This document shows positions 1 to 64,000 of a stretch of 64,000 bases of DNA, in pieces. The number at the start of each line of letters is the position of its first letter. Positions within the stretch are counted from its first letter, which is position 1. The notes below the pieces were generated by a model. The model did not search any database and was not told the DNA's origin. It saw only the letters and a program-made list of their open reading frames with translations. Location of the stretch: IMG/VR virus record IMGVR_UViG_3300033407_000004, positions 12,134 through 76,133 of that record. One strand, 5' to 3'. The DNA is from a virus (Duplodnaviria > Caudoviricetes). A program made the position numbers and the translations under genes.

Positions 1-934
1 CCGCAAGCCCACTCAGTCCTTTGGGGCCGGATAACACCCCGCAAGATGAACAGGTCATGGTGGAAAACCTTGAGGGAACTTCAACGAATCTCCTACCGCA
101 TTGACTGCTCTTGTAGGAAATAAACTGTCTGAGTTGCCCTGTAGCTGCCGATGATACCGATTTACCAAACTTCTTTGACATGCCCTTAAGGTTATCTTTT
201 GAGAAACAGATCAATTCGTTTTCTGATACAAGGCGGCGAGAAAGTTTGTGATTGCGGTCCTTGCGCTGGTTCGCCATTTTCTCTTGAAGACGTGCTGTGA
301 GCTTTTTGTCGTGGCCCCTTTGTGATTGCGCGAGACGTAACGCGCCCCCTTGAAGTTCCTTTGGATGCTCGATCTTTTCTCCGGTCGAAAGCGTAAGAAG
401 CGTCTTAAACCCAGGGTCGATGCCAACCTGAGCGTTGCCAGTGATTGTGATTTCGTTCGGCGCTGCGTCTATAAATAAGCAAAGATGCCAACCAGAAGAT
501 CTCTTTACGATCCTGCCGCACTTGATCTTCTCGGCAGGCAATTCCTGTTTGTAAAAACGCACGGGGCCAAGTCCCGGAACGCTGATTCGGTTCTTCTTAG
601 GTGGGCGAATCGGATCGGGGAATGGTATTGAGTTGAGTTTGTTTCTCTGTCCCTTTAGGTGCGGTTTCTTGCCGATCTTTTTGAAACATCGTTTCCATGC
701 CGAGTGCGCATTTGATAAAATGCCCTGAATCGTATGGCTCGGAATGTCCAGCTTCTTCCCATGATCCGCAAGAATGTTTTGGAAATCCTTCGGCGTGTAA
801 TAAATCCCGTCCTTCGCGTCAAGTTCGATCTTGCGAACAGCCCAATTCCACACACCCGTTAGGTTATTGAGCCATACCGCAAGGGTTGCTTCTTGTGCTT
901 TGGTCAGTTTGAGTTTTAATTGTCGTTGAACCAT
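1..934 (-). CDS. tnpB: TnpB-family protein, 3' end beyond window; atypical RuvC-II
   Basis: Not in ORF track. Manual translation from ATG 934 (RBS AAAGGAGA) is open to the edge: MVQRQLKLKLTKAQEA...QVGIDPGFK (RuvC-I)...ENELICFSKDNLKGM...STMTCSSCG (Zn ribbon start). Confidence 0.9.
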   Translation of the reverse strand, partial: MVQRQLKLKLTKAQEATLAVWLNNLTGVWNWAVRKIELDAKDGIYYTPKDFQNILADHGKKLDIPSHTIQGILSNAHSAWKRCFKKIGKKPHLKGQRNKLNSIPFPDPIRPPKKNRISVPGLGPVRFYKQELPAEKIKCGRIVKRSSGWHLCLFIDAAPNEITITGNAQVGIDPGFKTLLTLSTGEKIEHPKELQGGALRLAQSQRGHDKKLTARLQEKMANQRKDRNHKLSRRLVSENELICFSKDNLKGMSKKFGKSVSSAATGQLRQFISYKSSQCGRRFVEVPSRFSTMTCSSCGVLSGPKGLSGLA

Positions 935-979
935 AATGTACTTGCTCTCCTTTCGGGTAGAGAAAAATGAACAAAAAAG

Positions 980-1018
980 TGACTAAGAAACCGCCTGCTT
1001 TAGCTGGCGGTAGATCAC
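980..1018 (+). mobile_element. Orphan copy of IS200/IS605 right-end hairpin
   Basis: TGACTAAGAAACCGCCTGCTTTAGCTGGCGGTAGATCAC, nearly identical to 2786-2825 and ending in TCAC. Confidence 0.8.
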
Positions 1019-1341
1019 CAACATGTCCCGGTGATTGTCCCGGTCGTACTCGATCGTATCGCCTTAAATCCGTCCACCTCTGACTTGTTGTCCAGCGTCA
1101 ACGGGAAGTTGGAAGACGATAAGCTATGCCCCACGCTGCTCGTCGGCGCCGTCCCGTCCAGCCACATTCGGACACCGGCCCCCTCGTAGGTGAGTAGGCA
1201 CTTATTCGGGCTGAAACTGGAGGTAATCCACGAGGGGATGCCGACCGCCGTATCAGCCACGGTGAGCGTGAATTTGACTGCGGCCTGAGCAGTAACGGCC
1301 ATGAGTGCGAGAAGCAGGGAGATGAGGATAAGCTTTTTCAT
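1015..1341 (-). CDS. Late phage protein with Sec signal peptide (possible decoration protein)
   Basis: MKKLILISLLLALMAVTAQA signal; VRMWLDGTAPTSSVG motif; strong RBS. Confidence 0.75.
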   Translation of the reverse strand: MKKLILISLLLALMAVTAQAAVKFTLTVADTAVGIPSWITSSFSPNKCLLTYEGAGVRMWLDGTAPTSSVGHSLSSSNFPLTLDNKSEVDGFKAIRSSTTGTITGTCW

Positions 1342-1373
1342 TGTAGTTCTCCTTTCGGGGAGTGAAATTGAAC

Positions 1374-1407
1374 AAAAAAAATGGCCGAAGATTAAATCTC
1401 TCCGGCC
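1374..1407 (-). terminator. Intrinsic terminator
   Basis: GGCCGGAGAG-ATTTAAT-CTTCGGCC hairpin followed by T8 on minus strand. Confidence 0.75.
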
Positions 1408-1432
1408 CTAATACAGGCGTAATGTTGCTCGC

Positions 1433-1441
1433 TATTCAGTT
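1433..1441 (-). promoter_or_regulatory. boxA-like motif AACTGAATA
   Basis: TTTGAAAACTGAATAGC on minus; same 9-mer at 2828, 24565 and 24646, each upstream of a terminator. Confidence 0.55.
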
Positions 1442-1448
1442 TTCAAAC

Positions 1449-1485
1449 AAAAAAAGGGCCACAGATTTTTTCATTCTGCGGCCCT
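1449..1485 (-). terminator. Intrinsic terminator
   Basis: AGGGCCGCAGA...TCTGTGGCCCT hairpin followed by a T tract on minus strand. Confidence 0.75.
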
Positions 1486-1586
1486 CGCGACAGGCGTAAT
1501 ACGGCTACAAATTAGCGGCAAGAGGGCTGTCTCCTTTTAGGTGACAGGTGAATTGCCGCATTCCGCAAAGCGGGATTAGTTCTTTG

Positions 1587-1615
1587 TTGACTCCTACGAT
1601 AAACTATGATAAATT
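1587..1615 (+). promoter_or_regulatory. Sigma70-type promoter for leaderless tnpB
   Basis: TTGACT-17-TAAATT with extended -10 TG; ATG 6 nt after the -10; no RBS. Confidence 0.6.
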
Positions 1616-1621
1616 GTAAGC

Positions 1622-2788
1622 ATGTTGGTCAATAAAGCATACAGCTTTCGATTGTATCCGACTCAGAGCCAAGCCGAATTGCTTGCGCAGCATTTCGGCT
1701 GCTGCCGTTTCACCTACAACCACTTTCTTCGTGAACGCATTGACTACTACGCCGCGAACAAGGGGAAAAAGAAGCAGGGTTTGACGTACCACGATACGAC
1801 CAAGATTCTGACTGTCCTTAAAAATACTCCAGAGCATGTCTGGCTGAATGCCGTAAACTCTCAAGCCCTTCAACAATCCCTTCGTCGCCTCGATGTGGCG
1901 TACAACAACTTTTTTAATAAACGAGCGAAGTTCCCTAAGTTCAAAAGCAAACATGATAAGCAGTCGTTTCTGGTGCCTCAAGGATTTAAAATTGACGCTG
2001 AAAGCTGTTTTTTGCGTATCCCTAAATTTCAACCAATCAAAGCTGTCTTTCACCGCCCCATCGAAGGCGAGATGAAGAGCGTCACTATCTCTAAAACTAC
2101 GACCGGGAAATACTTTGCCTCTGTCCTGTGTGAAGTCGAACAGAAAGTCAAGTCGAAGAAGACCGGCAAACAGATCGGTATTGACCTTGGCCTCAAGTCG
2201 TTTATCGTGACCTCTGCCGGCGAGACGGCAGAAGCGCCGAAGTTTCTCCGTAAGTCCGAAGACCACTTGAAGTTCTTTCAGCGTCGCCTTTCCCGCAAGG
2301 TGAAGGGAAGCGCGAACCGAAACAAGGCGCGTCACAAGGTTGCGCTGATTCATGAGAAGATTGCGAACCAAAGAAAAGATTTTATTCACAAATTGAGTGC
2401 CCGACTGGTAAGCGAAAACCAAGCTATCTTTGCCGAGGACTTGAATGTGAAGGGCATGACGGCGAACCACTGCATTGCGAAGTCTGTTTCCGATGCAGGG
2501 TGGTCGGAGTTTATTCGCCAACTTAAGTACAAATCTGAATGGAGCGGTACCACGTTCGGGCAGATCGACAGATTCATTCCATCTTCCAAGCGTCACGTCA
2601 CCTGCGGCTGGATAAACCAGTCGCTTACGCTGAAGGACCGGGAGTGGACCTGCCAGGGTTGCGGTGAAGTTGTTGACCGTGATTGGAATGCTGCTCAAAA
2701 TATTCTCCTGTTCGGAACAATTCAAATAGCGTCGGATCGACGCGAATCAACGCTTAGTGAGAAGCGGCGTATTAAAGCCCTTCATTGA
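1622..2788 (+). CDS. tnpB: TnpB RNA-guided endonuclease, intact RuvC triad
   Basis: N-terminal AYSFRLYPT; GIDLGLK, AEDLNVKGM, DRDWNAAQN; HxxC/CxxC Zn ribbon. Confidence 0.95.
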   Translation: MLVNKAYSFRLYPTQSQAELLAQHFGCCRFTYNHFLRERIDYYAANKGKKKQGLTYHDTTKILTVLKNTPEHVWLNAVNSQALQQSLRRLDVAYNNFFNKRAKFPKFKSKHDKQSFLVPQGFKIDAESCFLRIPKFQPIKAVFHRPIEGEMKSVTISKTTTGKYFASVLCEVEQKVKSKKTGKQIGIDLGLKSFIVTSAGETAEAPKFLRKSEDHLKFFQRRLSRKVKGSANRNKARHKVALIHEKIANQRKDFIHKLSARLVSENQAIFAEDLNVKGMTANHCIAKSVSDAGWSEFIRQLKYKSEWSGTTFGQIDRFIPSSKRHVTCGWINQSLTLKDREWTCQGCGEVVDRDWNAAQNILLFGTIQIASDRRESTLSEKRRIKALH

Positions 2789-2845
2789 CCTAAGAAGCCG
2801 CCTGCTTTAGATGGCGGTAGATCACGATATTCAGTTGTTTCAGCT
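2700..2845 (+). ncRNA. TnpB omegaRNA (scaffold overlapping tnpB 3' end, guide from 2826)
   Basis: GCGTCG/CGACGC stem, CTTAG/CTAAG pairing, terminal hairpin ending TCAC; 5' boundary approximate. Confidence 0.7.
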
Positions 2846-2870
2846 TGTCAAGAGTTTATCATTTTGGGCC

Positions 2871-2899
2871 TTGCTTTGCAACATAAATTTCTGTATACT
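2871..2899 (+). promoter_or_regulatory. Near-consensus sigma70 promoter
   Basis: TTGCTT-17-TATACT, ATG 6 nt downstream. Confidence 0.6.
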
Positions 2900-2905
2900 T
2901 GCCCC

Positions 2906-2953
2906 ATGCGAATTCTCCCCCTTCTCCTTGTGCTGGCGGTGTGTGGGGTGTAA
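2906..2953 (+). CDS. Leaderless 15-aa hydrophobic peptide MRILPLLLVLAVCGV
   Basis: Starts at the predicted +1 of the 2871 promoter; resembles a lipoprotein signal remnant. Confidence 0.3.
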   Translation: MRILPLLLVLAVCGV

Positions 2954-2961
2954 GAATCTCT

Positions 2962-3459
2962 TTATAGCTCTGCCTCTAGTGACAGCTTAAGCGCTTTTAA
3001 TTTCACCCAATCCCAATCACATTCTTGGGCATGGGATACCAAGCCAGTGCGCATATCCAAGATAGGTGAAAAAGCTTTGTGGTTGTGTTCAGCATCTCCG
3101 TTGTACAGCGGGTCTCCAAGCAAAACTATGTGAACCGTTTCGTGGGAAACCGTATCATTGTATAGCGAATCCTCAGACACATATATTTCTCCGTTCCACA
3201 TGCAGCCTTTTCTTTTCTTTTTCCCGCATATAAATTCTCCCTGCTGCATAACATGTATAGTTACTGATTTACCATCATCGTCGTACCCATATAATCGGTT
3301 CATGCAAGATTTAGTTTCTCTTACATTGGTGTCCACTTCGGCTAATTCAACAGAACTTATTTGATAAAGCTCCGTTCCTATTATCTTAGAATCAATATTG
3401 TTAGCCCCACAGCCGTAACTTACAAAACATACCAAACATGCAAGGGATACTTTAAGCAT
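2962..3459 (-). CDS. Lipoprotein with HExxH motif (putative Zn metallopeptidase, moron-like)
   Basis: MLKVSLACLVCFVSYGC lipobox-like signal; SHETVH; AT-rich; starts right after the fibre stop. Confidence 0.65.
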   Translation of the reverse strand: MLKVSLACLVCFVSYGCGANNIDSKIIGTELYQISSVELAEVDTNVRETKSCMNRLYGYDDDGKSVTIHVMQQGEFICGKKKRKGCMWNGEIYVSEDSLYNDTVSHETVHIVLLGDPLYNGDAEHNHKAFSPILDMRTGLVSHAQECDWDWVKLKALKLSLEAEL

Positions 3460-3460
3460 T

Positions 3461-4750
3461 TTATTGAGCCACCACAATTATCCGCCATGTTTGCGAACTG
3501 AAAGTATACCCATTCGCGTTTGCATTTGCCAGATGTATCATGACCGTATTTGTGGCCGAGACGGTAGCGTAAGCATTTACAAAATATGCCGCTAAATTAT
3601 TGTGCGGAGGGGTAATTATAACATTGTCTCCAACTTGCGCACCAGTAACAGTTAAAGTGGTCTCGGCGCCGCTCCCGGCATTGATCGTACCTGGAGCCCA
3701 TACCACGCTTCCGAAATAAACAGCTTTACCACTGATTTGCGTAGCAGATGTTGCAGTGGCTGAATTTCCCGTACAAGATCCAGAACTACCGGAAGCATTG
3801 CCGGTGACGTTGCCGGTCAGCGTCGCCGTAATCGTCCCCGCCGCAAAGTCCCCAGACGGATTTCTTGCGACAATTGTTTCCCCCGCATTTGACGATGCAG
3901 CATTCATCCCATCCAGTTTATCCGCATCCAGTCCTGACCCTGAGCCTGCGCCGGTTATGGTTGTTGACGGAAGGGAGACGGGGCCGGTGAATACTGCTGT
4001 ACCAGTCACATTTTGCGTCCCGCTCAATGTATTCGTACCGCTGCTGCTAATCGTCCCCGTTAGAGTCAAATACGCCGAGCTTGTGCCGCTGGTGAGCATG
4101 TCGGCGGAGAGGGCGGAGCCGGTAACTTTCATGATCGATACGTTTACATCCGTCCCGGTAGTGGCTGCGTCCAGTGATCCAGAGTCAAGGGAGACCGTGA
4201 CCGTAGTCGTCCCGGAAGCGTATGCCGAAGCAGTAACGCGCCCATAGACCGCGTTCCCGGTGATCGTCGCCTTGATGCGCATACCGACAGGGTAAATGTC
4301 CGTGTAGTCGCCGGTCACGGAGAACTGCGTTGCGCTGATGTAGGTGGATAATGCGCCCGCTGCGATCCATGGGCCGGTGGTGAGGTCTTCGGGGGTTGTG
4401 AAGGGCATCGAAGAGACGTTATCGGAAGTCCATATCGCAGTGCCAGTACTACAATTGGTCTGATTGGCGGCCATCAGCTTTACCTTGACCGGGCCTGTTA
4501 TCCAGATCGGCGATTCTCCCCGACTGTTCAGCGTTACAGACGTTCCGAGTGCGGTAGTCGCGGAAGCATCCGTGTACACTGCCTTTGGAGTGCTCGAATT
4601 TACCTCGAAAAAACAGACCTTGCACCCGTTGCAAGGACGACCTGCCGAGTCGTCGAAATGGGAAATAGGGGGTGGCAGGACGCTTGCTGTTCCAAAGGCA
4701 TTGCTTGCAAACAACATTGTGAGCATGAGCACTGAAGCGATTTTCTTCAT
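3461..4750 (-). CDS. Tail fibre with signal peptide and P22-type particle-binding N-domain
   Basis: True start 4750 (RBS AGGAG): MKKIASVLMLTMLFASNAFG; TPKAVYTDA...VTLNSRGE; GLDADKLDG fibre motif; Thr/Ser/Gly-rich. Confidence 0.8.
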   Translation of the reverse strand: MKKIASVLMLTMLFASNAFGTASVLPPPISHFDDSAGRPCNGCKVCFFEVNSSTPKAVYTDASATTALGTSVTLNSRGESPIWITGPVKVKLMAANQTNCSTGTAIWTSDNVSSMPFTTPEDLTTGPWIAAGALSTYISATQFSVTGDYTDIYPVGMRIKATITGNAVYGRVTASAYASGTTTVTVSLDSGSLDAATTGTDVNVSIMKVTGSALSADMLTSGTSSAYLTLTGTISSSGTNTLSGTQNVTGTAVFTGPVSLPSTTITGAGSGSGLDADKLDGMNAASSNAGETIVARNPSGDFAAGTITATLTGNVTGNASGSSGSCTGNSATATSATQISGKAVYFGSVVWAPGTINAGSGAETTLTVTGAQVGDNVIITPPHNNLAAYFVNAYATVSATNTVMIHLANANANGYTFSSQTWRIIVVAQ

Positions 4751-4769
4751 AATATTCTCCTTAATTTTA

Positions 4770-4798
4770 TTGACTTTAAATTTACCTACGAGTATACT
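4770..4798 (+). promoter_or_regulatory. Near-consensus sigma70 promoter, leaderless
   Basis: TTGACT-17-TATACT; ATG at 4806. Confidence 0.7.
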
Positions 4799-4805
4799 TA
4801 TACAC

Positions 4806-4943
4806 ATGAAGATAAAAATACTTACCCTCACGTGTCTCAGGTGCAACCACAAATGGACCCCGCGAACTGATGATGTCCGTATCTGCCCAAAGTGCAAATC
4901 CGCGCTTTGGGATAAACCGAAGAAGGAGCCCCATGGAAAATAG
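4806..4943 (+). CDS. 45-aa Zn-ribbon protein
   Basis: MKIKILTLTCLRCNHKWTPRTDDVRICPKCKSALWDKPK, two CxxC. Confidence 0.7.
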   Translation: MKIKILTLTCLRCNHKWTPRTDDVRICPKCKSALWDKPKKEPHGK

Positions 4944-5712
4944 TACGGTTAAATTGTGCGAATGCGGTTGCGGTAATCCTGCGCCAATTGCCAAGGCAAC
5001 GGCTAAGCGTTTTGGTTATATTAAAGGGCAGCCAATGCGCTTTATCCAAAACCACAAGAAGTGCATTGATCTTACTGGACAGCGATTTGGCCGGCTTGTA
5101 GTATTGCGACTTGTCGCCCCGAAGGCTAAAGATCGTGGCGCATATTTCCTCTGTCAATGCGACTGCGGAGTGACTAAAGTTATACAGGGCAATTCTCTTA
5201 AAACAGGGCATACTGTATCGTGCGGATGCTTTAATAATGACAATTGCGGAAAGCTTGCGCAAAATTATCTTGCGACACATAAAGAATATGGCACTCCTAT
5301 TTACAGGATTTGGAACACTATGATACAGCGATGTCGCAATGAAAAATCTACGTCCTACGAACATTACGGCGGTCGCGGTATTACGGTCTGCGAACGCTGG
5401 CATAAGTTTGAAAACTTTCTTGCCGATATGGGGCATAGACCAACTCCAAAGCACAGCATTGACCGCATAAACAATGATGGTAACTATGAGCCTGGAAATT
5501 GTCGTTGGGCAACACAACAAGAGCAACACAACAACAGTCGGTTTAATAAATTTATTACTTATCAAGGACAAACAAAAACATTGGCACAGTGGTGCGCTTT
5601 TCTCGGCCTTGAATATAACATCATACAACTGCGGCTTTCTAGGCACTGGACCGTTGAGCGAGCCCTTACCACTCCCAATATGGGAATAGGGTATCATCCT
5701 CGCCTCAAATAA
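4933..5712 (+). CDS. HNH homing endonuclease
   Basis: RBS AAGGAG; DLTGQRFGRL, CQCDCG, YGGRGITVCERW, SIDRINNDGNYEPGNCRWAT. Confidence 0.85.
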   Translation: MENSTVKLCECGCGNPAPIAKATAKRFGYIKGQPMRFIQNHKKCIDLTGQRFGRLVVLRLVAPKAKDRGAYFLCQCDCGVTKVIQGNSLKTGHTVSCGCFNNDNCGKLAQNYLATHKEYGTPIYRIWNTMIQRCRNEKSTSYEHYGGRGITVCERWHKFENFLADMGHRPTPKHSIDRINNDGNYEPGNCRWATQQEQHNNSRFNKFITYQGQTKTLAQWCAFLGLEYNIIQLRLSRHWTVERALTTPNMGIGYHPRLK

Positions 5713-5763
5713 TACGACTGCTTGCGATCAACATGAGTGCTGCGAGTGCTGTGGCGAATCGTT

Positions 5764-8700
5764 TCATTCTTCCTCCTCGGTGGTTAATTCGATATCATCA
5801 TTTGCGTTTGCAGACTTCACGGATTCATTTAAAAATGCCATCCTCTCGGTAATCATTTCATCAATATCCCGGATTTCAGACTTGTCGGCGTTGTCGTCAA
5901 GAAGCTCTTTGCGCAATTTCCTGAACCTCTTCACATCGCGTTCAATGTCGTTGGCCAGTCTGTAAAGCCCCGCTTCCGGGTGGGCTTCAAGGTAATCGTC
6001 AATGTCCTTACCATCTTTCAACCTGCCCTCGATCTCGTTCTGATGCTTGTTCAGAAGGATGATGTTTTCGTAAAATCTGCTTCCCTCTGCGGATTGGCTT
6101 GCAGCATTACCGTAAAGTCTTCCGAAAAGCGGGATCTTGTGGGGCGGTAGGTCCTCTCCAGAGGCAAGCACGGTTGTGCTCGTGGCGACCTTATTTAACT
6201 CCCGTCCGACTCCGCCTGTGGCTTGTCCGATGAGGTAGTCTATTTGATCCGGGGTCGGGCTTACGACCCCCGGCTGGTACTCAGTCCCGCCGGACAGCCA
6301 ATTTATGGCTCGTGAAAGCTGCTTGCTGATTTCGCTTGCGGTATCCTTGGTTCTAGTATGTCCCGGCGTCGGGTTCAAGCTGTTATAATCCGGTCTCGAA
6401 ATAGGTCTCCCCGTCCAGTCCCGGTTTTCCGCCAGTGCCGCAAACGGATCCAGCACGGTCGGAGCGATAGTCTGCATGGACAGACCCGACCCACCGATCG
6501 GATTAAATGCATCCACTACCGTGCCGGCAAATGACGTAACCTTTTTCCCTACATCCTTGCGACCAGGCAAGAGAAGTTCCGTGGCTAACCGGCCCAGATT
6601 CGGCAGCACGAGAAAGCCTTGCGGCATGGGGATTGAGATGTACTTCTTACCGCCTATGGGAATAACGAAGCTCCTCTCACGAATAAAGCCCGGCGGCTCG
6701 TCATCATCGAATCCAAATGCGGCCAGCATCAAGGCATCCATGGCGCCGAGCAGTATTCCGCCAGCGATTATCTTTTTGCCTGCCGGTCCCTTCAGGGTTT
6801 CCACCATCCTCGCCGTACCTTGGGCGGAGGCGTTAAAGAAGGCATACAGCGACCCTGCCTGCCTCGCTATTTGACCCTTCCTGTTAAAGTTGACGGTCAG
6901 GTTCTTGGCAATGCTTGCGGCCTGCATTTTGCTCATTCCGGCGTCTATGGCGGTTTTGTAAGTGGCAAGCCTGACTGCGTTCTCGGAAACCGTATTGTAG
7001 TCGGAAAGCCAGTTCATAACGGCCCTGCCTGCCATCCTCATCTTGCCTGCCATTGCTCGCTTGATTTCTCTCTGAAGGGCTTCCCCGCGCTCCTGAGAGT
7101 TTTTGAACATATCGCGATACCCGGTCTGTCCGCCTTCAGCTTGGAATTCTTCCCAAAGCTGCGCCCATTGAGACGTGGGAGCCTTTCCTGACCTCTTCTT
7201 TCTGATATCCGAGTAAATACCCCGCAATGCGGAGACAGTGTGTTTCAGCACGATAGGCTGCTTGCCTGCCAGCGGAGTTGCGCTGAGATTCAGCATTCCG
7301 CTTTGAACGTCGCGCATGAGGTTGATAACGCCAAAGACCGGGTTGTACTGCGTGTTGATTGAGGCAAAATACCTTGTCGCTTTAGCGGAAAGCCCGAGCA
7401 AGTGGCTGATCTCGTCGGCATCCAGATTCTTGAGGGCTGCGGCCATCCGGACGGCTCTCTCATTAGTTTCGTTGAACATGACCGAATGTTCTTCGATTAT
7501 TCCGGTTTTCTTATTCGGGATCCTTGCGATGATCACGTTTTCTTTTGACTTATAGAGCGGGTCAACCATGGAAACAACTCGCTCTTCAACGTAAGGCTTT
7601 GCTGCCTTTCTCGCCACCGATCCGGGGATAGTTTCGGCAAAATCCTGAGCGTCTTCTTTGGTCAGGAAATTCCCCTCCACTTTCGCTTTGGATACGACTT
7701 CCCACGGGTAAACGGTGGCTTCGAGAGTCTTGATCTTTGGCGGCTGGTCAACCTTCCAGAAGTCTTTGTTCGGGTTCGCAAAAGCCAACCCGACAAGAGC
7801 GGTAGATACCCGGTTCTTTTCTCCCCGGATAATCGCCTTCTCTCGTTGAGACGCTATGTTTGCCAGAATATCCACCACGGCCCGCTTCGAGCCAGTACGC
7901 CTCTTGGAGACTGGCCCGCGAACAGAGAAGCCCTGCCCGATTCCAGGACCTCGCTCCATGTCTTCCCGGTGAAGGGGTACGTAGTATTTATACGCTGACT
8001 CCATGGCGTCAACGTCGCTCTGAGCCGTAAGCCCGTATTCGACCCATGTCTGGCGAGTTTCTTTGTTGATCGCGTCAACCTTTTTCGCAAGGGCCTCGAA
8101 TGCTGCCATATTTTCAGGGGTCAGCGATGAGAGATACGCTTGCGCATCCGCTGTATCCATGCCCGATCCACCATCCTGCATGTCCGGGTTGTCAGGGTTC
8201 CGCTTGGCAATCGTCTCGTTCGCTTCCTGAGCATGGCGGGCGTGAAGATATTCCTCAAAGTCCGCGATGGCTATTTTGCGCTTTGCCATCTCCTGCATAA
8301 GAGGCCGGATCTCTTGTTCAAGGAAATCCGATGTTTTCTTCGCGGTCCGGCCATGGAACAGCTCTTCCTGCATGTAGACATTGAACTTGTCTGCGATTTC
8401 CCCTACCTGCTTCTTTATGGCCGCAATCACCCGTTTTGTGTCGATATGCTTATCCTGCATGGTGCGGATAAAAGAGTCCATCTTGGAAGGCTCTTCGGTC
8501 CACGAGACGCTATTCCTAGGGTTTTCGGCATTCACGCTTGCCGCTTCCTCTTTCGCCTTAACTTCCTCCACCTTCGGCCGCACCCCCTCCGCCTTCTTCA
8601 TCATCTTCGCCCTGGACGCTTCCCACCGTCTCCGTGCCTCCTCGCGGGAGATAGGCCCCTCACCGAGGGCGCCGGACTGACCCAGCCGCTTATTCGCATC

Positions 8701-11700
8701 CCTGATGGCATGGAACGCCTTGAAGATCATCCCCTTAAAGCTGCTCCATGCGTCGCCAAGGAGCCTCTTCATGCTGGTTGAGAAGACGACATAGTTCTTC
8801 GCGCCGTCGGCATAGACCTTGTGGCCGATGTCAACAAGCTTGTCGTAGGCTTCCTTGGCTACAGGTGAAAGCTTTTTGAGGTCGTTCACCAGTACGTCGA
8901 TGGGGATGCCGGAGTAGAGAATGATGGATGATTTTTTGTTGAACCGTTTGCTCAACGGGATCACGTCGCCCTGGTCGTCGCGGGTGATGGGGTCGGCGGA
9001 CTTTATCTGGTTGGGGTTCAGGGCAACGTATGAATCGCTCCCCTTGTCTTCCTGCTCGTTCGTGTAGACAAACCCATCGTAGCCTTTTTTCTCAAGGATG
9101 CTGTTCAGCGCATCCCATCCCTTTTGGTCGGTTTGTTTCCACGCGGCCCATGCTCGATCTGCCTCTTTGTCGGTAATGATATTTTCTCGGCTCAAATGGC
9201 TCCTGATGCCGTCAAATGTCCATACTCCGAGATCAGGGACTCGCAGAGGATTTTTAATGTCCAAGAACAGGCGCATTGGCTCAATCGTTTTCGGCTGTTT
9301 CTTTGCAAATGCCTTTGCTTCTATTTCTGTTTTGAATGGTCCTTGGCCTTCTCCGCTCATTGGTCCAGAGTCAGCAAATACGAGAAATTCATTTCCGTCT
9401 TTTTCAACGTCATATCCTATATTGAGTTGTCCTGATGCGCGGTCAATAGCTGCCTGCCGAGTTCCGAAGTGAGCCATGCCGCCAGACGCTTCCATGCTGA
9501 ATTCGTTGAAATCGTTATCGGTCCAGTGATACACTGGCCCCACGGTATACCCCGCCCTCTTCGCCGCCTCGTCCACCATCTTCTGCGCGGTTGCGAGATC
9601 GCCGGAGGCTACGGCTTGCAAGTATTCCCGGTCCTGCTCGCGCTGGAAGGGGTTGAGGTTGGAGGTTTCCCGTGATTCCGCCACCCCCCCCCCTCTCCTG
9701 ACAATCCGCTCCTCTCCCGGCGCAAGGTCGGTGCGATCGTAGGGAGTGCCCATGCGTTCGGCTTGGGTCATGTCGGCGCGGGCGGAGACGCGGCGGGCTT
9801 CTTCTTCGCCGGAACTCAGCATGTAATTTCTGTTTGTTTCCGATACAATGCTTTCCGCCATGTCTCGTATTTCACTGGCAAGATTTCTTAAGCGCGTGTT
9901 TTCTCGCGGTGTTCTTTGCGCAAAAGGCTTTTCTTTGAGTGCATCATGTTCTGTCGTGAGTGCGTCGAACTTTGCCTTTGTCTCTGAAGCATTATCAACC
10001 GATGCAGCAATACTTGAACCGCTTGCAAACCCCTCTCGCTCCTGAATGGCGTGCTGGATCTCATGAAGGATACTTGACAAGTGCTCTTTGTATGGCCGCG
10101 CTGAATTCACGGTAATTGTGTCAGTCTTGGTGTTGTAAGACGCCCCTGCCGTCATATCTTTGAATGGGTCTGGCAAGGCAACCCTGATGTTCTTTGCATC
10201 CGGGTATGCTTCGTACAGTGCGGGGTGATCTAATATTTCACTGAGATACACACTCCCCCTACTGCTGTTACTAATTTTTTCTATAATGGAATATTTTGAT
10301 TTCCACTTCGCCCCTTCATCGTCAAGCTCAATCCGCTCCTGCTTATCCGCGAGGTCTGAGAACTTGCCCTGAGCTTCGGAAAAGCCTTTCGCTTTCGGAC
10401 CGACGAATACCCCGCGCTCATTACTCAGTTTATCGCCCAACTCCCTGTTCGCCTTCTTCGCCGCGAAGTAGACTTTCTCCATGAGGTGCTTGAACTTATC
10501 CCACATATCCCCCAAGTGGGATTTCATCGCATTGCGGAAGTCGAAGAACTTTGTTTTCCCTGACTGCAAAACGCCTTGTCCAAGCTCAATGAGTTTGGGG
10601 AGCGCTTCCTTGGAATGAACCTGCGGGTTTCTGCCGATACGGACAGGGGATCCTGCGGCCAGTGAATCGGTGATGGTTGAAGGTGTGGCTATGCTCGCTG
10701 CCGGCTGCTCCGTTTTCCCGCCCTGTTTTGCAGCAAACTTCGCCCTGCTGGCCTCTATGTGAGCGTCCAGTTTTTCCGGGGTGAAGTCTTGCATCCCCAC
10801 CATCAGGGTGCTTTTCGTCTGCGGGTCAGTGAACAGGACGCCGGCCGGAATGCTGCCGGCCCCTTCCTGAACGCCGTTGATCGTCATGCCGCGGCTTTCA
10901 AGTTCGGTTTTGATGTTCTCAGGAACGCCTTCTGTCTTCGCCTTGCTCACTGCCAGCGTAGGAATAGATTCCGATGCCGTGAACTCTTCTGTCGTCCCGT
11001 CCTTGATCTTTACTTTATTGCCGTCATTGGACGTAACTTTGAACGTGTCGATCTCACCCGTAGATTCACTGCGCTTGACTACGGTATCGCCCACGCTGAG
11101 AAGGTCGGCGTCTAGGTTCTGTTCTCCGGTCAAGGCGGCCTTTACCGCCTGCTGCCTGGTCTCCGCGTCCATCGGGAGGCCGCGAAGCTTCTCGGAGTCG
11201 AGTATTTCTTGCGTCTTGGCTCGCATGGGTGATAATTCAGCGGTTCTCCTGTCAATGCCACCTGCAACAGCCACAGAGGGCGTCTCTTGTCCGGGGATAG
11301 CGGGAGTCGCTATAGCTGCTGGTGTCTCAACAGCGGCCACGGGAGCCACGGGAGTAGTGCTTTTCTCTGGAGTTGCTACCTGCTCGATCTGTGCAAGCTC
11401 ATCCTGAAGGAATTGAGCGTACTCCCTGCCCTGAGCCTGACCGTTGGCGATCCGGCTCGCCCATTCCTCGCGGCGCTTCGCCCTGCCTGCTTCGTCGGTG
11501 GCCCATGCCTGTTTCTGCTTCGCGCGGTCGGCCTCGCTCTCCTGGAGGTTCACGGCATCCATTTCGGACTGAATGCCTCGGCTCGCATCTGCCTGCTGCG
11601 CCGCGACTTTGGCGGCTACGGGCTTGCCGGCGGCGATGTTCTTGATGTCGGCAAGGGCGTTGTTGAAGGTTTCTTCGGGGGTGGCTGCTTTTTCGGACTG

Positions 11701-13464
11701 TGCTTCCCCCGGAATCATGTAGTTGTAGCTAGCCAGAAGCTCATCTACGGACACGGGTTCGCCTCGCTCGATGCTTTTTAATGCGTTATCGCGCCAGTTC
11801 CGGGCTATGAGCGGGTTTTCGTTCACTTGGGAGATGGTTTTGGCAACCTCCCTAACCGCCTCGGCTCGGACACCTGGACTCGCATTCACTCCGTACAGCT
11901 TCTTGATAATGCCCCTTTTGTGGACGGCCCCCATACTTGTTCCGAGCAAGCTGAACAGTATTCCGGCACCGGCCGCCGGGGCCATAGAAGCTCTCGCCTC
12001 ACGCCAGGGATCAATCTCGTGAAGGTTCCCATCGTCGTCCTCTCGCTTCAGCCCCGCGCTCTTCTCAATGCTGCCGCCCCAGGCGCTCTGTACGGTTTCC
12101 TCGGCGGTCTCCGTCAATGCAGACTTCCCGGCGCGCTTGGCTATTTCTAGAGGCGATGTCTTAAATATTTGCCTGATTGTGTCCTTAACGGCATTCTTTG
12201 CCGCTGCATTTGCTCCAGGTAACAGTTTTGCTATTCTCGCAATGGCTAAGTTGCCAGCAAACTCAACACCGCCTTCTACCAACGCGGCATAGATGGCCTT
12301 ATCCTTTATAAGTGCTTCTCCGTCTACCCCCTGCTTGTTCAGTTTTTCGATCAACCCCTGCTTCCTAGCGTCTTGGATTACCTGGTCGTACTTCTCGGCA
12401 CCGAACACAGTACCAGCGCCAGCGGCGAAACCGATAGCTGCTCCTACCGGGCCTCCGACTGCGGTGCCAGCGGCCATGGCCGGGACACTTGCGGTTATAG
12501 ACTCGGCAGCGCTCTCGAAGGCTGCCGGGATTACGCCGCGCACACCTCCAGCTTCAGCCTGTTTCGACGGTCGCAGAAACCCTGATTTTCCCGCATCTTC
12601 CGCCCATCCAGAAACAGCGGTGAGTTTCGGAGACGATTCAGGGGTATCTCCGAGCCTGAGCGCACGGGCGCCCATTCCGACGCCTCCGACCACGCCACGG
12701 GAGATTGCCGAAGCAACATCGGTCGCGGCACCAAAAACCCCAGGTCGGTCGGCCGTTTTAGCACTCTTCGCTTCATCGTATAACCGCACATAGCTATCGT
12801 AATCATCAATAAGCCCTTTATGCCGTTCATACACTCGGCTAAACTCTGCGGCAATGTTATTTCTATTTCCTAGCAACCCGTTGAAGGCATCTACTTTTAC
12901 CTTATAATCATTGTAAATGTCCTTTGGCAAGCCAGACGGATAGTTTTTTGCGGTAGAGTCGAGATCGCTTTTTATTTGAGCTAGGTTTTTATCAATTTCG
13001 TCAAGCTTTACTTTCCTTGCGAGAAGGTCGTTTTCGGAGTCTCCGATTGTTTTTTTCTTCGCATCTAAGGCAATAATATTGGGCTGCTCTTCCCATTCTC
13101 CCGTTGCGCCATGTGGAGCTTCCGCAGCCGACAGGCCGCTTATGACTTGGCTGCCAACATCCCCCGCCGCCTTGCTGATATCCGCTTCAGACAGGTTCAT
13201 GCCGGCAGTGGGGGAGAACGCAGACAGGCCGGTAGGGAGTTTTGGCTGAACCGCTTCATGCGCCGGTGCCATGCCGGGGGCTACAGCATGAGACGGAACG
13301 GTATCAACCTCCATCGGAGCTTCGGGCGTCTGCTTGAACAGCGACTTGTACCACGGGGTTTTCTTCTCAACGCCTTCTACCCCTGACAAGTCAATTCCCT
13401 CTATGCCAGACAAATCAACTGCCTCGGGCTTTGATTCCTCTATTCCGGTCAAATCAACGGGCAT
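5764..13464 (-). CDS. Large polyvalent ejection (DNA transfer) protein with LPD23-like, ART-like and LPD38-like domains
   Basis: 2566 aa after two pilot genes; LDHPALYEAYP...LHEIQHAIQ; VYHWT...GYDG...NQIKS; C-terminal NFNRKG...FNPIGG...ENRDWTGRPI. Confidence 0.8.
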   Translation of the reverse strand: MPVDLTGIEESKPEAVDLSGIEGIDLSGVEGVEKKTPWYKSLFKQTPEAPMEVDTVPSHAVAPGMAPAHEAVQPKLPTGLSAFSPTAGMNLSEADISKAAGDVGSQVISGLSAAEAPHGATGEWEEQPNIIALDAKKKTIGDSENDLLARKVKLDEIDKNLAQIKSDLDSTAKNYPSGLPKDIYNDYKVKVDAFNGLLGNRNNIAAEFSRVYERHKGLIDDYDSYVRLYDEAKSAKTADRPGVFGAATDVASAISRGVVGGVGMGARALRLGDTPESSPKLTAVSGWAEDAGKSGFLRPSKQAEAGGVRGVIPAAFESAAESITASVPAMAAGTAVGGPVGAAIGFAAGAGTVFGAEKYDQVIQDARKQGLIEKLNKQGVDGEALIKDKAIYAALVEGGVEFAGNLAIARIAKLLPGANAAAKNAVKDTIRQIFKTSPLEIAKRAGKSALTETAEETVQSAWGGSIEKSAGLKREDDDGNLHEIDPWREARASMAPAAGAGILFSLLGTSMGAVHKRGIIKKLYGVNASPGVRAEAVREVAKTISQVNENPLIARNWRDNALKSIERGEPVSVDELLASYNYMIPGEAQSEKAATPEETFNNALADIKNIAAGKPVAAKVAAQQADASRGIQSEMDAVNLQESEADRAKQKQAWATDEAGRAKRREEWASRIANGQAQGREYAQFLQDELAQIEQVATPEKSTTPVAPVAAVETPAAIATPAIPGQETPSVAVAGGIDRRTAELSPMRAKTQEILDSEKLRGLPMDAETRQQAVKAALTGEQNLDADLLSVGDTVVKRSESTGEIDTFKVTSNDGNKVKIKDGTTEEFTASESIPTLAVSKAKTEGVPENIKTELESRGMTINGVQEGAGSIPAGVLFTDPQTKSTLMVGMQDFTPEKLDAHIEASRAKFAAKQGGKTEQPAASIATPSTITDSLAAGSPVRIGRNPQVHSKEALPKLIELGQGVLQSGKTKFFDFRNAMKSHLGDMWDKFKHLMEKVYFAAKKANRELGDKLSNERGVFVGPKAKGFSEAQGKFSDLADKQERIELDDEGAKWKSKYSIIEKISNSSRGSVYLSEILDHPALYEAYPDAKNIRVALPDPFKDMTAGASYNTKTDTITVNSARPYKEHLSSILHEIQHAIQEREGFASGSSIAASVDNASETKAKFDALTTEHDALKEKPFAQRTPRENTRLRNLASEIRDMAESIVSETNRNYMLSSGEEEARRVSARADMTQAERMGTPYDRTDLAPGEERIVRRGGGVAESRETSNLNPFQREQDREYLQAVASGDLATAQKMVDEAAKRAGYTVGPVYHWTDNDFNEFSMEASGGMAHFGTRQAAIDRASGQLNIGYDVEKDGNEFLVFADSGPMSGEGQGPFKTEIEAKAFAKKQPKTIEPMRLFLDIKNPLRVPDLGVWTFDGIRSHLSRENIITDKEADRAWAAWKQTDQKGWDALNSILEKKGYDGFVYTNEQEDKGSDSYVALNPNQIKSADPITRDDQGDVIPLSKRFNKKSSIILYSGIPIDVLVNDLKKLSPVAKEAYDKLVDIGHKVYADGAKNYVVFSTSMKRLLGDAWSSFKGMIFKAFHAIRDANKRLGQSGALGEGPISREEARRRWEASRAKMMKKAEGVRPKVEEVKAKEEAASVNAENPRNSVSWTEEPSKMDSFIRTMQDKHIDTKRVIAAIKKQVGEIADKFNVYMQEELFHGRTAKKTSDFLEQEIRPLMQEMAKRKIAIADFEEYLHARHAQEANETIAKRNPDNPDMQDGGSGMDTADAQAYLSSLTPENMAAFEALAKKVDAINKETRQTWVEYGLTAQSDVDAMESAYKYYVPLHREDMERGPGIGQGFSVRGPVSKRRTGSKRAVVDILANIASQREKAIIRGEKNRVSTALVGLAFANPNKDFWKVDQPPKIKTLEATVYPWEVVSKAKVEGNFLTKEDAQDFAETIPGSVARKAAKPYVEERVVSMVDPLYKSKENVIIARIPNKKTGIIEEHSVMFNETNERAVRMAAALKNLDADEISHLLGLSAKATRYFASINTQYNPVFGVINLMRDVQSGMLNLSATPLAGKQPIVLKHTVSALRGIYSDIRKKRSGKAPTSQWAQLWEEFQAEGGQTGYRDMFKNSQERGEALQREIKRAMAGKMRMAGRAVMNWLSDYNTVSENAVRLATYKTAIDAGMSKMQAASIAKNLTVNFNRKGQIARQAGSLYAFFNASAQGTARMVETLKGPAGKKIIAGGILLGAMDALMLAAFGFDDDEPPGFIRERSFVIPIGGKKYISIPMPQGFLVLPNLGRLATELLLPGRKDVGKKVTSFAGTVVDAFNPIGGSGLSMQTIAPTVLDPFAALAENRDWTGRPISRPDYNSLNPTPGHTRTKDTASEISKQLSRAINWLSGGTEYQPGVVSPTPDQIDYLIGQATGGVGRELNKVATSTTVLASGEDLPPHKIPLFGRLYGNAASQSAEGSRFYENIILLNKHQNEIEGRLKDGKDIDDYLEAHPEAGLYRLANDIERDVKRFRKLRKELLDDNADKSEIRDIDEMITERMAFLNESVKSANANDDIELTTEEEE

Positions 13465-14525
13465 TATTTTATCCCCTGTTTTGCAAGAGCTGCGTAAATT
13501 TGTTCATCGGAATACTTCGCGTTGTTTTTGTTTGACCTTGCTATCTTAAAAGATGCTTCGAGTGATGCAGATTTACCGCCACTCCCCTTCTGCCCCATCA
13601 CCTGCTCAAGCGCCATGTTCATGTCGATAACAACATCCCCCTTGCCCCTTACCCACTTTTTCTTGCCTACAAGCGGCTTCGCGGCCCTTATATCGGCGGC
13701 GGAAATGCTCGGGTACTTGGTTTTGTAATCTGCGAGGAAGTCCGCGATCTCCTTGTCGGTTTCGCTCGGCTTGGTTGCGCTGGTCGGTTTCCCGGCTTGT
13801 ATCTTAGCCCGCCGATCCTTTCCCTTCTCCCCTTCTTTAAAGCGTCTTTCGTCGTTTACTTCTTTCTGAACCGCTCTCCGGTTGCTTGCAAGCTCTCCCG
13901 TGTACTTTCCGTACACATCGCTGCCGATGAAGGACATCATATCCTGGTGGCTGTATGAGTCGGAAGCGGATAGCCCTATTTCCTTAGCTTCCGGGTCGGA
14001 GTTTACCATAGCCATGACCTTTGACCATTCCGGCTGCATAGCCTGACTAATGGCCTGCTCTGCGGCCTGCCTCATCTCGACATCCCCGATTGTGGCCGGG
14101 TCATATCCCATCTGAGCCGCTATGTCGTCATGCAGCCGTACCATGCTTAGTGCCGGAGCCTCATACTTCTTCTGCACTTCCTTGGCTTTCTCGCGAAGAA
14201 TCTTTTGCTGCTCCTTCTGGTAATCGGTGTACTGCTTCGTCAGTTCCATCCCCTTTACCGGATTAACTTTGTTTACTTCGCCAATCAGGGCGCCCATAAA
14301 CCCAGCCTGATCCATTGTCCCGTCAGGTTTGGCGTATTTCGGTGCAAGGCTCTGCGCGGTGGTCTTCATCCACTCGCTTTCTGCCTGTTTCTTTTCAGCT
14401 TCGTCCAGGTTGAGCGCGTTTATCCGGCTTGCGCGAATGTTATTGACTGTCCCGAGACCTGCGTTGAAGTTCTGTGCGAGGTCGGGGCTTATGGTGACGG
14501 GGTCCATGAGGGAGTTGATTGCCAT
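13464..14525 (-). CDS. Ejection protein (gp20-like position)
   Basis: Helical Q/A/K-rich 353 aa between pilot and large ejection genes. Confidence 0.6.
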   Translation of the reverse strand: MAINSLMDPVTISPDLAQNFNAGLGTVNNIRASRINALNLDEAEKKQAESEWMKTTAQSLAPKYAKPDGTMDQAGFMGALIGEVNKVNPVKGMELTKQYTDYQKEQQKILREKAKEVQKKYEAPALSMVRLHDDIAAQMGYDPATIGDVEMRQAAEQAISQAMQPEWSKVMAMVNSDPEAKEIGLSASDSYSHQDMMSFIGSDVYGKYTGELASNRRAVQKEVNDERRFKEGEKGKDRRAKIQAGKPTSATKPSETDKEIADFLADYKTKYPSISAADIRAAKPLVGKKKWVRGKGDVVIDMNMALEQVMGQKGSGGKSASLEASFKIARSNKNNAKYSDEQIYAALAKQGIK

Positions 14526-14548
14526 GCTTAACCTCCGATATTTGATAA

Positions 14549-15739
14549 TTAAGTCGTTTTAGTGGGGTACAGCGAATTGTACTTGTTGCCGGCCTTCGAT
14601 CCGTAATACATCCCGGCTGCCTGTGCGCCGAGATTAAGAAGCGTATTGATCTGATTCGGGAGAAAGTTGTTTTCCATGATGCTTGCGTTCGCATCCATGC
14701 CCGCCTCGTTGGTTTTTGCGCCTGCTACGCTGTTATTGCCCTGCATCCCCACATTGGCTATGTTCCATGCGTTATTTGTGGTGTTATCTGCCGTGCGGTT
14801 TGCGCCGGTGCCGATAGCATTGGAAACCTGAAGATTCCCGCCCATGGTAGCGTTAAGAACATCCCTCCCGCCTTGAACCTCCACGTCACCTAATTTCATA
14901 GCGTTGTTGCTCTCGTTACTCTTGACCTTCCAAATATTTTCCGACTCGGCGCCTGCAAGTCCTGAGCGAGCGGTATTGAGAGAGCCGGTGGCTCCAAGCC
15001 CCTGAGTTGAAAGGCCCATGAGACGGTTCACCATAGCACTAAATTCTTGAGATCCAGCATGTTGACCATAATCAATAAGGTCGGTCGCCGTTTTTCCGGA
15101 AAGGAGGTTCCCATTTCCGATAGCTGATCGCTCAAGTGTTTTTTGCCCTTGCTCCAGCCTCCACAAATACGACGGATCAGTTTCCAGCGCGTTCTTTGCC
15201 GCTTCTTCCCCGTCAAATCCCATCAGCGCGTTGATCCTAGTATTCGCCTTTTGCCCTGTCTGTATCCAGGGGGCAAGGTTTTGGTGAATATCTTCATAAG
15301 CCGCCCTGAAAATAGCATTGCTCGTATCCGCGCCTTCCTGAATGGCCTTGTTTGATACGGCAATGGCGTTTTGCGTCGCGGTTATGGCATCGGCTTTTGA
15401 CTTTTCGGCGGCGGCAATGTTCGCGGCGGTCGCTTCCTTCGCGGCCTTAATACTGTCTAGGTTTGCTTTGTCTTGGGCGTCAGAGGAAATCTTAGCCGCG
15501 TCTATCATGCCCTGATAGTTTTTGTCAGCAGCGTACTGTGCGGCAGAGGTTCCAGCGGCCCCCGCCTCGCGCATAGCCTGCGCATTTTTATCTGTTGCGT
15601 CTTTTGGGATGAAGTATAGCGGTTCGGCAAGACCTCCTGTCATGAGGTCCACCCCTACCCGTGTTATATCTTTAGTCTCTGTATTTTCATTGAAAGTGTC
15701 CTTAGCGTTGTTCCATTCTCTTTGTAAGCTGAAGCCCAT
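14549..15739 (-). CDS. DNA transfer/pilot protein (P22 gp7-like)
   Basis: NLAPWIQTGQKA, DPSYLWRLEQG, SGNLLSGKT-like GNLLSGKT motif; A/G/N-rich. Confidence 0.75.
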   Translation of the reverse strand: MGFSLQREWNNAKDTFNENTETKDITRVGVDLMTGGLAEPLYFIPKDATDKNAQAMREAGAAGTSAAQYAADKNYQGMIDAAKISSDAQDKANLDSIKAAKEATAANIAAAEKSKADAITATQNAIAVSNKAIQEGADTSNAIFRAAYEDIHQNLAPWIQTGQKANTRINALMGFDGEEAAKNALETDPSYLWRLEQGQKTLERSAIGNGNLLSGKTATDLIDYGQHAGSQEFSAMVNRLMGLSTQGLGATGSLNTARSGLAGAESENIWKVKSNESNNAMKLGDVEVQGGRDVLNATMGGNLQVSNAIGTGANRTADNTTNNAWNIANVGMQGNNSVAGAKTNEAGMDANASIMENNFLPNQINTLLNLGAQAAGMYYGSKAGNKYNSLYPTKTT

Positions 15740-15749
15740 AACTCACCCC

Positions 15750-16034
15750 CTAGTGGACAATTTTCCTGAAATCACCAGTTCTATACTCATCCCCCACAAT
15801 CAACCCAGCCGCCAGCGCCGCCGCATTGTCGGCATGTTCCGGCACCCCTTGAACATTGAACGGCTCCGAGAACGTCAGTTTGCTGTCTCGCAGGGAGAGG
15901 TAGCGGAAAAAGTTTTCCAACTTTCCGAACCATGGAAGCCAGCGTTCGTAAAGGCGATATGACTTCTCGCCGTTTTCACTTACTGCGATAGGCATTCTTG
16001 GGTCTATTTTGGGGAATTTTTCTACCGTTGCCAT
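15750..16034 (-). CDS. Tail-associated hypothetical protein
   Basis: RBS, position after gp10-like gene; LAAGLIVGDEYRTG. Confidence 0.55.
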   Translation of the reverse strand: MATVEKFPKIDPRMPIAVSENGEKSYRLYERWLPWFGKLENFFRYLSLRDSKLTFSEPFNVQGVPEHADNAAALAAGLIVGDEYRTGDFRKIVH

Positions 16035-16042
16035 GGTTACTC

Positions 16043-17452
16043 CTATCCGATGTTCGCGTAAGCTCCAATTATGTTACACTGAACCGAATCCGATACCGTG
16101 ATTCTGAACGTCCAACCGTTCCGAGATTGACCCAACTGATGCCACTCAGCGCGGGCGCTGTACTCTCCGATTTTACCGATTGTGCGCCAGCCCATATCGA
16201 TAAAGGTATGACCACCGTCTCGGGAAACCTCCAACATGCACAGCGGGTCCGACCCCTGCCCCGTCACAAGTCCCACACCCGGCTCGAAGTCTATGTGCAG
16301 CTTGTTGATCCTAAGCGGGAGGCCGTTGCTTGTCAAATGCTGGGTCGTCCGCTGCTTGATAACCGGATCGCCCGTATCGCTGTACGCTCCAAAACCAACC
16401 TTGTAAAGTTTTCCAGTGGTCGTATCACCCATTACATGTTCACCATTCAAAACGCAGTGATAGGCCGCCTTGAAACTGTCATACCCATAGGACCGCCACT
16501 CAGCCCACAGCCCGGTTGCCGCATCAAACACCCACGTCGCCCCGCCGGTCGGGAAGGTGAACCCGATGAACGTATGACCCTCAAGCGTGAAGCTCCACCC
16601 GATGCAGTCTGAGATGGTGGAATACTGCCCGATCTGGTAGTCGATGGCAGGAGTAGATACTTTGGCCGGCACACCTCCTGTTGAGCGCACAATGCCGTAG
16701 AAGCCCTCTCCGTTCTGTCCCGGCCAGTACAGGGCATTGTCGGCGGCAATGGCTCCCCAGCGAGCACCAAGGCCGATGTTATCCCGCTGCCTGGGGAGGA
16801 AAGGGAAGCCTGTAGCCCCGACGTTGGCATAGTTGTAAATCTCGTTCGTGCTGATCCCCATCAAATGCAGGTCGCTATGAATCGCCATGACCCTTACCAA
16901 GTCGTCCGGGTCGCCCTCGGCGGTCGCTACGTCCAGCCCGCTCCATGAGGTGAAATCCCTGATGCCGCTTGACTGAGCGATGCCGGAATTCAGCTTATTC
17001 GTGACTCCAAACTGGTCGATGAAGCATATACTGTCTCCCCCCAAGCACCCGCCGCCGACTGCCGCGAAGGCGGTAGAACTCAGGGTGTAACTGTAGAGCT
17101 TCGTTCCGTCAGCCATGCCGATTTGGAGGCCGTTCCATGCCAGTTCGACCGTCCCGGAATTGGTGTCCAGCGTCCCTCGCAACGTCGGCTGTCCGTCCGG
17201 GCGCACTTCCCAGAAGTTCGAGCCTTGTACCGTGTAGATATTCCCGTCTACTGAAATCTCACCCCTGATAGGCGCGGCACCCAGGTTCACCAGCACGGAC
17301 TTGAGCACGGGACGGCCCATGAGGGATAGGACGGCTTTTCCTCCTGCCCGATCGACAAGATGGCAAAGGTTGACGCATGTCTGGGCGTTCAATCCTTTGG
17401 CCGGACCTTCGTATGCAGGCCCGGCTATGGAAATTGGGATAGTCTTCCCCAT
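16043..17452 (-). CDS. Tail hub / packaged DNA stabilization protein (P22 gp10-like)
   Basis: DVATAEGDPDDL, TWVFDAATGLWAE, LEVSRDGGHTF...IGKIGEY. Confidence 0.85.
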   Translation of the reverse strand: MGKTIPISIAGPAYEGPAKGLNAQTCVNLCHLVDRAGGKAVLSLMGRPVLKSVLVNLGAAPIRGEISVDGNIYTVQGSNFWEVRPDGQPTLRGTLDTNSGTVELAWNGLQIGMADGTKLYSYTLSSTAFAAVGGGCLGGDSICFIDQFGVTNKLNSGIAQSSGIRDFTSWSGLDVATAEGDPDDLVRVMAIHSDLHLMGISTNEIYNYANVGATGFPFLPRQRDNIGLGARWGAIAADNALYWPGQNGEGFYGIVRSTGGVPAKVSTPAIDYQIGQYSTISDCIGWSFTLEGHTFIGFTFPTGGATWVFDAATGLWAEWRSYGYDSFKAAYHCVLNGEHVMGDTTTGKLYKVGFGAYSDTGDPVIKQRTTQHLTSNGLPLRINKLHIDFEPGVGLVTGQGSDPLCMLEVSRDGGHTFIDMGWRTIGKIGEYSARAEWHQLGQSRNGWTFRITVSDSVQCNIIGAYANIG

Positions 17453-18204
17453 CAGCTTTCAAACGGCACATTCCAGCCGCCACCTGAAGACCCCTTGCTG
17501 AACATCGGAACGCTCATGTTTTTCCTCACCGGCTGAACATGCTTCATTTGCAGCCGAGCCCTGATCTGCTGAAGCATTGCCGCAACCACCGGCGGGACAG
17601 CCTCCCCGTGCTTCGGCGCCAACCGGATGGTCAGTTCACAGGAAAGAAGCTCTTTGTAGCCTGCTGGGAATGAAACTTCGGTCGTCAGGTCGGCAAAGCT
17701 CGTGAACGGCTTGAAACTCGCAACATGCAGCGTCAGCCCGGATATCGGCGGAGAATAGAGATAAATGCGCCCGAGAGGATACTGAGGGTCATAGTAAAGA
17801 TATTCAGGATGAGAGCTTATGCCTGAACCTGATTTTTGGAAAAGAGTCCGGTACTCCTCGCGGGCCATCGGCAGCAAGTATCTATCCTGATCGTCGGCGT
17901 CTCGCGTGAAGCAGCTCCGAGCCTCGATGCTATCCGGCCGCGTCGTGTTGAAATCCCCGTTCGCCCCGATGGTGTACGACTCCTGATCGGCGGTGAGCGC
18001 GAAGCTCTCAAGCGTGAGGTACGGGATCATCAGGCCGTCAACACTCAGGGTATCCAGCATGAAGTTTAGCGTCCGCAAGGTGTTCGTCGCCAAGTTCGCG
18101 CTCAGGGGTTGCTCAGGGTGGACTACGCCTATATTTTCGAGCGCCTCCTGACATATATCATTGGCGGTCGTGCTCTGTAGTGGGGTAAGTTCGATGGTTG
18201 ACAT
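17452..18204 (-). CDS. Head-tail adaptor (P22 gp4-like)
   Basis: TANDICQEALENIGV...LNFMLDTL, FPAGYKELL...LAPKHG. Confidence 0.8.
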   Translation of the reverse strand: MSTIELTPLQSTTANDICQEALENIGVVHPEQPLSANLATNTLRTLNFMLDTLSVDGLMIPYLTLESFALTADQESYTIGANGDFNTTRPDSIEARSCFTRDADDQDRYLLPMAREEYRTLFQKSGSGISSHPEYLYYDPQYPLGRIYLYSPPISGLTLHVASFKPFTSFADLTTEVSFPAGYKELLSCELTIRLAPKHGEAVPPVVAAMLQQIRARLQMKHVQPVRKNMSVPMFSKGSSGGGWNVPFES

Positions 18205-18213
18205 GCGTTCTCC

Positions 18214-18753
18214 CTACATGCGCCCTATTACGCGCCATGTGCCCGACCTCGCGGCCCACACAAACCCCTCGGTTTGGAGGCTCAACGTCGCATCCTGCTC
18301 GAAATCGGCGTCACCGGTCAAAGCTACGGTGTATTCAGAAGTGTCGATCTTCTTGAACGCGAAAGAATCGCTTTCGCTCACTCCTGCGATGTCCGGCATG
18401 GTGTGTGATTGGTTACCCGTGGTGCAGTCGCAATCGTAATATCCGCCTTCGGTAATCGCCGTGCTCTCGGTTAGAGTTTCGATGGAGTCCCCGCCCGTGG
18501 TGATCTGGAAATTGCGCTCCCACTCCTCCTGATACGATCCGTGGACAAACTTGGCGTCGTAGAATCCAGCGGCCAGGAAACAGCTTGCAACTCCGTTGGC
18601 GTCGGTAGTCAACGGGTTGGACAAGTCCCCTCCTGACGCGCTGCTATAGAGCGTGGCCTCGGTGTCCGTGCCGGTCTCGTAGATATAGACCGCTACCCCT
18701 TCAATGCCGGCTCCGCTGCTCTGGACAGTGAATGTCTTGACGCCGTAGGGCAT
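18214..18753 (-). CDS. Particle-binding-domain protein (fibre/spike adaptor paralog)
   Basis: GVAVYIYETGTDTEATLYS...NPLTTDANG. Confidence 0.65.
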   Translation of the reverse strand: MPYGVKTFTVQSSGAGIEGVAVYIYETGTDTEATLYSSASGGDLSNPLTTDANGVASCFLAAGFYDAKFVHGSYQEEWERNFQITTGGDSIETLTESTAITEGGYYDCDCTTGNQSHTMPDIAGVSESDSFAFKKIDTSEYTVALTGDADFEQDATLSLQTEGFVWAARSGTWRVIGRM

Positions 18754-19110
18754 TTATTTTCCCTTTCGCCGCATAGACATGGCGATTCTGCTCTCCGTGT
18801 CCGTTTTGTCGCTGGCGTAGTCGCCGTCGCCGTCACAGGACAGAGAGGTGATCTGCAGCTCGACGGACCGGTCCTTTTTGCCGCCAGACAGGTCATTGGA
18901 TCTCACAGAGATAACTTTCGCCTTCGCCATGATCTCAACTTCCTCGTCAGGCTTGTAGCTCATGACGTGTTCGAGCTTGGCTACCTGCTCTTCGCTGAGG
19001 CTGATGCGGAGGCCGTAGGGGTACGATTCCTGCTCCATCGATGCAGGAGTAGTCATATTCATGTGTTCTTTTTTTGACTTTTTCGGGAGCATCATGCTAA
19101 CCATCTTCAT
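18754..19110 (-). CDS. Capsid staple-like protein
   Basis: YPYGLRISL...EVEIMAKAKVISV...SVELQIT; start 19110. Confidence 0.65.
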   Translation of the reverse strand: MKMVSMMLPKKSKKEHMNMTTPASMEQESYPYGLRISLSEEQVAKLEHVMSYKPDEEVEIMAKAKVISVRSNDLSGGKKDRSVELQITSLSCDGDGDYASDKTDTESRIAMSMRRKGK

Positions 19111-19475
19111 GCGTCTTCTCCTTTCGGCTCCGGCCTGTGCCACCGTGCATCGTCGCTCATGTACCAGCCGACCGTATCCACCGTGCTTTCCCATCCTTCA
19201 GGGATGAAGTCTCCCCTGCGGAAAAGCCTCGGTTCTTCCGTCACGTGATAGCGGTAGCAGTCGGCAACGGAGTAGACGTTTGTGGCTCCGATGTTGGGCT
19301 TTTTCGGCTGTTCCTGTGTTTCAACTGCTACTTCTCCAACCGTCTCGACAACCTCATCCGATTGATTGACGGTACTGGTTACGTCTTCCGCAACCGTTTC
19401 TGTAACCGCCGCATCGGTTTCAGCGGCCTCGATTTCTGCTTTGCTTCTTCTTCCCGGTCTTCCTGGTCCTGCCAT
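19107..19475 (-). CDS. Hypothetical head-module protein
   Basis: RBS GGAGGG; 4-nt overlap with the next gene. Confidence 0.55.
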   Translation of the reverse strand: MAGPGRPGRRSKAEIEAAETDAAVTETVAEDVTSTVNQSDEVVETVGEVAVETQEQPKKPNIGATNVYSVADCYRYHVTEEPRLFRRGDFIPEGWESTVDTVGWYMSDDARWHRPEPKGEDA

Positions 19476-19493
19476 TTGCTTGCCCTCCCTTTA

Positions 19494-20021
19494 TTACGGC
19501 GTACACGTTGCCGCCGTGATTAATCCGTTGACGATAGTGAGGGATACGCTTGTCCCTTCACAGCTTCCCGTAAGTGCACCTGAAAACAGGTCTGCCGTTG
19601 TTCCCGTGCCGCCGCTTGAAGCCGCTAAGGCCGTGGTGAACGTCGTTGCCCCAGTAAACGTATTGTCCCCGCTCCATGCGTTCGTGCCTGACAGCGACGG
19701 CGCCGCAATGACTGTCGCCATGTTTGCCTGAGTCGTCATCCCGGCCTTATCGAGAAAAATATTGTAGGTGCCTTCCTCGATGTAGAATTCATACGTTCCT
19801 GTAGCACTTGCACTTGCCGGGCTTCCAAGCTGGATATTGCCAGCGGCATCGGAATAGATCGTTGCCGGCGTTCCGGTCCCGCTGATGAAGACTGATACGG
19901 CCGCTCCCTTCGCGGTAGCCCCATTTGAGGCCGTTCCTGAGTATTTGACGATTGCCGATTGCGCGGTAAACGCCATGGTCAAGACTGTGATCAATGCGAA
20001 CAAAAAGATTTTCTTTTTCAT
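19494..20021 (-). CDS. Signal-peptide-bearing particle-binding-domain protein
   Basis: MKKKIFLFALITVLTMAFTAQSA; GAAVSVFISGTGTPATIYSD...GTYEFY. Confidence 0.7.
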   Translation of the reverse strand: MKKKIFLFALITVLTMAFTAQSAIVKYSGTASNGATAKGAAVSVFISGTGTPATIYSDAAGNIQLGSPASASATGTYEFYIEEGTYNIFLDKAGMTTQANMATVIAAPSLSGTNAWSGDNTFTGATTFTTALAASSGGTGTTADLFSGALTGSCEGTSVSLTIVNGLITAATCTP

Positions 20022-21211
20022 ACCTGCCCTCCTAGTTCAACGTATGCGATTGTTCCCGCTATTTTTATTCGATTATCAAACGCCTCATCAACGGCCTTTT
20101 TCACTCCGGGCCAACTGCCGTTGTTGTAATAATCGTGAATCACCATGACTTTTCTTGTTTTTGGCAACCATGCTTTGATATCAGCCTTGCAGCCCTCGTA
20201 AGAGTGGTCGCCGTCGATGAAAACCATGTCGGCGGTGTCTTGCACCAACTTCGCCGCATCAAGGCTCGGCATCTTCATTTTCACAAGGTTCTGGTAGTGG
20301 CCTACATTTTTATCAAACTCAGCCTCAACATCCTGCGATGCGGCCAGGTCCTTGATCGTATCGGAACCCTTCCAGTGATCGACGGCAAATACGGTTCCCT
20401 TGCAGGATTCAAGCAATGCCTTCGTGCTCCGGCCCTTCCATGATCCGACCTCAACGACCGACTGTGATTTTGAGGCGAGGTCTTTGAGTAGCCCCAATTC
20501 CTCCGTGCTCATCCAGCCGTCAATTCCGCCATCCTCGGCTTTGTCGGTTACGGTTACGGGCGTGCCAATCAGCTTTTTCGCTGTCTCAAAATGATCGAGG
20601 GTAAACGTATGCTTCCCGATATGTCCCATTGAAATTGTCGGGTCAAACCAAAGTTCAAAGCCCAACTGCTTTGTGCGCCAACAAAATGCAGGATCTTCGC
20701 GGAGCATGTTAGGCTTTCCGTAGTTCAGGAAATTGAATGGCCTCCCGAGTTCTTTTTCAACTTCAGGCGTAAACGCATCCATTACTTTTCGGGATATCAG
20801 CAAAAGGCCGCAGCCGGTAGCGTCGGCCGTAAATGGTTCTTTTGGGATTTCTGTTCTGTTTTTTATGAGTCCATTGTGGGTGAAATCGTATACGAGCGGC
20901 CTGTTCGGGTAATGGCGCATCACGTAAACTCCGGACACGATGTCTTTCCCGAGTGAAGTCATGCGCTCGAATACGTTAAAATTGCAGTTGAAATTATTGT
21001 CTGAGTCCATGAAGAGCAACCAGTCTGAATCAAAGGCTTTCGCCTCATCCCAACACTGGTTTCGGGCGTCGTCTATGTAGCAGGTCTGAGGCCCGACGAG
21101 GTTAACCTTGCTCCCCGTCTGCGTAACGATCTGCATGAGCGACATGACCATTTCGGCCTTGAAATCATCACGATTTGGCACGGCGATAGTGCATCTTTTT
21201 TCTTTTGCCAA
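20018..21211 (-). CDS. GT-A glycosyltransferase fused to class I SAM methyltransferase
   Basis: TTG start with AGGA; DWLLFMDSD, TGCGLLLISR, EDPAFC; then VVEVGSWKGRST, VFIDGDHSYEG. Confidence 0.85.
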   Translation of the reverse strand: MAKEKRCTIAVPNRDDFKAEMVMSLMQIVTQTGSKVNLVGPQTCYIDDARNQCWDEAKAFDSDWLLFMDSDNNFNCNFNVFERMTSLGKDIVSGVYVMRHYPNRPLVYDFTHNGLIKNRTEIPKEPFTADATGCGLLLISRKVMDAFTPEVEKELGRPFNFLNYGKPNMLREDPAFCWRTKQLGFELWFDPTISMGHIGKHTFTLDHFETAKKLIGTPVTVTDKAEDGGIDGWMSTEELGLLKDLASKSQSVVEVGSWKGRSTKALLESCKGTVFAVDHWKGSDTIKDLAASQDVEAEFDKNVGHYQNLVKMKMPSLDAAKLVQDTADMVFIDGDHSYEGCKADIKAWLPKTRKVMVIHDYYNNGSWPGVKKAVDEAFDNRIKIAGTIAYVELGGQV

Positions 21212-21284
21212 TGGAGTCCTCTTAAGAATGCGCCCCGGCTGCCAGGAGGATAACAGCCGGAGCGCCAAGTGTTCAGCCTAAAGT

Positions 21285-21971
21285 CTAAGCCTGTGAAGTG
21301 AGCGTCTGCGTGCTGAGAAGGATCACAACACGAGAGTTGCCGTCCGTGGCGGACGACTCCACCGTGAGGAGATCCCCGATGGCCATCTGGGGAGTTACGA
21401 GAGTCGTGGAGCTCACTGCCGCCCCCGCATCCGTCCCTTTTGCGATGGTGCTCACCGTTCCGTTGGTGTTTTTGATGAGAATATTGCCTGCCGTCGCATC
21501 CAGCGCGTAAGAGACGACTGAGACAATCGTTCCGACCACCGGGCAGCCGGTTGCGTCAATGACGTTCTGCGCTGTCGTTCCGGAGGTCTCTTTGACCAGA
21601 GTAATGACATTCCTCAGACCCGCCGGGATCGGAGACGGCCAGAGGATTTCCCAGTCGGTCTTGCCCTCGTCTGATGCGATGATAAGAGACTCCCCCGGCT
21701 GGAGGTCGATGGAGGCGCGGCCCCCGATGGTGTTCCCCGTCCCTGCGGCAACTGTTCCGACCGCCGTCGCGTGGACGTTCTCGAAGCCGAGCACCTTTTT
21801 GCTGCTCGTGGTCCCCAGAAGCGTGGAGAGCACAAACAGCGTCATGGTGTACGCGCCGTTGATGTTGACTTTCTCGTCTGTGGCGAGAACCGTATAATTC
21901 TCCGCCTTGGTGGTGATCGCCCTGAAGTTCTGCGTCAGGTCAGCGAACATTGAAATACCTGATTTGCTCAT
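21285..21971 (-). CDS. Putative capsid decoration/cement protein
   Basis: Directly after coat gene; Thr/Ala/Gly-rich beta-type composition. Confidence 0.55.
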   Translation of the reverse strand: MSKSGISMFADLTQNFRAITTKAENYTVLATDEKVNINGAYTMTLFVLSTLLGTTSSKKVLGFENVHATAVGTVAAGTGNTIGGRASIDLQPGESLIIASDEGKTDWEILWPSPIPAGLRNVITLVKETSGTTAQNVIDATGCPVVGTIVSVVSYALDATAGNILIKNTNGTVSTIAKGTDAGAAVSSTTLVTPQMAIGDLLTVESSATDGNSRVVILLSTQTLTSQA

Positions 21972-22014
21972 TTTGAATATTCTCCTTTCTGGTTATTGTA
22001 AATAAATCAACTGT

Positions 22015-23259
22015 TTACCCGGTGATTCTGGCGACACAGTCACGGTACGGATCGAAGATGTTCACCCCGAACGCCATGTCCACGCGCTTGATCGTCTCGT
22101 AGTTCATGATGTCGCCGCCGGTCGAGAACGTCAGGCTGATGCCCTTGTACGAGCGTGTGATGGACTTGGTGACGCCTTCGAGGGGCGCAATCGGGACCGT
22201 CACGAGGCCGATGGAGTTCTTCCACCACGCCAGATTCTGAGCATAGGCGGTCGAGGCCGTACCGGTTGTCACCGTGACGATTGCATCATCGGGAATGCCT
22301 GTGAGATCAGCCGTGGCGCCGGTGATGTTCTTGAATGCGCCGGACGGAATGACCGGGGGATAGATGGTGACATCTCCTTCATTGCTCGACGCGGTCGCGG
22401 TGTCCTGCACGGTGAACTTGCGGAGCTGGCCCGTGCTCCTGCCAGTGACAGGGTTGACTCCGTAGACGCCCGCAACGTTGAACGTGTCACCGCGCAAAAG
22501 CGTCGTGCCCGTCGTCCAGGTGTCAAGGTGTATGATGCTCCCAACCTGCGGGACCGGGTTGTCGGTCAGGATGTTCGAGCCCGTGCTCGTCCTGCTGCCG
22601 GTCGTGTGCGAGGTGACGTAATTGGCCTCACGCACGTCAAATCCGGCTACCGGAGCGATATTGCCGGTCTTGTACTGGTCTGACAGGGTATTTGCCGGGT
22701 TGAATACGGCCACCATGCCGTTGCCGTACTTGCGGGCCGCTGACGGGTCGATGTAGCAAACCCGGTCTTGCTTCGGTGTCTCGTAGAGGCTCAGGACTTC
22801 GCGAGCCGCCAACAGAGGATCGTTGGTCGTGATGCCCGTACCTGGAGTGCCGACGTGATTGCCGGCCTTGTAGTACAGGTCGAAGATCGCCGTCTCCACG
22901 TCCGAGATCAGGGGCGCGGTTATCGGTTTGATGTTCTCATCGGCCCAGAGATCAAGCTCTTTGGCGTTGTTGAATGTTTTCTCTTCGCCGGTGATCTTGA
23001 TCGGGATGGTTGACCACCTGTCGATGGTGAACGGCGTCAGTCCGAAATTGGTACTCTGCACCGTGGAAATGACCGGGCCTGCCTGGCTCCGATACCTCGG
23101 GGGGTTCTTGATCTGGAGAGTCTTGCCGATACTCTCCTTGGTCATGGCGAACTGTGATTCATACTGGCGATTGACGTTGTTTGTAACGTCGCTGCCCTCG
23201 AACAGAAATTCGAGCATTTTATCCGCGATATATGCGGGTGTGGGTAATACGTTGGGCAT
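22015..23259 (-). CDS. Major capsid protein (P22 gp5-like)
   Basis: VNRQYESQF...IGKTLQIKNPPRY, LLRGDTFNVAGV, RVDMAFGV. Confidence 0.9.
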   Translation of the reverse strand: MPNVLPTPAYIADKMLEFLFEGSDVTNNVNRQYESQFAMTKESIGKTLQIKNPPRYRSQAGPVISTVQSTNFGLTPFTIDRWSTIPIKITGEEKTFNNAKELDLWADENIKPITAPLISDVETAIFDLYYKAGNHVGTPGTGITTNDPLLAAREVLSLYETPKQDRVCYIDPSAARKYGNGMVAVFNPANTLSDQYKTGNIAPVAGFDVREANYVTSHTTGSRTSTGSNILTDNPVPQVGSIIHLDTWTTGTTLLRGDTFNVAGVYGVNPVTGRSTGQLRKFTVQDTATASSNEGDVTIYPPVIPSGAFKNITGATADLTGIPDDAIVTVTTGTASTAYAQNLAWWKNSIGLVTVPIAPLEGVTKSITRSYKGISLTFSTGGDIMNYETIKRVDMAFGVNIFDPYRDCVARITG

Positions 23260-23279
23260 GTTATGCGTCTCCTTTCATG

Positions 23280-24359
23280 TTATGACGCTCGGGCCTTAGC
23301 CTTTCGCGCCAGTGATCGTTCAATTCTTTCTTCCGTGCTGATTTTTTCTGAGGAGTAGTATGCGTCGTCCTCAATCGGTGCTCCACCTCTTACTTCCGTG
23401 ATCGGCTCCGGCGCCCCGCTCACCCTCGGGGTCTTGCCAGTGATGATGGCGTCCAACTTCCCCATTTCCAGCACTTGTGCTGCCGAGCTAGGCTCGCCAT
23501 CGGGTGTCTTCAGGTTTGCGATTTTCTGGCTGATGTCCGGGTGGTCGCTCAAAAACTTCAGCGTGTCCGCCGATACAACCCCGTCGAAAATCGCGTCCCG
23601 CATAGGCTTGGTCAGCGAAAATTCACCTTTTGCCGCTCTGTCGCTGATTGCCGCCGCTGCCTCTTTCCCGTGTTTCTTGGCTACCGCATCCAGGACCGCA
23701 TCACGCCGCTTCACAAGCTTGTCCGTAGCCTCCTGCTGAAGCCTTTCGGCGGTCTGCTTCTCCGTCTCTCCGCGCTGCCGCTGCGCCTCTGCCGACTGCT
23801 GCTTGGCCTTTTTGCTGTCCCGAACCTCATCGCGTTGATCCAGCCATGCCTGAAAATCCTGTTGGTACAGCTTGGGATCTTCATAGTCCGAGATGTCAGG
23901 CATCGTCGGGATTTCGGTAGCCGTCTCGGCGACTTCAGCCTGCGCCGTCTTCTCAGCCTCTTTTTGCGTCAGGCCAATTTCCTTCAGAGCTTCCACGCGG
24001 CCCTTGAGGTAGGCGTTTTCCTCCCGGAGTTTTGCGGCTTCGGCCTCTTTCTCCTTGGCAGACCCTTTGGCCGCTGAGATTTTCTTGTTGATGCGCTCCT
24101 GAGACTTGGGGTCGAGCTTCTTGATGATCTCTTCAGCGTCCTGCTCAGGCTCATCATCTTTCGGGGCCTCTTTCTGCTCACCGGCCTGCCGCGCCGCTTC
24201 CAGGTCTTCGGCTGATAAGACCCCAGCTTCTTCGGCGGGCGTCTCCTTTGCTGCCGGTGCGGTCTGTTCCGCTGTTGTCTGTTCGTTGTTGTCTTCACTC
24301 TGCTGCCCGGCTTGTGAGTCGGCGGTTGCCGTACCGTCTGTCAATGTGTTTGCGTCCAT
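23280..24359 (-). CDS. Scaffolding protein
   Basis: Acidic helical protein upstream of coat; QERINK, PRVSGAPEPI. Confidence 0.75.
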   Translation of the reverse strand: MDANTLTDGTATADSQAGQQSEDNNEQTTAEQTAPAAKETPAEEAGVLSAEDLEAARQAGEQKEAPKDDEPEQDAEEIIKKLDPKSQERINKKISAAKGSAKEKEAEAAKLREENAYLKGRVEALKEIGLTQKEAEKTAQAEVAETATEIPTMPDISDYEDPKLYQQDFQAWLDQRDEVRDSKKAKQQSAEAQRQRGETEKQTAERLQQEATDKLVKRRDAVLDAVAKKHGKEAAAAISDRAAKGEFSLTKPMRDAIFDGVVSADTLKFLSDHPDISQKIANLKTPDGEPSSAAQVLEMGKLDAIITGKTPRVSGAPEPITEVRGGAPIEDDAYYSSEKISTEERIERSLARKAKARAS

Positions 24360-24413
24360 GTGGGTCTCCTTCGTGTGTTGCCCGGATTTACCCCTCCGTG
24401 GGGAATTTTGAGC

Positions 24414-24446
24414 AAAAAAAAGAGCCTAGAAATTAATCTAGGCTCT
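24414..24446 (-). terminator. Intrinsic terminator upstream of scaffold
   Basis: AGAGCCTAGA-TTAATT-TCTAGGCTCT plus T8. Confidence 0.8.
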
Positions 24447-24468
24447 CGATACGAGCGTTATGTTCGTG

Positions 24469-24563
24469 CCTTGCTTTACCCCTACAGCACCTGGTAAGCG
24501 TATAGTTTCCCCGCATATCGCGGTTCCATGGTCTTGATCCTACCGTCCGAGACGGAAGCAAGG
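24469..24563 (-). ncRNA. Candidate structured RNA (multi-branch)
   Basis: Closing stem CCTTGCT/AGCAAGG with internal hairpins CCGTC/GACGG, CCGC/GCGG and TTACC/GGTAA. Confidence 0.4.
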
Positions 24564-24591
24564 CTATTCAGTTTTCAGAGATCAGTGAAAC

Positions 24592-24624
24592 AAAAAAAGG
24601 GCACCGAAATTAATCGATGCCCTT
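24592..24624 (-). terminator. Intrinsic terminator
   Basis: AAGGGCATCGA-TTAATT-TCGGTGCCCTT plus T tract; flanked by AACTGAATA at 24646 and 24565. Confidence 0.8.
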
Positions 24625-24715
24625 GAGACGAGCTTGGTGTGGTGCTATTCAGTTGTCTGGAACTTCAAATGCTATTGCTTGCGCTTCGATGTCTTTACGA
24701 TTGAGTATCCGAACA

Positions 24716-25048
24716 TTAATACTCCTTACCTTGGGAGATTTCTTCCCACAATCCAGGGTACTTCAAGTCAATAAATCTCTTGAGCTTGCTTGACATCTCT
24801 TTGACTGTGGCCTCCAATGATGCGCTGCTCGACTCCAGTTCATCAGCAACCGGCTTCATGGCGGCTGCGAGGTTTTCGTTGGCCTCATACATTTCAGCTT
24901 GCGCAAGTGCAAATGCTACCGCTGCTTCGCGCCGCTCATCTGCGCCAGCGGGTGTATTCCGCATAGAGGCGTACTGAAACTCTATGCGCTTGTCCTCTGC
25001 GATTATTGCGAGCTTTTTGATTTTTTCTATTTGCGCTTCGTTCATCAA
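24716..25048 (-). CDS. Hypothetical coiled-coil protein
   Basis: Co-oriented ORF with RBS. Confidence 0.55.
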   Translation of the reverse strand: MMNEAQIEKIKKLAIIAEDKRIEFQYASMRNTPAGADERREAAVAFALAQAEMYEANENLAAAMKPVADELESSSASLEATVKEMSSKLKRFIDLKYPGLWEEISQGKEY

Positions 25049-25325
25049 TTCACCCCATCACTCCCAGATTATATCAAACCCGCACGAACGGTTGATGCCA
25101 TTTTCGTACCCGTCTGGAAAACCTGTTTTTGACAATGTAACGGTTCTGCCTTCCTTGGAAACCCCGCTTAAATCATATTCTGTTTTCAAAGGTAACAACA
25201 TTTCTATGATAGGCATGGAAATGTTAAACAATTCATCTTTTTCACAAAGGAATTGCTCAATTAAATCCATCCTGTCAATCGCGGTTTCTGTTTTCTTGTA
25301 AAACATTACTCTTTCCATTATAGTC

Positions 25326-25535
25326 TCAATTTGACCCATGCACCGCCGTAATCATCCGGCAAGCCCTTTTATTCTTCTTCTTGGCGTCCAACTCCAAACG
25401 CCTTACCCCTGTCTCTATGTCGCCGGTGATCGTATATACATCGCAATCGCGGTTGTAGCATCGAAGAGAATATCCCCGATCTGCCTTCCCAAGCGTCTTC
25501 CCGCACAAGCAGTAAACCGGCTTCATTTCAGGCAA
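25326..25535 (-). CDS. Mu Com-like Zn-finger protein
   Basis: CLCGKTLG...LRCYNRDC. Confidence 0.5.
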   Translation of the reverse strand: MPEMKPVYCLCGKTLGKADRGYSLRCYNRDCDVYTITGDIETGVRRLELDAKKKNKRACRMITAVHGSN

Positions 25536-25591
25536 CTTAGTATCTCCTTACTGTTTATCACAAATGTAGAAAAATGCAAGAGAAAAATGAA

Positions 25592-26224
25592 TTAATCGCA
25601 CTTCTCTGGACCGCCCTTTGCCTTGATCTCTACCTTCGCCGGGGTCTCAACTTCTGTGAGACCTAGGTGAGCAAGGAGCCTGTTGTGTTTTTCCTTCAGT
25701 TCGGAATATGTGTTTATCAATGCTGCAATTTGCACATCATGCCGTCTGTCACGTTCGGCAATCCATTGGTCGAATTTATTGCGTGTCACAAACATAATCC
25801 CTCCATTAAATCCACTCCGCCTGCTGCTGAATTTTCCACTTCAAGTCTTGTTCGTCCAACCAGAGATCGACATTACACCCCCTGCAATGCTTCCGGTACT
25901 CTTCGAGCTTCTTGCGACTCACAGTGTATGCCAACCTGACAGGTATCCCATATTGAAGCGCCACGCTTATCTGCCATGCAGTTGCGCGAGGCGGTCGCTT
26001 CATTTGGGTGGCTCCGCTGCGATCCCGCTAGCCATTCGCCTATTCAGCCGATGCAGCACGATCTTCGCGCAATAGCCGACGCTCAGTCCTGTTTTCAGCG
26101 AGACAACTGCCGCCTGCCGCGCAAGCTCCTGTGTTGCCATGCTCATTGCGCTGTCGAGATGCTTCTTATCCTTGGCTGCGATCATGAGTCCGGAGTCTTT
26201 TGGGATGGCGGCTAGTGTGCTCAT
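25592..26224 (-). CDS. Three small hypothetical genes (25592-25795, 25806-26003, 26000-26224)
   Basis: Tightly packed, co-oriented, RBS or ATGA overlaps. Confidence 0.5.
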
Positions 26225-26664
26225 TTAAAATCAAACGCCTCCACGCCGTTCCCGCATCCCGTAGAATACTTGCTGGCTATCACAACGGCCTTCCGCGCGT
26301 CGGCGCCCATTGCCAGCGCTCCCATCGCGAAATCTCTCCCGCTTCCCCATGCCATGAACGTATCCAGGACTTCGATGGCTACTGGCTGCTTCTCATAGAA
26401 GAAACACTTTCCGCTTTTAGCTACGATCAGCCGGCACCATTCGTCCTTGTCGTCTTGGAATTTCGGCCATGCTGATTTTATGGCACCATTGTGATACCAT
26501 TCGGTGAGGAGGATTCCTTCTGCCAGTCCGCCAGTACAGGCGCACACGGTCATTCCGTCCACTCCATGCTTGACCCATATCTTCTGGGCCGTCGAGATCA
26601 TGTCGGCGCACACGGAACGCCGGTCGGCTGCCAGTGTTTTACCGTCCCATACGACGACGCTCAT
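26221..26664 (-). CDS. Proteasome/HslV-like Ntn-hydrolase
   Basis: MSVVVWDGKTLAADR...GSGRDFAMGALAMGADARKAV. Confidence 0.75.
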   Translation of the reverse strand: MSVVVWDGKTLAADRRSVCADMISTAQKIWVKHGVDGMTVCACTGGLAEGILLTEWYHNGAIKSAWPKFQDDKDEWCRLIVAKSGKCFFYEKQPVAIEVLDTFMAWGSGRDFAMGALAMGADARKAVVIASKYSTGCGNGVEAFDFK

Positions 26665-27128
26665 GATTTCCCCGCAATCCCCAATATCACCTCAACGCAC
26701 TGCCTTGTGCTTGGTGTGAGGATCATGTTCCCCTTGTTCTTCTCATACCACTCCTTCGCTTCCCACTTGCCCGTAATAGCCCGTCCCGCTCCCATCCAAT
26801 CGGCTACCATTTCGAGTACGGCATTGTTCGGCATTGGTATCGGTTCGGTTGTTCCACGGTCCCACGTTATCAGCCAATATTGCCAGTGGTGTTTATTCCG
26901 CTTCTGGTGATCGTTCCATGCCCGCGTGAAAGCGCGTGACTCAACGTATTGGCTTGTCCCATCTGGAGCGTAGAATGCTCGTGCGTATGGCATCCATTCT
27001 GACGGCCTGAATTTGCTCAGGTCGTGAGTAATTGCCGCCCAGATAGGAGCGCCTATCTTTATACTGGCAACTAGCACGAACCATTTATGACGAAGAACAT
27101 ATTTTAAATAATTCCAATGGCGTTTCAT
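26661..27128 (-). CDS. DUF5662-like HD-type protein
   Basis: HDLSKF.PSEW, HQKRNKHHWQYW, EMVADW. Confidence 0.7.
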   Translation of the reverse strand: MKRHWNYLKYVLRHKWFVLVASIKIGAPIWAAITHDLSKFRPSEWMPYARAFYAPDGTSQYVESRAFTRAWNDHQKRNKHHWQYWLITWDRGTTEPIPMPNNAVLEMVADWMGAGRAITGKWEAKEWYEKNKGNMILTPSTRQCVEVILGIAGKS

Positions 27129-27276
27129 CAACAATTCCCCCACTTCCCCGCCACCCACACAAACCCGCCCCAAACAGTGATGAACTCTTCCCGCTGGATC
27201 GGAGTTCCGCACCACCAGAAATTGCTAGTGGATTCCCATCGGTCGAGGGCGCGTTGTAAATCGGCATGGTCTCCCA

Positions 27277-28312
27277 TCAACACATCATCCCTTCTCTCAA
27301 AACGTTCCCCTCCATCAGACAGCTAGGGCAACTCCTGGTCGGCACAATCACAGGCATAGACATCATGGCCTCAATGCTCTGCTCCCCGAGAAAAAATGCC
27401 ACTCGCGCTAGATTCTCAGGCGTCTTGGGAATGAACCCCATCGACTCACAGTCCAGGCACTTCATGCCAATATGCGTCTTGAGTTGCTGCGTGCATGAGG
27501 GGCAAACCTCTTCTTCCCCGCCGAACATTTCACCGCAAAGATCGCATAGCATGATAGGCTCCTTATGGCTTATCGGATACCGTTACCGAAATCCCTGTCT
27601 TTTTTATTCCGACTGTCATGACAATTATGTGCCCTGCTGATGTCAGTTCAATGTGGAACATGGCAGACATGCCGTTTATTAAAATTCGATAACAGTATTG
27701 ATACGCTTTTGGCATGGCAATATCAAACGTGTCGATTACGTTTTCACTTCGCTGATGCAGATTATTGGATAGGACGCGCATTGTTGGAGTAATGTGCTGT
27801 TCAACATATCGCTCTATAGATAGTTCGGTTTCTTTCTCAAATGGCATAGTCACACTGATATATTTACCATCACCCGTATGCTTTTGATCGTGGTGAAAGA
27901 TTATGTCTTTGCCAATTTCGTCAAACAATACACCCATAGACTCACGGGCAATGTTTTGGAGTACCTCTACTGTTAAGTCTTTTTCCAGCTTTTTCGATAC
28001 ATGATGCGGACGATTATTATTGACAGTGCCAATTTCACGCTGTTTCTTCGCATCTGCGAATCCGCGCATCTGGCAGATAGCCCTTGTTTTGAACGGCTCA
28101 ACATCTGGGATGTTACATGCAAGATGCAATATCGTTTCATCCAGGCTCAGCGGGCCGCCATCATCATATAGACTTGTCATGCCTCGATTGTACGCATGTT
28201 GGTACATCTCATGATGTTTGCTGTCAATGTTGAACATTTCGCATAGAAGGCCGTGCCAGCCTACTGTTTTAACAAACTGCCAAACTTCAGCATTGGATAC
28301 TTTGCATATCAT
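27277..28312 (-). CDS. Two hypothetical genes (27277-27552 Cys-rich; 27563-28312)
   Basis: Co-oriented; the second is coupled to the portal stop. Confidence 0.5.
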
Positions 28313-30552
28313 TATGCGTTCCCCACCCTCACCTTGGCAATCGCCTGCGCTGTCGTCTGCGCAAACTCCGCCATCTGCTTCTTCAGCGCGTCCAACTCGG
28401 CTCTCAGTTCATCCGTGCTCTGCCCTGTAGCTGCCGCGCCGGCACTGATTTTGGCTTCCTCAATCTCACCCTGAGCCTTCAGCGTTTCAACTGCCGTCCG
28501 CCTGTCAATCTCGTATTTCTTCATGTCGAGGTCGGCCTGACGATTCTTGAGTACAGCGTTAAGCTTTTCAACTTCCGTCATCAACTCCTGAATTTTCTGC
28601 TCAGCTGCCTGCATGGCCGGCATGGTCTGAGCTTGTAGCTGCTGAATGGTCTGCTCAACCGCTGTCTTGATCTTCTGCTGAATCTGCGCCTGCTCGTCGC
28701 CGGTGGCAGAATCTAGCAGCCCCTCGTATTTAATGTTGATTAGGGCCTTGATTCTATTCTCTGCCTCTTCGGCATACGCGAAATCCATCGATCTGAGTGC
28801 CAAATCACCAATGATCAACCCCAACTCGGGGTTGCGGTTTGACAGGTCGGATAGGTACGCGGTCGCTTCCAGGCTGCGCGTTTTGAACGACGGCCCGGTC
28901 GTGACCTCTGTGTCAAAATCCGCCTTCCGAACGTCGTTAACCCACTCCTCGATCACGTTTCCGTCGCCGTCTGAGGTAGGTTTCGGCTGATTGATAACAA
29001 CCGGCTCCTTCGGTTTCCAGTCATCCCCGATGATGCGCAACATCATTTCGTAATCGTAGACTTTTGGTATCCCGCTGCGGATGATGCGCGTCTGGTGGTC
29101 TACGGCGGCCTCGATGTTGGCAAGAATCTCATAGTGTGGGTTGCTGTCCTGCTGCGCTTTCGCCATGATTGCGCGGCCGGACTCCTGGGGGCCTTGCTGT
29201 CCGAGCGTTGCCTCGTGGAATGAGGTGAGGTCTTTGACCAGATCGCTCCAAATATTGACCATCTGGAGAATCTGCGCGGTGTTCGCGTTGTTTTGTATCT
29301 CTGTCGGGCGCCCGCCAGGTACAGAGGCATCGTATTCGTACCACAACACTTTTTCGCCGACACGTTTTCGCCATCCCTCTGCGGCTGGGCTATTTGGTGG
29401 TATCATTTTAGGCGTCGCCATCACTTGCTGACCGGTAATGACCATCTGCGCGGCCTCCGAACTCCAGAGGTCCAGTAGCAGATTGGCGTCAAACCCTTCG
29501 TCAAAAACCCCGTGATACATTTTTCTGCCAGACTCGTCGTAGTCGTATTTCCCCTCGTATACTGCGATAGGGATGCGGTCGAACAGGACAGGCTCCGGCC
29601 CTTGCAGTATCTCGCGGCTGTTTATGATGTAGTGGCTGATCGTGTAGATCGTGACGTTTTTGCGCTCTTTGAGGACTTGGATCTTCACGCCTGCCCGTTT
29701 TGCATCAGCCGCAATGTTTTTGTGCTCCTTGCTGCCCTTCTCGACGGCTTTTGTGAGCTTCACCCCATTGAGCGCCAGAATCAGCACGGTGGCTTGCCGC
29801 GGCTCCACGTCGTAATAGCCCGCGATGCGGATTGTCTTGTCGCCCCACCATGCTTTCTCTGTGGCCAGCGCGTCCTTGAACCCTATCCGCTGCCCCTTTG
29901 GGAATTTCCGCTCATACTCGGCGCGGGGAAGATCCTCGATCACGAATCCCCACTTGCGGCCTCCGCGATCAGGGACATCGGCATTCCCGTGCGGGTCGAG
30001 GATCACGCTTTCCTGCGTGCGGAAACGCCTGACGTATATCTCCTGGTCTGTGGCTAGCGCATCGGGATAGGCATGATAGACTTCGTGATAGTCCGGGTAG
30101 CCTGCCGTGGCAACGGATTTGATCGTGTCCCTGTTGAGGTCTTGCACGCGGGAATTGGCCTCAATGCGCCTGAGAATCGATGTGCCAATACTGCCCAACT
30201 TCTTATCAGGCTTGCCACCGTCGAACCCGGTAATGCGGCCCTGGGGCATGGTCTGCATGGCCTTACCGACAAAATTGTTGCGGAATACACGACCGAAATT
30301 GTGCTCGATGCAGATTTGGCCTTCACCCTCCCGCAACTTCCGCATGTCTTCCGGCCAGTGTTTATTGTCCTCGTTGATGAATTTCCGCTTTTTTTTCATC
30401 TCCTCGATCTGAGGGCCGTAATACTCCACGCCCTCTGCATAGCGCTTCATGGCGAGGTCAATAAATGCCTGGTCGCGGGAGGTGACTTCCTCAGCGGGTG
30501 GGTCGGTTGGCGTTTCGCCAGATTCCTTTTTCAGTTCTTCTTCGGTTTGCAC
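28312..30552 (-). CDS. Portal protein (P22-like)
   Basis: 746 aa; SGRAIMAKAQQ, FDTEVTTGPSFKTR, C-terminal coiled coil. Confidence 0.9.
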   Translation of the reverse strand: MQTEEELKKESGETPTDPPAEEVTSRDQAFIDLAMKRYAEGVEYYGPQIEEMKKKRKFINEDNKHWPEDMRKLREGEGQICIEHNFGRVFRNNFVGKAMQTMPQGRITGFDGGKPDKKLGSIGTSILRRIEANSRVQDLNRDTIKSVATAGYPDYHEVYHAYPDALATDQEIYVRRFRTQESVILDPHGNADVPDRGGRKWGFVIEDLPRAEYERKFPKGQRIGFKDALATEKAWWGDKTIRIAGYYDVEPRQATVLILALNGVKLTKAVEKGSKEHKNIAADAKRAGVKIQVLKERKNVTIYTISHYIINSREILQGPEPVLFDRIPIAVYEGKYDYDESGRKMYHGVFDEGFDANLLLDLWSSEAAQMVITGQQVMATPKMIPPNSPAAEGWRKRVGEKVLWYEYDASVPGGRPTEIQNNANTAQILQMVNIWSDLVKDLTSFHEATLGQQGPQESGRAIMAKAQQDSNPHYEILANIEAAVDHQTRIIRSGIPKVYDYEMMLRIIGDDWKPKEPVVINQPKPTSDGDGNVIEEWVNDVRKADFDTEVTTGPSFKTRSLEATAYLSDLSNRNPELGLIIGDLALRSMDFAYAEEAENRIKALINIKYEGLLDSATGDEQAQIQQKIKTAVEQTIQQLQAQTMPAMQAAEQKIQELMTEVEKLNAVLKNRQADLDMKKYEIDRRTAVETLKAQGEIEEAKISAGAAATGQSTDELRAELDALKKQMAEFAQTTAQAIAKVRVGNA

Positions 30553-31100
30553 GGGGTCTCCTGTTGCGGACTGAATAAATACGATTTATCTTTTTCGTTC
30601 CATTCTATGGAATAAGTCCCGATTTTAGGATCGCGGATAATATGTTTTTTGTTTGTAATAGGCATTACAACCCCTCGGTGCTCGTAATAATTCAGCAAAT
30701 ACTGGTAGTGGCCCTGAGCGGCGAGGCCATTCATGATCATCATTCTTGCGACAATATCAGCGTGATTGCTTTCCATGGCCCTTTTTTCCTGAATACTGCC
30801 GCGCCCTATCAACCATTTTCTGCATTGCCTTCTCCGGGTCTGGATCGTTGCCGAACCACACATCGGCCACCATGCCTGTCAGTTCTCGTCCAGCGTTAAG
30901 CGCCTCGTTGATGTCGGGCAATGAGGATAGGTTGTTTCGCCAATCATTCATGCTTTAAATGAGCCCCCATGCCGGAACGCATCATTTTCTTTTTTGCACA
31001 AATTCACAAGCCTATCGTACTCGGGCTTGATTTTCGCCAATGCCTCATGCGGACAAATTCCCCGCTCATGTGTATTGCTGCCGCAGTATCCGCACGTCAT
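30531..31100 (-). CDS. Three small hypothetical genes between terL and portal
   Basis: 30948-31100 (Zn knuckle CGYCGSNTH), 30757-30951, and one ending at 30531. Confidence 0.45.
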
Positions 31101-31104
31101 GCCC

Positions 31105-32475
31105 TCATCTCCTCGCAAACAGCCCGGCGCCCGTGATGTGGGGAGGGGTGACGGGACCAGTCCCGCTACCTGCCTTGAGTTTATCGACGTACCCGACCGC
31201 AAATGTCCGAAACCCATCTGATCCGTGAGAGGTCCAATCATGCACGGGCCTGTTGTGCAGGATTTTCTTTTCCTCGTCATACTCGCTATGGTATCCATCC
31301 AGGGCGGCGATTCCACGAGCGCATTTTTCCTCATCGAACCAGCACGAGCCGAGAACATTACGCACTGCCGGGATATGCACGTTGATGATAATGTCCATGT
31401 TTTTGGCACGAGTCACAACCTGAACCGGCTTGACGCCGAGGGCTTCAGCCACTTCCTTGCGTGTTTTAGGTATCTCTCCGTTGGTCATTTCGCGCTGATC
31501 CGCATCGTGCGGCATGATGTGGCCGCCGTAAACGTAGGGCTTTCCCTTTAGGACCTTGGCGTAATGCTCCAGTCCATAGTTGGAGTTCTCGTAGTAGTCA
31601 ATCATGTTGAACGATTTTCCGATAGGCTGAAAAAACCAGATTGTCATGGAGTCGTCAAGACCCAAGTCCCATGCGGTGAAAACCTCTTGCCCTGGCTGGT
31701 GAGGAACACGAGTTATGCGGCCTTCCTTGCGAGCGGCGGCCATTTGCTTGGCATAATACGCACCTTGTACCGCTGCCTCAAACGAGCAATAGAACTCTTG
31801 GTCTATCATTTCATCGCTCATGCCGGCCGCCCGTTCGGCCTCGACTATTGCCAGCGGAACAACAGGGGTTCCGTCCTCGCGCTTCGTGTCAGATACCGTC
31901 AACCGCTCGCAAAACCATTCCGGGTTTCGCTTTGCCATCTCGTAGAGCGTGTATCCGTGGTTTCGGCCACGAGGGGTATAGATAAACACGGCCCATCCGC
32001 CATTCTCTGCCAAAATAGGCCGCACGTAATCCCAGGCACGGGAGTCCTGAAGAGAATATTCAGAGAATACGCATCCTACTGGATTTGTCCCCATTATCGA
32101 ATCATAGTTATCCGATCCAACAATCTGAACAATACTTCCGTTGCAAATTACAACCTTTAATTCCGTGTCATTTTTTTTAACTATTGATTGAGGTGGGAAG
32201 TGATCTAGGAACTTAAGGCCGGTCTGGGAATCTATGCCATCCCAAATGACCATTCGCCCCTGTCGATATGTGGGGAAAAAATAATAGTATACGCCTTTTT
32301 TCTTTAATGCTTCCGATACTACTTTGTTAAATGCACATTTATCTTTTCCTGCTCTTCGATGATGAACAAAAACGCCCCTCTTGAAGCGACCAGGGATAGC
32401 GCCCATAAGGTTTAATTGATACCCGCGAGGACTAAAGAGATGGGGTATGCGTATTTTTTCTTCTGCGACGCTCAA
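31105..32475 (-). CDS. terL: Terminase large subunit
   Basis: HRRAGKD Walker A, VFSEY Walker B, WDLG.DD and HGSDGFR nuclease motifs. Confidence 0.92.
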   Translation of the reverse strand: MSVAEEKIRIPHLFSPRGYQLNLMGAIPGRFKRGVFVHHRRAGKDKCAFNKVVSEALKKKGVYYYFFPTYRQGRMVIWDGIDSQTGLKFLDHFPPQSIVKKNDTELKVVICNGSIVQIVGSDNYDSIMGTNPVGCVFSEYSLQDSRAWDYVRPILAENGGWAVFIYTPRGRNHGYTLYEMAKRNPEWFCERLTVSDTKREDGTPVVPLAIVEAERAAGMSDEMIDQEFYCSFEAAVQGAYYAKQMAAARKEGRITRVPHQPGQEVFTAWDLGLDDSMTIWFFQPIGKSFNMIDYYENSNYGLEHYAKVLKGKPYVYGGHIMPHDADQREMTNGEIPKTRKEVAEALGVKPVQVVTRAKNMDIIINVHIPAVRNVLGSCWFDEEKCARGIAALDGYHSEYDEEKKILHNRPVHDWTSHGSDGFRTFAVGYVDKLKAGSGTGPVTPPHITGAGLFARR

Positions 32476-32851
32476 TTTCTTTGATCCAGTTGCAGTTTGC
32501 GCATAGCACTTGATACCCCTTTGGGAAATTGTGCTGCCTTATCCACCGATAATAGTCTGCACCCGCTGCCGTGCGCTTTCCATGAGTTGCCCTTCGCTTA
32601 TTCGCCCCGTCATCGTTGACATGATCAATTTGAAGCGCCCTTATATCGCTATACCCGCACCCACCACAACACATGGTCCCGTTGCTATAGTGAGAAATGA
32701 CTTCTAATTTAAGCCGCTCTCTTTCCAGCCTATTCTGCTCAATGTCCCACTCTTTGTTCTTGATTCTCCAATCCCTAGAATACTGCCGAACCTTTTCGCG
32801 ATTGTTATCGCGATACTTTCGCATATATTCTTTTGTTTCTTCATTTGTCAT
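32432..32851 (-). CDS. HNH-type endonuclease inserted between terS and terL
   Basis: CCGGCG...LQIDHVNDDG...YQVLCANCNW. Confidence 0.8.
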   Translation of the reverse strand: MTNEETKEYMRKYRDNNREKVRQYSRDWRIKNKEWDIEQNRLERERLKLEVISHYSNGTMCCGGCGYSDIRALQIDHVNDDGANKRRATHGKRTAAGADYYRWIRQHNFPKGYQVLCANCNWIKEIERRRRKNTHTPSL

Positions 32852-33425
32852 TTTTTTGAGTCACGCTCTTTGAATAGTCTATGATTTCATAGGACACATT
32901 GCCGGAGTGTTTGACTTCCTGCTTCTCTGCCGGGTAATAATCCAGGAGCTTTGATATCTCTTTCAGTGCTGCAACTTTGTCGTGTAGCCCGAACTCCATA
33001 GCGACATCAATGATTGTTTCGTCGCCTTCGCCAGTGTTGTCGGCGCGAAGTGACCTCTTTTCTTTGAGTTTGTTAATTGCGCGGGTTGACTTCGGATGAT
33101 CCCGCAAAACATCTGAGAAAGGATGCACTTTAACCACGCTGCCTTCGAGGACTTCCGCGTAGTCTGCTATGTCGGAAAGCCCGATAATTGCCAACTCCTC
33201 AAGCACACGTTCTTTAGTCACTCCGATCTTCTCTTCGGCCTTTTGCTTCAACTCTTCCAAGCGGCGTCTAACCTTTACATCACTCAACAGCCGTGATACT
33301 TGAGTGTCGAGACCCCTACCGTTCTTTACGCCCGCAAATAGCGCGGCTTCACGGCCATTCATGCAGGAAAAAAACTTGACCGCAAACTTCTCTCTCTTTA
33401 TGTCAGCCTTTGTCTGAGAACCCAT
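32841..33425 (-). CDS. terS: Terminase small subunit
   Basis: N-terminal HTH, VTKERVLEELAIIG, LHDKVAAL. Confidence 0.9.
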   Translation of the reverse strand: MGSQTKADIKREKFAVKFFSCMNGREAALFAGVKNGRGLDTQVSRLLSDVKVRRRLEELKQKAEEKIGVTKERVLEELAIIGLSDIADYAEVLEGSVVKVHPFSDVLRDHPKSTRAINKLKEKRSLRADNTGEGDETIIDVAMEFGLHDKVAALKEISKLLDYYPAEKQEVKHSGNVSYEIIDYSKSVTQKNDK

Positions 33426-33529
33426 AACTTAATCTTCCCACTTCTTTTTGTTTCCCTCGCGTCTCCCGCCCGTGGAGACTCCGCATATTTCCCTTTAAAA
33501 TCGACTAAACAGCTTTTTGTGGGTTTTGG

Positions 33530-34111
33530 TTATTCTTCCCACTCAATCGTGATCGTTGCGCGTTCGGGAATAGCACAATCCCCCGTTTTCTGGCCGCGCT
33601 CCTCTTTCCACCTCAACATTCGTCCGCCATACGGAAACGGGATAACTTCCCTGTGCTTTGTACTCACAACCGCCCAATCCTTTGCCAGCAATGTTTCGTC
33701 CCCGCTGAATGCGGCCAGAACATGCACTAACAGCGCCCCTGTGCGCTTTGTAAACGACATGGAATGACAGCTCGGGCTCGCTATTAACTGCCCATCTTTT
33801 GCCGCTTCCCATGCCTCGATGATATTCATGCCGCGTTCCGCCTTCGATCGCTCGCATCAGCAATCGTCTGGTCCCGAAATGCCTTGTCGTGGAACAGTTT
33901 GTCAGTGAAGTCTTCCCTATGCGCCATGGATCCCCTCTTCCCTCAGCACGTCTGTAATCGCCCTCGGCGTCCGCCGCTCATGCCGCGCAAGCGCTTTTTC
34001 CAACCGGATGATTACGATCCTTGCGGATGCCAGCGGACCGAACGCGACCAGCACAATGCCCAGCGCGAGAGCAACGATAACCGCAGCCGCAATGTACGGG
34101 AGGTCGATCAT
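33530..34111 (-). CDS. Small hypothetical genes (33530-33829; 33917-34111 with one TM helix)
   Basis: Co-oriented ORFs upstream of terS. Confidence 0.5.
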
Positions 34112-34255
34112 GCAGCTCGGACCTCCTCGTGCAGACGATCCAGAGCCTTGATCAACTGATCATCCGGCACCGGCACGAACCGCATAACTGCGTTCGTTAT
34201 TTTCTCTACCTGATCCTGGGTCATGGCGATTCTCAAAATCAACCCTCATTCGCAC

Positions 34256-34292
34256 AAAAAAAGCGACCCCGGAGTTGTCCCGGAGGACTCGC
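34256..34292 (-). terminator. Intrinsic terminator at start of late operon (tR'-like)
   Basis: GCGAGTCCTCCGGG...CCGGGGTCGC plus T7. Confidence 0.7.
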
Positions 34293-34348
34293 AACGGAAT
34301 CGCTATATCAGACTACATTAAACACTGTTTTCATCAATAAATCCAATG

Positions 34349-34591
34349 CTATGTTGCCTTTCTTGCTTGTTTTGATTTATTTTCATCTTTCGTGTTTTTT
34401 TGTGCGGATAGCCGCACAGGGGAGCCATGTTTTTTTTCATACGGCACCACATACAGCCGAGGTCGGCCGAATAGAGTGTAATGAAAAATCTCTGGGTCGT
34501 TGAGCCCGTCGCAGTATCGTTTGACTGCCGATTTTGAACCGTGGAGATACACACAGATTTCATCCCAACTGGTTTTTGTGCAATCACCCAT
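34349..34591 (-). CDS. Small HTH protein, candidate late regulator
   Basis: SWDEICVYLHGSKSAVKRY HTH-like; RBS AAGGGGGTGG; Q-equivalent position. Confidence 0.55.
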   Translation of the reverse strand: MGDCTKTSWDEICVYLHGSKSAVKRYCDGLNDPEIFHYTLFGRPRLYVVPYEKKHGSPVRLSAQKNTKDENKSKQARKAT

Positions 34592-34728
34592 AGACCACCC
34601 CCTTTTGACTTTTAATTGGCATCGGTCCCCCCGGTCACTCCACTACCCGCCACTCATATGTCGTCCACCGTTCCTCCGCAACAGTCTTTTCGCCCACTTC
34701 CGGGCCGAGTGTTGAGGACGTATAGACT

Positions 34729-35301
34729 TTGTGTCCAGGAACGACGTGGATAATCGTATCCCGTGCCAGGCTCAGGGATCTGGCCGTCATTCCGCATAAG
34801 ATCGAAAATGCACTCATCAACCAGAGGGCACTTGATGGCTATGTCGATGCTACTGCCATGTGTAAAGCCTCCGGGAAAGAATTCGGACATTACTACGAAA
34901 ACAAGACAACAAAGGCTTTTCTTGCCGAGCTTTCTACCGTCATCGGAATTCCGATAACGCAACCTGTCTATAGAATTCAAGGCGGTAGGGCCGAACTTCA
35001 AGGCACTTGGGTTCATCCTGATGTTGCAATCAACCTTGGGCAATGGTGTTCTCCTAAATTTGCGGTTGCGGTTTCCCAATGGGTTCGTGAATGGATAACT
35101 GGAAAGTCAAAAATCGCTATTTTTCTAAATGACGTACAGCGCAAAAAAGCAAAAAAAGAGAATGAGTATGGCGTATCAGCAACATTTTTGCCTGGCCACT
35201 TTAAGGCTTACACAGTTAAACTAAATCCGCTTGATGGAGTTTATTACTGTGACATCCGGCCCAACATGCTTACCGACTCTTTGCTTTCCCACCACAAATG
35301 A
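34729..35301 (+). CDS. KilA-N domain protein (start uncertain)
   Basis: DGYVDATAMCKASGK, GTWVHPDVAINLGQWCSPKFAVAV. Confidence 0.8.
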   Translation: MCPGTTWIIVSRARLRDLAVIPHKIENALINQRALDGYVDATAMCKASGKEFGHYYENKTTKAFLAELSTVIGIPITQPVYRIQGGRAELQGTWVHPDVAINLGQWCSPKFAVAVSQWVREWITGKSKIAIFLNDVQRKKAKKENEYGVSATFLPGHFKAYTVKLNPLDGVYYCDIRPNMLTDSLLSHHK

Positions 35302-35303
35302 GA

Positions 35304-35361
35304 TTCTAACAAGCAGGTCCAGACGGACGCGAACACCGCGCCGCTGACCTGCGCGTTAAAC
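35304..35361 (+). repeat. attC-like site
   Basis: TTCTAAC-5-GGTC[C]AG[A]CGG...CCG-CTGACC-5-GTTAAAC. Confidence 0.85.
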
Positions 35362-35362
35362 A

Positions 35363-35767
35363 CTACCAGCGTTCCGAATCATCGAATCTGACAATGAGTT
35401 CGGAGGCTAATTTATAAAGCCATTCCATCATTGCCACATGCTGCTTCCAACTGTGTTTCCCGCAAAGATGAAGGTATCCGCCTTGCTGCTTTTTATCTCC
35501 CTCGCCTTCCTCTTCGCCAAACCATACATGACAACAGCCGTCCCACTTCATATATGCCGTGCAGTAAAGTTCCGTATCACAGGGCACATTTTCTTCGCCC
35601 CATGTAATTACTTCTTCAACCGTAACATTGATGTGCGTCTCGGATTTTTCTGTGATGGTAGCAATAAATCCGATGTATCCGTCAGGTCCGACGAAGTGTT
35701 TAACCAGGGGATCGACTCTCTCTGGCTTATTCTCGCTCGGCGCTGGTTTTGTTTGTTCTGTGCTCAT
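35363..35767 (-). CDS. Cassette gene, hypothetical
   Basis: Start codon and RBS lie inside the extended attC at 35698-35801. Confidence 0.65.
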   Translation of the reverse strand: MSTEQTKPAPSENKPERVDPLVKHFVGPDGYIGFIATITEKSETHINVTVEEVITWGEENVPCDTELYCTAYMKWDGCCHVWFGEEEGEGDKKQQGGYLHLCGKHSWKQHVAMMEWLYKLASELIVRFDDSERW

Positions 35768-35801
35768 CGGTTTCTCCTCGGGGGGCATCCCCGCGTTAGC
35801 T
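35698..35801 (+). repeat. Extended attC-like site containing RBS and start codon
   Basis: Minus: GCTAAC GCGGGGATG...GTC[G]ATCCCCTG GTTAAAC; homologous to 57006-57109. Confidence 0.75.
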
Positions 35802-35963
35802 CTTAACGTCCTTCTTCTTTCGGCGCGTTTCGGCTGATTTCTGAGCCATATCCCGCGCCTGCTCCGGTGTCAAAATACGGCGGGATTTGCTCCCGCCTTT
35901 GCTCGCCAATTCTTTTGCCGCTTTTTTGAGGCTGATTATGCCTCCGCAATGTGGGCACCTCAT
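35796..35963 (-). CDS. 55-aa basic Zn-knuckle protein, putative DNA-binding regulator
   Basis: Not in track: MRCPHCGG...SKGGSKSRRILTPEQARDMAQKSAETRRKK; TAATG coupling; stop in the TAAC box. Confidence 0.7.
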   Translation of the reverse strand: MRCPHCGGIISLKKAAKELASKGGSKSRRILTPEQARDMAQKSAETRRKKKDVKS

Positions 35964-36301
35964 TACTCGTCCTCGGCATCACGGGCAGTTTCGCGCTCAA
36001 AAATCAGGTCGCGTACCCGCTGCATAGACGATTCCGCGTCACCGTCCCAAAGCTCTGAGGACTCCTCTGCTGTAATAAGATCGTCCTCGATTGCATCCCG
36101 CTCCTCGCCAAGATACTCATAATAATCTGACCACCACTCGATAACTTGATCGGCGTCCTCGTGTCCCTCTACGTCTACCCGGCTCATCTCCCTGGAGCAA
36201 TCGCCGTACATTGACGTTTCGCTGCCCGGTGCAAACTCCTGCTCCCACTCCATTACTTTTTCCGCGAAATCTTGCATCTTTTTTGTCTTATACTCGCTCA
36301 T
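35963..36301 (-). CDS. Highly acidic 112-aa protein
   Basis: About 36 D/E versus 11 K/R; RBS GAGGAGG. Confidence 0.7.
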   Translation of the reverse strand: MSEYKTKKMQDFAEKVMEWEQEFAPGSETSMYGDCSREMSRVDVEGHEDADQVIEWWSDYYEYLGEERDAIEDDLITAEESSELWDGDAESSMQRVRDLIFERETARDAEDE

Positions 36302-36354
36302 TGCCGCCTCCTCAAGATGCGGGCCTTTTGTGGTCCCGTCTTACTCTTGAGACA

Positions 36355-36383
36355 ATATTAGCATAAGCGGTTATGCTTGTCAA
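36355..36383 (-). promoter_or_regulatory. Consensus promoter with palindromic operator
   Basis: TTGACA-17-TAATAT; the spacer carries AGCATAA-CCGC-TTATGCT. Confidence 0.75.
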
Positions 36384-36417
36384 GGGGTATTTGTAAAATA
36401 AATCTAAGTCAACACCG

Positions 36418-36475
36418 AGCTAACAAAACGATCCAGACGGGCGCTAAAATCGCGCCGCTGATCTGGACGTTAGCT
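36418..36475 (+). repeat. attC-like site
   Basis: AGCTAAC-5-GATC[C]AG[A]CGG...CCG-CTGATC-5-GTTAGCT. Confidence 0.85.
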
Positions 36476-37306
36476 CCTATAATCGTTCCATCTTACTGTT
36501 CTGAATACCTGCTTCGCGTTCACCCACCGGGCGAACCGGCGCTGATACTCGTTCCCCTTGTCCAGTGCCATAATGTACGGGTCGTATCCCATCGCGTCAA
36601 TTACCATGACCCTGTGCATATCCTCTTCCGGGGTCGTGTGTCCGATCATCACGTACACCATGACCTTTGACACTTTCGCGGTTTTCAGGTGGCAGAGGCC
36701 GCGCAATACTTCCGCTTCATGCTCGGGGTAATCCCATGCGAAGTGAAGATACCCTTCGCGCTTCAACTTCTTCACGGCCTGCGCCTGCTCCTCGCCTACG
36801 AGCCGAGCATCAAAGCCGTGTTCGATCACCGTCAACTTTGCGTCGGCGATCTCCGCGAACGTATCGCGCCAGTTCGGATCGGCAAACGTGTTATTGTTCA
36901 TCAGCATGATCTTACTGAACCTTGGTTCGTGGAAATCCCAAATCGAATAATGCGTTTCATCGTTCCGTTGCTTCGGGACAATGCAAAAATCACACGTTCG
37001 AGGGCAAGCCTTGTACGTGTAGCCCATCGAATAATCAATCTTCGGATACAACGTATAGTCCGGCCTCATCCGGTCCATCTCAGACGGCAATTTGCCCTCG
37101 GGATACTTCGGGCCTCCTACGAGATCCGCGACAGGATCAGGCGTACCCTGGAAGAGAACAGAGGCATACGTCAGGTCGGCGCTCGTCCCGGAGAACCACG
37201 GAAAATTCAGCGTCGTCTTGTCGCCCAACTTCCGATGATAGGCGCTGATTTTCATGGCCGCGAGGTTCGGCATTTTGCTATCGGGAGTATAGATATTTAC
37301 GAGCAT
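36470..37306 (-). CDS. Radical SAM-like Fe-S protein (cassette gene)
   Basis: PNLAAMKISAYHR, CPRTCDFC (CxxxCxxC); stop in the TAAC box. Confidence 0.8.
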   Translation of the reverse strand: MLVNIYTPDSKMPNLAAMKISAYHRKLGDKTTLNFPWFSGTSADLTYASVLFQGTPDPVADLVGGPKYPEGKLPSEMDRMRPDYTLYPKIDYSMGYTYKACPRTCDFCIVPKQRNDETHYSIWDFHEPRFSKIMLMNNNTFADPNWRDTFAEIADAKLTVIEHGFDARLVGEEQAQAVKKLKREGYLHFAWDYPEHEAEVLRGLCHLKTAKVSKVMVYVMIGHTTPEEDMHRVMVIDAMGYDPYIMALDKGNEYQRRFARWVNAKQVFRTVRWNDYRS

Positions 37307-37320
37307 AGTTTGTAAACCTG

Positions 37321-37377
37321 GGCTAACCAACGTATCGACGGGTCGCAAGACCCGCGCCCGTCATCCGGGCGTTATCG
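37321..37377 (+). repeat. attC-like site; 50 nt identical (inverted) to 57541-57590
   Basis: GGCTAAC...GTTATCG hairpin. Confidence 0.85.
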
Positions 37378-37746
37378 TGTCACATAGTTTAGGATTTCCA
37401 TTTTTAATTTTTTTATCTTTTTATTTGTTAATATATGCTCATTGTGTTCGTCGTTGCAGTCGGCCCATTCGAAAAAACAATATCGAGTTATCTTATTCTT
37501 ATTTTTTATACACTCTTGCAATATCGGAATGCACTGTGGATAAATCTTATATCGTTTTTTTACCATTTCATATGAAATTGGTACATCTCGCTCGGCAATT
37601 TCGTTATTATCCCAACAAACATCATTTATATGATCAAGCTCGCTGCATTTTTCTTGCGCAGCCGCAGTCGAAATCAAAAAAGCGACGATAACAAAAGCGT
37701 CGAGCAAGCGCCTATATTCTTTTTTCTGTTTCATTCGGTCCTCCAT
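37372..37746 (-). CDS. Cassette gene, Cys-rich probable secreted protein
   Basis: FVIVAFLISTAAA signal-like stretch; start inside attC 37686-37775. Confidence 0.55.
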   Translation of the reverse strand: MEDRMKQKKEYRRLLDAFVIVAFLISTAAAQEKCSELDHINDVCWDNNEIAERDVPISYEMVKKRYKIYPQCIPILQECIKNKNKITRYCFFEWADCNDEHNEHILTNKKIKKLKMEILNYVTR

Positions 37747-37775
37747 TTCCGGCGTTGCTCACGCCTCCGTTATCT
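37686..37775 (+). repeat. Extended attC-like site
   Basis: CGATAAC-5-CGT[C]GAGCAA[G]CGCC...GGCGTTGCTCACG-5-GTTATCT. Confidence 0.75.
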
Positions 37776-38179
37776 AATTAACTGCAAGCGTTCAATGAGT
37801 TTCGCGTGATTTTTTACGATACCCATAAACGGCTGAACGATGTAATGCGGCTCTTGACTGCACTTGTCAGCCGCCGCAAGTAATTCTATACACAACGATT
37901 TTAATTCTTCCGTTTCTTGATACTGATTCACAATTTTGGCGCACATTCTCATCTCCTCAACCCCTCCACGCGCTCGCAATGAGCATGGACCTCTTCAGGC
38001 GTGTATGGATTGTCTCCCAACCTGCCGATGATGTACGGGAGCACGTGGAGTATTCCCCTCAGAGTCTTTTCGTCGGCAGTCTCCATGCCGCCATGAGATA
38101 CGGCGCGGGCAATGTTGTTTTGCGCCGCGAGGAGGTAGGTTGTCGCGGTGCTATTGGTTGGGTCGGCTTCTTTACACAT
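37770..38179 (-). CDS. Two small hypothetical genes (37770-37979, 37949-38179)
   Basis: Co-oriented; the first stops in the attC box. Confidence 0.45.
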
Positions 38180-38202
38180 GGGCTTTGCTCCCTTCGTGGT
38201 GG

Positions 38203-38628
38203 CTATTGTAATCGCCTTACTGCTTCCGTAAATGAAACTCCGTACACCTTACTTGCTACTCCGATGCTGTCGTCTTGGTATCCACATGACCAGCATTTCA
38301 CATGGTTGTTTTTTATTCTCATCGACGGTCTCTTATCTACATGCTCACCGCTGATACAGGTTGCCACTCCTCGATTGCAATCAATCAGGTTTTCTATCGG
38401 GTAATCTTTCGCTCTGGCTATCATCTCATCAGTGATTTTAAATTTGCCCGGCATCGGTTTTATCTCTTGTGTCCATTCCCTGATTAATTTTCTCGCCCTC
38501 TTTTCACTGGAGGATTGCGCCCTCCTCCATGCTTCCGCTTGCCACTGCTCTTCTTCAATCGAGACGCTGTGATTACAATACATTGGGCTGATGCGCTTCA
38601 GCCGTCTGAGTATTATCTGTTTTACCAT
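38203..38628 (-). CDS. Primase-type CHC2 Zn-finger protein
   Basis: CISGEHVDKRPSM...CWSCG...SFTEAVRRL. Confidence 0.75.
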   Translation of the reverse strand: MVKQIILRRLKRISPMYCNHSVSIEEEQWQAEAWRRAQSSSEKRARKLIREWTQEIKPMPGKFKITDEMIARAKDYPIENLIDCNRGVATCISGEHVDKRPSMRIKNNHVKCWSCGYQDDSIGVASKVYGVSFTEAVRRLQ

Positions 38629-40111
38629 TCCGATTGTTCCTGTTCGCGTTTTTTATGTTCAGGTATTTTATCAGTCTCAACGTTTCCTCTGACGGATAAA
38701 CTGCATTTGGCCGTTCACGTGGTACTGATCCGTAAAGCTCTTTGCATTTATACCATGCCCAGCCATCCTTGAATCCTTTGCTTTGTGCATACCCCCTGAG
38801 CTCCGCATATATTTTATTCCGATCCGCCACGGGGGTTTCGACAAGTTTACCTTTCTTCTTGCTCATTTTCACAAGCTCACCGTCTGCGGTTTCGACCGTG
38901 TTTTTTTGTTTCGGCAGCTCATGACCGCACCGTGGACACTTTATGTTTTTCCTCGACAACAGTGCTGAGCATTTCGGGCAAAGAACTGGAAGACTTTCAC
39001 TCTTCTTTTTTTCTTCTTTGGCAATTTCCTTTTTGTCTCTTGGTTTCCCGTCGTCCAACACTAAAGGCAGGTCGTCAGTCGGGAATCCAAGGCGACGACA
39101 TGTCCCAGAGTGGTCGAGAATAGTGGCCTTCGACTTTCCTTCTATCGGTCTCAAGATACGTCCAGCCATTTGAATATATCGAATCAGGCTCCTCGTGGGC
39201 CTAGCCAGTATCAGCACTTCACATGCCGGGAAATCCCAGCCTTCCTGAAGAATTCCGACGTTTGAAATTATTTTTGTTTTGCCACTCGTCACCCGCGATA
39301 GAATATTACTGCGCTCTTCGTCGTCGGTATAGCAGTCGATATGCTCGGCAGATACGCCTATAGCGTTGAATTGCTCAACGATGTGCTTTGAGTGAGCGAT
39401 ATTTGTAGCAAAGCACACAGTCGGTTTATTCTCTGCCAGCTTCGTCCAATGTACCACGATATCGCCAATCAGCTTTTCTTTATCAACCGCCTCACCCAGC
39501 TGCGTCTCGTTGTAGTCGCCTGCTACTATTTTCACTTTCGACAGGTCCGGCTCGCTCGGCGAGTAAATATCGCAATCAACGAGAAAGCCCTCGTCAATCA
39601 GTTCACGTATCGTTGCCGCTGATGTGATATCTTCCCAAAGTTTTCCCCAGGTGTGTTCTTTCGACATGCCTTTTGCAAACGGCGTAGCGGTCAGGCCAAC
39701 AATAATCTTGCCCTTATAATGCTCCATGAGACGATGATACGCTTTTGATGAAGCCGTTCCGTGCGCCTCGTCAATCACCACGATATCGGCTTCAGGATAT
39801 CCTCTTTTGTCTATGCTTTGAATGGAGCATACCTGAACCGGCTCATACGTCATCCTGGTATTTGATCCCTGAATTATTCCGTGGGATATCCCATCCCTTG
39901 AAATTCTGCGCGAGGTTTGATTGACAAGTTCAATTCGATTGCAGAGAAATATAATCCTCTTCGCCATCGCTATGGCTCGCCTGATAATCTCCAGCGCGAT
40001 TAATGTTTTTCCCGAGCCAGTAGGTGAATACAGTACCGCTCTTTTTTTACCGGAATAGAAAATCTCCCCTAGGGATAAAATCGCTTTTGTCTGATATGGC
40101 CTTAATTGCAT
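38573..40111 (-). CDS. SF2 (DEAD/DEAH-like) helicase
   Basis: LRPYQ, PTGSGKT, DEAH, LTATP, YIQMAGRILR, C-terminal CPKC/CPRC. Confidence 0.9.
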   Translation of the reverse strand: MQLRPYQTKAILSLGEIFYSGKKRAVLYSPTGSGKTLIALEIIRRAIAMAKRIIFLCNRIELVNQTSRRISRDGISHGIIQGSNTRMTYEPVQVCSIQSIDKRGYPEADIVVIDEAHGTASSKAYHRLMEHYKGKIIVGLTATPFAKGMSKEHTWGKLWEDITSAATIRELIDEGFLVDCDIYSPSEPDLSKVKIVAGDYNETQLGEAVDKEKLIGDIVVHWTKLAENKPTVCFATNIAHSKHIVEQFNAIGVSAEHIDCYTDDEERSNILSRVTSGKTKIISNVGILQEGWDFPACEVLILARPTRSLIRYIQMAGRILRPIEGKSKATILDHSGTCRRLGFPTDDLPLVLDDGKPRDKKEIAKEEKKKSESLPVLCPKCSALLSRKNIKCPRCGHELPKQKNTVETADGELVKMSKKKGKLVETPVADRNKIYAELRGYAQSKGFKDGWAWYKCKELYGSVPRERPNAVYPSEETLRLIKYLNIKNANRNNRNGKTDNTQTAEAHQPNVL

Positions 40112-40154
40112 TGCTTGGAAACTCCCTGTTTTTCTGTATATGAATATATATTAC

Positions 40155-40610
40155 TTATCTTTTATTCTTAAAGGCGTCCTTGTCTTTGTCCTTGTCCTTG
40201 TCTTTGTCCTTGTCCTTGTCTTTGTCTTTAAGAGTATCGTTGACCACAACTAGACGACTAATTGAGGACTCGTTGACCTCATTAAACCTAAGTCTTTGAA
40301 TAATTGACAAATGCACCCTATTTGCAGGGTTTAAATGTTTGCCGTATTGGAATGCCAGGAAATCCAAAACGAACCATCTCCCGTTCTTCAGCACCTCTAT
40401 TCGCGGTTTATCTGCGTTGAATTTCGATAGGGCATTATTGAGGTCAACTTGCACTCTAATTGTGGCCTCAAATATTCTTTTATTGGGCTTCCAAATTCCG
40501 GCATGGTCGCAGTCGTCAAGGATGAAAAACCAGAGAAACTTTTCCCCTGACGATAGATCGATAAACCAATCTTCTGTCCAGATTTCTGTTGCATGGAATC
40601 TCTTTGGCAT
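40155..40610 (-). CDS. Phage replication initiator, N-terminal wHTH domain only
   Basis: KRFHATEIWTEDWF...DDCDHAGIW; ends just after (KD)9. Confidence 0.7.
   Translation of the reverse strand: MPKRFHATEIWTEDWFIDLSSGEKFLWFFILDDCDHAGIWKPNKRIFEATIRVQVDLNNALSKFNADKPRIEVLKNGRWFVLDFLAFQYGKHLNPANRVHLSIIQRLRFNEVNESSISRLVVVNDTLKDKDKDKDKDKDKDKDKDAFKNKR
40176..40229. repeat. Nine tandem GTCYTT hexamers encoding (KD)9
   Basis: GTCCTT/GTCTTT x9 next to an AT-rich tract at 40141-40171. Confidence 0.9.
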
Positions 40611-40630
40611 GATGTCCTATCGAGCCTCAA

Positions 40631-40732
40631 AACAAAATAACCGATCCATCCAGGAGTTTCCGAACGCAGTTTGGGGACCGCGTTCCCGCAGCTTTCGCTT
40701 TTGGGCATCCTGAATGAATCGGTTATTTTGTT
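40631..40732 (-). promoter_or_regulatory. Long hairpin in initiator 5' leader
   Basis: 15-bp perfect stem AACAAAATAACCGAT/ATCGGTTATTTTGTT with inner stems. Confidence 0.65.
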
Positions 40733-40776
40733 GAGATAGATTTTTCATAAGAGTCGGAAAACCCTCAAGCCTGCAC

Positions 40777-40805
40777 AGTATATTCACTCGTATTACTCAT
40801 GTCAA
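40777..40805 (-). promoter_or_regulatory. Near-consensus sigma70 promoter for replication genes
   Basis: TTGACA-17-TATACT. Confidence 0.8.
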
Positions 40806-40900
40806 TACAATTATCGCAAAAAAGCACAGAAAAACGCCCACACTCTCCCGTATGTGTTACGGCCTGTCGGAGTCGCAGGAGTGGTGTGAGCGCTGGCAAT

Positions 40901-41239
40901 CTACAATGCAATATATTCCCTAACGGGATGTCCGTGCGTCTTCACGCTATGCGCTGGGACAAAACGGCCAGTTCGTGTAATCAACCCATGTTTGGCTGCT
41001 GCCCTCGGGATAGATCCCCACGCCTTGTGCGTCACAGGCGGACTCTGGCACACCTCCCTGAACTCCTCGAACCGAAACGCCCGCTTGCCGGCCGCTTTCC
41101 TAGCATCGCAGAATGCGCGAAGCTCACGCAGGACGGAGGCCGTCCATCCGGGCGCCGAGTCCTCGGCATGGTCCTGGGCGCGTGAAATTCCGATGTCGCG
41201 GAGTGCGGATCCTGATAGTTCAAACGCTATTTGGGTCAT
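40901..41239 (-). CDS. Hypothetical phage protein
   Basis: AWGSIP...KHGLIT...SVKTHGHPV; RBS AAGGAG. Confidence 0.6.
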   Translation of the reverse strand: MTQIAFELSGSALRDIGISRAQDHAEDSAPGWTASVLRELRAFCDARKAAGKRAFRFEEFREVCQSPPVTHKAWGSIPRAAAKHGLITRTGRFVPAHSVKTHGHPVREYIAL

Positions 41240-41252
41240 AAAATCTCCTTAT

Positions 41253-42839
41253 TTACGACGACAATTGCAATGTATTCGCCCGCTCCGCAAACACAGGCCG
41301 GTTGATATTCTTTGAGTATGACTTCACACCCTCGAACGATTCAACAACCTGCTTCTCTTCAACCGGCATTTCCTCGTATGTCTTTCTCCCATAATCATGA
41401 GGCAACCACTGTTTCCCCATACAGGCCGCAAGGTTGAATCGGCGTAAAATATTTTCATCGTTGAACCGTAAATGTATTGTTCCTTTTTTGTACACTGTCG
41501 CCGTGAAATATGTACTTTTTATGCTCGATGATTGGTTGCGGCTGAACGCATCATCAATGGCCTTGTTTAGTGATAAATAGCTTTCCATGCCATCGAAATA
41601 ATTCATAACGAGGTCAATATCCCTGAGTTGTTCCGACGCCTTGTAATCCAGTTTCCATCCGCTATATCCTACCCAGGGGTTCCCGTAGCTGGCGCGGACA
41701 GGGATGATTACTCGCTTTCCAACTTTGAACGCATTGTTCGTTTTCCATCCGTTGAACAGGTGTATGTTGTCGTTGTAGAGCCCGCCCGTGTAGGAATTTT
41801 CAATTGTGAACTTATCGAACACGTCAAGGACGGCCTCGGTCAATGTCTTCTCATGTCCGGCCATCAGGTTTAAAATGAACTGCCTGATATTTGCGGCCGT
41901 AAAATCCATATCGCACCGCTGATTAACTTGATGGTCGAATTCTTCACGCTTTTTTGAAGTAAGGCGTGAACTTACATCTTTGAGGTCAAGGGTCCGCATC
42001 CAAAAATCTTTGCGGATAACCTTGAGAAGGTGGTTCACCTGCACCTGCATTTTGCCCGTCATGTCTTCGGATCGCGAGCTATAGTTCTTGTCGGCCTCTT
42101 CGTTTATGCCGATATACTTTCCGATCTTGCGATAGTTGCGAAAATATCCGACGATGGTGTCTATGCCGATCTGCACCACCTGATTGTATTCGGCAACCAA
42201 ATCTTCCACGGCGCGGCGGGTGGTAAGCTCGTTGTTTTCTTCAATTTCAGGGCTGATGTGGCTTGCCTTATCGTTGGCTCCGGCAAATAAATCGTTCTCA
42301 ACAGCGCGTTCAATAACTATGGAGATCAGGGCGACCTCAACCCCGGTCTTTCTTTCAGCGTCAAGGAATGCGTTAGGGATGTATTCTATGTCGGCGTTCA
42401 GTTTTGCGAGCTTGCTTGCCAGTTCTTTCCTGGTGTTCGAGTACGGGTTTTTAAGCGTCTCGGCATTGAGCAGAAAAACAATCTGCCCCCTGTAGAGAAT
42501 GTCGATTGCCTTCAAAAGGTGCTTGTCGCCGTCATCAAACGGCGGATTTGCTATGATAAGGTCGAACTTGTCGGCTCCCGCGAACGCAAGAAAGTCCGAG
42601 TCTATGACCTTTATTTTCTTCCCGCGCAATGTCGCCTGCAAATCATGGTCGATCTCAATTGCGGAGATATCTAATCTATGGTGGTCGTACTTATGGCGGT
42701 TATTGAAATATTCAATCAAATCACCTTTACCGGCTGAAGGCTCAAGGATCTTCACGGGATTTCCATTGATCTTCCAGATCATCTTATCGGCAAGCTTTTT
42801 GGGAGTTGGATAGAATGTTTTGTTGTTCAGAAGTGACAT
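41253..42839 (-). CDS. N6-adenine-type DNA methyltransferase with DUF4942-like C-terminus
   Basis: FYPTP, ILEPSAGKG, IIANPPF; GWKTNNAFKVGKRVI, YKKGTIHL. Confidence 0.85.
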   Translation of the reverse strand: MSLLNNKTFYPTPKKLADKMIWKINGNPVKILEPSAGKGDLIEYFNNRHKYDHHRLDISAIEIDHDLQATLRGKKIKVIDSDFLAFAGADKFDLIIANPPFDDGDKHLLKAIDILYRGQIVFLLNAETLKNPYSNTRKELASKLAKLNADIEYIPNAFLDAERKTGVEVALISIVIERAVENDLFAGANDKASHISPEIEENNELTTRRAVEDLVAEYNQVVQIGIDTIVGYFRNYRKIGKYIGINEEADKNYSSRSEDMTGKMQVQVNHLLKVIRKDFWMRTLDLKDVSSRLTSKKREEFDHQVNQRCDMDFTAANIRQFILNLMAGHEKTLTEAVLDVFDKFTIENSYTGGLYNDNIHLFNGWKTNNAFKVGKRVIIPVRASYGNPWVGYSGWKLDYKASEQLRDIDLVMNYFDGMESYLSLNKAIDDAFSRNQSSSIKSTYFTATVYKKGTIHLRFNDENILRRFNLAACMGKQWLPHDYGRKTYEEMPVEEKQVVESFEGVKSYSKNINRPVFAERANTLQLSS

Positions 42840-43241
42840 TATTTCCTCTCCACCGCCGCCGACACCAAATACCCGCACGGGTAGCACACTAGCTTGAACG
42901 CAACGGTTGTATGCTCCTCAATCGTCAAAGTCTTCCCGCACTTCCCGCAGCGGAACTTGATGTGAGTTTCGCGGTGAAGGTTGTTGGAAATCTTCATTTC
43001 AATGCGCTTTCTCGCCATTTCCATACAGGGAAGGAAAGTTCAATCCGATTCGCGTATCGTTCTTTTTGGATAATCCGGTCAGCGACCCGCAATGCAATTT
43101 CCTCAGATGATCTCGCCAATCCATGTTGCGGTAGGCCGCGCTTGGCGATACATGCCAGATCGCGAGCCATGAATGGTTTTTCTTGCATCCTGGCATAAAT
43201 ATCGTTAATCACGCTTGTTGCGATTTCCACTCCGTGAACTT

Positions 43242-43709
43242 TCATCCTATCTCCTTTACCACCCAAGCATCTCCGTCCTTGTGCGCCGTGAATATCCCGA
43301 ATGGGAACATGCCCGCGGCTACGCTCATTTTCACCCTGGCGTCATCCTCCACCAGTGGAGTGATCTTCTGACCATCCTTTGTTTTGGTCTTCTTCCCAGC
43401 CTTCGTGTCGTGTAGCTCCAGCGTCCCATCGGCCAACTGGACGAGAAAATCCATGGTCAGCCGGCAATCATGTCCGAGTTTGACGGTTATCGCTTCAAAC
43501 CAGTACCCCGCGATCTCACCGATTGCCTTCCTCGCCTCAAGGTGGGAAGCATAGGCGGACTCGGTCTTGTTCATTTCGCCCTTGACGTGAGCGTGACGGC
43601 CTCGTGCTTTGAGTTTCACGGGAGGTTGGGGCTTCGCCTCGCCTCCCCGGCATTTCGCGCAAGCGAGCTTGTTTCCGGCCCAATGGCAGCCTGTACATGA
43701 GGGGTTCAT
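43242..43709 (-). CDS. DUF1064-like PD-(D/E)xK endonuclease
   Basis: MNKTESAYA...LTMDFLV...ELHDTKAG. Confidence 0.7.
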   Translation of the reverse strand: MNPSCTGCHWAGNKLACAKCRGGEAKPQPPVKLKARGRHAHVKGEMNKTESAYASHLEARKAIGEIAGYWFEAITVKLGHDCRLTMDFLVQLADGTLELHDTKAGKKTKTKDGQKITPLVEDDARVKMSVAAGMFPFGIFTAHKDGDAWVVKEIG

Positions 43710-44281
43710 GCCGTTCTCCGTATTTCATCAAGAATCATCCCCTGAGTTACCGTATTCGCCGCCTCAAGCTCTGACCAACGAGCGATTATTGCCGGCCACT
43801 TGGTGTCCGGGTATGCCTCCGCGACCTCGCTCAGTCGGGACCTCCACTCCGGGAAAGCCTCAATCAGCCGCTTGCAGCGTCCGAAATCGTCGGCGTCGTG
43901 CGGTACGGCGCCATTGCTGAAAGCCCTTGCATCTCTAGTCCATCCGGTTTGTCCGAGAACTGCGAATATCGCCGCAGCACTCTTGCCTACATCAACCCCC
44001 AACCACCATCGGGTTTCGTCGTTATAACGGGACAAGCTGCTGATTATTACGGTTTCCCATGCCTTAATCTCATTGACCGTCCCGATCGCCATGATAACCA
44101 TCGGGAATTTACCGGAAACATTGTAGTGGTGTACGATACCGGGGCTCACGACTGAATTTTTTGGGAATATCGGCTCGCACTCTGATAGGGCATCAGCGGG
44201 GATGCCTTGTGCCCCAGGTGCGCTGCATATCAGCCAGCCGTGAGGCCAGCGCTCGATTATGTATTGTGGACCTGTTTTCAT
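43706..44281 (-). CDS. Hypothetical phage protein
   Basis: DVGKSAAAI...PHDADDFGRC.RL. Confidence 0.6.
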   Translation of the reverse strand: MKTGPQYIIERWPHGWLICSAPGAQGIPADALSECEPIFPKNSVVSPGIVHHYNVSGKFPMVIMAIGTVNEIKAWETVIISSLSRYNDETRWWLGVDVGKSAAAIFAVLGQTGWTRDARAFSNGAVPHDADDFGRCKRLIEAFPEWRSRLSEVAEAYPDTKWPAIIARWSELEAANTVTQGMILDEIRRTA

Positions 44282-44706
44282 ACCAGCACCTCTTCCGCCT
44301 TCGCTTTATCTTCCAGCGCCTTTTTATACTGAGCCAATCGAGTCGTATAAATTTCCTCGAAGTCGATCTTGATATACTGCTTCCTGGCCTCGATTTTCAA
44401 TGCTTCCAGCCGTCCGGGGTGCTTCGATTCAAGCCATTCGTGAAATAGCCGCTCGTTAAGATGTGCGCTGTTATTCGCGGAAACGTGGCAAGCGCAGCAC
44501 AGGCATATCAGGTTATCCAGGTCAGCGCAGACATTTGAATATTTTGACGAGACAATATGCGCTCCGTGCATTTTGTAAAAAGGCGCTTTCCGTCCGCAGC
44601 GTTCGCACTCACCCTCAAGACGCACAATTTTTTTTGCGGTCTCAATCGCCTTTTCGCGCCAATCACGCTGAGGGGTGGGCCTTGTGGGTTTCGGACATGC
44701 CACCAT
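44278..44706 (-). CDS. NinG-like HNH nuclease
   Basis: CERCG...HGAHI...DNLICLCCACH. Confidence 0.7.
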   Translation of the reverse strand: MVACPKPTRPTPQRDWREKAIETAKKIVRLEGECERCGRKAPFYKMHGAHIVSSKYSNVCADLDNLICLCCACHVSANNSAHLNERLFHEWLESKHPGRLEALKIEARKQYIKIDFEEIYTTRLAQYKKALEDKAKAEEVLV

Positions 44707-44794
44707 TACGTCTTCTCCTGCATCCCTAAAATCTCTCTGCCCCTTTTGATCTTCTCAACGGTCATATCCACTGGCATCTTGTCGCGAACTGCTT

Positions 44795-45354
44795 TTATAA
44801 AATCGTTCCATACTGGATTAAAATCTCCCATGCTGCTTGCACCACTCTTGGAACTTGCCCGTTTCCAGTGGCTTTCTCGCGGTCCAATCTATCGGCCACC
44901 CCATAAGCCATTCGCGGAAGGTCGGGTTCAGCGGGCCAAGGCCGGAACCACCTTCCAAGGCTACTGAAGTTGCAAGGCTCGGGCTCACACTCTGTCCCGT
45001 CCGCTTCCCTCGCTCCAGCTTCGCAAAGTCCGGACCGCCCTCTTCCGCTCTCGGTGTCGGCCACATTTTGAAATGCTTGTTCGGCTTCCCCCGTACCGCT
45101 GCCAGAAGATCCCCACGGCCTCCCCGGTCCCCGTCCGTTGCTCTCGGTGTCGGAAATTTCTGCGCTCGTGACCATACCGCTCTCGGCAGGGTGTCCGTCC
45201 CGTCCCTGTGCGATCCGTCCGGGGTTACACCTTCCAGGGCCATTCCCGGCATGTCCTTCCAATCCCGCGAAAGTGGTGTCGGCCATTCACGCCCCCACTC
45301 CCTGCAACTGCATTGATACCTGGGCTCTAACTCCGGCCCGGAAATCTTCAGCAC
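44795..45354 (-). pseudogene. Dual-frame C-terminal remnant of C5-cytosine methyltransferase
   Basis: Frame A (44795-45286): EPDLPRMAYGVADRLDREKATGNGQVP (motif X-like). Frame B (44818-45354): WPTP repeats and LNPTFREWLMGWPIDWT (motif IX-like). No motifs I-VIII. Confidence 0.75.
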
Positions 45355-45766
45355 AGTCGATCAGGTGCCGCAACCTCTCAACACATTGCGGGTCAAGCAG
45401 TTGTTTAGGATCGCCCGTCTCTGCGTAGAAGTCCTCGGCCTTGTTTGGAGTGTTCAGGTTCAGCGGAGCATTCGACTTCATCAGCTTTTTGAATCCACTG
45501 ATCGTAGCGCCCATCACCTGTTTTTCTCCGCCGTAATTCAGGCTCACACTGCGCACCATGACCCGGTCCTTGTCATCGTCGCTCAACTCGCACATCTCAA
45601 CCATGTCCTGTGCGAGGGCCTGCAATGCTTCGTGAAACTCCGGAGCGGGCTTATCGTTGCTTTTCAGCATGAAATGGTCGAAGTCGCTCCCGTTCGGCAC
45701 TTCCCATTCCAAGTAAACCTTGTCTTTCCCGTCTTCACACATTGCTTTGATTTTAAGAAATCTCAT
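45287..45766 (-). CDS. Hypothetical phage protein
   Basis: RBS AAGAGGGGG; 159 aa. Confidence 0.6.
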   Translation of the reverse strand: MRFLKIKAMCEDGKDKVYLEWEVPNGSDFDHFMLKSNDKPAPEFHEALQALAQDMVEMCELSDDDKDRVMVRSVSLNYGGEKQVMGATISGFKKLMKSNAPLNLNTPNKAEDFYAETGDPKQLLDPQCVERLRHLIDCAEDFRAGVRAQVSMQLQGVGA

Positions 45767-45776
45767 AGTCCCCCTC

Positions 45777-45977
45777 TTACAACCCCGCAAAAAAATAATC
45801 CCCGCCGGCCGCGTCAAGCACTTCCTTCCTCAACCGTGCTATTCTCATCGTCTCCCGCATGATGCAGTCGTTTGAGAAAAACTCCTTTGACGGGTTCTTG
45901 CTTCTGTCAACAATTTTCCCGCAGCCGCACTTGCACGGCCCGTCTTCACGCTTGTTGCGCGTGAACTTGGGGTTCAT
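45777..45977 (-). CDS. Small Cys-rich protein
   Basis: CKCGCG...FFSNDC. Confidence 0.5.
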   Translation of the reverse strand: MNPKFTRNKREDGPCKCGCGKIVDRSKNPSKEFFSNDCIMRETMRIARLRKEVLDAAGGDYFFAGL

Positions 45978-46201
45978 AACCCCACCTGCTCAAGCGTCTC
46001 CATAAGTTCTTTGTACGCGCCGTTCAGCAGGCCGTGCATTTCCATGCGCTGCTCATCGGTCTTCGCGTCCCGCATCAATTCTGCCGCAATTCCAATACTG
46101 CCGAGCTTGTTCCTGAGCGTGTGGCTCAATACGCGCTTCATGGCAGGGCAGAGTTCTGCTAGGGTTTGCAGCGTTGCTACGTCTCTCTCATGTTCGCTCA
46201 T
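45974..46201 (-). CDS. Stand-alone HisKA (DHp)-like protein
   Basis: VLSHTLRNKLGSIGIAAELMR resembles the H-box SHELRNPL; two-helix size. Confidence 0.55.
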   Translation of the reverse strand: MSEHERDVATLQTLAELCPAMKRVLSHTLRNKLGSIGIAAELMRDAKTDEQRMEMHGLLNGAYKELMETLEQVGL

Positions 46202-46527
46202 TTACCAGCCCTCCGGTACACGAACCGCCTGCCGTCCTTGTTGGTCAATATGGACCGTGTAAGCAACCCCTTCCGGTGAATATCCAGAAGAAGCTGAGAA
46301 GCGCTCAACTCCGACATTTCACAGCGGGCTGCTATTTGCTTGGAACTCATCGGCCATTCCGCGGAGGTCCAGCCATAGACTCTCCGTTGCTGCTCGGAGA
46401 GGCCGCTTACGAGCATGGCGTCAATGGCCGGGGAAAATTCCGGGTTGGTTGCTTTCATTTTCATGAGGTTCGATGATGTGATGCTCATGTTATCCCTGCA
46501 ACCCCTTTGGCTGTTCGTCTTTCTCAA
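46198..46527 (-). CDS. Winged-HTH protein
   Basis: LSEQQRRVY...MSSKQIAARCEMSELSASQLL...KGLLTR. Confidence 0.6.
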   Translation of the reverse strand: MRKTNSQRGCRDNMSITSSNLMKMKATNPEFSPAIDAMLVSGLSEQQRRVYGWTSAEWPMSSKQIAARCEMSELSASQLLLDIHRKGLLTRSILTNKDGRRFVYRRAGK

Positions 46528-47035
46528 TCGTTTTTTTGAACATATACCCGCCCGCAGTGTGGAAAATTACGATCCCTTCGGGTCTCATAAATCCAGGCGC
46601 TGCCTTACTGCCGTCTCGCTTTAAAATGTGAAGCGCATTCATGGCATCAGTGGAATCAAACACGCCACGATGAAGCACCGGTACAACTGAGCAGCAAGCT
46701 GGGCGCACAGAATCATCAGACCATCTATGCACATTGAAAAGAGAAAACCGCTTTTCTCCCTTCACGAGACCATACCCGCGCTGTATCCCGCTGCCCCACC
46801 ATTCACCAAAGTGAGTTCCTGGTCCGAGCCTCATCAGTTCGTCTTTGTGCGTCAAAGCCCAAAGCAAAAACCCGTCGTTATCGCCCGTCTCAGCATTCAA
46901 CCATCGCGTCCGGCTACCAACATGAAACCCGCCGTCTTCACCGATGCAGATAACTCCATTCGTCCCGTCTATTTTTTCAGTGATTACCACTTCGCGGGAA
47001 AGTCTTGCAATCTTCGGAAACGCTACAAACTCCAT
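46490..47035 (-). CDS. RNA ligase (Rnl2-like nucleotidyltransferase)
   Basis: FPKIARL, EKIDGTNG, FGEWWG.GIQRGY, FSLFN, PEGIV, FKK. Confidence 0.85.
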   Translation of the reverse strand: MEFVAFPKIARLSREVVITEKIDGTNGVICIGEDGGFHVGSRTRWLNAETGDNDGFLLWALTHKDELMRLGPGTHFGEWWGSGIQRGYGLVKGEKRFSLFNVHRWSDDSVRPACCSVVPVLHRGVFDSTDAMNALHILKRDGSKAAPGFMRPEGIVIFHTAGGYMFKKTIEKDEQPKGLQG

Positions 47036-47068
47036 ACACACCTCCTGAAAGTACATTAATTATTAGAG

Positions 47069-47344
47069 CTACCGCGCCACCATCCCCACCTCGTCGTACT
47101 CCACCCCAAGCGCCGCCGCCACTTCCGGCTTCAGCACAAGAATGTTGTCCCGGCGATCTTCGAGGAGGTGACGGACCTGCTTTACCTCGGCGTTCAGCGC
47201 GTGGGACTGGTAGGAATGGTGCACGTACATTCCGGCGGCGATGCCGATTGCGGCGCCCGCGACGGCTCCTAGCAGGTATTGTTTAAGCTCTTCCATGAGG
47301 GTCATGCGCTCGACTTTCTTTTGGTATGCAAGGTACTTATTCAT
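47069..47344 (-). CDS. Single-TM hypothetical protein
   Basis: YLLGAVAGAAIGIAAGMYV. Confidence 0.5.
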   Translation of the reverse strand: MNKYLAYQKKVERMTLMEELKQYLLGAVAGAAIGIAAGMYVHHSYQSHALNAEVKQVRHLLEDRRDNILVLKPEVAAALGVEYDEVGMVAR

Positions 47345-47795
47345 CGCGCCTCCTGCTTGCAAAAGTCCGCGCCGACAGAGCACGGCTGCACCATTGAGCA
47401 CCCGCTCGCTTTAACGGTCATCATGCAGTGCCCATGCTTATAGTGCAGGCACTTGGGATCGGTTGGGCGCGTAAGGCCTTCCGGCTTCTTTTTCATTTAA
47501 AGGCCCCCCGCCCAGACGACATTATTGAACACCCACTGAAGCCCCTTCAGCGCGAGTGACCAGGCTCCGTATGCGAGAAGCGGAGTCGCCACCATGACAG
47601 TCAAGCATCCCCAATTGAAGTTTTTCAATTCCCCTCCTGCTTGATATCTTCAACACTGATAGTCCGCGACGACCACGCATAAGCCAATGTCTTCATCTGC
47701 GTCTTCGTGTGCTCCCATCCCTCGCTGATCGTGCATCCGTCCTGCTTGTACGGGCAGGTTGGGAGGCAAGTTGTGTGCGGGCAGGAGGTTGTCAT

Positions 47796-47990
47796 TTAGT
47801 CGTCCCCCAAACCGGAAGCGCTGTACATTCCCTTGCGAAAGCGTGAGGAGTGGATATTCCGCTCAATGACTTCTATTATTTCTTGCTTGCAATGCTTCTT
47901 TTGTTCAGGGGTGAGGTTGTCGTAAAGGGCTTTAAGTGCATCGGGTACTTTAACGCTGATTGTCGGGCCTGTCTTTTCAGAGTCTGTCAT
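47796..47990 (-). CDS. Ribbon-helix-helix-like regulator (cII position)
   Basis: TISVKVPDALKALYD. Confidence 0.5.
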   Translation of the reverse strand: MTDSEKTGPTISVKVPDALKALYDNLTPEQKKHCKQEIIEVIERNIHSSRFRKGMYSASGLGDD

Positions 47991-48080
47991 AAGTTTCCCC
48001 TAGACCAATAAGTTTCTAAAGTAAACCGTTGTGTCAATAAAAAGAGCCATACCGTACAGTATGGCTTGAACCGTTGGGAA

Positions 48081-48317
48081 TTAGGCGCTTTTCCTATTCC
48101 TTGCGAATATATCCGGCCTCATGATTTCCACCGGTATCCCGCAAAGAGTTTCAATTACAATGGCGCGTGCAGGGGAGACCTGCTTTGTGCAGTTCTTGTA
48201 GTGAGATACCAGCGACAAGCTCCAGTGGGTAAGGAGCTTCTTCATTGCCTTTTCATCAATGGCCGCCTTAATGGCTTCCCGTTGCTGTCGTGTGAAATAC
48301 CGTTGCGTTTGTTTCAT
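48081..48317 (-). CDS. Cro/YdaS-like HTH regulator, leaderless
   Basis: SLVSHYKNCTKQVSPARAIVIETLCGIPVEIMRPDIF. Confidence 0.75.
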   Translation of the reverse strand: MKQTQRYFTRQQREAIKAAIDEKAMKKLLTHWSLSLVSHYKNCTKQVSPARAIVIETLCGIPVEIMRPDIFARNRKSA

Positions 48318-48323
48318 GAGTTG

Positions 48324-48354
48324 ATATTATCAAAACTTGACAGAGTTTGTCAAG
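48324..48354 (-). promoter_or_regulatory. Leftward promoter with operator
   Basis: TTGACA-18-TAATAT with extended -10; palindrome CTTGACA-N5-TGTCAAG. Confidence 0.7.
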
Positions 48355-48420
48355 AAAAATAAACGTTGGCACCTCAAAAATAGTAAATAAAAAAAAGATT
48401 GCAGATTGAAAAGAAAAGCC

Positions 48421-48449
48421 TTGACTTTATCAGTCAACTACTTTATTAT
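48421..48449 (+). promoter_or_regulatory. Rightward early promoter with operator
   Basis: TTGACT-17-TATTAT; palindrome TTGACT-N5-AGTCAA. Confidence 0.75.
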
Positions 48450-48756
48450 TTGTTCGTAAGCTACAAACGCAGCGAGTAGGCAGGAAAGAAAAACGTCCTT
48501 TTTGGCTACCATCAGACGGCTTATCCTGTAAACCTGCGAGGAATGATTGAAACGAATAGTAGCAAGTCGTACACCATCCTGAACAAGAAAGGAGACATGG
48601 AGAGTTATTTGGAGAGTTTAATTTCGGGAACCCCGGCGGTCTTGCAGGGCCGCTGGGGGATTAAAGCATCGACGGTTCGCTTCCGTACCGGCTGATTTGA
48701 TCGCAGACTACCGCAAACGGGTTTAGGGTAGTCATTGAAATGGAGGGCTTAGATTA

Positions 48757-49286
48757 ATGTCAGAAGAAAAGTTTTGGGTAGTTTGGGATTCATGCTACGC
48801 GCCTTCAAAAAAACACCTTAACTGCGAAGACGCGAAAACGGAAGCGCGAAGGCTTGCCCGGAAGCATCCCGACAAGGCGTTTGCCGTCCTGGAAGCGGTG
48901 TTCGTTGTAAGGGCGATGGAGACCCCGCTTGAAGAGCATGAGCTAGGAAGCGAATGGAAATCAGCACAATCAGGCGACAGGGTTTTGAAACCCAACAGCA
49001 GCAAAAACGGGGGAATGGAGAATGCGAAATGACGATTCCCGCAACAGTCAGAGACCTCATTGACGGCATTAAGCCCGGTGACACCCTTGTCGTCCTCGAT
49101 CGCGAAGAAGCAGACGGTCAAGGCCGGCATGAATTCACCGCATACTGGAAAGACGCGGACAGACTTCGAGGGCAGTGCTTCCGTGCGGACTTGCAGGGAT
49201 TTCTGGCTCGGCATGAGAAAGCAACTGTGGTGACGCAAGAAGCGCTGAAGGCAGCGTATGAGGCACGGAGAGGGGTGGCGGCATGA
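48757..49286 (+). CDS. Two early hypothetical genes (48757-49032, 49029-49286)
   Basis: RBS and ATGA overlaps; AKTEARRLARKHP.KAF.VL motif. Confidence 0.6.
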
Positions 49287-51259
49287 AACAGATACGGCTT
49301 ATTCGTTTAGAACTTCGGGATTTTCAGGGAGGATCGTTTTCGTTGGATGCGGACGGTGAGGACGTGAACGTGTCGGGCGATAACGGAACCGGCAAAACGC
49401 GCCTCGCCTCGGCATTCTCATGGCTCCTGTTCGGGAAAGACAGCCTTGGCCGCGTTGATTTCGAGCTTAAAAATCTGGACGCCCAGGGCGAGGCCGAACA
49501 CGGTCTTGAACATTCCGTCGAGGGTACGCTTTCCGTGGACGGCGAAACCGTCACTCTCAGGCGCGTCTATTCAGAATCGTGGACCAAAAAGCGCGGGTCT
49601 GCAACATCGACATTCTCCGGTCATTCAACTCAGTATTATGTTGACGGCGTACCGAAGCAGGAAAAGGATTATAAATCGTACATTGCGGATCTCGCCGGCG
49701 ACGAGTCGATATTTCGACTCCTGACAAGCCCCACGGTGGCACCTGCCCTTCACTGGCAGAAGCTCCGCGCCCTGCTTCTGGACGTATGCGGCGACATGAC
49801 GGACGCCGATGTTATTGCCTCTGACGCGCAGCTTGCCCCGCTTGCAGCCATTCTCGGCAAGAAATCAATCGACGATCACCGTAAGGTTGTGACCGCCCGG
49901 AAATCCGAAATCAACAGGGAATTGACAGCCCTGCCGGTCAGGATCGACGAGCAGCGCCGGTCCCTACCGAACGTGACGGTACTCGACCGCGGGAAGATCA
50001 CCGCAGAGATTGCCAGTCTCGAAACGTCCATCAATGCCTCAAAGCTCAAGCTCCAAGGAGTCGATACGGGCGGTGCCATTGCGGACCTGTCTAAGAGGTT
50101 GGCCGGGGTCAATGCCGACATTCAGAAGTTGGAAAGCGGCCATTACACCGAAACGATGAAGACGGTCAACGGTTTAAATCAACAGGCTACCGAGGCCGCC
50201 GATCTGTTACGGTCTAACCGCAACCGGCTATTGTCCATTGATGGCGATACAAAAAGCCAGTTGGCGGCGATATTGTCCATCGACAAAGAGTTGTCGTCTT
50301 TGCGCGATAAATGGACTGCCGTTGATGCCGAGACGTTTCAGGACACCACCGTAGACACATGCGCGGCCTGCGGGCAGTCTTTGCCCGTGAACCGCGTCCA
50401 GGAAGCCAGAGAGAAAGCATTGGCGGCATTCAATCTTGACAAGGCTGAACGTCTTGGCCTTATCGAACGCCGGGGCCATGATCTTGCAGAAGACAAAGAG
50501 CGTCGGCAGGGTATGGTTGACGCCTTGGGTAAAGAGCGTGAAATCGTTGGGTCGGGATTGCCGGAGATTGCGGATAAGGTCCAGACGGTCACGGCAGAGC
50601 GCGACCTTGCTCGCAAACAGTCCGCAGACTACACGACGATCCCCGGACGCTCCGAACTTCATCTTGAGGCCGCAAGCATTCAGCGGCAGATCGAAGTTGA
50701 ACGCGCCGGGCACTCTCAGGACGCCGGAAAGATACGCGAAGAAATCAGCACCTTGAGCGCTGTTCTCTTGAATGCAAAGGCCGACGCCGACAAATTCACC
50801 CGCCGCGAACAGGGCGAAAAGCGCATCGAGGAATTAAAGGAGTCGGAAAAGAAGTTGGCCGCCGAGTTCGAGAAGTTGGAAGGCGAGCTTTACCTTTGCG
50901 ACCAGTTTATCAAGACAAAGGTTTCTCTCCTGAATGACCGCATCAATGGCCGGTTCGAGATTGTGCGTTTCAGGCTGTTCACGCAAAACATAAACGGCGG
51001 AATTGAACCCTCATGCGAGATCACCGTCAACGGGATACCGTACAACGGTGGGCTTAACTCGGCGGCACGGACCAATGCAGGGCTTGATATTTGCCGCACC
51101 TTGTCGGAGCATTACGGGATACTGGCCCCTACATGGGTCGATAACGCCGAAAGCGTGAGCCACCTTGTGGACATGAAGGCACAGGTGATCCGGCTTGTAG
51201 TGAGCGAACCCGATAAAGCCCTGCGCGTGGAAATGGCGCGGCAGGCGGTAGCGGCATAG
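49283..51259 (+). CDS. Rad50/SbcC-like AAA ATPase
   Basis: GDNGTGKT, coiled coil with CAACG hook, LNSA signature-like, WVDNAES. Confidence 0.9.
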   Translation: MKQIRLIRLELRDFQGGSFSLDADGEDVNVSGDNGTGKTRLASAFSWLLFGKDSLGRVDFELKNLDAQGEAEHGLEHSVEGTLSVDGETVTLRRVYSESWTKKRGSATSTFSGHSTQYYVDGVPKQEKDYKSYIADLAGDESIFRLLTSPTVAPALHWQKLRALLLDVCGDMTDADVIASDAQLAPLAAILGKKSIDDHRKVVTARKSEINRELTALPVRIDEQRRSLPNVTVLDRGKITAEIASLETSINASKLKLQGVDTGGAIADLSKRLAGVNADIQKLESGHYTETMKTVNGLNQQATEAADLLRSNRNRLLSIDGDTKSQLAAILSIDKELSSLRDKWTAVDAETFQDTTVDTCAACGQSLPVNRVQEAREKALAAFNLDKAERLGLIERRGHDLAEDKERRQGMVDALGKEREIVGSGLPEIADKVQTVTAERDLARKQSADYTTIPGRSELHLEAASIQRQIEVERAGHSQDAGKIREEISTLSAVLLNAKADADKFTRREQGEKRIEELKESEKKLAAEFEKLEGELYLCDQFIKTKVSLLNDRINGRFEIVRFRLFTQNINGGIEPSCEITVNGIPYNGGLNSAARTNAGLDICRTLSEHYGILAPTWVDNAESVSHLVDMKAQVIRLVVSEPDKALRVEMARQAVAA

Positions 51260-51293
51260 TAATCTATCAATAACCCATAAAAGGAGGCTTCAC

Positions 51294-52412
51294 ATGGCAC
51301 CCAACACAGCAACAGCAGAAAAGGACAAGGCATTGACGCCGACAAAGAATGCAGCGGCACCGGCGGCGGGAACGGGAACGACGCTGGCAATTCAGGCCAA
51401 GAGCATCGTCGATATTGTCGAGGCCCGCGTCCAGCAGTTCATCAAAAACGGTCAACTCGATATGCCGAAAGACTACAGCGTGGACAACGCCATGAAATCG
51501 GCGTGGCTCGTGCTCCAGAACGTCGAGGACCGTGACCACAACAAGGCGCTGGCAGTCTGCACCCGTGACAGCGTGGCGAACGCACTGCTTGACATGGTGG
51601 TCCAAGGCTTGAACCCCGGCAAAAAGCAGGGATATTTTATCGTCTACGGAAAGCAGTTGACCTTTCAGCGGTCCTATTTCGGGGCAATGGCCGTCGCGCA
51701 GATGGTCAATCCGAAGATCGGCGAGTTCGCCTTTGCCGTGGTCTACGAGGGCGACAAGTTCAAGTATGGTATACAGAACGGCAAAAAGATCGTAACGCTC
51801 CACGAACAGGACATTGACAGCGTGGACAAGACGAAGATAAAGGCCGCTTACTGCATCGCCCTGGACAAGGCGGGCGAGCCGATGAAGACCGAGATCATGA
51901 CCTTTGACGAAATTAAGACTGCGTGGAAGCAGTCGAAGATGAGCCCGATCGACGAGAAGGGAAACGTCAAGGAATCCAGCACACACGGGAAGTTCACTGC
52001 GGACATGGCGCTCAAGACCGTGATCAATAAGTGCTGCAAGGTGATCATCAACGCATCGTCCGACAATACCCTGCTCCTGGAGCGCATCAACCGCAACGAA
52101 GACTTGTCCGACTCCGCTGCCGTCGCCGTGGATATTCAGGATCACGCCAATACCGGAGATGTCGTGCAGATCGAAGGCGGGACGGTGGACGCCGGGACCG
52201 GAGAGGTACGCGAGGAACTGGAGCCGGAAGATCAGGCGCAACCGGAGAAAGAAGACGCGCCCGTCTGCGTGTGCGACGACATGACCAAACAGGGCGTGAA
52301 GGAATGGTCGTGCCCTGTACACGGGACGTACAAAAACGGAAGGTTCTCGGCCCCACAGTTACCGCTCGGCGGCACTGACAAGGCTGGCAAGAAGAAAGGC
52401 CCCGGCTTCTAA
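51294..52412 (+). CDS. recT: RecT-family recombinase
   Basis: SVANALLDMVVQGLNPGKKQGYFIVYG, DMALKTVI. Confidence 0.9.
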   Translation: MAPNTATAEKDKALTPTKNAAAPAAGTGTTLAIQAKSIVDIVEARVQQFIKNGQLDMPKDYSVDNAMKSAWLVLQNVEDRDHNKALAVCTRDSVANALLDMVVQGLNPGKKQGYFIVYGKQLTFQRSYFGAMAVAQMVNPKIGEFAFAVVYEGDKFKYGIQNGKKIVTLHEQDIDSVDKTKIKAAYCIALDKAGEPMKTEIMTFDEIKTAWKQSKMSPIDEKGNVKESSTHGKFTADMALKTVINKCCKVIINASSDNTLLLERINRNEDLSDSAAVAVDIQDHANTGDVVQIEGGTVDAGTGEVREELEPEDQAQPEKEDAPVCVCDDMTKQGVKEWSCPVHGTYKNGRFSAPQLPLGGTDKAGKKKGPGF

Positions 52413-53128
52413 TGATGCACTTCAAGCCCATAGCGAGCTCGTCCAAGGGAAACGCTTACATCGTCGAGGCTGACGGGGTAGCGCCCCTGCTTCTTGAGGC
52501 CGGGATACCGATCCGCTCGTTGCGGGAAAAGATCGGCTTCAACATGACGGGACTCGCCGGGTGCCTTGTGAGTCACGAGCATGGCGATCATAGCAAGGCC
52601 ATCAAAGACCTGCTCAGGGCAGGCGTGGATTGCTTTATGTCATGGGGCACGGCTGAAGCGCTCGGCGTAATGGGCCATCATCGAGTCTATACCATCGGCG
52701 ATCACACGGTATTTGAGCCTGTGAAGATATCCACGTGGACGGTCAAGCCGTTTTTGCTTGAACATGATGCGACCAGCCCTACAGGATTTTTCATCGCTCA
52801 CGGAGACGAACGGCTGTTATTCATTCCAGACACAGCCTACGTCAAACAACGCTTTGAAGGCGTTACAATCATCGCCATAGAGTGCAATCACATAGGCGAC
52901 ATCCTGAGCAATAACATCATCGAAGGGCACATACCCGCCGTGGTGGGGAAGAGGGTCCGGCGAAATCATATGAGCCTCGAACAGGTAGTAGCAATGCTGA
53001 AAGCCAACGACCTTTCACGCTGCCGGCGCATATACCTCTTGCACCTTAGCGACGGCAATTCCGACGAGCGCCGGATGGTGCGCGAGGTCCAAGAAGCCAC
53101 CGGCATCCCCACGGAAGCCGCACAATAA
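52412..53128 (+). CDS. Metallo-beta-lactamase-fold nuclease
   Basis: ASSSKGNAY, SHEHGDH, HD, LLHLSDGNS. Confidence 0.9.
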   Translation: MMHFKPIASSSKGNAYIVEADGVAPLLLEAGIPIRSLREKIGFNMTGLAGCLVSHEHGDHSKAIKDLLRAGVDCFMSWGTAEALGVMGHHRVYTIGDHTVFEPVKISTWTVKPFLLEHDATSPTGFFIAHGDERLLFIPDTAYVKQRFEGVTIIAIECNHIGDILSNNIIEGHIPAVVGKRVRRNHMSLEQVVAMLKANDLSRCRRIYLLHLSDGNSDERRMVREVQEATGIPTEAAQ

Positions 53129-53140
53129 AAAGGAGCCCCA

Positions 53141-53830
53141 ATGCCAGACAAAAAACCTATTCAGATTTCAGGAAAAAACCTCGCAGCACTCGCCATGCCA
53201 GACGCTTGCCCGCGCTGCTTCTGGATCAAGAACACCGTAAAGAATTTGCCGTTTCAGATATTCCCCGGCATTTTCGCATCGATCGACAGCTACACAAAAA
53301 CCGTGGTCCACTCCGCGTTCGATCATGTCGGTAAGGCCCCTGCATGGCTCCCGGAATTATCCGAGGCTGTCAGGTATCTCAAGGTTCCGCACTGGTCGAA
53401 GTCCAAGCGCATAGACCCAGAGACCGGGATTATCGTTACCGCTGTTCCTGACGAACTCTTGGAATGCGCTGATGGATCTCTGATTATTCCGGACTACAAG
53501 ACCGCACGATACACCGATGGGCAAGACAAACTGTTACCCCTCTACCGGGCACAGCTTAACGCTTACCGCTGGGTATGGCAGGGGCTCGGTGCCACCGTTA
53601 AATCGTTGCCGCTGATCTACTGCGAACCGATGACCGATGCTCCGGTATTTGCCGTCGCCGGCTTCGATCTGCGTTTCATCCCGAAGACAGTCCTGATTGA
53701 CATTGACGACAATGTGGTGCCTGAACTTCTGCGGCAAGCGCACAGGATATTGACTTCCGGCATACCTGAGAAAAGCAATGAGTGCGGTGATTGCGAGAAG
53801 CTGAGTGCGCTTGTTGAGAAAGTCAGGTGA
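53141..53830 (+). CDS. PD-(D/E)xK nuclease
   Basis: CPRCFW, PDEL...IPDYKT, QLNAY, C-terminal CxxC. Confidence 0.8.
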   Translation: MPDKKPIQISGKNLAALAMPDACPRCFWIKNTVKNLPFQIFPGIFASIDSYTKTVVHSAFDHVGKAPAWLPELSEAVRYLKVPHWSKSKRIDPETGIIVTAVPDELLECADGSLIIPDYKTARYTDGQDKLLPLYRAQLNAYRWVWQGLGATVKSLPLIYCEPMTDAPVFAVAGFDLRFIPKTVLIDIDDNVVPELLRQAHRILTSGIPEKSNECGDCEKLSALVEKVR

Positions 53831-54276
53831 CGACCGAACACTTCCACGCCCGCACCGCCGCCGAGATCGACCAGTGCGCCAATTTTCTGAAGCTGGCGAT
53901 CCCTGCCCAAGGGTGGAGAATAACGTACACTCCGTGGAGGGAAAAGCGGTCGCTCAGTCAGAATTCGTTTATGCACGTAATATACCGGGACATCAGCAAC
54001 TACCTAATCAGCAAAGGCCGTTCAGAGTGGACGCCTGGAAAAGTCAAATTGATGCTTAAGAACAAGTACCTTGGCTGGACGGAAGTTGAGTTCACCGATG
54101 TTGTGACCGGGCAAGTAACCACCAGAGAAGTGCTGAAATCATCGTCAGCATTGGATGTAGGGGCGGCAAACCACTTCATAACTGAGATCATAGAATGGGC
54201 GGCCAGCATCGGCATTGAGATCAAAGTACCCGCTGAGTGCGAGTACCGGGATGTGTTGAATACGCAGAATAGGTAA
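53827..54276 (+). CDS. NinB/YbcN-like protein
   Basis: KRSLSQNSFMH, KLMLKNKYLG, FITEIIEWAA; stop in the first attC box. Confidence 0.8.
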   Translation: MTTEHFHARTAAEIDQCANFLKLAIPAQGWRITYTPWREKRSLSQNSFMHVIYRDISNYLISKGRSEWTPGKVKLMLKNKYLGWTEVEFTDVVTGQVTTREVLKSSSALDVGAANHFITEIIEWAASIGIEIKVPAECEYRDVLNTQNR

Positions 54277-54347
54277 CGTGCGCATGACGCGCCGCAAGGC
54301 GTGTCGCTGTCGATGCGCTGGTTAAAATCCAGCGCAAGAAAGGACAC

Positions 54348-56406
54348 ATGAGAAACGATTCTCTTTATAAATTTATGGCAGAAGAAATTCAACAAGCCAA
54401 AACGGAGAAACAAGCCGAAGTCATCGCCGGGAACATTGTCAAAGAGGCACTTTGGCAGGGAGAGCTTACAGCATACCGAAAGCTCTTGTCACATGTTCAT
54501 GCCGAAAGCGGAACGAATGACTTTCTTCCCTTGTTCGGAAAATTTTAACAATGAGTTGTTCGGTGCGGTAGCATCCGAACGAACGACTCGTTAGGCCATT
54601 TCACAGGGAGGGAATAAGCAATGTATAAACCGTACAAGCCAGAAGAAAAGATTGTTGACCGTGCTGTCGAGCTTTGGAAACGAATGCTGAAAAATCCGAA
54701 ATTCGACAATGGAGATTCAAGCGTTAACGGGTTTTTCGCTTCTTCGATGGCTAAGATGATCCCGAACAATGCCACGGATGAAGTTCTTCAGGCATTCGGG
54801 GACAACCTGAAAGCCGCGCTGATGAACCCAGACCCGGAATATAAACAAGAATTTTTCCACTCTTCGTTGGGCGTCGATTACGGACCCGACAAGGTTCTTC
54901 ACGAAGCCGCTGAAAAGGCCGGTCTAAAAATGGAGTTCCCCTGGAAAACTACCATGTCCCTTTGGACTGAGTACGTTTCGGTTTCGGCGGGGTACGGAGC
55001 CGATCGCGTTTATCATTACCCGTTGGCCGATGGGCGGTGGCTGATGACGACGCTTTGCGGTTCTGATATTTCAAAGATCATAGCATATTGTGAAGGCAAA
55101 GAACTGGCGTTCGAGATCGAGGGTCAAAAGGTCTAACACCAATTTGACGCGCAAGCGTCAGCGCAGCCGCAGTCGAAATTTTGGTTATGCGTGCTTTCAA
55201 TCTTAACTTCATAGGAGCAGACAAATGAAAACAATAGTTGTCAGATGGGTAAAAGAAGAAACATTCGGTTACGATAAAGCCATGCGAGTTGAATTTTCTT
55301 GCCATGAACGGTTTGTAGTTGGCAGTCGCTTTGACTTTGGATTTTTCAGCATAGCCACAGACGAGGGATACACAATTGTTTCATTACCGATGGAAAAGGA
55401 TTTAGACGCATAACGCGGAGGTAACGATGCGGAGCGAAGCGGAGCAATCAGTTGACCGACTGGTTGTGTGCGATGTATGCAAACAGGAAATACAGGAAAG
55501 CGCCATGACCGATGTTGATGATCTTGAGCCGAACGGCGATCATAAGACGTTGCTCGTTTGTCCGATGTGCATTGATGCCATGCAGCCGGTACATGAAAGC
55601 ATGATGCAAGTAACGCGAGAAATGGCATGTGACGCAGGGGACCGGAGCATGGAAGGTTCGTGGATTAAGTGGTAGTACACAACACGAACATGACCCGCTT
55701 TTGACGGGTCGATGTTCTGGTTGGACGCGGGTTTTGTCCAGCCAGAACGGAAAGGAATTAATTATGGATAAGCGGCAGCAATACGGATACATCAAAAATC
55801 AAATATGCCTTTTCTGCGGAAACATCGAGGACATAGAACCGGACGTGGAGCGCCCGTCATGCGGCGTTTGTGAAGTTGTGGGCAGCGAGGTTGAAACATA
55901 CGGGCATTGCTCGGAGTGGACGGAAATTAGATAGCGTCCAACGTCCGGGTCAGTCGCGCGTCTTGCGCGACGATCTGGACACGGTGGTTAGTCTCGGGGT
56001 TAATTCTATGAACGACAAAAAAAGAGCCGCACTCGATACGCTGATTGATAAAGTAAAACACGCCTATGAGCTTTTGGAGAACATGGACCACGACACGCTT
56101 GCCATGTTGATATTAGATTCTCCTTCCATTCGAGAATACTACGCTACTAAGAAGAAAGCAATGTCGGTTTGTATTTACTGCGGTATGGCAATAGAGCACC
56201 CGGAAGACCCAGAAAAAATCGCAGAGATTCATCATGCCCTTGTAAAGCATGATGCGCGTTGTCCTCAGAATCCGTTTGTTTTTGCGTTGAAACAGGTTAG
56301 ACAAATTGCCAAAGACGGACGGGACTGGAACCCCGGACATTTCTGTGAATCTCGGAGCAAGATGCAGTCAATCGTTGACCGGTGCGACAATGTTTTAAGA
56401 GACTAA
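54348..56406 (+). CDS. Six cassette genes (54348-54548, 54621-55136, 55225-55413, 55427-55675, 55764-55934, 56008-56406)
   Basis: One ORF per attC interval; several stops fall in TAAC boxes; products unrecognised. Confidence 0.7.
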
Positions 56407-56490
56407 CGCCTGAGTTGTGGGGCGGGCCGCTTGCGGCACGTCCCGCACGAACGACGGGTTATACGGCTGGCGGTTACTACGGAGAACAGG

Positions 56491-57306
56491 ATGCACAACT
56501 TGCAAAAAAATATGAGCAACGCCACTTTGCCGCCAGTGCTTGACGCCTGCTGCGGTAGCCGGATGTTTTGGTTTGACCGCAAGGACGACCGGGCGACGTT
56601 CGTGGACAAGCGCCGGGAGCGGCACACGCTGCCCGACATTTCCAGCAAGGGCGGAAGCCGCGAACTGGTAATTGACCCTGACCACTTGGCAGACTTCACC
56701 GACCTGCCTTTCCCGTCCGACACGTTTGCGCTGGTGGTTTTCGATCCACCGCACTTCGAGCGCAACGGCGCGACCGGATGGGTGGGGTTGAAGTACGGCA
56801 CGCTGAAAGGCGATTGGCAGTCGATGCTGCGCGAGGGATTTGCCGAATGCTTCCGCGTGCTGCGGCCTGAAGGGGTTTTGATTTTCAAGTGGTGCGAGGA
56901 CGAGATACCCGTTTCGCGGATTCTTGCACTGACACCGGAGCGCCCGCTTTTTGGCCACCGCAGCGGCAAGCAGCAGAAGACGCATTGGGTGACGTTTATG
57001 AAGCCGTATAACGCGGGGATGACCCGCACAGGAGAACCAATGAGCGACGAAAAAACCATGAACGAAACAAATGAGAATAAACCAGCCGGAGTCGATCCCC
57101 TGGTTATGACAATCGCGGATATAAGAGAATCTCTTGGAGTAGGACACAAGCCGATGCTTTCCGAACTGCCGGGCATTTGCAATGAATTTCGATTACTACT
57201 TTCAGAGGCTCGGTCATTTTGCCTTCGCATGGATTGCGACGGAGATCCACTGAATGACGATCTGGCGAGACGCATACAAATAGCTTTACGGATAACGCGA
57301 GGATGA
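56491..57306 (+). CDS. Class I SAM methyltransferase (DPPH) read through an attC into a second gene starting at 57040
   Basis: VLDACCGSRMFW, VVFDPPH, LRPEGVLIFKW, HWVTFMK, then YNAGMT (attC) and MSDEK. Confidence 0.8.
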   Translation: MHNLQKNMSNATLPPVLDACCGSRMFWFDRKDDRATFVDKRRERHTLPDISSKGGSRELVIDPDHLADFTDLPFPSDTFALVVFDPPHFERNGATGWVGLKYGTLKGDWQSMLREGFAECFRVLRPEGVLIFKWCEDEIPVSRILALTPERPLFGHRSGKQQKTHWVTFMKPYNAGMTRTGEPMSDEKTMNETNENKPAGVDPLVMTIADIRESLGVGHKPMLSELPGICNEFRLLLSEARSFCLRMDCDGDPLNDDLARRIQIALRITRG

Positions 57307-57366
57307 GACGCGGCTTTCCGCGTCGTTCTCGATCCTCTGGTTAAAATCCAGAGGGAAAGGAAAGGC

Positions 57367-57923
57367 ATGAACGAGCAGGAGAAAAAAGAAGTCGAAGAGA
57401 GCATAACTTTATCAGAAGAAATTGTCCGTGCAGCTTGTATTAAGGTGCTCACAGATAAGCATTTTGAACTTGCGAAACGAAGCTATCCGCCGCCAAAAAT
57501 CCTTTTGGATTTGGCACAGGAGATGAGGGAACTTAAATTTTAACGCCCGGATGACGGGCGCGGGTCTTGCGACCCGTCGATACGTTGGTTGGACTCAGAG
57601 GTGATCGAATGGCATGGACATATTTGAAATTCAATAAAGCCGGGAACATCTTGAAACGCTCCCCGAAATTGCCGGGCGAGAGACACGCATACCTCGGGTT
57701 TGATCTTCTTCGGATGATGACCGTGATCGGGTATACCGAGCGGGGCGGGTTCAGTTCGTTCCTCGGACCGAACGTAAACGACGATTGCAATATTGTCGCC
57801 TGGGCTCCGCTGTCTGAAAAAGAGAGCGCCGACATTGATGTGATCCAGAAAAATTGTCCCTTTTATCCATGGGACGATGGAGATACATGCGACGCATCGG
57901 AAATACCGCTGTTGATTCGATGA
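57367..57923 (+). CDS. Two cassette genes (57367-57543, 57609-57923)
   Basis: RBS present; bounded by attC boxes. Confidence 0.6.
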
Positions 57924-57943
57924 GTCCAACCAGGCATTAGATC
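57924..57943 (-). promoter_or_regulatory. attI-like recombination site
   Basis: Minus: GATCTAAT-GCCTG-GTTGGAC; no attC hairpin; terminates the array. Confidence 0.5.
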
Positions 57944-57963
57944 GTCTTTAAAAGGTATCGAGT

Positions 57964-58233
57964 ATGCTAAACAATCGTAAAACACGCGAAGAGATTAGGG
58001 AATTTAACTCCCGACGCGCTAGCCATGCAGCAAATGTTAGGTGGCAACGGGAACACGAAAACAGTCCGTGCCCAATCTATGGCGATCCGAGACCTGACGA
58101 AATGTATGAGTTTGTCATGCGAAATAAAATGTCAGGCAAAGAGCATACATTCTGTTTCATCCGGGGCCGCGCAATGATTCGTTCAGGATTGATATGGACG
58201 GAGAGCCGTGGAAAGTTGGCGGATTCACGCTGA
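57964..58233 (+). CDS. Hypothetical protein
   Basis: ORF only; no integrase motifs. Confidence 0.4.
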   Translation: MLNNRKTREEIREFNSRRASHAANVRWQREHENSPCPIYGDPRPDEMYEFVMRNKMSGKEHTFCFIRGRAMIRSGLIWTESRGKLADSR

Positions 58234-58282
58234 TATTTAGGGAGCTTCAAAGAAGTCTAGTCAAGACCAAGCCGGGGAGGTC

Positions 58283-58801
58283 ATGGTGAGACAAAAAAAA
58301 TTAAAGACACGCAAAGGAAACGAACTCTCCACTGAACATTTAAAGGCGAGAATTTTGAATTCTGTCAATATAGATACTTCGTCTGGGTGTTGGCTGTGGA
58401 CAAGAACTTGTAATAACAAGGGATACGGAACCATGACAGTAAACAAAAAGACTGTCCTTTCGCATCGCATCAGCTTTGAGGTATTTAATAGAAGATTGCT
58501 TGATCGAACACTAGTATTGCATCGTTGCGACAATCCGCCTTGCTGTAATCCAAATCATTTATTTTCAGGGACTCATCAAGATAACGTGCTTGATGCAATC
58601 AAAAAGGGGCGATTGTTTAGACTTCCACCCATAAGCTTTACAGGCTCATCAAATCCAATGTCTAAGCTTATTGAAAAAGATGTGAAGGAAATAAGAACAA
58701 GACTTTCCAGTGGAGAGTTTCAAGAAAGTATAGCCAAAGACTATGGTGTATCTAAATCATTGATTTCTGCAATTGCAACCGGCAGGCTATGGAGTATTTA
58801 A
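58283..58801 (+). CDS. HNH endonuclease with C-terminal HTH
   Basis: GCWLWT...KGYG...HRISF...VLHRCDNPPCCNPNHLFSGTHQDN. Confidence 0.9.
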   Translation: MVRQKKLKTRKGNELSTEHLKARILNSVNIDTSSGCWLWTRTCNNKGYGTMTVNKKTVLSHRISFEVFNRRLLDRTLVLHRCDNPPCCNPNHLFSGTHQDNVLDAIKKGRLFRLPPISFTGSSNPMSKLIEKDVKEIRTRLSSGEFQESIAKDYGVSKSLISAIATGRLWSI

Positions 58802-58990
58802 ACCAAAGCGGGAGAATATTTTGATGACTGAATCGGATGTTTGTATCTGGAAAGCCCCAGACGGAATCTGCGGACCAGACTTATCAATCCCCGGCGAGCA
58901 GGTGCCGTGCAAAACGGAAGGATGCCGTCACTACGAAGCGTACAGGAAGCCGGCAATGCTGCCGGAAGAGAGCAGGAAGGAGGAGCAGGA

Positions 58991-60183
58991 ATGACAAAAG
59001 AAGAACTTGCATCACAACTTGATGGCGCTGAATACCCCCTCCGCATATCTGAGGATATGCGCAAGCTGGCAAAAGCATCGGGCCTCGTCGTCGTATACGG
59101 AGCGTCAGACGACCTCATGGAATTCGACGGTGCGATTCATGATGAGATAGGAGCGTATGAGGGTACTACGGCCAGACTCCATCGTACAGACATTTTGCAG
59201 CCTCATGATGATTGCGACTGCGAATACTGCGGGTACAAAGTGCTGGCCGCCAAGTGTGCCGCGATCAAGGCGATATGGGATCAGGACGGGTACGCGTGGG
59301 TATATGAAACGAATATCCCGCACGCTACGTTCGAGATTCTTGACGGTGGTGGAAGATACTGCCGGGGGATTGTGTTGAGCGTGGAAGATCTTCCGGTGGT
59401 ACTATGACCGGCGACATGCGCAATGGGCCGGTGACGGTGGAGATGAAGGGGAGGGAGAATGACTGAGACAGAGTGGCTCTGCAACTTAAAACCAGGAGAT
59501 GAGGTGTTTATCACACTCAGATACGGGAGGCATTATGACTCTGCTTTAGTTTCACGCATTACCGATTCGCAGATAGTCATATCATTCGCAAACTTATTAT
59601 CAGGATATAAATATGATAGAAAATTCAGGAAGCGTGATGGCGCTGAAATTGGTCTCATAGATAGGAATTATCTAAGAATGCCTACCCCTGAAAGAAGAGA
59701 AGAGCGAGAGATTGCATTGCTCCAGGACCGTGTGAATAGACTAAGGGGCAAGCTGAGTACGCCCAATGACCGTCAAACGCTCGAAGCTATGGTTGCAGCA
59801 CTGACGCCATTTGTGAAGGATACTATCAAGTGAGCTGCCAATACGTCCGCCAATACTACGGCGTCCCCGCCTGCATCGGCCGGCGCGTCACCTGTTACGG
59901 CAAGCCGGGGATAATCGTTGAGGATCGCGGGAACTATATCGGCGTCACCCTGGATGAGCAGAAACCCGGCACCGTGCGCAATTACCATCCGACAGACGGT
60001 ATCGTGTACGGGGAGATGGGCCGCATCAGGAAGATGACGCGCTCGCAGGCGAGATATAACGAGTACCGGAAATTCGCTGATTGCTTTGAGGACTTCAGGC
60101 ATTTCCTGATGTACGACTCGGCAAGGCGGCGCAGTGAGCCACATGAGGACCGTGGCGGGATGTTTGGGATGGGAGGGGTTTAA
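58991..60183 (+). CDS. Three conserved-type phage hypothetical genes (58991-59407, 59459-59833, 59830-60183)
   Basis: GLVVVYGASDDLMEFDGAI; YVRQYYGVPACIGRRV. Confidence 0.65.
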
Positions 60184-60185
60184 CC

Positions 60186-60590
60186 GTGAAGGCACTTTCC
60201 TTGCTCCAACCATGGGCCTCAGCGATCATGCTCGGATACAAGCAGATCGAAACGCGCTCATGGCGAACCGATTACCGAGGCCGCATAGCGATTCACGCAT
60301 CGAAGAGATTCACGAAAGATGATTGGGAGTTTATGCAGCACGAGCACTCAATCGGGAATTTATACCCGCCTGGATTGCCACTTGGGGCAATCATCGGACT
60401 TGCAACTATCGTGAGTTGCGAAAGGACTGAATATTGGAGGCCATTAATTTCCGAACTTGAAGATTCATATGGAGATTATTCCAATGGCCGGTGGGGATGG
60501 AAGCTTGCGGAGATTGAACCATTTGAAAAACCTATCCCGTGCAAGGGATCGCTCGGACTGTGGACTGTACCTGAAGGATTATTGGAATGA
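60186..60590 (+). CDS. ASCH domain protein
   Basis: KALSLLQPWASAIMLGYKQIETRSW...YRGRIAIHAS...KGSLGLW. Confidence 0.88.
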   Translation: MKALSLLQPWASAIMLGYKQIETRSWRTDYRGRIAIHASKRFTKDDWEFMQHEHSIGNLYPPGLPLGAIIGLATIVSCERTEYWRPLISELEDSYGDYSNGRWGWKLAEIEPFEKPIPCKGSLGLWTVPEGLLE

Positions 60591-60717
60591 CCGTTCCCAA
60601 AGAAACCGACCTCGCCAAAAAGGTTATTTCAATGCTTGCCGAAGCTGGATGGCTTGACATTTATCAGGAGGTGGTGGCCCCTGCTGGCCGCTTTCGCTGA
60701 ACTTTAAGGAGGAGTAA

Positions 60718-62005
60718 ATGCCAGAACCAAAAGACGAAACATGTCCCGACTGCGGACGGATCAAGGCGCGTAACGCTGCCGGGATGGGCATGGGCTACTG
60801 TCCGAAGTGGTACGCGATCCGGGACGCCGACGCAGAGCTCGACTGTGACAGGGTGCGGCAAATGAAAGACGGGTTGCATTGTCTATGGTCCCGTGCCGAT
60901 GAAGATTCGGATTGCTGGGAAACATCCTGCGGTAACGCCTTTTGCATTAATGATGGGACGCCGAAAGAGAATAATTTTAGCTTCTGCGCATATTGCGGGA
61001 AGCCGCTGATTGAAGATTCTGATTTATTGCCGGTTGATGGAGAATAATCGTGAACGAAAAACGCGCTAAGAAGCTCCTACAGTGCATAGCAGACAACAAC
61101 CCTGTTGAACTGGCTATCGGATTTCTGCGGTACGAAGCTTTGCGGAAATTGAACCCGCGTGAATTTACGGTGATCCATCAAAAGAATACTCAGGGCGCGT
61201 TTTTTGATGACCTAGTTGATGAGATGATTGAGAAGGAATGATTGAGATGGTGAAGGAGGAAGACTAAATGAAGTACCTTGATGAAGTTATAAAAGGCCCG
61301 TTGACGGAAGTCTTTATTGAAGGCCCTCCGTATCAAATTATGGGCGAAAAAACATGGCAACCAGCAAAGCCCATCGGAGGGGTAAGGTTTAAACAGAGGA
61401 TCAAAGACGCCTGGTATATCCTGACGAACCGGGCAGTTGCGGTACGGTGGTATTGATGCCCGCACAGGTGATCGTAAGCAAAAAAGGCGACGGCGCGGAA
61501 CTGGTTGAAGATACAGGGTTGCGCGTTCAAGTATCCCACCCTGACGGCATGAAACGCCGACATGCTGAAGTGGTCTTTGCGCGTCTCGGATGGTATCGCT
61601 ACGGGTCGTGGGCAAACAGGGAATTTGGGTATGCGGCTGAATTTAGAAGGCGATGAAAGGATAGCCATGGGCATGGAAACTGAACAAGAATTTTTAGCCG
61701 GCATGAAGCTATTCAACAACGACCATTTCCCCGACGGCTGGCCTGCCGTGCGGATGCGGGATATCAATAGGCTACTTGAGATAATTGCGGAGCGCGATAA
61801 GTCTCTCTCGGAACAGGCTAAAGATTATGCTGCTAGACACGTTGGCTTCGCGAAGGAGCTTGACCGTTTGTGCGAGGTCAATGAGGAACTAAGCAAGGCA
61901 CTTGAGTTAGCATGTGAACATGTTTTGCCTGCAAGCGTGAAGCTGGTTGATGATACATTCAGCATTGAGGAAATAAACAACAATGTTCCGCTGCAACAGA
62001 ACTGA
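60718..62005 (+). CDS. Small hypothetical genes (60718-61047, 61050-61241, 61268-61456, one ending 62005)
   Basis: Co-oriented with RBSs; CWETSCG...FCAYCGK motif. Confidence 0.5.
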
Positions 62006-62106
62006 GTTTCTGCGTGCAGACTGCATCATACCGAAACGTGGGAAGCACTGTTTGACATGAAGCAGGGTTGCGCAGTGATAGCGGAATACTTTGGGAAGGA
62101 GAAGTA

Positions 62107-62754
62107 ATGCAGCGATCAAACATAGAGTGGTGTTCGCACACGAGTAACCCGATACGTGGTAAGTGCCTACATTTATGCCCTTATTGCTACGCCGAACGCC
62201 TCCGCCTTCGCTTCAAGCAGCCGGAAGCCATCTCATGGGCAGGCAAGGAACTGTATGAGATCGAAAGGCGCAAGAAGCCGGCAACGATCTTCATGGGCAG
62301 CATGTATGACATCTTCGGGTCCTGGGTGCCTATCGAAATGCCGCAGATGATCATCGACACCGCGAAGCGTTGCGATCAACACTCCTTTATCTTTCTTACG
62401 AAGAACCCGGTGCGATACGGGATCTATGATTTCCCCGACAACTGCTGGATCGGCTACAGCGACGACGGCACGAAGGATATGCGCAACTGGGTGCATTTCA
62501 AGGGGCGCAAGAATACGTTCGTCTCGTTTGAACCGCTTATAGGCCGGACCATAAATATCAACATGTCCGTCGTGGGATCAGTAATCATCGGCGCAATGAC
62601 CGGCGGCGTAGACAATATCAGGCCCGACAGGGGTATCGTGGACGGGATTATCGCGGCGGCCGGCAGCAAGCCGGTATTTCTGAAAAACAACCTTATTGCG
62701 CTGTTTCCGGACCTTCCGAAAAGGCATGAAACGGCGTGGAAAATGGAGAAGTAA
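62107..62754 (+). CDS. DUF5131 (Gp37/Gp68) radical-SAM-like protein
   Basis: SNIEWC...NPIRGKCLHLCPYCYAE, IFMGSMYDIF, LTKNP, FVSFEPL. Confidence 0.85.
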   Translation: MQRSNIEWCSHTSNPIRGKCLHLCPYCYAERLRLRFKQPEAISWAGKELYEIERRKKPATIFMGSMYDIFGSWVPIEMPQMIIDTAKRCDQHSFIFLTKNPVRYGIYDFPDNCWIGYSDDGTKDMRNWVHFKGRKNTFVSFEPLIGRTININMSVVGSVIIGAMTGGVDNIRPDRGIVDGIIAAAGSKPVFLKNNLIALFPDLPKRHETAWKMEK

Positions 62755-62997
62755 TGAGGCCGATAAAGTTCATACTGTACGACACCCAAACGCAAGGAGT
62801 GGGTACAGAAATGGGGACCATGTGGCAGTCTGATCAAAAAATCGTCTTGGCGAAAGCTAAACGAAAGATGGAGAACGGGACGCTGGGAAAGGAGAATGTA
62901 TGAAAAACACTCTCGGATGGAAAAGCATGGGCTCTGCTGGAGCCTGCAATATTTGCGATCGAGAGTGGAAACACAAAAAAGAGCGCAAGGAGGGGAA

Positions 62998-63234
62998 ATG
63001 ACCCGCACTGTCTTCCTCGACTCATTCAGCGGCGGAGCCGCTACAAGTATTAACCCAAAGGACCGCACCAGCGACAATGTGCTCCGTGTGCTGTCCAGTG
63101 ATCCGCGCGTCAGCACCTGGGACATGAGTGAACTTCCGTGGTTGCGGAAGGCGATAGCCGACCTTGTGGCTCGTGGGATGATCCGGGAGGTGGATGAGGC
63201 GTATCCGTGGTTGAGATACGAGGTGAAATGCTGA
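62998..63234 (+). CDS. Hypothetical protein
   Basis: RBS AAGGAGG; DPRVSTWDMSELPWL. Confidence 0.55.
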   Translation: MTRTVFLDSFSGGAATSINPKDRTSDNVLRVLSSDPRVSTWDMSELPWLRKAIADLVARGMIREVDEAYPWLRYEVKC

Positions 63235-63261
63235 GGCCGTCCCCTGTCAGGAAACGGCCTC
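63233..63261. terminator. Hairpin between convergent transcription units
   Basis: GAGGCCGT...ACGGCCTC; no U tract. Confidence 0.4.
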
Positions 63262-63290
63262 GTAGCTCCTTCTACGATTGGCAGATGAGC

Positions 63291-64000
63291 TTACCGCTTA
63301 GTATAGTGAAAAATAATATCTTTGATTGTTACCGACAACGCGCTTGCCGCATTATTTGTTTCCATCACCCTTGTAACTATCGAAATTGCGGATGAAGAAT
63401 TAAGCCATGCAGGGTTATCGAAGGTTTTTGTAAGCACATGATTTTCATGTGTTGACCCGTCACTATTAGACCTTTTTGCTGCTGTATCGTGGTTAGAGTC
63501 ATAGCTCATTGATAAATTCGACGGGATTGATGGCGCGGAACCGTCAGATGGCGCTGTTCTCGTTCTTACGGTAATCCCAATATCGTCACCTGGGTCAGAG
63601 TTTGTTATATTATATACCATGGTTACTGAGGTTGGCATTATCCCATATGAGGTAGTAGTAACCATAGAGACAGGAATCTCTATGACGTGAAAATGCTCCG
63701 TGTTGTTTGCTGCATCTCTTGCTAATGAGGGTAAATAGTCGGCGTCGTAAGTTCTTGTCCAAGTACCTGAAACAGCCGTTCCTAAAAGGCCAATTACCGA
63801 AAGACTGGCCGTTTCATCGTATCCCGAGAAATCGCCATAGTACCGATACCCATTATCTGTTATTGTGACCACTGCCCCTTCGTCTCTATTCCCTTGATAC
63901 CAAAAACTGTCATTTGCCGTTAAGGATATCACTGAAAGACCCGTGTAGTTTGATCCAATAAATGAATTAATAAATTTGATTTTTGGTTGATAGGAACCTA
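63291..64000 (-). CDS. C-terminal part of a probable tail spike/receptor-binding protein
   Basis: Frame open to the window edge; Ser/Thr/Asn-rich beta composition; AT-rich. Confidence 0.55.
   Translation of the reverse strand, partial: GSYQPKIKFINSFIGSNYTGLSVISLTANDSFWYQGNRDEGAVVTITDNGYRYYGDFSGYDETASLSVIGLLGTAVSGTWTRTYDADYLPSLARDAANNTEHFHVIEIPVSMVTTTSYGIMPTSVTMVYNITNSDPGDDIGITVRTRTAPSDGSAPSIPSNLSMSYDSNHDTAAKRSNSDGSTHENHVLTKTFDNPAWLNSSSAISIVTRVMETNNAASALSVTIKDIIFHYTKR

Follow-up and report, generated by a model that had tools for sequence, protein, structure and literature searches.

Two clusters of attC sites in the genome of an uncultured phage are probably real integron cassette arrays without an integrase of their own, are shuffled by an integron integrase (IntI) acting in trans, and consist of phage-type cassettes with a polarity reverse to that of bacterial ones. 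The 64,000-nt stretch analysed (hereafter the window) comes from a 76-kb viral contig of IMG/VR and contains 15 attC sites (Table 1), ten on the plus strand (54271-57594) and five on the minus strand (35304-37775). Each of the two divergently transcribed arms of the phage genome carries one array and the arrays mirror each other. As the sites within one array are necessarily co-oriented, the window represents only two independent arrays. A search of the 76-kb contig (about 89% complete) with the PF00589 and TIGR02249 profiles found no tyrosine recombinase. Next to the arrays there is thus no intI gene, which in a complete integron would code for a tyrosine recombinase carrying the IntI-specific domain and scoring above the TIGR02249 cut-off, and we classed them as CALIN: their attC sites are co-oriented, one or a few ORFs lie between them and their boxes are complementary cassette by cassette.

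To assign the strand of the hairpins, we used a covariance model built from nine window sites in the coding-strand orientation (R1 model); R3b, R5, R7, L2 and L5 were held out. The model matched all eight authentic class 1 attC sites of two plasmid integrons opposite the annotated cassette genes, with scores of 17.7-35.4 bits, while the gene strand gave only partial matches of 7-8 bits. Three attC sites of phage TJE1 were likewise matched on the strand opposite the ORFs (30.6-41 bits). Chromosomal attC sites of Nitrospirota were matched on the intI strand, the ORFs of these arrays being mostly opposite, and in IntI-bearing viral loci 34 of 34 matches fell on the intI strand. Because the model recognises real attC sites opposite their genes, the phage coding strand is, judged by these matches, the canonical bottom strand in both arms. 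The sequence-only reading had proposed that the attC sites are inverted relative to the genes of each arm, and the strand calls of the model together with the gene strands bear this out; with coding and bottom strand being the same in both arms, its further claim that the bottom strand does not serve as the template in transcription is borne out too. For the cognate IntI the functional strand would be the coding strand, which we infer rather than observe, since strand selectivity varies between sites and is not set by the extrahelical bases alone, and top strands can recombine at low frequency (PMC5027507).

A bulged G located 9 nt 5' of GTT was invariant in all 57 sites of an alignment comprising class 1, TJE1, Nitrospirota and phage sites. 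This base corresponds to G16 of Nivina 2016 (PMC5027507), which places the bulges of the recombined (bottom) strand on the arm facing the AAC and the G at position 16. When the sites were folded as DNA with the AAC/GTT pairing enforced, this G was unpaired in 10 of 15. In the five other minimum-energy folds the G at -9 is not free: the bulged G of L1 lies one position further in, the fold of its homologue L3 is ambiguous, and R2, R5 and L2 show register slips. Both examples that had been given were located. GC[T]GTC[G]ATG is found at 54306; CGA[T]CTG[G]AC is found at 55971 in R5, but the fold register of this site is ambiguous and the minimum-energy fold can pair those bases, including the G, through G-T wobbles. 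The bulges of L1 on the 3' arm of the minus strand are T, T and G, L5 has the bulged G at -9 in its fold, and R2, of type B, has an L box of the form GTT.../...[G]AAC, like aadA attC sites. In the site cores, purines outnumber pyrimidines on the coding strand (G 261 / C 211, A 174 / T 134), as one would expect of bottom strands (PMC5027507).

The AAC and GTT triplets were present in 55-57 of the 57 aligned sites, including all 15 from the window, and the boxes conform to RYYYAAC and GTTRRRY. The hairpins are imperfect, with the unpaired spacer, L box, extrahelical bases and G16. Across the alignment, 91.7% of cells were paired versus 67% in shuffles, with 205 double-sided changes versus 70. 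The 3' box of one site complements the 5' box of the following site at 7/7 positions at 11 of 14 junctions (6, 6 and 5 at the others) while the two boxes inside one site mostly match at 4-5 of 7. Examples are the 3' box of R1, GTTAAAA, which complements the 5' box of R2 at 7/7, and the boxes of R3b (GCATAAC/GTTGTGT), which complement those of its neighbours at 7/7. Such complementarity between successive sites is a signature of cassettes. Taken from sequence and predicted structure, the window sites would be recombined by an integron integrase.

Table 1. Positions of attC sites and associated features in the window.
Feature	Position	Strand	Remarks
KilA-N gene	34729..35301	+	Pfam PF04383, E 2.2e-22; canonical polarity relative to L1
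attC L1	35304..35361	-	last of left array; 62.6 bits on - vs 23.5 on +
attC L2	35698..35801	-	held out; 16.3-28.2 bits; R7 homologue; RBS and ATG in long loop
attC L3	36418..36475	-	53.5 bits; degenerate L1 homologue
Radical SAM cassette gene	36470..37348	-	phrog_9298, E 3e-52; attC bottom strand
attC L4	37321..37377	-	54.1 bits; body shared with R9
attC L5	37686..37775	-	first of left array by transcription; held out; 19.9 bits, E 0.03
attC R1	54271..54327	+	first of right array; 56.1 bits (R1 model); fold with bulged G and T on 3' arm
attC R2	54543..54596	+	type B; 40.1 bits; box complementarity with R3 6/7
attC R3	55131..55190	+	50.7 bits; G at -9 unpaired; 3' box vs next site 7/7
attC R3b	55408..55469	+	weak; held out of model; 29.3 bits, E 2e-4
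attC R4	55677..55726	+	43.5 bits; clean fold, single bulged G
attC R5	55936..55993	+	held out of model; 43.3 bits; boxes 7/7 with both neighbours
attC R6	56401..56464	+	type B; 39.9 bits; upstream of methyltransferase cassette
DNA methyltransferase cassette gene	56431..57039	+	phrog_954, E 2e-68; attC bottom strand
attC R7	57006..57109	+	held out of model; 32.5-43.2 bits; L2 homologue, inverted orientation
attC R8	57290..57346	+	61.5 bits; fold computed
attC R9	57538..57594	+	56.3 bits; 50-nt body 100% identical to L4 (exact inverted repeat)
Orphan box GTCCAAC	57925..57931	+	closes last right-arm cassette; 7/7 complement of R9 3' box GTTGGAC

The gene strands are backed by PHROG and Pfam matches (the methyltransferase and phrog_8937 on the plus strand, the radical SAM protein on the minus strand), and the longest ORF in each interval agrees with them. 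A NinB-like match on the plus strand is weak (E 4.8e-4, below Pfam's cut-off); the stop TAA of this gene is contained in the TAAC of R1 located downstream, just as the TAAC of L3 contains the stop of the radical SAM gene. The KilA-N gene had been singled out as the sole gene on the attC top strand, correctly so. The claim that each attC precedes its own ORF is confirmed by four lines of evidence that do not rely on the bulged G. In four attC sites the loop includes the RBS and ATG of the ORF that follows; the loop of L5 has both for the ORF at 37372-37746, the long loop of R7 carries AGGAGA and the next ATG (57040), and the loop of R3b contains the next ATG (55427). The first site of each array has a 5' box without a partner, and in the case of R1 we looked for one upstream and found none; at the other end, the last ORF of the right arm terminates at the orphan box, downstream of which there is no hairpin. 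Where viral loci carry IntI, the final ORF ahead of intI is preceded by an attC but not followed by one. The rarer type-B attC precedes the methyltransferase cassette both here and in viral contig L006, where the homologous methyltransferase is 47.5% identical.

Integrase-less attC arrays in phage genomes, often with DNA methyltransferase cargo, have been described from Tetrasphaera phage TJE1, Polaribacter phage P12002L and Pseudoalteromonas phage PH101 (PMC9892861, 2023). The function of phage attC sites is attested there, as five of six recombined with IntI1; the arrays were called typical in structure and their ORF-to-attC polarity was not discussed. The bottom-strand matches of the three TJE1 sites lie opposite the ORFs, which is the canonical arrangement, whereas 15 of 15 window sites are reversed. 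The window arrays are also larger (5 and 10 sites), and there are two of them, mirrored in opposite arms. With the chromosomal integrons of Nitrospirota MAGs (L053-L056) the window shares the attC family, the invariant G16 and R1-model scores (41-53 bits) comparable to those within the window. The bottom strand of these integrons is on the intI strand. Unlike the window, they possess IntI, and their ORFs are mostly opposite the bottom strand, which is the canonical polarity. The class 1 cassettes aadA1, aadB, aadA2, cmlA1, qacL and estX have the same RYYYAAC/GTTRRRY boxes, unpaired spacer and L box with G16, and their sites are similarly near 60 nt long. However, in class 1 a top-strand gene is followed by its attC and expressed from Pc beside intI1, while in the phage arrays the gene is on the bottom strand, the attC comes first and expression would necessarily start from phage promoters. 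Individual cassettes with an inverted ORF exist in chromosomal integrons, e.g. toxin-antitoxin cassettes with their own promoters, and as in the window their ORF lies on the attC bottom strand. They are scattered exceptions, whereas in the window a whole array is reversed and depends on read-through.

Reversed polarity was found in six further attC-bearing viral contigs (L006, L007, L008, L009/L057, L010 and L011), with a seventh being mixed, and in six of nine IntI-bearing viral loci (L072, L084, L095, L116, L131 and part of L094), although ORF strands in most of these loci were taken from ORF length alone. Pfam matches on the bottom-strand side include a C5 methylase in L095 (E 7e-34), an N6/N4 methylase in L084 (E 6e-36) and a PAPS reductase in L072 (E 8e-26). 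A true IntI is encoded in viral contigs G005 (436 bits) and G001 (292 bits). Compared with the window contig, which has no intI, the IntI-bearing contigs of reversed polarity (G005/L057, L072, L084, L095, L116 and L131) have intI downstream of the array, running in the same direction. The polarity appears canonical in three IntI-bearing viral loci and in part of L004. These numbers describe loci that came from a search pattern selecting one attC family, and IMG/VR contigs may contain misassigned bacterial DNA.

On the coding strand, the cassette unit consists of C, hairpin, GTTRRRY, RBS, ORF and RYYYAA, and the crossover would fall at AA|C, the 5' end of each hairpin. The TAAC of the following site often provides the stop codon with its TAA, and the RBS and start codon lie within some loops. 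Expression would proceed through read-through phage transcription, and cassettes could be exchanged by an IntI provided in trans by the host, as the attC family is common to Nitrospirota chromosomal integrons, or by a co-infecting phage, as related viral contigs encode IntI. The reason for reversed polarity that we favour is, like this source of IntI, inferred: phage operons are unidirectional, and if cassettes and a phage-borne intI must follow phage transcription, the ORFs would be forced onto the intI or bottom strand. The bottom strand would consequently be more exposed, and cassettes crossing between host and phage pools would be silenced.

Replication could instead have selected the polarity, if a bidirectional origin near 40 kb, between the arrays, made all bottom strands both lagging-strand template and non-template strand and so maximised folding and turnover; we consider this unlikely. 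The mirrored arrays do flank the central region, the lowest GC in the wider stretch (0.454) is found at 39-41 kb beside a helicase gene and palindromes, and excision in V. cholerae rises when bottom strands lie on the lagging-strand template (PMC13108822), published work from which the "most recombinogenic layout" of the sequence-only reading would carry over to the phage by analogy. However, the cumulative GC skew turns at 47.4-48.0 kb, coinciding with the switch of divergent transcription, and does nothing at 40 kb; a turn near 48 kb is nevertheless still located between the arrays, which is compatible with the idea. Near 40 kb we recognised neither an initiator nor a primase or replicative helicase, and the protein at 38573-40111 is a helicase of the SF2 ResIII/SNF2 type. 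Lambdoid phages have a late rolling-circle phase of replication, and such a phase, if present in this phage, would leave one array on the template of the leading strand. Moreover, the same polarity occurs in unrelated viral contigs co-oriented with operons and intI, where transcription alone explains it. Less likely still, the arrays are inactive relics: the phage took up the cassettes a single time from an unusual integron, they have since become ordinary phage genes, and their polarity is a historical accident retained solely for the sake of phage transcription. This would agree with the lack of an integrase in the contig, with L3, R3b, L2 and L5 being degenerate, low-scoring or ambiguous in fold, and with the methyltransferase, which has lost its stop so that its frame runs through R7 into the next cassette. 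On the other hand, complementarity is perfect at most junctions, the 50-nt hairpin body of R9 and L4 is 100% identical across both arms and in five further places in four other viral contigs, and the bulged G is invariant with AAC/GTT near-universal, which together argue for recent activity or strong constraint; reversed polarity also recurs beside intact IntI genes.

The identical body has AAC and GTT as its exact borders and is flanked on both sides by unrelated boxes and ORFs in five contigs, so body and ORF are not strictly linked. This could mean that the hairpins are constant spacers between swappable ORF modules, with our strand call wrong for the cognate integrase or both strands or ends being used, for which the site-dependent selectivity and low-frequency recombination of top strands (PMC5027507) leave some room. 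Such an interpretation is very unlikely, as bacterial hosts of the same attC family obey the canonical geometry with intI and ORFs, all the matches in the viral loci agree with the intI strand, and the ends of the arrays are laid out as expected for units that begin with the hairpin. In chromosomal integron arrays, besides, sites typically share the hairpin body while their outer boxes vary. It is hardly credible, finally, that no integrase acts on the hairpins and that they are instead terminators, RNA stability elements or REP-like repeats resembling attC. Their position between genes of a transcribed strand would let them fold in mRNA, and no Rfam family matches, which is neutral as evidence. 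Against this stand the recognition of authentic attC sites by a model of sequence plus structure, the invariant G16, the box complementarity from cassette to cassette, not predicted by any terminator model, and the co-occurrence of IntI in related contigs.

That reversed polarity recurs in other viral contigs is a pointer to a distinct pool of phage cassettes. We tentatively suggest that phages might keep such a pool of their own, shuffled by phage-borne or host IntI and functionally insulated from that of the hosts. If so, reversed polarity would let cassettes, plus intI where present, ride unidirectional phage operons with the recombining strand exposed, and cassettes crossing between host and phage arrays would end up antisense and silent. 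This pool would carry genes typical of phages, for instance those of DNA methylases, PAPS reductases and radical SAM enzymes, all of which are included in the cargo of the IntI-bearing viral contigs. Homologues of two cassette genes in nine other viral contigs, with no attC nearby, speak for a phage origin of the cargo.

Hairpins flanked by TAAC...GTTA were found between genes in both arms of the window by repeat finding, a simple scan and folding. A stricter hairpin scan missed sites owing to bulges; a looser scan and then a covariance model, R1, were used instead. R1 was built from an alignment of nine sites oriented by the local coding strand. Run unfiltered over the window, it recovered ten sites on the plus strand and five on the minus strand, with no other match at E < 1, and there was no match in the first 12 kb of the contig. 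Five of the recovered sites were outside the training set, as was a sixth that duplicates a training site. In an alignment of 57 sites from the window and other loci, 91.7% of cells were paired versus 67% in shuffles and double-sided changes numbered 205 versus 70, with all slid controls far lower, but these figures are biased towards structure as the alignment was fitted to the model. The Rfam scan of the window matched no family, as expected for a DNA site.

In the bottom strand of attC, the one recombined by IntI, RYYYAAC stands at the 5′ end and GTTRRRY at the 3′ end, and the arm opposite AAC carries the extrahelical bases, including a G at position 16 (PMC5027507). As a strand control, we used two class 1 integrons (L001 and L002) with cassette genes annotated on the plus strand. 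All eight of their attCs (aadA1 twice, aadB, qacL, psp, estX, aadA2 and cmlA1) were matched by R1 on the minus strand at 17.7-35.4 bits; the plus strand gave only partial matches of 7-8 bits. The match to these attCs opposite their genes means that the phage hairpins are like authentic attCs in both sequence and structure, with the phage coding strand equivalent to the authentic bottom strand. All 57 aligned sites carry the bulged G, at position 16 (9 nt 5′ of the G of GTT). DNA folding with AAC/GTT pairing enforced left it unpaired in 10 of the 15 window sites; in the same folding, left-arm site L1 has its bulge one base further in, its homologue L3 folds ambiguously, and sites R2, R5 and L2 slip register in their minimum-energy folds. 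The site cores are purine-rich on the coding strand, as published for attC bottom strands (PMC5027507).

Coordinates of attC sites and neighbouring features (window positions unless a locus is named)
Feature	Position	Strand	Remark
Left array, five sites	35304-37775	-	R1 matches
Site L1	35304-35361	-	
Left-arm site	35698-35801	-	outside training set; RBS and ATG of downstream ORF in loop
Left-arm site	37321-37377	-	outside training set; copy of training site
Left-arm site	37686-37775	-	outside training set; RBS and ATG of downstream ORF in loop
Right array, ten sites	54271-57594	+	R1 matches
Right-arm site	55408-55469	+	outside training set; RBS and ATG of downstream ORF in loop
Right-arm site	55936-55993	+	outside training set; 43 bits
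Right-arm site	57006-57109	+	outside training set; RBS and ATG of downstream ORF in loop
Orphan box	57925-57931		GTCCAAC
KilA-N gene	34729-35301	+	E 2e-22
Methyltransferase frame	56431-57306	+	
ATG of next cassette's ORF	57040	+	RBS AGGAGA
HNH endonuclease gene	58283-58801		weak HNH_3, E 8e-5
Helicase gene, window	38573-40111		
Helicase gene, L007	L007:3343-4839		
ORF with tandem repeat	40155-40610		
Tandem 12/18-nt repeat	40176-40229		
Palindrome	40631-40732		
50-nt hairpin body	37325-37374		100% identical to next row
50-nt hairpin body	57541-57590		
50-nt hairpin body	L007:2256-2312		0-1 mismatch
50-nt hairpin body	L007:2935-2991		0-1 mismatch
50-nt hairpin body	L009:4842-4898		0-1 mismatch
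50-nt hairpin body	L010:708-764		0-1 mismatch
50-nt hairpin body	L011:778-834		0-1 mismatch

The source contig (76,133 bases, of which the window is 12134-76133; linear ends, ~89% complete by CheckV) carries phage recombination and accessory genes in the array region. These are SbcC-like and RecT-like genes, a metal-dependent hydrolase, a weak NinB-like match, two DNA methyltransferases, an SF2 helicase, an RNA ligase, a radical SAM protein, KilA-N and HNH endonucleases; one of the last lies ~350 nt past the orphan box closing the right array. Neither PF00589 nor the integron-integrase model TIGR02249 matched anywhere in the whole contig, and no GenBank phage gave a megablast match to window 35-58 kb. 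As flanking-gene queries, the NinB-like protein found no relatives and the hydrolase found one contig (L003), which has no attC sites.

The sequence-only reading had proposed that the attCs of both arms are reversed relative to the genes of their arm, so that the coding strand is the bottom strand. The strand calls of R1 and the gene strands from PHROG and ORF searches bear this out. The plus strand encodes a methyltransferase (phrog_954, E 2e-68), a 171-aa phrog_8937 protein and the NinB-like protein; the minus strand encodes the radical SAM protein (phrog_9298, E 3e-52). The longest ORF lies on the arm's own strand in almost every interval, with two exceptions. One is the methyltransferase interval, within which the real frame has no stop codon; the other is 57595-57924, with a tie between the strands (118 and 129 aa). 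For nine of the ORFs ending at a site, the TAA of TAAC is the stop codon. It had also been noticed that only KilA-N is on the attC top strand, and this is indeed so: the gene ends 3 nt from L1, opposes the transcription of its arm and forms the only canonical unit, with the gene on the top strand and the attC after it. There is no matching closing box on the far side of KilA-N, so the left array has no defined distal end.

The 3′ 7-mer (GTTRRRY) of a site exactly complements the 5′ 7-mer (RYYYAAC) of the next site at 11 of 14 junctions, and the remaining three are complementary at 6, 6 and 5 of 7 positions; the two boxes inside one site usually match at 4-5 of 7. Such complementarity is the expected product of single crossovers within the conserved triplets upon insertion of circular cassettes, and is not predicted by a terminator or REP model. 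The canonical bottom-strand crossover, between the AA and the C of the triplet, implies that each attC belongs to the ORF downstream. That each attC precedes its own ORF, as had been read from the sequence, agrees with four lines which are independent of the bulged G. Four sites have loops that contain the RBS and ATG of the ORF that follows. At the array ends, the 5′ box of each array's first site has no partner, and the last right-arm ORF has both boxes, being closed by the orphan GTCCAAC with no hairpin beyond. The methyltransferase cassette and its homologue in viral contig L006 (47.5% identical) both have the rarer type-B attC (L box GTT.../...[G]AAC) before them and a type-A site after; this was the only cassette common to the window and the fetched loci in a tblastn search with 19 window proteins. 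Finally, the order in the IntI-bearing viral locus L095 is attC, methylase, attC, PAPS reductase, intI, and IntI-bearing viral loci of this type have no attC between the last ORF and intI.

The TAA of site 57006-57109 is out of the methyltransferase frame, which therefore has no stop there and continues in frame into the ORF of the next cassette. Judging from the frame, a 291-aa fusion of the two is possible. The homologue in L006 stops on the TAA of its TAAC.

Canonical polarity was seen in the controls, namely class 1 integrons, Nitrospirota chromosomal integrons and phage TJE1. The Nitrospirota integrons share the attC family of the window (41-53 bits with R1), but they encode a true IntI above the TIGR02249 cut-off, whereas the window contig has none. 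Their R1 matches lie on the intI strand with the array ORFs mostly opposite, whereas the window ORFs are on the bottom-strand side. In TJE1, a published phage CALIN (an attC array without integrase), three sites were matched on the minus strand and orf1 to orf3 are on the plus strand, the reverse of the window. A scan of genome contigs gave 26 matches versus ~30 expected by chance by our estimate (20-base pattern, 596 Gb), and only R1-confirmed loci were used from it.

The pattern search of IMG/VR, which was strand-neutral, returned eight contigs, seven of them with arrays of 2-7 co-oriented sites. In L005, the match lies inside a 300-aa ORF without an R1 match and was dismissed as chance. The reversed polarity extends to part of the viral contigs surveyed: in L006-L011, array ORFs and long flanking gene clusters share the strand of the bottom-strand match, but L004 is mixed and TJE1, as stated, canonical. 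These loci are largely unrelated to each other and to the window. The exception is the L007 helicase, 75% identical to that of the window at the protein level and, as in the window, with an attC array directly downstream, so L007 is likely a relative in the replication module.

Two of the eight contigs encode a true IntI, and one of these (G005) also encodes a DnaB-like helicase, a dNMP kinase, a phage integrase and tail-fibre-like proteins. A profile from five IntI proteins found relatives in at least 479 IMG/VR contigs; in 80 of these (L071-L150) the identity to the G005 IntI is 47-64%. In the 79 loci searched, R1 gave 34 matches. All share the strand of intI and nearly all lie upstream of it, as in the canonical geometry. 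Nine of the 79 have two or more matches. In six of these nine, most ORFs run with intI, on the bottom-strand side; the other three look canonical. On the bottom-strand side, Pfam recognises PAPS reductases in L095 (E 8e-26) and L072, a C5 DNA methylase in L095 (E 7e-34) and an N6/N4 methylase in L084 (E 6e-36). Length-only ORF calls in GC-rich DNA are weak evidence, and apart from these three Pfam-supported loci the six are suggestive of reversal. For two cassette proteins, the 171-aa protein and the radical SAM protein, nine other viral contigs (L062-L070) encode homologues (33-51% identity) with no attC within 1.5 kb, which argues that the cargo consists of phage genes.

A 50-nt hairpin body is shared by both arms and recurs at five further places in four other contigs, in total seven places in five viral contigs. 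The identity ends exactly at AAC and GTT; the outer boxes and the ORFs on either side are unrelated. Chromosomal arrays are known for homogeneous attCs, and the shared body, which behaves like them, may be their phage counterpart. It is a caveat to the assignment of each attC to the ORF downstream.

The sequence-only reading had inferred that, with bidirectional replication from near 40 kb, all bottom strands would be lagging-strand templates, the most recombinogenic layout. Bottom strands so placed increase excision (PMC13108822), a sound basis that would have to carry over to this phage by analogy. Genes between ~5.7 and 48.3 kb lie on the minus strand and those beyond on the plus strand, and GC and AT skew track this switch. 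The minimum of the cumulative GC skew, at 47.4-48.0 kb, coincides with the divergent promoter region (GC 0.418). Skew is inseparable from transcription in the window; a turn at 48 kb is compatible with the replication account. There is no change of GC skew at 40 kb. The stretch at 39-41 kb is AT-rich (GC 0.454) and has inverted repeats, but contains no recognisable initiator or replicative helicase. Transcription direction explains more simply why the polarity recurs wherever arrays follow phage operons and intI, and we regard replication as an unlikely cause. IntI also inserts cassettes at non-att GWT sites without strand or leading/lagging bias (10.1101/2022.09.11.507474). This could be a route for founding arrays in phage DNA, but it cannot explain the polarity because the polarity belongs to the cassette itself.

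We propose that the arrays are trans-dependent CALINs of hairpin-first cassettes, which would be expressed by read-through and shuffled by the IntI of the host or of a co-infecting phage. With the genes so turned, the bottom strand would be the non-template strand, intI could share the operon, and cassettes crossing between host and phage arrays would end up antisense. The methylase and PAPS-reductase family names suggest that the arrays may be hot spots for swapping anti-restriction functions.

Integrons are regarded as bacterial devices in which strand selectivity serves to place promoterless genes behind Pc. The arrays described here would represent a design that recurs in phages, with the attC-to-intI geometry retained and the genes turned round. 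Phages would be users of integron recombination with their own cassette pool, beyond carrying stray bacterial cassettes. Polarity would then be a simple sequence criterion for telling phage-type from host-type cassettes in metagenomes. The design makes testable whether transcription or replication exposure of the bottom strand drives cassette turnover, how the cassette pools of host and phage are kept apart, and how cassettes are born, given that two cargo genes have homologues in other phages without attC. Phage CALINs and complete integrons have been published (PMC9892861), and extrahelical bases and the replication strand likewise have published roles. Reversal of ORF-to-attC polarity across whole phage arrays was not described in the papers covered by a non-exhaustive literature search.

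The ORF at 40155-40610, without a family match, contains a tandem repeat with GTCCTTGTCTTT units. The near-perfect palindrome in an AT-rich intergenic stretch beside the helicase module, with 25-nt arms and TAAC/GTTA ends, was considered as a sixteenth attC and rejected, having no bulges, no spacer and no R1 match at E<10; a role as origin, operator or terminator is possible.

Follow-up and report, generated by a model that had tools for sequence, protein, structure and literature searches.

The early leftward arm of a 76-kb soil phage genome, analysed here in a window of 64,000 nt (the whole stretch of DNA under study), contains five attC-like sites, S1 to S5, that delimit four candidate cassettes; they lie at positions 35304, 35698, 36418, 37321 and 37686, exactly where a preliminary description had placed them. 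Upstream of S1, and ending 2 nt before it, is a kilA-N gene (34729..35301, + strand; Pfam KilA-N, E 2.2e-22), which is the sole gene here on the attC top strand, that is, in the classical arrangement, and which may be either a classically oriented cassette or phage backbone. No GTT box complementary to the AAC box of S1 was found upstream of this site, and the left end of the array is therefore not a clean insertion site. At the other end, the G|TT step of S5 falls at 37769|37770 and the phage backbone resumes beyond it. The G+C content of the array is that of its flanks.

Cassettes and Their Cargo

Cassette 1 (35356..35795, 440 nt, – strand) contains an ORF at 35363-35767 for a protein of 134 aa (pI 4.9), whose residues 25-125 match a protein on a 197-kb viral contig with no attC nearby; the codon-usage score is +26.9 on the – strand vs –11.9 for the best + strand ORF. 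Cassette 2 (35796..36469, 674 nt, – strand) had been described as a promoter-bearing two-gene unit, and both elements were found again: a promoter-like site, TTGACA-17-TAATAT with an upstream TG, runs from 36383 to 36355 and is recognised by its match to the consensus only, and the two ORFs encode an acidic protein (35963-36301, 112 aa, pI 4.05, codon score +47.4) and a basic CxxC protein (35796-35963, 55 aa, pI 10.6, codon score +10.0). A viral relative of the acidic 112-aa protein was sought and none was found.

Cassette 3 (36470..37371, 902 nt, – strand) carries the radical SAM gene already noticed in the preliminary description. Its 292-aa ORF (36470-37348, with a likely start at ATG 37306) matches phrog_9298, a radical SAM domain protein, with an E-value of 3.1e-52, contains the motif CPRTCDFC and has a codon score of +70.1; Pfam gave no match for this ORF. 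None of its 18 viral homologues (33-51% identity) adjoins attC sites, hence the radical SAM cargo is not usually a cassette gene. Cassette 4 (37372..37769, 398 nt, – strand) contains an ORF at 37372-37734 for a protein of 120 aa with six Cys, possibly secreted in view of a signal-peptide-like N-terminus, MKQKKEYRRLLDAFVIVAFLISTAAA; the codon score is +14.2 on the – strand vs –39.4 for a 104-aa ORF on the + strand. Pfam, PHROGs and NCBIfam were silent for four of the five cargo proteins, including both proteins of cassette 2. Where families could be assigned, the cargo is of phage type (phrog_9298, phrog_954 and phrog_8937), and the DNA methyltransferases, the radical SAM enzyme and the small acidic proteins are plausibly counter-defence genes.

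Structure and Polarity of the attC Sites

The sites were scored with two covariance models. The first (R2) was built from 35 real integron attC sites only, taken from class 1 plasmid cassettes, phage TJE1 and bacterial arrays beside intI; these training sites were picked and aligned with the second model (R1), which was made from the phage sites of this window alone, a procedure that biases R2 towards resemblance to the phage sites. The preliminary description had named failure under attC models as one of two outcomes that would refute it, and this did not occur, as R2 recovers all five sites, each with its top strand on the + strand: S1 (35304-35361, 58 nt; 53.9 bits, E 3.5e-9), S2 (35698-35801, a long form of 104 nt; 19.7 bits, E 0.04), S3 (36418-36475, 58 nt; 41.3 bits, E 1.4e-6), S4 (37321-37377, 57 nt; 32.5 bits, E 9e-5) and S5, the last site (37686-37775, 90 nt; 20.9 bits, E 0.023). 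Over the 64 kb, R2 reports 15 sites, five in the left arm on the + strand and ten in the right arm on the – strand, and nothing else at E<1. The long sites S2 and S5 score lower in the model than the three short ones. S2 (E 0.63 under R1) is about 70% identical, over its whole length, to the right-arm site R8, which R2 finds at E 1.3e-4; S5 scored 24.4 bits (E 9e-4) under R1 while held out of its training, and S3 is 74% identical to S1. S1, which scores 65.2 bits on the + strand vs 20.4 on the – strand under R1, has a fold energy of –17.6 kcal/mol. In the opposite direction, R1 matches the attC sites of aadA1 (E 3.8e-8), a gcu cassette, aac(6')-IIa and blaVIM-2, as well as three TJE1 sites, in each case on the coding strand, while in bacterial loci 24 of its 26 matches lie upstream of intI and on the opposite strand. 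No Rfam family matched the sites, and nothing in the window reached the gathering thresholds of Rfam.

Each site of the array has AAC and GTT boxes at its ends and a two-part stem, and the sites are imperfect palindromes in which R box, spacer, L box, loop and a polarity-setting extrahelical base can all be recognised. AAC and GTT are invariant in the 15 sites of both arrays, together with an unpaired C on the top strand 8 nt after AAC, which occupies the same position in the attC of aadA1. The outer bases are loose, the full 7-nt consensus RYYYAAC/GTTRRRY being present in only five of the 15 sites for R'' and in three for R'. Between the R and L boxes only 2x2 nt are left unpaired as a spacer, which is longer in aadA1. 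In S5, GCGT[C]GAGCAA[G]CGCC is paired with GGCGTTGCTCACGC. The stem is supported by covariation over 12 sites, in which 84.7% of the cells are paired vs 30-43% when the partner is slid, with changes on both sides at 13 pairs.

The loose outer bases have their partners elsewhere. In both arrays the GTT box that opens an interval complements the AAC box that closes it, over a mean of 5.0-5.1 nt beyond the core, vs 0.85 nt when boxes are paired non-cognately (106 pairs) and about 1 nt between the two boxes of one site. In the left array these boundary complements, previously given as 9, 8, 7/8 and 8 nt, proved real and slightly longer: the start of the circularised cassette (TTRRRY) would pair with its own R'' over 10 nt between S1 and S2 (GTTAAACACT with AGTGTTTAAC), 8 nt between S2 and S3 (GTTAGCTC with GAGCTAAC), 6 nt without mismatch, or 7/8, between S3 and S4, and 8 nt between S4 and S5 (GTTATCGT with ACGATAAC). 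A scan demanding perfect pairing within the site returned S3 only, as expected when the outer bases of the boxes find their partners across the cassette rather than across the hairpin.

Since either orientation predicts the same pairs, the boundary complement is uninformative on which strand is the top one; polarity was set from the unpaired C, the models with real attC sites, the ends of the arrays and the position of intI in related contigs. As geometry and polarity are those of bacterial attC sites, the crossover most likely takes place at G|TT on the + strand (35355|35356 in S1), which in the folded bottom strand reads AA|C. On circularisation, the R box of each cassette would be paired throughout.

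Cassette Genes on the Bottom Strand

The main departure from known integrons is the reversed orientation of the genes, which is absent from the preliminary description of the array. In all four cassettes every gene lies on the bottom strand of attC, and the order along transcription is attC, RBS, ORF and stop codon, for which the TAA of the crossover box often serves. None of the four cassettes, and none of the scorable right-arm intervals, shows the classical order of a promoterless top-strand ORF with its attC behind it. In every scorable interval, codon usage scores higher on the strand that opposes the attC top strand, and homology backs the coding strand for the radical SAM protein, the 134-aa protein, the methyltransferase and the phrog_8937 protein. 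Furthermore, the long sites S2 and S5 appear to hold a ribosome binding site and ATG in the loop of the hairpin: in S2 the putative RBS GAGGAG, the ATG and the first 23 codons of cassette 1, and in S5 the putative RBS GGAGGA and the ATG of cassette 4. This layout is not described in published work on phage integrons.

The Array of the Right Arm

A sister array of ten sites of the same family, recognised by both R2 and R1, occupies 54271..57930 with its top strand on the – strand. Its ten hairpins go with ten cassettes and a final junction that lacks a hairpin, TGAGTCCAA|C, at 57930; such a junction occurs only at the end of the right array where the attC polarity predicts the insertion site. 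Both arrays follow the gene direction of their own arm. The preliminary description had spoken of two independent arrays; two there are, and their independence is not borne out, since site types are common to both, the 49-nt core of S4 being identical at 49/49 positions to that of the right-arm site R10 (57538-57594) in inverted orientation. Both arrays thus draw on one pool of sites and are not independent captures.

An Array Without an Integrase

Across the 76-kb record no signal for TIGR02249 or for any other tyrosine recombinase was obtained at E<=10, and this genome contains no intI, no recognisable attI and no Pc; the complete integron is excluded by the lack of intI in the record and of a visible attI-type junction at the left end. 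With no integron integrase or other tyrosine recombinase in the record, the array is to be classed as a CALIN, for which IntegronFinder takes at least two neighbouring attC sites and no integrase nearby, and here five sites occur in 2.5 kb. We therefore read the early leftward arm of this soil phage as bearing an integron-type cassette array without integrase, with four cassettes between S1 and S5, and assign to this reading a probability of about 0.8. No further attC sites are present in the first 12 kb of the record, and a megablast of the 30-42 kb portion of the window against 50,697 phage records gave no match.

The Same Site Family on Other Viral Contigs

The same site family, with the same layout, was found on five other viral contigs. 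In two of these a true integron integrase stands beside the array (TIGR02249, 436 and 270.7 bits, above the curated cut-off), and these integrase-bearing arrays sit inside phage genomes. A methyltransferase cassette is common to the window and an otherwise unrelated contig, bounded by sites in both. The 49-nt core of S4 recurs on four other viral contigs; the seven identical copies of this core have unrelated flanks on both sides and differ in the outer 4 nt of both boxes, so that a one-sided crossover alone is not sufficient as an explanation. On one related contig the cassette nearest intI seems to have its gene, driven by a promoter, on the top strand, hence the reversal is not universal there. 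The integrases of these phages are only 52-60% identical to their closest bacterial counterparts, which are spread over many phyla and hence point to no particular host.

Among the relatives of this phage, the contig whose helicase is most similar (75% identity) carries, adjoining the helicase gene, an array of the same site family with different cargo. It was found by the site-pattern search and missed by the search for helicase relatives, in which the 10 kb around each of the four loci are free of sites. On the contig whose terminase comes nearest (65% identity) there is neither an array nor a shared gene upstream of the terminase, and 34 loci of terminase relatives yielded one weak site match. 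Invariant gene content among relatives, the other refuting outcome named in the preliminary description, was thus weighed, and only weakly, on relatives that are not close ones.

Comparison With Known Systems

As in classical integrons, the sites have AAC/GTT cores, an imperfect palindrome with an unpaired C, R''/R' complementarity across the cassette and lengths of 57-104 nt, and in the related intI-bearing contigs attC and intI are oriented to each other in the classical way. Unlike this phage, with its very short unpaired central spacer, classical integrons possess intI, attI and Pc. Since the genes described here run antisense to the top strand of attC, they could not be expressed from a promoter located at the attI end; their transcription would come from that of the phage arm or, for cassette 2, from the promoter-like site borne by the cassette.

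CALINs in phages have already been published, in few isolates and with the classical gene orientation (Qi et al., 2023; PMC9892861). That study screened 10,705 phage genomes from NCBI, and not metagenomic viral contigs, required at least two sites per CALIN and tested the attC sites of TJE1 with IntI1 (PMC9892861). Those elements and the present one share attC clusters with cassettes in the absence of intI within a phage genome, and DNA methyltransferases in the cargo (PMC9892861). They differ in size, with 5 + 10 sites over two arms in this phage against that minimum of two or more, and in orientation: the ORFs of TJE1 occupy the attC top strand and terminate at the site, whereas the cassette ORFs of this phage occupy the bottom strand and have their start at the site or within it. 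In the reverse integrons of Treponema, transcription of intI runs towards attI, with the array downstream of intI (Coleman et al., 2004; PMC3607928, PMC4909258). Two related intI-bearing phage contigs resemble them in that integrase and cassette genes point the same way; however, the array of the phage contigs is upstream of intI, and it is the genes that are flipped within the cassettes and not the integrase.

Another comparison is offered by the PeSL, mobile regulatory cassettes of T4-type phages, in which, as Arbiol et al. reportedly described in 2010, an early promoter accompanies each stem-loop, with homologous recombination as the probable mode of action. Both are plastic phage regions in which small variable early genes are split by conserved stem-loops, but in the present array only one cassette has a promoter-like site, and the sites bear the crossover signature of integrons.

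Possible Mobility of the Cassettes and Alternative Explanations

In a phage without tyrosine recombinase, movement of the cassettes must rely on an integron integrase acting in trans, which could be supplied by the host or by a co-resident phage; an integron integrase does occur next to the arrays of other phages of this site family. The true IntI that neighbours such arrays on two other viral contigs is only indirect evidence that the sites may be recombined by IntI, preferentially on the bottom strand.

The sites could instead be true attC by descent in a fossil array that came in one event, as a single block, from a phage or bacterium with an integron and is now inactive, with its genes fixed. 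The genome lacks an integrase, the left end is not a clean insertion site, and contigs from two other soil studies show the same junctions at >=99% identity, while no recombination or alternative joints were seen in the contigs of four soil runs. In the probable source run the contig of cassette 3 has a depth of 8.9 and its neighbours one of 12-13, a single figure per contig that is not evidence of heterogeneity. Contigs, however, give presence only and leave rare variants invisible; hairpins, unpaired C and boundary complements of 6-10 nt are intact in all five sites, and a 49-nt core identical across five contigs argues for recent exchange. We regard a fossil as unlikely, and consider that the cassettes may still be mobile.

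It is less probable still that the hairpins are short blocks of homology through which modules are swapped by a phage single-strand annealing recombinase or by host RecA, with no need of IntI, in the manner of the linker sequences of lambdoid phages and of the PeSL cassettes of T4-type phages. The seven 49-nt cores, with unrelated sequence on both sides and different outer 4 nt in the boxes, would suit such swaps, but this explanation predicts neither the complementarity of cognate boxes across the cassette, nor a conserved asymmetric unpaired C, nor the presence of true integron integrases next to same-family arrays, and the stretches that most sites of the array have in common are much shorter than 49 nt.

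Convergence, by which regulatory hairpins of the phage (terminators, RNA processing or translational signals) would have come to look like attC, is very improbable. Each hairpin lies directly upstream of an RBS, two of them seem to include RBS and start codon, and as RNA they would be present in every intergenic 5' region; yet no T run follows any of them, a terminator scan reports a single hairpin, inside S2, the models with real attC sites are strand-specific on the sites and find nothing else in 64 kb, and the boundary complements have no regulatory rationale. Finally, a chimeric assembly of bacterial integron pieces misjoined into a phage contig hardly deserves consideration: the Logan contigs of the source run do break at S1, S3 and S4, because the sites are repeated, but the stretch from kilA-N through S1 into cassette 1 (35031-35531) is found unchanged on a contig of another study, the arrays follow the gene direction of the arm, the cargo is of phage type and the G+C content matches that of the flanks.

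A Phage Branch of Integrons?

Phages may maintain an integron branch of their own, with a separate pool of cassettes in which attC heads the gene, and with integrase-bearing phages servicing integrase-less ones in trans; we hold this broader proposal tentatively, at somewhat less than even odds. In such a branch attC would double as a portable translation start, providing RBS, ATG and sometimes a leader peptide, the cassettes would be read from phage promoters and not from Pc, and the recombinogenic bottom strand would be the coding strand. The GC-skew minimum lies near 47 kb, where the two arms diverge, and replication proceeding outward from this point would make the bottom strand the lagging-strand template in both arms, a position that favours folding of attC and excision (PMC13108822).

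Integrons are known as gene-capture devices of bacteria, and here 15 sites in two arrays, with reversed cassette genes, are found in a 76-kb soil phage. These observations suggest that phages shuffle early accessory genes by integron recombination under design rules unlike the bacterial ones, and the layout bears on the origin of cassettes and on the coding and translational roles of attC sites.

Structure of the sites and their chained boxes

The preliminary description had placed five attC-like sites in the left arm (S1 to S5, at 35304, 35698, 36418, 37321 and 37686, delimiting cassettes 1 to 4), and all of these positions are borne out. At every one of them a box ending in AAC comes first, a box starting with GTT comes last and a hairpin is folded; S2 is 104 nt long, S5 90 nt and the remaining three 57–58 nt. 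A common stem is supported by the alignment of the 12 short sites of both arrays taken together, in which 84.7% of the cells are paired; sliding the partner columns lowers this share to 30–43%. Of the 19 stem pairs, 13 show two-sided changes. In addition, an unpaired C, 8 nt past the AAC, is invariant in 15 of 15 sites. The GTT box after a hairpin complements the AAC box before the next hairpin, and not the AAC box of its own hairpin. The boundary complements reported earlier for the left array hold as well, at 10, 8, 6 (7 of 8) and 8 nt, and in both arrays the complement continues beyond the core for a mean of 5 nt, compared with 0.85 nt in 106 non-cognate pairs. This pattern would be expected if site-specific recombination next to the core triplet had once closed every interval into a circle.

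Tests of identity with attC sites

Since a search of Rfam gave no match, the sites were tested in both directions, with a model of the phage sites applied to real attC sites and a model of real attC sites applied to the phage. The first covariance model (model R1), built on the 12 short phage sites, recovered in the window the three long sites that had been held out, and nothing else. In the class 1 integron arrays of three plasmids it found the attC of aadA1 (E 3.8e-8) and also those of a gcu cassette, aac(6')-IIa, arr-3 and blaVIM-2, all on the coding strand of their cassettes; in these alignments the unpaired C falls on the position already known to be extrahelical. Phage TJE1, from which attC sites have been recombined by IntI1 in the laboratory (Qi et al., 2023; PMC9892861), yielded three sites, each at the 3' end of one of three ORFs that share an orientation. 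Among 26 matches in 80 bacterial loci with an integron integrase at their centre, 24 are positioned as in classical integrons, upstream of intI and on the strand opposite to it.

The second model (model R2) was built only on 35 real sites (plasmid, TJE1 and bacterial), with the caveat that these had been selected using model R1. In the window it finds the full set of 15 sites and no others, with unchanged coordinates and strands; the proposed covariance search has therefore come out in favour of attC. The E values are 3.5e-9 for S1, 1.4e-6 for S3, 9e-5 for S4, 0.023 for S5 and 0.04 for S2, and the first match beyond the 15 sites in the window has E 2.3. S2, the weakest site, is about 70% identical over its full length to the right-arm site R8 (E 1.3e-4).

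Reversed orientation of the cassette genes

According to the models, the attC top strand is + in the left arm and – in the right-arm array (54271–57930), which comprises ten sites of the same family and ten cassettes with all ORFs on +; in both arms, the cassette genes run opposite to the top strand. Codon usage, scored after training on 14 long ORFs of the phage, points to the – strand for each of the four left-arm intervals and to the + strand for every scorable right-arm interval. Homology confirms the gene strand for the radical SAM protein (phrog_9298, E 3e-52), the 134-aa protein of cassette 1 and, among the right-arm cargo, the DNA methyltransferase (phrog_954, E 2e-68) and phrog_8937. 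Two left-arm genes have their RBS and start codon within the loops of S2 and S5; a cassette boundary on the other side would sever these signals from their genes, in agreement with the polarity. In the right array, only one junction (TGAGTCCAA|C) lacks a hairpin, and it is located at the end expected for the insertion site from the top strand, which also agrees with the polarity. Upstream of S1 no partner box is present, so the left end of the left array, beside kilA-N (the one gene in the classical orientation), is not a clean insertion site.

As the ORFs are antisense to the attC top strand, a cassette reads along the mRNA as attC, RBS, ORF and stop, and in three of the four left-arm cassettes this stop is a TAA whose complement forms the first bases after G|TT. 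By a crude count of ORFs ending at sites, 24 of 31 are classical among bacterial, plasmid and TJE1 sites, and 24 of 35 are reversed for the phage site family.

CALINs (attC clusters without integron integrase) have been described in phages, and a few complete integrons in temperate phages (Qi et al., 2023; PMC9892861), but in TJE1 and PH101 of that study the genes have the classical orientation, whereas in the present phage they are reversed. The reverse integrons of Treponema, in which the integrase is flipped towards attI, also differ in arrangement from the phage arrays. No paper describing reversed cassettes in phage arrays was found in the literature searched.

Features of individual cassettes

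The long sites S2 (35698–35801) and R8 (57006–57109) each supply an RBS, an ATG and a leader; the two leaders are alike (..ENKP..VDPLV), but the protein bodies attached to them are unrelated. The methyltransferase ORF (56431–57306) has no stop at the AAC box of R8 and reads in frame across this site into the ORF of the next cassette. That ORF is also equipped with an RBS of its own and an ATG at 57040, and the outcome is either one fused protein of 291 aa or two proteins. A stretch of 19 nt (GCGCAGCCGCAGTCGAAAT) is repeated exactly, inside the cassette-4 ORF beside S5 (37656–37674) and in the 3' arm of site R3 (55161–55179), and may be a site remnant. Promoter-like sites are borne by cassettes at 36355–36383 (–) and on a related contig (L045 15277–15318). 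An inverted repeat is placed between the hexamers or around them (in the window, TTGACA AGCATAACCGCTTATGC TAATAT), and the sites resemble cassette-borne promoters under operator control.

Integron integrases on related viral contigs

A search of the whole record with the integron integrase model gave no signal even at E<=10, while the same search gave signals, through ordinary tyrosine recombinases, in 14 of 14 control genomes; additional sites are absent from the initial 12 kb of the record. A search with a pattern derived from the sites retrieved nine viral contigs. Five of them carry arrays that belong to the same site family and show the same chaining of box complements, with the number of sites ranging from three to seven or more. 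On two of these five, intI scores above the curated cut-off of TIGR02249 (436 and 270.7 bits), forming complete integrons inside phage genomes (L042 2554–8912 and L045 12139–16459). One is flanked by a DnaB-like helicase on one side and integrase and structural genes on the other, and the other by Mu-like transposition genes and terminase, its contig being a Mu-like transposable phage. Both arrays lie upstream of intI with the top strand diverging from it, as in bacteria, which again agrees with the polarity given above; their identifiable cargo consists of N6_N4 DNA methylases, antisense to the attC top strand. One intI-adjacent cassette on a related contig seems to carry a promoter-driven gene in the classical orientation.

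Evidence for movement of cassettes and possible exchange of site cores

A counterpart of the right-arm methyltransferase cassette, 63% identical, is found on a viral contig that is otherwise unrelated (L029 2701–3279). The cassette is bounded by sites on both, by two on L029, where its stop codon coincides with the TAA of the box. On a contig with a 75%-identical helicase, an array of the same family adjoins that helicase with different cargo. In the window, the helicase start at 40111 has a run of GTCCTT/GTCTTT hexamer repeats directly upstream (40176–40229). Relatives of the radical SAM gene, and of the body of the 134-aa protein, are present in other phages at loci that lack nearby sites; these two are therefore phage genes turned cassettes and did not come from bacterial integrons. 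For the 134-aa protein the match begins at residue 25, directly past the part encoded by the S2 loop.

An identical 49-nt core is shared by S4 (37321–37377), R10 (57538–57594) and five copies on four other contigs (L049 7350–7406 and 8029–8085, L042 6850–6906, L036 778–834 and L045 12139–12195), one copy being 1 nt off. Its flanks are unrelated on both sides, and the two window copies form a 49-nt inverted repeat, 20 kb apart. One-sided crossover alone does not account for identical cores with unrelated flanks, and core copying, or short-homology exchange within cores, may also be at work.

No recombination products were seen in public sequencing runs. In the probable source run, the Logan contig of cassette 3 (36468–37354) has a word depth of 8.9, compared with 12–13.3 in the flanking contigs, which hints weakly at a sub-population that lacks the radical SAM cassette.

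Phage genome and replication

The window covers bases 12134–76133 of the IMG/VR virus record (76,133 bases, estimated completeness 89%), which encodes a portal protein, a large terminase and a very large virion-associated protein, and near-identical fragments of the phage occur in soil metagenomes of several studies. Gene direction switches from leftward to rightward at about 47 kb, where the cumulative GC skew also reaches its minimum. Folding and excision are favoured when the bottom strand is on the lagging-strand template (PMC13108822). Both arrays would have their bottom strand on that template if replication moves outward from the divergence point of the two arms.

Follow-up and report, generated by a model that had tools for sequence, protein, structure and literature searches.

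The early region of an uncultured tailed phage carries ten gene cassettes, each with an integron-type attC site, which very probably constitute an integrase-less integron array of reversed polarity, where any change would depend on an integron integrase (IntI) acting in trans. The sequence corresponds to the IMG/VR record IMGVR_UViG_3300033407_000004, a contig of 76,133 bp of which the window, i.e., the whole stretch analysed, covers 64 kb. An overlap of 126 nt between the contig ends suggests a closed circle, the record being 89% complete according to CheckV and labelled as linear in IMG/VR. The array is located in a rightward early operon, between a ninB/ybcN-like gene and an ORF of 89 aa (Table 1).

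attC sites and cassettes of the array

On the + strand, all ten hairpins fit the arrangement AAC-N8/9-3bp...3bp-G-N8-GTT, i.e., each is an imperfect palindrome with 5'-(RYYY)AAC ... GTT(RRRY)-3' at its limits and forms a hairpin when single-stranded, the predicted DNA folds ranging from -5.8 to -15.5 kcal/mol. As proposed in the preliminary description of this DNA, the ten hairpins of attC geometry were all located and the intervals each contain one + strand ORF, with the DNA methyltransferase (MTase) ORF starting at 56491 as the sole exception, since it runs through the site at 57010-57105 into the next ORF. In each of the ten sites, an unpaired G stands exactly 8 nt 5' of GTT on the + strand and adjoins the 3-bp stem (alignment A1); of note, this shared feature was absent from the earlier list. 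In the recombinogenic strand of attC sites, the extrahelical base(s) face the arm that bears the AAC triplet and keep a fixed distance from the R box (PMC5027507). The unpaired G is likewise on the arm opposite AAC in 10/10 sites, and the bottom strand of the aadA1 attC displays equal spacing, namely G-AACGAATT-GTT. As for the central spacer between the R and L boxes, it consists of 5 largely unpaired nt in S1, S5, and S6, as in classical sites; in the other seven sites, 6/8 positions can pair, with mismatches in S2, S3, and S9, and such a mostly paired spacer could affect recognition by a given IntI.

The box opening each interval is complementary to the box closing it in 10/10 intervals, and both this complementarity and the box lengths first reported were reproduced throughout. 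Counted from GTT, exact complementarity extends over 8, 5, 9, 7, 9, 9, 11, 5, 8, and 10 nt in intervals 1-10, respectively, the second box matching at 7/8 positions with one mismatch and the tenth interval closing with TGAGTCCAAC at 57921-57930. Perfect box pairs amount to 9/10, and, in addition to the fixed triplets, 51 bases match, where chance would give about 0.33 per pair. Such complementarity is expected of integron cassettes, whose ends pair in the circular form to close the R'/R'' stem.

Table 1. Features of the array from left to right; S0 to S9 designate the attC sites, bit scores refer to the covariance model R1 and a slash marks the crossover.
Feature	Position	Strand	Remarks
NinB/YbcN-like backbone gene	53827..54276	+	Weak Pfam NinB match; homologues named YbcN family
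NinB/YbcN-like gene TAA stop	in GGTAA/C, outer box of first hairpin	+	From sequence
attC S0	54275..54323	+ = bottom strand	48.1 bits; folds; GTC-G-ATGCGCTG-GTT geometry
Cassette 1, extent	54277-54548	+	Includes attC S0
Cassette 1 ORF	54348..54548	+	66 aa, no assigned function; TAA is the last three bases of the cassette (TAA/C)
attC S1	54547..54592	+	32.8 bits; spacer largely unpaired as in classical sites, G-AAC-GACTC-GTTAGGC
Cassette 2 ORF	54621..55136	+	171 aa; phage family phrog_8937; nearest Atlas clusters mostly viral
attC S2	55135..55186	+	46.9 bits
Cassette 3 ORF	55225..55413	+	62 aa, no assigned function
attC S3	55412..55465	+	36.3 bits
Cassette 4 ORF	55427..55675	+	Up to 82 aa, Cys-rich; first ATG within S3
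attC S4	55681..55722	+	38.4 bits; folds; 42 nt, shortest site
Cassette 5 ORF	55764..55934	+	56 aa; two CxxC pairs
attC S5	55940..55989	+	51.2 bits; close relative at IMG/VR locus L015, 6124-6169
Cassette 6 ORF	56008..56406	+	132 aa, no assigned function
attC S6	56405..56460	+	32.7 bits; 9-nt spacer; subtype TGAGTT...GAACGA
Cassette 7 ORF, DNA methyltransferase	56491..57012	+	phrog_954, 229 bits; frame extends to 57306 because the closing box has no in-frame stop
attC S7	57010..57105	+	35.8 bits though untrained; 96 nt, long site; homologous to left-array site 35702-35797
Cassette 8 ORF	57040..57306	+	88 aa; start within S7, stop 11 nt into S8
attC S8	57294..57342	+	51.5 bits; folds
Cassette 9 ORF	57367..57543	+	58 aa, no assigned function
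attC S9	57542..57590	+	49-nt core
Cassette 10 ORF	57600..57923	+	107 aa, no assigned function; TGA inside closing box
Closing box of last cassette, TGAGTCCAA/C	57921..57930	+	Crossover between 57929 and 57930
Candidate attI remnant, C/CAGGCATTAGATCGTC...	57930..57963	+	Likeness to attI weak
Downstream backbone ORF	57964..58233	+	89 aa; followed by HNH endonuclease (58283-58801); neither is a recombinase

The integron-type identity of the sites was further examined with R1, a covariance model built here from phage sites and distinct from IntegronFinder attc_4 and HattCI. In agreement with the preliminary description, where scoring by covariance models was expected of genuine sites, all ten score between 33 and 52 bits (E 4e-8 to 3e-15) with this model made in the present work, including the site at 57010-57105 that had been left out of its training. 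Within the 64-kb window, R1 has only 15 matches, namely the ten sites of the array and five sites of a second (left) array on the - strand (35308-37771), bringing the phage to 15 cassettes in two arrays. Trained on phage sites, R1 also recognises validated attC sites, i.e., the aadA1 attC of R100 (31.9 bits, E 8e-8), matched on the intI1 strand and not on that of aadA1, the three attC sites of phage TJE1 (27-33 bits), which IntI1 recombines, as well as the PH101 attC (31.7 bits).

Across the whole 76,133-bp contig, no candidate tyrosine or serine recombinase was detected at E<=1 with PF00589, TIGR02249, and PF00239. As such, the lack of integrase initially noticed in the window holds for the full contig, and an IntI encoded out of the window, one of the suppliers originally envisaged, is excluded. 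There is no complete integron, i.e., intI with an adjacent attI, on the contig, which carries no intI; with ten attC sites packed in 3.3 kb, the array is therefore a CALIN (at least two clustered attC sites with no nearby integron integrase), of a kind already published for phages but far larger. Being intergenic, GC-rich and regularly spaced, the hairpins could at first sight pass for ordinary terminators, RNA processing sites or REP-like repeats unrelated to integrons. This is scarcely credible, since the interval boxes are complementary, the bulged G is fixed, one model recognises both these and validated attC sites, and the same attC family is linked to IntI elsewhere; besides, none of the hairpins is terminator-like on the + strand, promoter-like sites are not in excess in the array, and Rfam gave no match for the hairpins.

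Polarity and boundaries of the cassettes

The coding (+) strand of the array is the bottom, i.e., recombinogenic, strand of the attC sites, and each hairpin consequently belongs to the ORF downstream. With respect to the cargo, the polarity is inverted compared with classical cassettes. The classical layout, where a promoterless ORF on the attC top strand is followed by its attC, is found in none of the ten cassettes, whose ORFs are on the bottom strand and after their attC. The crossover predicted from the sequence is AA/C at the 5' box of each hairpin. On this point, the preliminary description has to be corrected, since it placed the crossover at the G/TT opening each + strand interval and assigned the hairpin to the preceding ORF, whereas the + strand is the bottom strand and the boundaries of a homologous cassette run from AAC to AAC, the hairpin going with the ORF after it.

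That the ORF would travel with the hairpin after it, with the crossover at G/TT on the + strand, nonetheless deserves consideration, since the array looks alike either way (ORF, stop in the AAC box, hairpin, GTT box), box complementarity cannot separate the two polarities and the published phage TJE1 has the classical one. It would imply that the first hairpin closes a large backbone-gene "cassette" and that the last cassette has lost its attC. Several lines of evidence make it very improbable. Besides the position of the unpaired G opposite AAC in 10/10 sites, the R1 matches to known attC sites lie opposite the strand of their genes and, in Nitrospirota arrays, on the intI strand. The ends of the array, with a hairpin at the left (ninB) end and none at the right, where the sequence following the closing box at 57921-57930 does not fold (-3.4 kcal/mol), fit the reversed reading only. 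Finally, a homologous cassette retains the site upstream of its gene and not the downstream one.

The clean test of boundaries comes from the second array, the MTase offering a weaker comparison in the ten-site array. A cassette in contig L103 shares 74% identity over 914 nt with the radical-SAM cassette of the second array. The matching block opens exactly at the AAC of the core upstream and stops exactly at the AAC of the site that follows, the flank before it and the hairpin after it being unrelated; the same cassette is thus found in another context with homology ending at the crossover triplet. More weakly, the MTase of cassette 7 has a homologue (47.5% identical) as a cassette in contig L012, where the site upstream is of the S6 subtype (TGAGTT...GAACGA) and the downstream site is not shared. 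ORFs on the R1 strand are backed by homology for cassette 7 (phrog_954) and the radical-SAM protein of the left array, as well as for an MT-A70 (L010) and a PAPS_reduct (L016) protein in other contigs. Among 21 metagenome contigs, the gene strand is the same as the R1 strand in 21 intervals, opposite in 0 and ambiguous in 19.

With the polarity reversed, a cassette reads on the + strand C-[hairpin]-GTT-box-RBS-ORF-box'-AA, an order whereby the hairpin precedes its own gene; the stop codon usually lies on the crossover triplet (TAA/C), and an integron integrase would cut AA/C, 5' of each hairpin. The hairpin-first cassette at the ninB end would be the oldest, and the hairpin-less end at 57930 would correspond to the attI side, i.e., the entry point for new cassettes. 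Devoid of promoters and terminators of their own, the cassettes would be read through from a phage promoter toward the attI end. S7 is peculiar in that its loop contains the RBS, the ATG at 57040 and the opening codons of cassette 8.

Related arrays and the question of ongoing exchange

Arrays of this attC family with the same polarity were found in at least seven IMG/VR phage contigs and in 21 metagenome contigs. In three of them (G001, G004, and L094), the array terminates with attI and a true IntI of the same direction, the IntI being at the hairpin-less end of the array (TIGR02249 436 and 292 bits, for a cut-off of 265); G001 and G004 are phage contigs with terminase, virion and tail genes, and L094 likewise has an IntI-linked array. 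The same attC types also stand beside IntI in chromosomal integrons of Nitrospirota, with canonical polarity. Since the present phage has no integrase, gain, loss or reordering of cassettes needs an IntI in trans, which could be supplied by a co-infecting phage with the same attC family and its own intI, such as the three above, or by a chromosomal integron of the host, Nitrospirota MAGs using the same attC types. Supply in trans, present-day activity and read-through expression are inferences.

The 49-nt core of S9 recurs unchanged (49/49) in the left array, at site 37325-37373, and in L013 and L015, two further phage contigs that come from different samples, which argues for recent exchange within a shared pool. 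Near-identical copies are present in 21 metagenome contigs, and wherever the core occurs, the flanks on either side are unrelated. The S3 core is near-identical in the metagenome contigs L085 and L102, with unrelated flanks there. A single IntI crossover does not place the same 49-nt core next to unrelated boxes and ORFs, which leaves room for swapping independent of an integrase, where the cores would serve as short homologies for the recombination system of the phage; RecT, together with SbcC-like, MBL-fold and PD-(D/E)XK nucleases, is indeed encoded immediately upstream of the array. As a full explanation, this is improbable, because homologous recombination cannot create the 5-11 nt inverted complementarity of the interval boxes, the homology block of the shared radical-SAM cassette stops at AAC triplets and not inside cores, and true IntI genes accompany the family; it could act alongside IntI but not replace it.

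An unlikely but more serious alternative is that of a fossil, i.e., an array delivered once by an integrase, perhaps by a phage-type integron whose intI was later lost, and now fixed, the hairpins persisting only as spacers or RNA structures with no ongoing exchange. Were the array decaying neutrally, the AAC, the GTT and the bulged G kept in 10/10 sites and the perfect box pairs would be expected to erode, and the 49/49 core common to both arrays and to two phage contigs from different samples likewise speaks against fixation. In favour of it are the contig without integrase, the loss of in-box stops in cassettes 7 and 8, and the fact that no close backbone relative of the phage with a different cassette content was found, as well as the right end (57930..57963), which weakly resembles the attI-like stretches preceding intI in G001, G004, L094, and L017. 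Regarding the origin of the array, a preprint describes cassette insertion outside att sites, namely at attG (bioRxiv 10.1101/2022.09.11.507474), which would provide a route for a first cassette into a simple GTT/AAC site of an integron-less genome. The empty site reconstructed for such a route reads ...AATAGGTAA/CCAGGCATTAG... in the spacer between ninB and the ORF. The weak attI likeness of the array end would suggest intI loss instead of attG entry.

A possible phage-type organisation of integrons

Integrons are known as bacterial gene-capture devices, and recent work indicates that chromosomal integrons store anti-phage defence cassettes. In the class 1 integron In2 of R100 (intI1-attI1-aadA1-attC), the AAC...GTT boxes, the complementary cassette ends and the bulged G 8 nt from GTT on the bottom strand, which is the strand on which intI is sense, are shared with the phage array. 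In R100, however, reading of the top-strand cargo starts at Pc and leads away from intI, whereas the cargo of the phage array occupies the bottom strand and is read in the direction of the attI end, with no intI, no Pc and mostly paired R/L box spacers. In the so-called inverted integrase integrons (Treponema, Chlorobi, and others), intI itself is flipped upstream of classical cassettes, so that intI and cassette genes are also co-directional; in contrast, G001, G004, and L094 keep the classical intI-attI-attC polarity, the cargo being flipped and intI downstream of it.

As in sedentary chromosomal integrons, of which the V. cholerae superintegron offers a comparison (PMC13108822), many unrelated cassettes share nearly one attC core. 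Differences lie in the phage cassettes being short, any family matches among them being to phage families, and in orientation, since long ORFs (193-1187 aa) of the Nitrospirota MAG arrays are opposite the R1 strand, i.e., of classical polarity. CALINs in phage genomes have been published by Qi, Rajabal, Ghaly, Tetu, and Gillings (2023, Front Microbiol, PMC9892861), whose available text reports integrase-less attC clusters in virulent or uncharacterised phages with DNA methyltransferases among the cassettes, IntI1 recombining 5/6 of the phage attC sites tested, and TJE1 and PH101 described as having typical bacterial structure; the strand of the genes relative to the bottom strand is not discussed in that text. 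Those phage CALINs resemble the present array in lacking an integrase, in a methyltransferase cassette and in sites recognised by R1 (TJE1 and PH101), R1 indicating TJE1 to be classical and PH101 reversed. They are small according to the same text (at least two sites; three sites and four ORFs in TJE1) compared with 10 + 5 here, and the present attC family differs in being shared with uncultured phages encoding their own IntI at the array end.

Taken together, it is conceivable, if still tentative, that these arrays define a distinct phage-type integron, where bottom-strand genes, attI and intI are co-directional and read from a phage promoter, where orientation insulates cassette pools and where integrase-less arrays such as those of the present phage would be clients of the system served in trans. 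Wherever the strand of a gene is clear, it is the one not used for genes in bacterial integrons. Phage and bacterial cassettes might thus use one recombination machinery and one attC set and yet be silent in each other's arrays, orientation acting as an insulator between the phage accessory pool (methylases, radical SAM, PAPS reductase) and bacterial cassette pools. The phage-type design would also put the bottom strand on the non-template strand and, given the GC-skew minimum of the genome at about 47-48 kb, on the lagging-strand template if skew reflects replication; the latter location favours attC folding and excision in V. cholerae (PMC13108822).

The sites provide a testable substrate set, including long attC sites carrying a ribosome-binding site and a start codon, suited to asking in what way integron recombination is governed by strand choice, transcription and the direction of replication. 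Integron finders assuming classical gene orientation would assign the wrong attC to each phage cassette. If the pattern is general, phages would maintain for their accessory genes, counter-defence genes probably among them, a parallel cassette economy, which would rely on the host's type of recombinase and where a functional swap with bacterial arrays would be impossible without the cassettes falling silent.

Genomic setting and integron nature of the array

The source virus is a tailed phage whose whole contig spans 76,133 bp at a CheckV completeness of 89%, the window covering bases 12134-76133. On comparison of the contig ends, bases 3-128 equal the last 126 bases, and the assembly is probably closed on itself, though the IMG/VR entry is linear. 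The leftward arm encodes portal, large terminase, major head protein, head closure, helicase and methyltransferase genes, and the rightward early arm an SbcC-like gene, RecT, an MBL-fold nuclease, a PD-(D/E)XK nuclease and a NinB/YbcN-like gene. The right array sits between the ninB-like gene and an 89-aa ORF, with HNH endonuclease, ProQ-like, ASCH and DUF5131 genes on its downstream side. Profile searches for phage integrases (PF00589), integron integrases (TIGR02249) and resolvases (PF00239) returned no candidate across the entire contig. The lack of an integrase, first described for the window, thus extends to the whole contig, the out-of-window IntI envisaged in the preliminary description is excluded and the array is by definition a CALIN, i.e., an attC cluster without integron integrase. 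Phage CALINs, those of virulent phages included, have already been published; PMC9892861 reports 17 of them, each of at least two sites, with methyltransferases recurring as cassettes and with three sites and four ORFs in phage TJE1. As such, the phage array is known in kind and stands out by its size, namely ten sites plus five in a second array, against the three of TJE1.

Sequence reading and folding recovered all ten hairpins of attC geometry (S0-S9) of the preliminary description, and the complementarity it had claimed between the GTT box opening each interval and the AAC box closing it proved true throughout, over the same lengths of 8, 5 (7/8), 9, 7, 9, 9, 11, 5, 8 and 10 bases; the closing box of the last pair (length 10) was read directly from the sequence at 57921-57930. 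Over the ten box pairs, 51 matched bases lie past the fixed triplets, where chance would give about 1/3 base per pair. The ten sites align cleanly at both ends in MAFFT and share one geometry on the plus strand (10/10), i.e., AAC, 8 (once 9) bases, a 3-bp stem whose partner follows after a variable middle, then an unpaired G, 8 bases and GTT. Taken alone, the geometric regular expression (AAC-N7-9-3bp...3bp-G-N8-GTT) was unspecific, with 55 matches in the genome vs 38 in shuffles, and a covariance model, R1, was therefore built, with 12 sites of the window and 6 of other IMG/VR contigs as training set. On the 64-kb window, R1 found ten plus-strand and five minus-strand sites (35308-37771) and no others, three of these matches being sites outside its training set. 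Rfam gave no match and, as regards a reading of the hairpins as terminators, the array is devoid of terminator-like sites on the plus strand. Two long perfect or near-perfect palindromes elsewhere in the window (Table) matched a loose geometric scan on both strands and received no R1 score.

The identity of the sites was assessed against known integrons. A 60-mer of the aadA1 attC was checked vs plasmid R100, where it directly follows aadA1 on the coding strand and intI1 lies upstream in divergent orientation. R1, made of phage sites only, scored this site at 31.9 bits (E 8e-8), the match lying on the opposite strand to aadA1. It also matched all three attC sites of TJE1, for two of which Qi et al. 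(2023; PMC9892861) demonstrated recombination by IntI1. In two Nitrospirota MAGs, its matches fell on arrays adjoining true integron integrases, in each case on the intI strand. The possibility raised at the outset that covariance models might not score the phage sites was not borne out: R1, which is a model of our own and not that of IntegronFinder, scores them.

Polarity and cassette boundaries

In array form, both possible polarities look the same. Crossover had at first been placed at G/TT, each hairpin going with the preceding ORF; this had to be reversed, as four independent lines of evidence establish that the coding (plus) strand is the attC bottom strand. The unpaired G lies in all ten sites on the arm diagnostic of the bottom strand (opposite AAC), 8 nt from GTT as in aadA1. 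For known sites, the R1 matches fall on the strand opposite their genes, which is the strand where intI is sense; for the phage sites, they fall on the strand that codes. The right array has a hairpin at its ninB end and a box without hairpin at 57930, which is how a classical array looks on the bottom strand toward attI. Finally, the radical-SAM cassette of the second array, whose protein is 73% identical to a cassette product of metagenome contig L103, shows 74% nucleotide identity to it over 914 nt, spanning exactly from the AAC of the upstream core to the AAC of the next site, with upstream flank and downstream hairpin unrelated. The mobile unit is thus an attC site with the ORF 3' of it, cut at AA/C, hence the ten cassette boundaries assigned in the Table; the last three cassette bases are a TAA stop in 5 of the 10. 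The only shared cassette of the right array, the c7 DNA methyltransferase (phrog_954), has a homologue of 47.5% identity in contig L012 that is bounded by sites, the upstream one of a common subtype and the downstream one different. The plus strand is G-rich and folds on average 0.9 kcal/mol more stably, both as predicted of a bottom strand; these asymmetries are weak and are confounded by arm-wide GC skew.

Coordinates of the array features and of related stretches in other contigs
Feature	Position	Strand	Remark
ninB-like gene	53827-54276		flank of right array
Cassette 1	54277-54548	+	
Cassette 2	54549-55136	+	
Cassette 3	55137-55413	+	
Cassette 4	55414-55682	+	
Cassette 5	55683-55941	+	
Cassette 6	55942-56406	+	
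Cassette 7	56407-57011	+	
Cassette 8	57012-57295	+	
Cassette 9	57296-57543	+	
Cassette 10	57544-57929	+	
89-aa ORF	57964-58233		other flank of right array
Second-array attC	37690-37771	-	leftward arm
Second-array attC	37325-37373	-	leftward arm
Second-array attC	36422-36471	-	leftward arm
Second-array attC	35702-35797	-	leftward arm; 96 nt
Second-array attC	35308-35357	-	leftward arm
Right-array long attC	57010-57105		96 nt
Alternative pairing after S0	54315-54335		GCGCTGG/CCAGCGC
Alternative pairing after S4	55714-55748		GTTCTGG/CCAGAAC
Alternative pairing after S8	57334-57354		CCTCTGG/CCAGAGG
Palindrome	40631-40732		
Palindrome	63660-63780		
Stretch after last box, L017	~380-425	-	AAC, then AACCTTTAGACCGCC...
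Stretch after last box, L048	~118-175		AAC, then AACTATTAGAACGCC...
Stretch after last box, L094	~3505-3560	-	AAC, then TATGTTTAGCCATCC...
Stretch after last box, L050	~3585-3640	-	AAC, then AAAATAGTATCCGG...

Some ORFs run past their boxes. In the methyltransferase ORF (from 56491), the closing box (...CCG TAT AAC...) offers no stop in frame, and reading continues in the same frame through S7 into the next ORF, to 57306; at the equivalent position, the L012 homologue stops at TAA/C. The ORF 57040-57306 is likewise without in-box stop and ends 11 nt within S8. The long attC sites of the two arrays are homologous to each other, and the loop of both holds an RBS, an ATG and about 20 codons, fused past the GTT box to unrelated proteins; a similar long site occurs in L091 (283-361). 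The long attC site apparently serves as a portable start of translation as well. After S0, S4 and S8, the 3' attC arm can alternatively pair with adjacent downstream sequence, and all three pairings covary; such a hairpin would compete with attC folding.

Relatives of the sites in phages, metagenomes and bacteria

A site-derived pattern search of IMG/VR gave eight contigs, 7 of which hold multi-site arrays according to R1. A ninth contig with attC sites, an 83-kb phage (L066/L067), shares ninB and has its sites elsewhere in the genome. A second contig encodes NinB with 99% identity. Among IMG/VR relatives of RecT, the SbcC-RecT-MBL module alone was common and attC sites were absent. NinB as a single-protein query retrieved no relative in viral or metagenome contigs, and as an alignment query 18 loci with only ninB in common, none being an empty-site relative. 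Both arrays of the phage, as well as L013 and L015, contain identical copies of the 49-nt S9 core; L016 and L017 carry it with a single mismatch, and it is present in 21 further metagenome contigs, nearly all of which hold more sites on the same strand. In every occurrence, the sequences flanking the core on either side are unrelated. Identical cores with unrelated boxes and genes cannot come from a single IntI crossover, and the uniformity of the cores, recalling attC of chromosomal integrons, suggests that cassettes are formed in a common place.

The reversed polarity, i.e., the cassette gene on the attC bottom strand, is not confined to the right array. Genes of the second array are again on the bottom strand, and in all thirteen intervals of the window the ORF shares the strand of the R1 matches. 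Of 22 intervals in the IMG/VR loci, about 12 are clearly same-strand and one opposite (174 bp), the others being ambiguous; the metagenome contigs give 21 same-strand, 0 opposite and 19 ambiguous. The ORF strand is borne out by homology in two cases, the MT-A70 methylase of L010 and the PAPS-reductase of L016. Unlike these phage arrays, Nitrospirota chromosomal arrays have long ORFs (193-1187 aa) opposite the R1 matches, namely classical polarity, as does the TJE1 array. In the virulent, cultured Pseudoalteromonas phage PH101 (KR534323), four R1 matches at 75923-77983 (2424-4484 of locus L107, minus strand), 2 of the 4 without the bulged G, lie on the same strand as all neighbouring genes; the published PH101 CALIN thus appears to be of reversed polarity too, and the reversed layout was already present in published data. 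It is not discussed in the excerpts of PMC9892861, and no description of it was found in the literature searched.

Attending to the sites themselves, attC cores of Nitrospirota chromosomes are of the phage types, that of locus L031 differing from the S9 core at 3-4 positions. As the pattern scan of bacterial genomes gave 26 matches, about the chance number, only R1-confirmed ones were used. This link to Nitrospirota is one of shared attC types only and should not be read as a host assignment. Two Nitrospirota MAGs (G006 and G007; loci L053, L054, L058, L059, L061-L064) each encode two integron integrases scoring above the cut-off of TIGR02249, besides partial matches that are weaker or broken, and the cassettes of their arrays are very large (ORFs of 879-1187 aa).

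Phage-borne integron integrases and proposed working of the array

Integron integrases are encoded by related phage contigs. G001 (locus L010), a 35-kb phage contig that includes genes for terminase, virion, adaptor and tail proteins, encodes a true IntI scoring 292 bits with TIGR02249 and 40% identical to IntI1; that of G004 (locus L015), where virion and tail-fibre genes are also present, scores 436 bits and is 47% identical to IntI1. The IntI of metagenome contig L094 is 49% identical to that of G004. In a small tree of ten IntI sequences (phage contigs, Nitrospirota and class 1), no robust grouping emerged (support 0.80). In all three contigs, cassette genes, hairpin-less box and intI follow one another on one strand and in the same direction, with a short attI-like stretch between box and intI in G001 and L094; in G004, a box and an attI-like stretch immediately precede intI, some 2.5 kb past the last R1-detected site. 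The intI-attI-attC polarity is classical in these three arrays and the cargo alone is flipped. The stretches after the last cassette box are alike in four contigs (Table), one of which, L017, is cut off short of any intI, and they represent a candidate attI family of phage-borne integrons. Beside the attI-intI end of the complete integron of G001, a 224-bp cassette without clear ORF is tandemly repeated (L010 11127-11400, at the contig end/start); the contig ends overlap by 127 nt inside this repeat, so its copy number is uncertain.

With no terminator-like sites on the plus strand and no excess of promoter-like sites in the array, the cassettes are presumably read through from an early promoter toward the attI end. 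One reading of the flipped cargo is that the bottom strand would be the non-template strand and, should an origin lie at the skew minimum (about 47-48 kb), the lagging-strand template as well; a bottom strand on the lagging-strand template raises excision in V. cholerae (PMC13108822). This account of the flipped cargo is one we infer only. Recombination would need an integron integrase in trans, for which the donor may be a co-infecting phage of the G001/G004 type or a host integron. Both this supply in trans and present-day activity are proposals from sequence comparison; still, the 10/10 intact sites and the cores identical across samples argue against a long-dead fossil.

Follow-up and report, generated by a model that had tools for sequence, protein, structure and literature searches.

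Integron cassettes are taught as promoterless open reading frames (ORFs) that have an attC recombination site behind them and are read from Pc. In canonical cassettes, the 3' ends and stop codons of the ORFs commonly overlap the attC. Such sites are recognized by an inverse core site RYYYAAC and a core site GTTRRRY, with an imperfect hairpin, R and L boxes, an unpaired spacer of about 5 nucleotides (nt) in each arm, and a variable terminal structure. The bottom strand is the one that is recombined; its extrahelical bases, G16 and a T at 20 or 23/24, belong to the arm that faces the AAC triplet (Nivina et al. 2016, PMC5027507). Clusters of attC sites without an integrase (CALINs) have been published from phages, as have phage integrons (Qi, Rajabal, Ghaly, Gillings, and Tetu 2023, PMC9892861).

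Recombination sites of integrons can also take part in translation. According to the part of PMC8876359 that cites Hanau-Bercot 2002, ORF-11 and ORF-18 of attI1 have a Shine-Dalgarno sequence (SD) and an ATG within the site, and the short frame that begins there crosses into the adjacent cassette and supports its translation. The part that cites Jacquier 2009 describes attC hairpins in mRNA as barriers to ribosomes and short ORFs within attC as relieving the block. Fused cassettes, such as blaGES-1/aacA4 and gcuF1-blaOXA-28, contain in-frame read-through fusion ORFs that result from attC loss (PMC4670013, PMC8876359). A search of the literature found no paper describing reversed genes with starts inside their own attC.

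Here we analyze two attC arrays in the record of a soil phage and the probable translation starts that lie inside four of their sites. Because the phage genes are reversed relative to attC, it is their 5' end (SD, ATG, and leader) that overlaps the site. As in the canonical overlap, coding sequence and recombination site share bases; for example, in the bacterial array L053 the GGTTA box of an attC contains position 1983, the last of a minus-strand ORF. The phage design is the mirror image of this, with the stop given by the TAA/C box of the neighbor (the slash marks the point of crossover). The arrays resemble the published phage CALINs (PMC9892861) in being attC arrays without intI and in carrying methyltransferase cassettes, and relatives of the present phage have complete integrons with intI. 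They differ in that the published arrays are oriented like bacterial ones; genes on the bottom strand and starts in attC are not mentioned there, and the term "start codon" has no occurrence in that text. The likeness to ORF-11 and ORF-18, as these are described in the cited part of PMC8876359, is the SD and ATG inside a recombination site. However, ORF-11 lies in attI, spans the crossover, and serves any arriving cassette by coupling, whereas the phage start lies in attC, appears to be the gene's own, and does not span the crossover, which polarity puts upstream at TAA/C. Likewise, the barrier sites and short ORFs described in that source are 3' of their own gene and act on the next cassette, whereas the phage site would be the 5' leader of its own gene, with a coding 3' arm. 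The read-through of fused cassettes has a counterpart here in a methyltransferase-leader-ORF fusion, but in the phage the attC is intact and lies in the reading frame. What separates the phage sites from the known systems is that the site is an attC, that it belongs to the gene it starts, and that its arm is coding sequence.

Two opposed arrays of attC sites

The window, by which we mean the whole stretch of 64,000 nt that was analyzed, is part of a 76-kb IMG/VR phage record with repeated ends and contains 15 attC sites in two opposed arrays. The right-hand array (54271-57594), identified by box complementarity and model matches, has its coding strand on the plus strand and holds 10 sites, whose 5' boxes lie at 54274, 54546, 55134, 55411, 55680, 55939, 56404, 57009, 57293, and 57541. 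It is closed at 57923-57960 (plus strand) by an orphan 5' box, AGTCCAAC, that has no hairpin. The left-hand array (35304-37775) has its coding strand on the minus strand and holds five sites, at 37775-37686, 37377-37321, 36475-36418, 35801-35698, and 35361-35304. A search of the record with an integron-integrase model returned no match and no weaker candidate, and a megablast search of 34000-58500 against GenBank phages gave no match.

Between neighboring sites, 7-11 nt of the 5' box are an exact reverse complement of the 3' box that comes before it, which is the signature of units joined by exchange inside a conserved triplet. There are nine such links in the right array and four in the left, the cassette of site h being the exception with 5 nt, and related phage arrays have the same signature. 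Alignment A2 comprises 25 short sites, taken from this window and from eight further IMG/VR contigs. In its consensus, the TAAC/GTTA boxes are followed by a 5x5 internal loop and by helices of 4, 3, and 3 bp, with a bulged G between the first and the second and a bulged T between the second and the third; compensatory changes occur in 10 of 14 pairs. AAC and GTT do not vary among the 25 aligned sites, most of which have T before AAC and A after GTT. The four sites with internal starts (the extended sites d, h, and L1 and the short site R4) have boxes of the form TAAC...GTTA or GTTG. The core sequences, hairpin, extrahelical bases, and box complementarity expected of attC are all found in this family of sites; fitted by hand, h and L1 agree with 14/14 consensus pairs and d with 12/14.

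A covariance model built from A2 recovered 12 sites within the window, each of them on the coding strand. R4, which is outside the training set, scored 32.3 bits (E 1.6e-5), and h scored 42.5 bits at full length on the plus strand in the genome-search run and was not listed with the filters off. Sites d and L1 were not detected by the model because their loops are large. One 50-nt attC core is 100% identical at 37374-37325 and 57541-57590; its flanks differ on both sides in all six copies, found here and in four other contigs, so the core is uninformative as to which end was exchanged. A Gammaproteobacteria genome has a large chromosomal array made up of the motif of this site family, which is also present in Vibrio, Shewanella, Competibacter, and Nitrospirota contigs. 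We conclude that d, h, L1, and R4 are real attC sites, as the initial annotation had proposed; the consensus pairs and the cassette boxes bear this out.

Polarity of the sites and the point of crossover

The 3' arm of the coding strand carries the bulged G, 8 nt before GTT and at position 16 when bases are counted from the outer end of the GTT box; the bulged T (A in d and h) is 3 bp further in on the same arm. Since these bulges are opposite AAC, with G16 on the 3' arm, the coding strand corresponds to the bottom strand. In the bacterial array OZ257136.1 (L053, L070, and L071), the equivalent strand is the one without most of the ORFs. Two related phage contigs, G004 and G001, encode IntI proteins that score 436 and 292 bits, above the TIGR02249 cut-off. 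In G004, intI follows the array on its downstream side and reads in the direction of the coding strand and the cassette genes; G001, with its array at the contig end and intI at the start, has a layout like that of G004 only if the contig is circular. In the classical integron, it is the bottom strand that holds this position relative to intI. The canonical arrangement, with genes on the top strand and pointing away from intI, was not what we found. The orphan box AGTCCAAC is at the position expected of the attI junction on the bottom strand, and G004 has a comparable orphan GCATAAC box just upstream of intI.

The reading frames give further indications. For the methyltransferase that precedes h, alignments with homologues stop at query residues 191-196; residue 194 is the AAC codon. 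Its closest homologues, P0034, P0043, and P0060, have three distinct tails beyond KPNA, as they should if the cassette behind AA/C is not the same in each. In the left arm four ORFs, and in the right arm several, have the TAA of the following box as their stop codon. The bulges, the bacterial array, the layout of the IntI contigs, and the ends of the methyltransferase homologues all agree on a crossover at TAA/C, and by these marks the phage cassette genes are assigned to the attC bottom strand. With the crossover there, each attC forms the 5' end of its own cassette, and a start codon in its loop would travel with its gene. The initial annotation had taken the site for a portable translation-initiation module, a claim that does not fit a polarity in which the crossover is at the AAC end and site and gene make up one cassette.

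Probable translation starts inside the sites

Sites d (35698-35801, minus strand; AAC 35797-95, GTT 35704-02) and h (57006-57109, plus strand; AAC 57010-12, GTT 57103-05) each measure 98 nt from TAAC to GTTA on the coding strand, with 5' arms TAACGCGGGGATG and 3' arms GTCGATCCCCTGGTTA. The loop of h contains an SD, AGGAG, at 57030-34 and an ATG at 57040, that of d an SD, GAGGAG, at 35779-74 and an ATG at 35767. In both, 22 codons follow, ending in VDPLV, that run in frame through the 3' arm into the downstream ORF; the leader peptides are MSDEKTMNETNENKPAGVDPLV in h and MSTEQTKPAPSENKPERVDPLV in d. The two sites, whose common stretches had been noted before, are homologous, with 69 of 104 positions identical in an ungapped comparison. 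Identity is 28/40 in the 5' arm, SD, and ATGAGC and 30/37 in GAGAATAA.CCAG and the 3' arm, and only 11/27 (41%), near random, in the middle of the loop. The arm motif TAACGCGRGGATG has 10 matches where 2.8 are expected, a number reached in 0 of 100 shuffles, and CGATCCYCTGGTTA has 5 matches where 0.7 are expected. BLASTP gave no alignment between the protein bodies behind d and h at E<=100, which agrees with the earlier description of these leaders as standing on otherwise unrelated proteins. At cassette d, matched boxes enclose attC and gene. The 3' box before it (GTTAGCTC) has its reverse complement in the 5' box of d, and the 3' box of d, GTTAAACA, has its match in the 5' box that follows.

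The gene of cassette d (35363-35767, minus strand) encodes a 134-amino-acid protein of the KWDGC[CS]H...HLCG family, for which 33 homologues were found. In alignment A1 their heads are variable and 10-30 residues long, and the conserved domain, around DGYxxF, begins directly after the GTT of the attC; no in-frame start was found between GTT and the conserved core of d. P0001, which is 88% identical to the d protein, retains the leader MSIEQAKPELNENKPEGVDPLV; although 6 of the 22 residues have changed, the leader is still in frame and open. The distant viral homologues (L003-L034) were found to have no attC upstream. At its start the leader of h resembles the leader of P0002 (MDDEKGMNET), and at its end it resembles that of P0001 (NENKPEGVDPLV). 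Since the h leader resembles the heads of P0002 and P0001, both of the d family, we take the leader shared by d and h to be the N-terminus of the KWDGCCH family, as judged from these alignments.

Two further sites contain starts, both pointed out by the initial annotation. L1 (37686-37775, minus strand; AAC 37771-69, GTT 37692-90) has a stem of about 24 bp closing a 38-nt loop with an SD, GGAGGA, and an ATG at 37734. Its peptide, MKQKKEYRRLLDAFVIVAFLISTAAAQ, looks by eye like a signal peptide, with a charged start in the loop, a hydrophobic core, and an AxA motif; its 3' arm encodes LLDAFV, and its 3' box GTTATCGT matches the next 5' box. A homologue search with the L1 protein recovered only the query itself. 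R4 (55408-55469, plus strand) has its SD, GGAGG, in the 5' arm at 55417-21 and its ATG at 55427. Its gene, starting MRSEAEQSVDRLV, encodes an 82-amino-acid CxxC...CxxC protein whose first CxxC lies two codons after GTT, and no alternative in-frame start was found before that motif. PHROGs and Pfam gave nothing for the products of d, h, L1, and R4.

The spacing of SD and ATG is 4-6 nt in all four sites, and the SDs are strong. The whole start region, with the first 12-22 codons or so, is inside the site in 4 of the 15 cassettes; the other 11 have their own SD and ATG behind GTT. These cases form part of a continuum. In the window and in 30 sites of eight related contigs, most genes have an SD and ATG 7-50 nt behind GTT; L040c has the SD in the 3' arm and the ATG directly after GTT; and the methyltransferase of L038 has a TTG start in the 3' arm of its attC, behind GGGAG, and ends with the TAA of the next box, its N-terminal length being that predicted from homologues. 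The loop start would be the only credible one at three of the four sites: at L1 because the signal-like peptide needs its charged start, which is in the loop; at R4 because the first CxxC comes two codons after GTT; and at d because the conserved domain follows GTT directly and P0001 keeps the leader in frame. We infer that the loop ATGs are the starts actually used.

A codon-degenerate pattern of the d/h leader had no match in IMG/VR and none in the JGI metagenomes, and a scan of IMG/VR with a pattern of the d/h-type site gave two chance matches, in coding sequence only. A wider pattern matched at least 118 stretches in JGI; among the matches listed, 18 passed an arm-pairing filter, almost all of them ordinary genes, and only L256, which is cut by the contig end, is a possible loop-start site.

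Predicted folds of the sites were compared as single-stranded DNA and as RNA. As DNA, the short sites and L1 fold as attC, with z values from -2.3 to -4.6 (L1: -15.95 kcal/mol, z -2.3). In d and h (z -1.4 and -1.9), local hairpins win over the attC fold, and the stems are of about 12 bp around a loop of about 60 nt. Because their stems are short and their predicted folds weak, d and h may no longer recombine. As RNA, L1 presents its SD and AUG in the open 38-nt loop, with a mean unpaired probability of 0.85. The long-range stem of d and h is absent from the predicted minimum-energy fold, and their start regions have unpaired probabilities of 0.29 and 0.56, within the range of cassettes with starts outside attC. 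The earlier suggestion that the hairpin could gate translation finds no support in these predictions, with an open start region in L1 and no long-range stem in the predicted minimum-energy fold of the other two sites. Once it has initiated, the ribosome still has to unwind the 3' arm, which might matter.

Site h and the competing explanations

The DNA methyltransferase gene in front of h (56491-57009, plus strand; PHROG 954, E 1e-67) has no in-frame stop and runs through CCG TAT AAC into the site, the frame being open from 56431 to 57306. The 5' arm consensus, TAACGNNNNNATGA, has stops in two frames, TAA and the TGA of ATGA, and the methyltransferase uses the third and misses both. The result is one 291-codon ORF that passes from the methyltransferase through h to a TGA in the next attC. 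The read-through is no assembly slip, since a second soil sample yielded an 879-nt contig that agrees with 56469-57347 at every position; the other contigs assembled from sequencing runs were short, and joints were not seen in them. Behind h is an ORF of 66 codons (57106-57306, plus strand), in frame with the h leader and with the methyltransferase, that has an ATG at 57106 directly after GTT and its TGA stop in the 5' arm of the next attC. Neither this ATG nor the open frame from the upstream methyltransferase was recorded in the initial annotation. A homologue search with the h product found none, a tblastn search gave no hits either, and as a homologue is lacking the 66-codon ORF may perhaps be no gene at all. 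The nearest SD-like GGAG is 14 nt before the post-GTT ATG, which is too far to serve it. Because the ATG directly after GTT is an alternative and the 66-codon ORF is without a homologue, the case for the loop start appears weaker at h than at d, L1, and R4.

Site h looks like a chimera, in which an attC and head of the d family would have been joined at GTT to the unrelated 66-codon ORF. The break between d and h falls exactly at GTTA, and the chimeric reading agrees with the poor box match at this cassette, where the 3' box and the terminal box are complementary over 5 nt only, as against 7-11 nt in the other cassettes. The join could have come about by a rare top-strand exchange or by illegitimate recombination, both of which are possible.

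Taken together, the data probably describe reversed, integrase-less cassette arrays in which attC serves as the leader of its own gene, with four starts inside the sites and with h as a chimera. The analysis itself establishes the family of sites and its polarity, the boundaries of the cassettes, the open frames, and the N-termini of the homologues. On this account, the two arrays consist of integron cassettes, without an integrase, that carry every gene on the attC bottom strand. An IntI-type crossover would take place in the TAA/C box, at the 5' end of each site on the coding strand, and the phage or its host would presumably supply the IntI that moves the cassettes. A cassette would then have the order C-attC-(5' UTR)-ORF-TAA, in which the leader region of a gene is its own attC. 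Four cassettes among the 15 would have had their translation start shifted into the site. Their SD and ATG lie in the unpaired loop, except that R4 has its SD in the 5' arm; translation would run on through the 3' arm and the GTT box, as VDPLV, VDRLV, or LDAFV, and the real protein domain would begin just after GTT. Such an arrangement would be tolerated because what it affects at the N-terminus is either a variable leader that the protein can spare or the charged part with which a signal peptide begins. The attC and head of one family (KWDGCCH) would be the common ancestor of sites d and h, the chimera at h being a later event.

A different reading makes the attC, with its SD, ATG, and leader, part of the upstream unit, so that exchange at G/TT would supply starts to bodies that have none. 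The shared head of d and h on unrelated bodies, with the break exactly after GTTA, speaks for this reading, as does P0002, a member of the d family with an h-like leader start and a different end. Top-strand recombination, at the other AAC, is also known and is 1,000-10,000 times less frequent (PMC5027507), and ORF-11 of attI1 is a precedent for a start region in a recombination site. However, four tests of polarity put the normal crossover at the other end, and the d cassette has matched boxes around attC plus gene. A split at GTT would cut the signal-like peptide of L1 between its charged start and its hydrophobic core, 11 of 15 cassettes have an SD and ATG of their own behind GTT, and among the matches listed from IMG/VR and JGI contigs the d/h leader did not turn up again on another gene. 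We regard this reading as unlikely. A weak form of portability is kept alive by h itself, a d-family head on an unrelated body with the break at GTTA. In a variant to which we would give slightly more credence, though still little, both ends of attC are used, and a rare exchange at the GTT end pairs attC-borne heads with other bodies in frame; h and the mixed leaders of P0001 and P0002 would be its products. If so, phage integrons would shuffle heads and bodies, a site-specific form of domain shuffling that yields fusions such as the methyltransferase-leader-ORF66.

The loop ORFs might instead not be translated at all, with starts at or after GTT or with no genes present, and the leaders would then be by-products of attC constraint and of gene calling. 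The ATG directly after GTT in h, the absence of homologues of the 66-codon ORF and the L1 protein, and the 41% identity of the d and h leaders in their middle would be in keeping with this. Yet d, L1, and R4 have no usable start after GTT that precedes the essential parts of the protein, all four sites have a strong SD at 4-6 nt, and the post-GTT ATG of h has its nearest GGAG 14 nt away, which is too far. P0001, moreover, keeps the d leader in frame through its 6 changes in 22 residues, and the in-attC start of the L038 methyltransferase matches the N-terminal length of its homologues. Untranslated loops thus seem a little less probable even than a portable start. That the elements are not integron sites, but phage regulatory hairpins (terminators or processing sites) or miniature repeats that resemble attC, is very improbable. 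The record has no integrase, and alternative local hairpins can form, one in the 5' arm with a GATGA loop and one by pairing of the 3' arm with CCAG. But the geometry is that of canonical attC, G16 and T20 included, the box signature of cassettes is present, and no run of T follows the hairpins; the same family of sites fills a bacterial chromosomal array and adjoins true IntI genes in related phages.

The reversed array is also present in a related phage contig that has its own IntI, and no new recombination chemistry is shown by these data. Under the preferred account of reversed cassettes, the reversal turns the recombination site into the 5' leader of each gene and sometimes into coding sequence. 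The sequence of attC would then be constrained by SD, ATG, and codons, and the N-termini of the proteins by attC. Gene callers and integron finders will misplace such starts and miss sites with long loops, and the stop codons of the 5' arm account for some cassette genes reading into their neighbor. With this design, the interplay of attC structure and translation can be put to a concrete test.

Arms and core of the attC sites

The 5' arms of the attC sites all carry the consensus TAACGNNNNNATGA (57009-57022 in the extended site at 57006-57109), which holds a TAA and a TGA and so stops translation in two of the three frames. One or other of these codons ends many of the upstream ORFs. The methyltransferase cassette gene (56491-57009, +) enters the 5' arm at 57009-57022 in the third frame and reads through it. 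At two homologous short sites, 54311-54338 and 57330-57357 (+), the first bases of the downstream leader offer the 3' arm a second pairing partner, as GCGCTGG-TTAAAAT-CCAGCGC and CCTCTGG-TTAAAAT-CCAGAGG, respectively. Covariation at these sites is three-way, involving the 5' arm in addition to the 3' arm and leader, and the alternative hairpin between 3' arm and leader is the one used in the predicted minimum-energy fold of the RNA.

The two arms of the phage share a 50-nt attC core with 100% identity (37325-37374 and 57541-57590). Copies with 0-1 changes are also present in four further phage contigs (loci L039, L040, L041 and L045), and the genes on both sides of the core differ at every occurrence.

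Left-array cassettes and a separate palindrome

The product of one left-array cassette, 36470-37306 (-), has a radical SAM domain (PHROG 9298, E 3e-52); no obvious SD precedes the likely ATG of this gene. The cassette behind the attC at 36475-36418 contains a strong candidate sigma-70-like promoter at 36383-36355 (-), with a 10/12 match (TTGACA, 17 nt, TG-TAATAT), 5' of a 112-aa ORF (35963-36301). This cassette may have a promoter of its own.

A near-perfect palindrome of 86 nt, TAACCGAT...ATCGGTTA, lies at 40639-40724, with a minus-strand ORF on either side. On each strand the arms pair strongly with one another (duplex energies of -19.6 and -26.7 kcal/mol), and the attC covariance model reported no match to the palindrome.

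Ends of the record

Two short motifs are common to both ends of the whole record, at 50 to ~130 and 76055-76133 (63922-64000 of the window), ~76,005 bases apart. These motifs suggest that the ends overlap and that the genome is complete, a reading at odds with the IMG/VR entry, which gives a linear record with 89% completeness.

The right-array end and related phage integrons

The closing element of the right array, at 57923-57960 (+), is an orphan AGTCCAAC box that lacks a hairpin. Downstream of it, in place of intI, are an 89-aa ORF and an HNH gene; a comparable orphan GCATAAC box lies immediately 5' of intI in the related phage contig G004.

A true integron integrase adjoins arrays of the window's attC family in two related IMG/VR phage contigs, G004 (locus L183, G004:C1, 2557-3498 and 6139-8912) and G001 (loci L184/L185). 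The cassette genes and intI point the same way in G004, and in G001 only if that contig is circular. G004 and G001 are complete phage integrons in which every cassette is reversed, the G001 layout again holding only for a circular contig.
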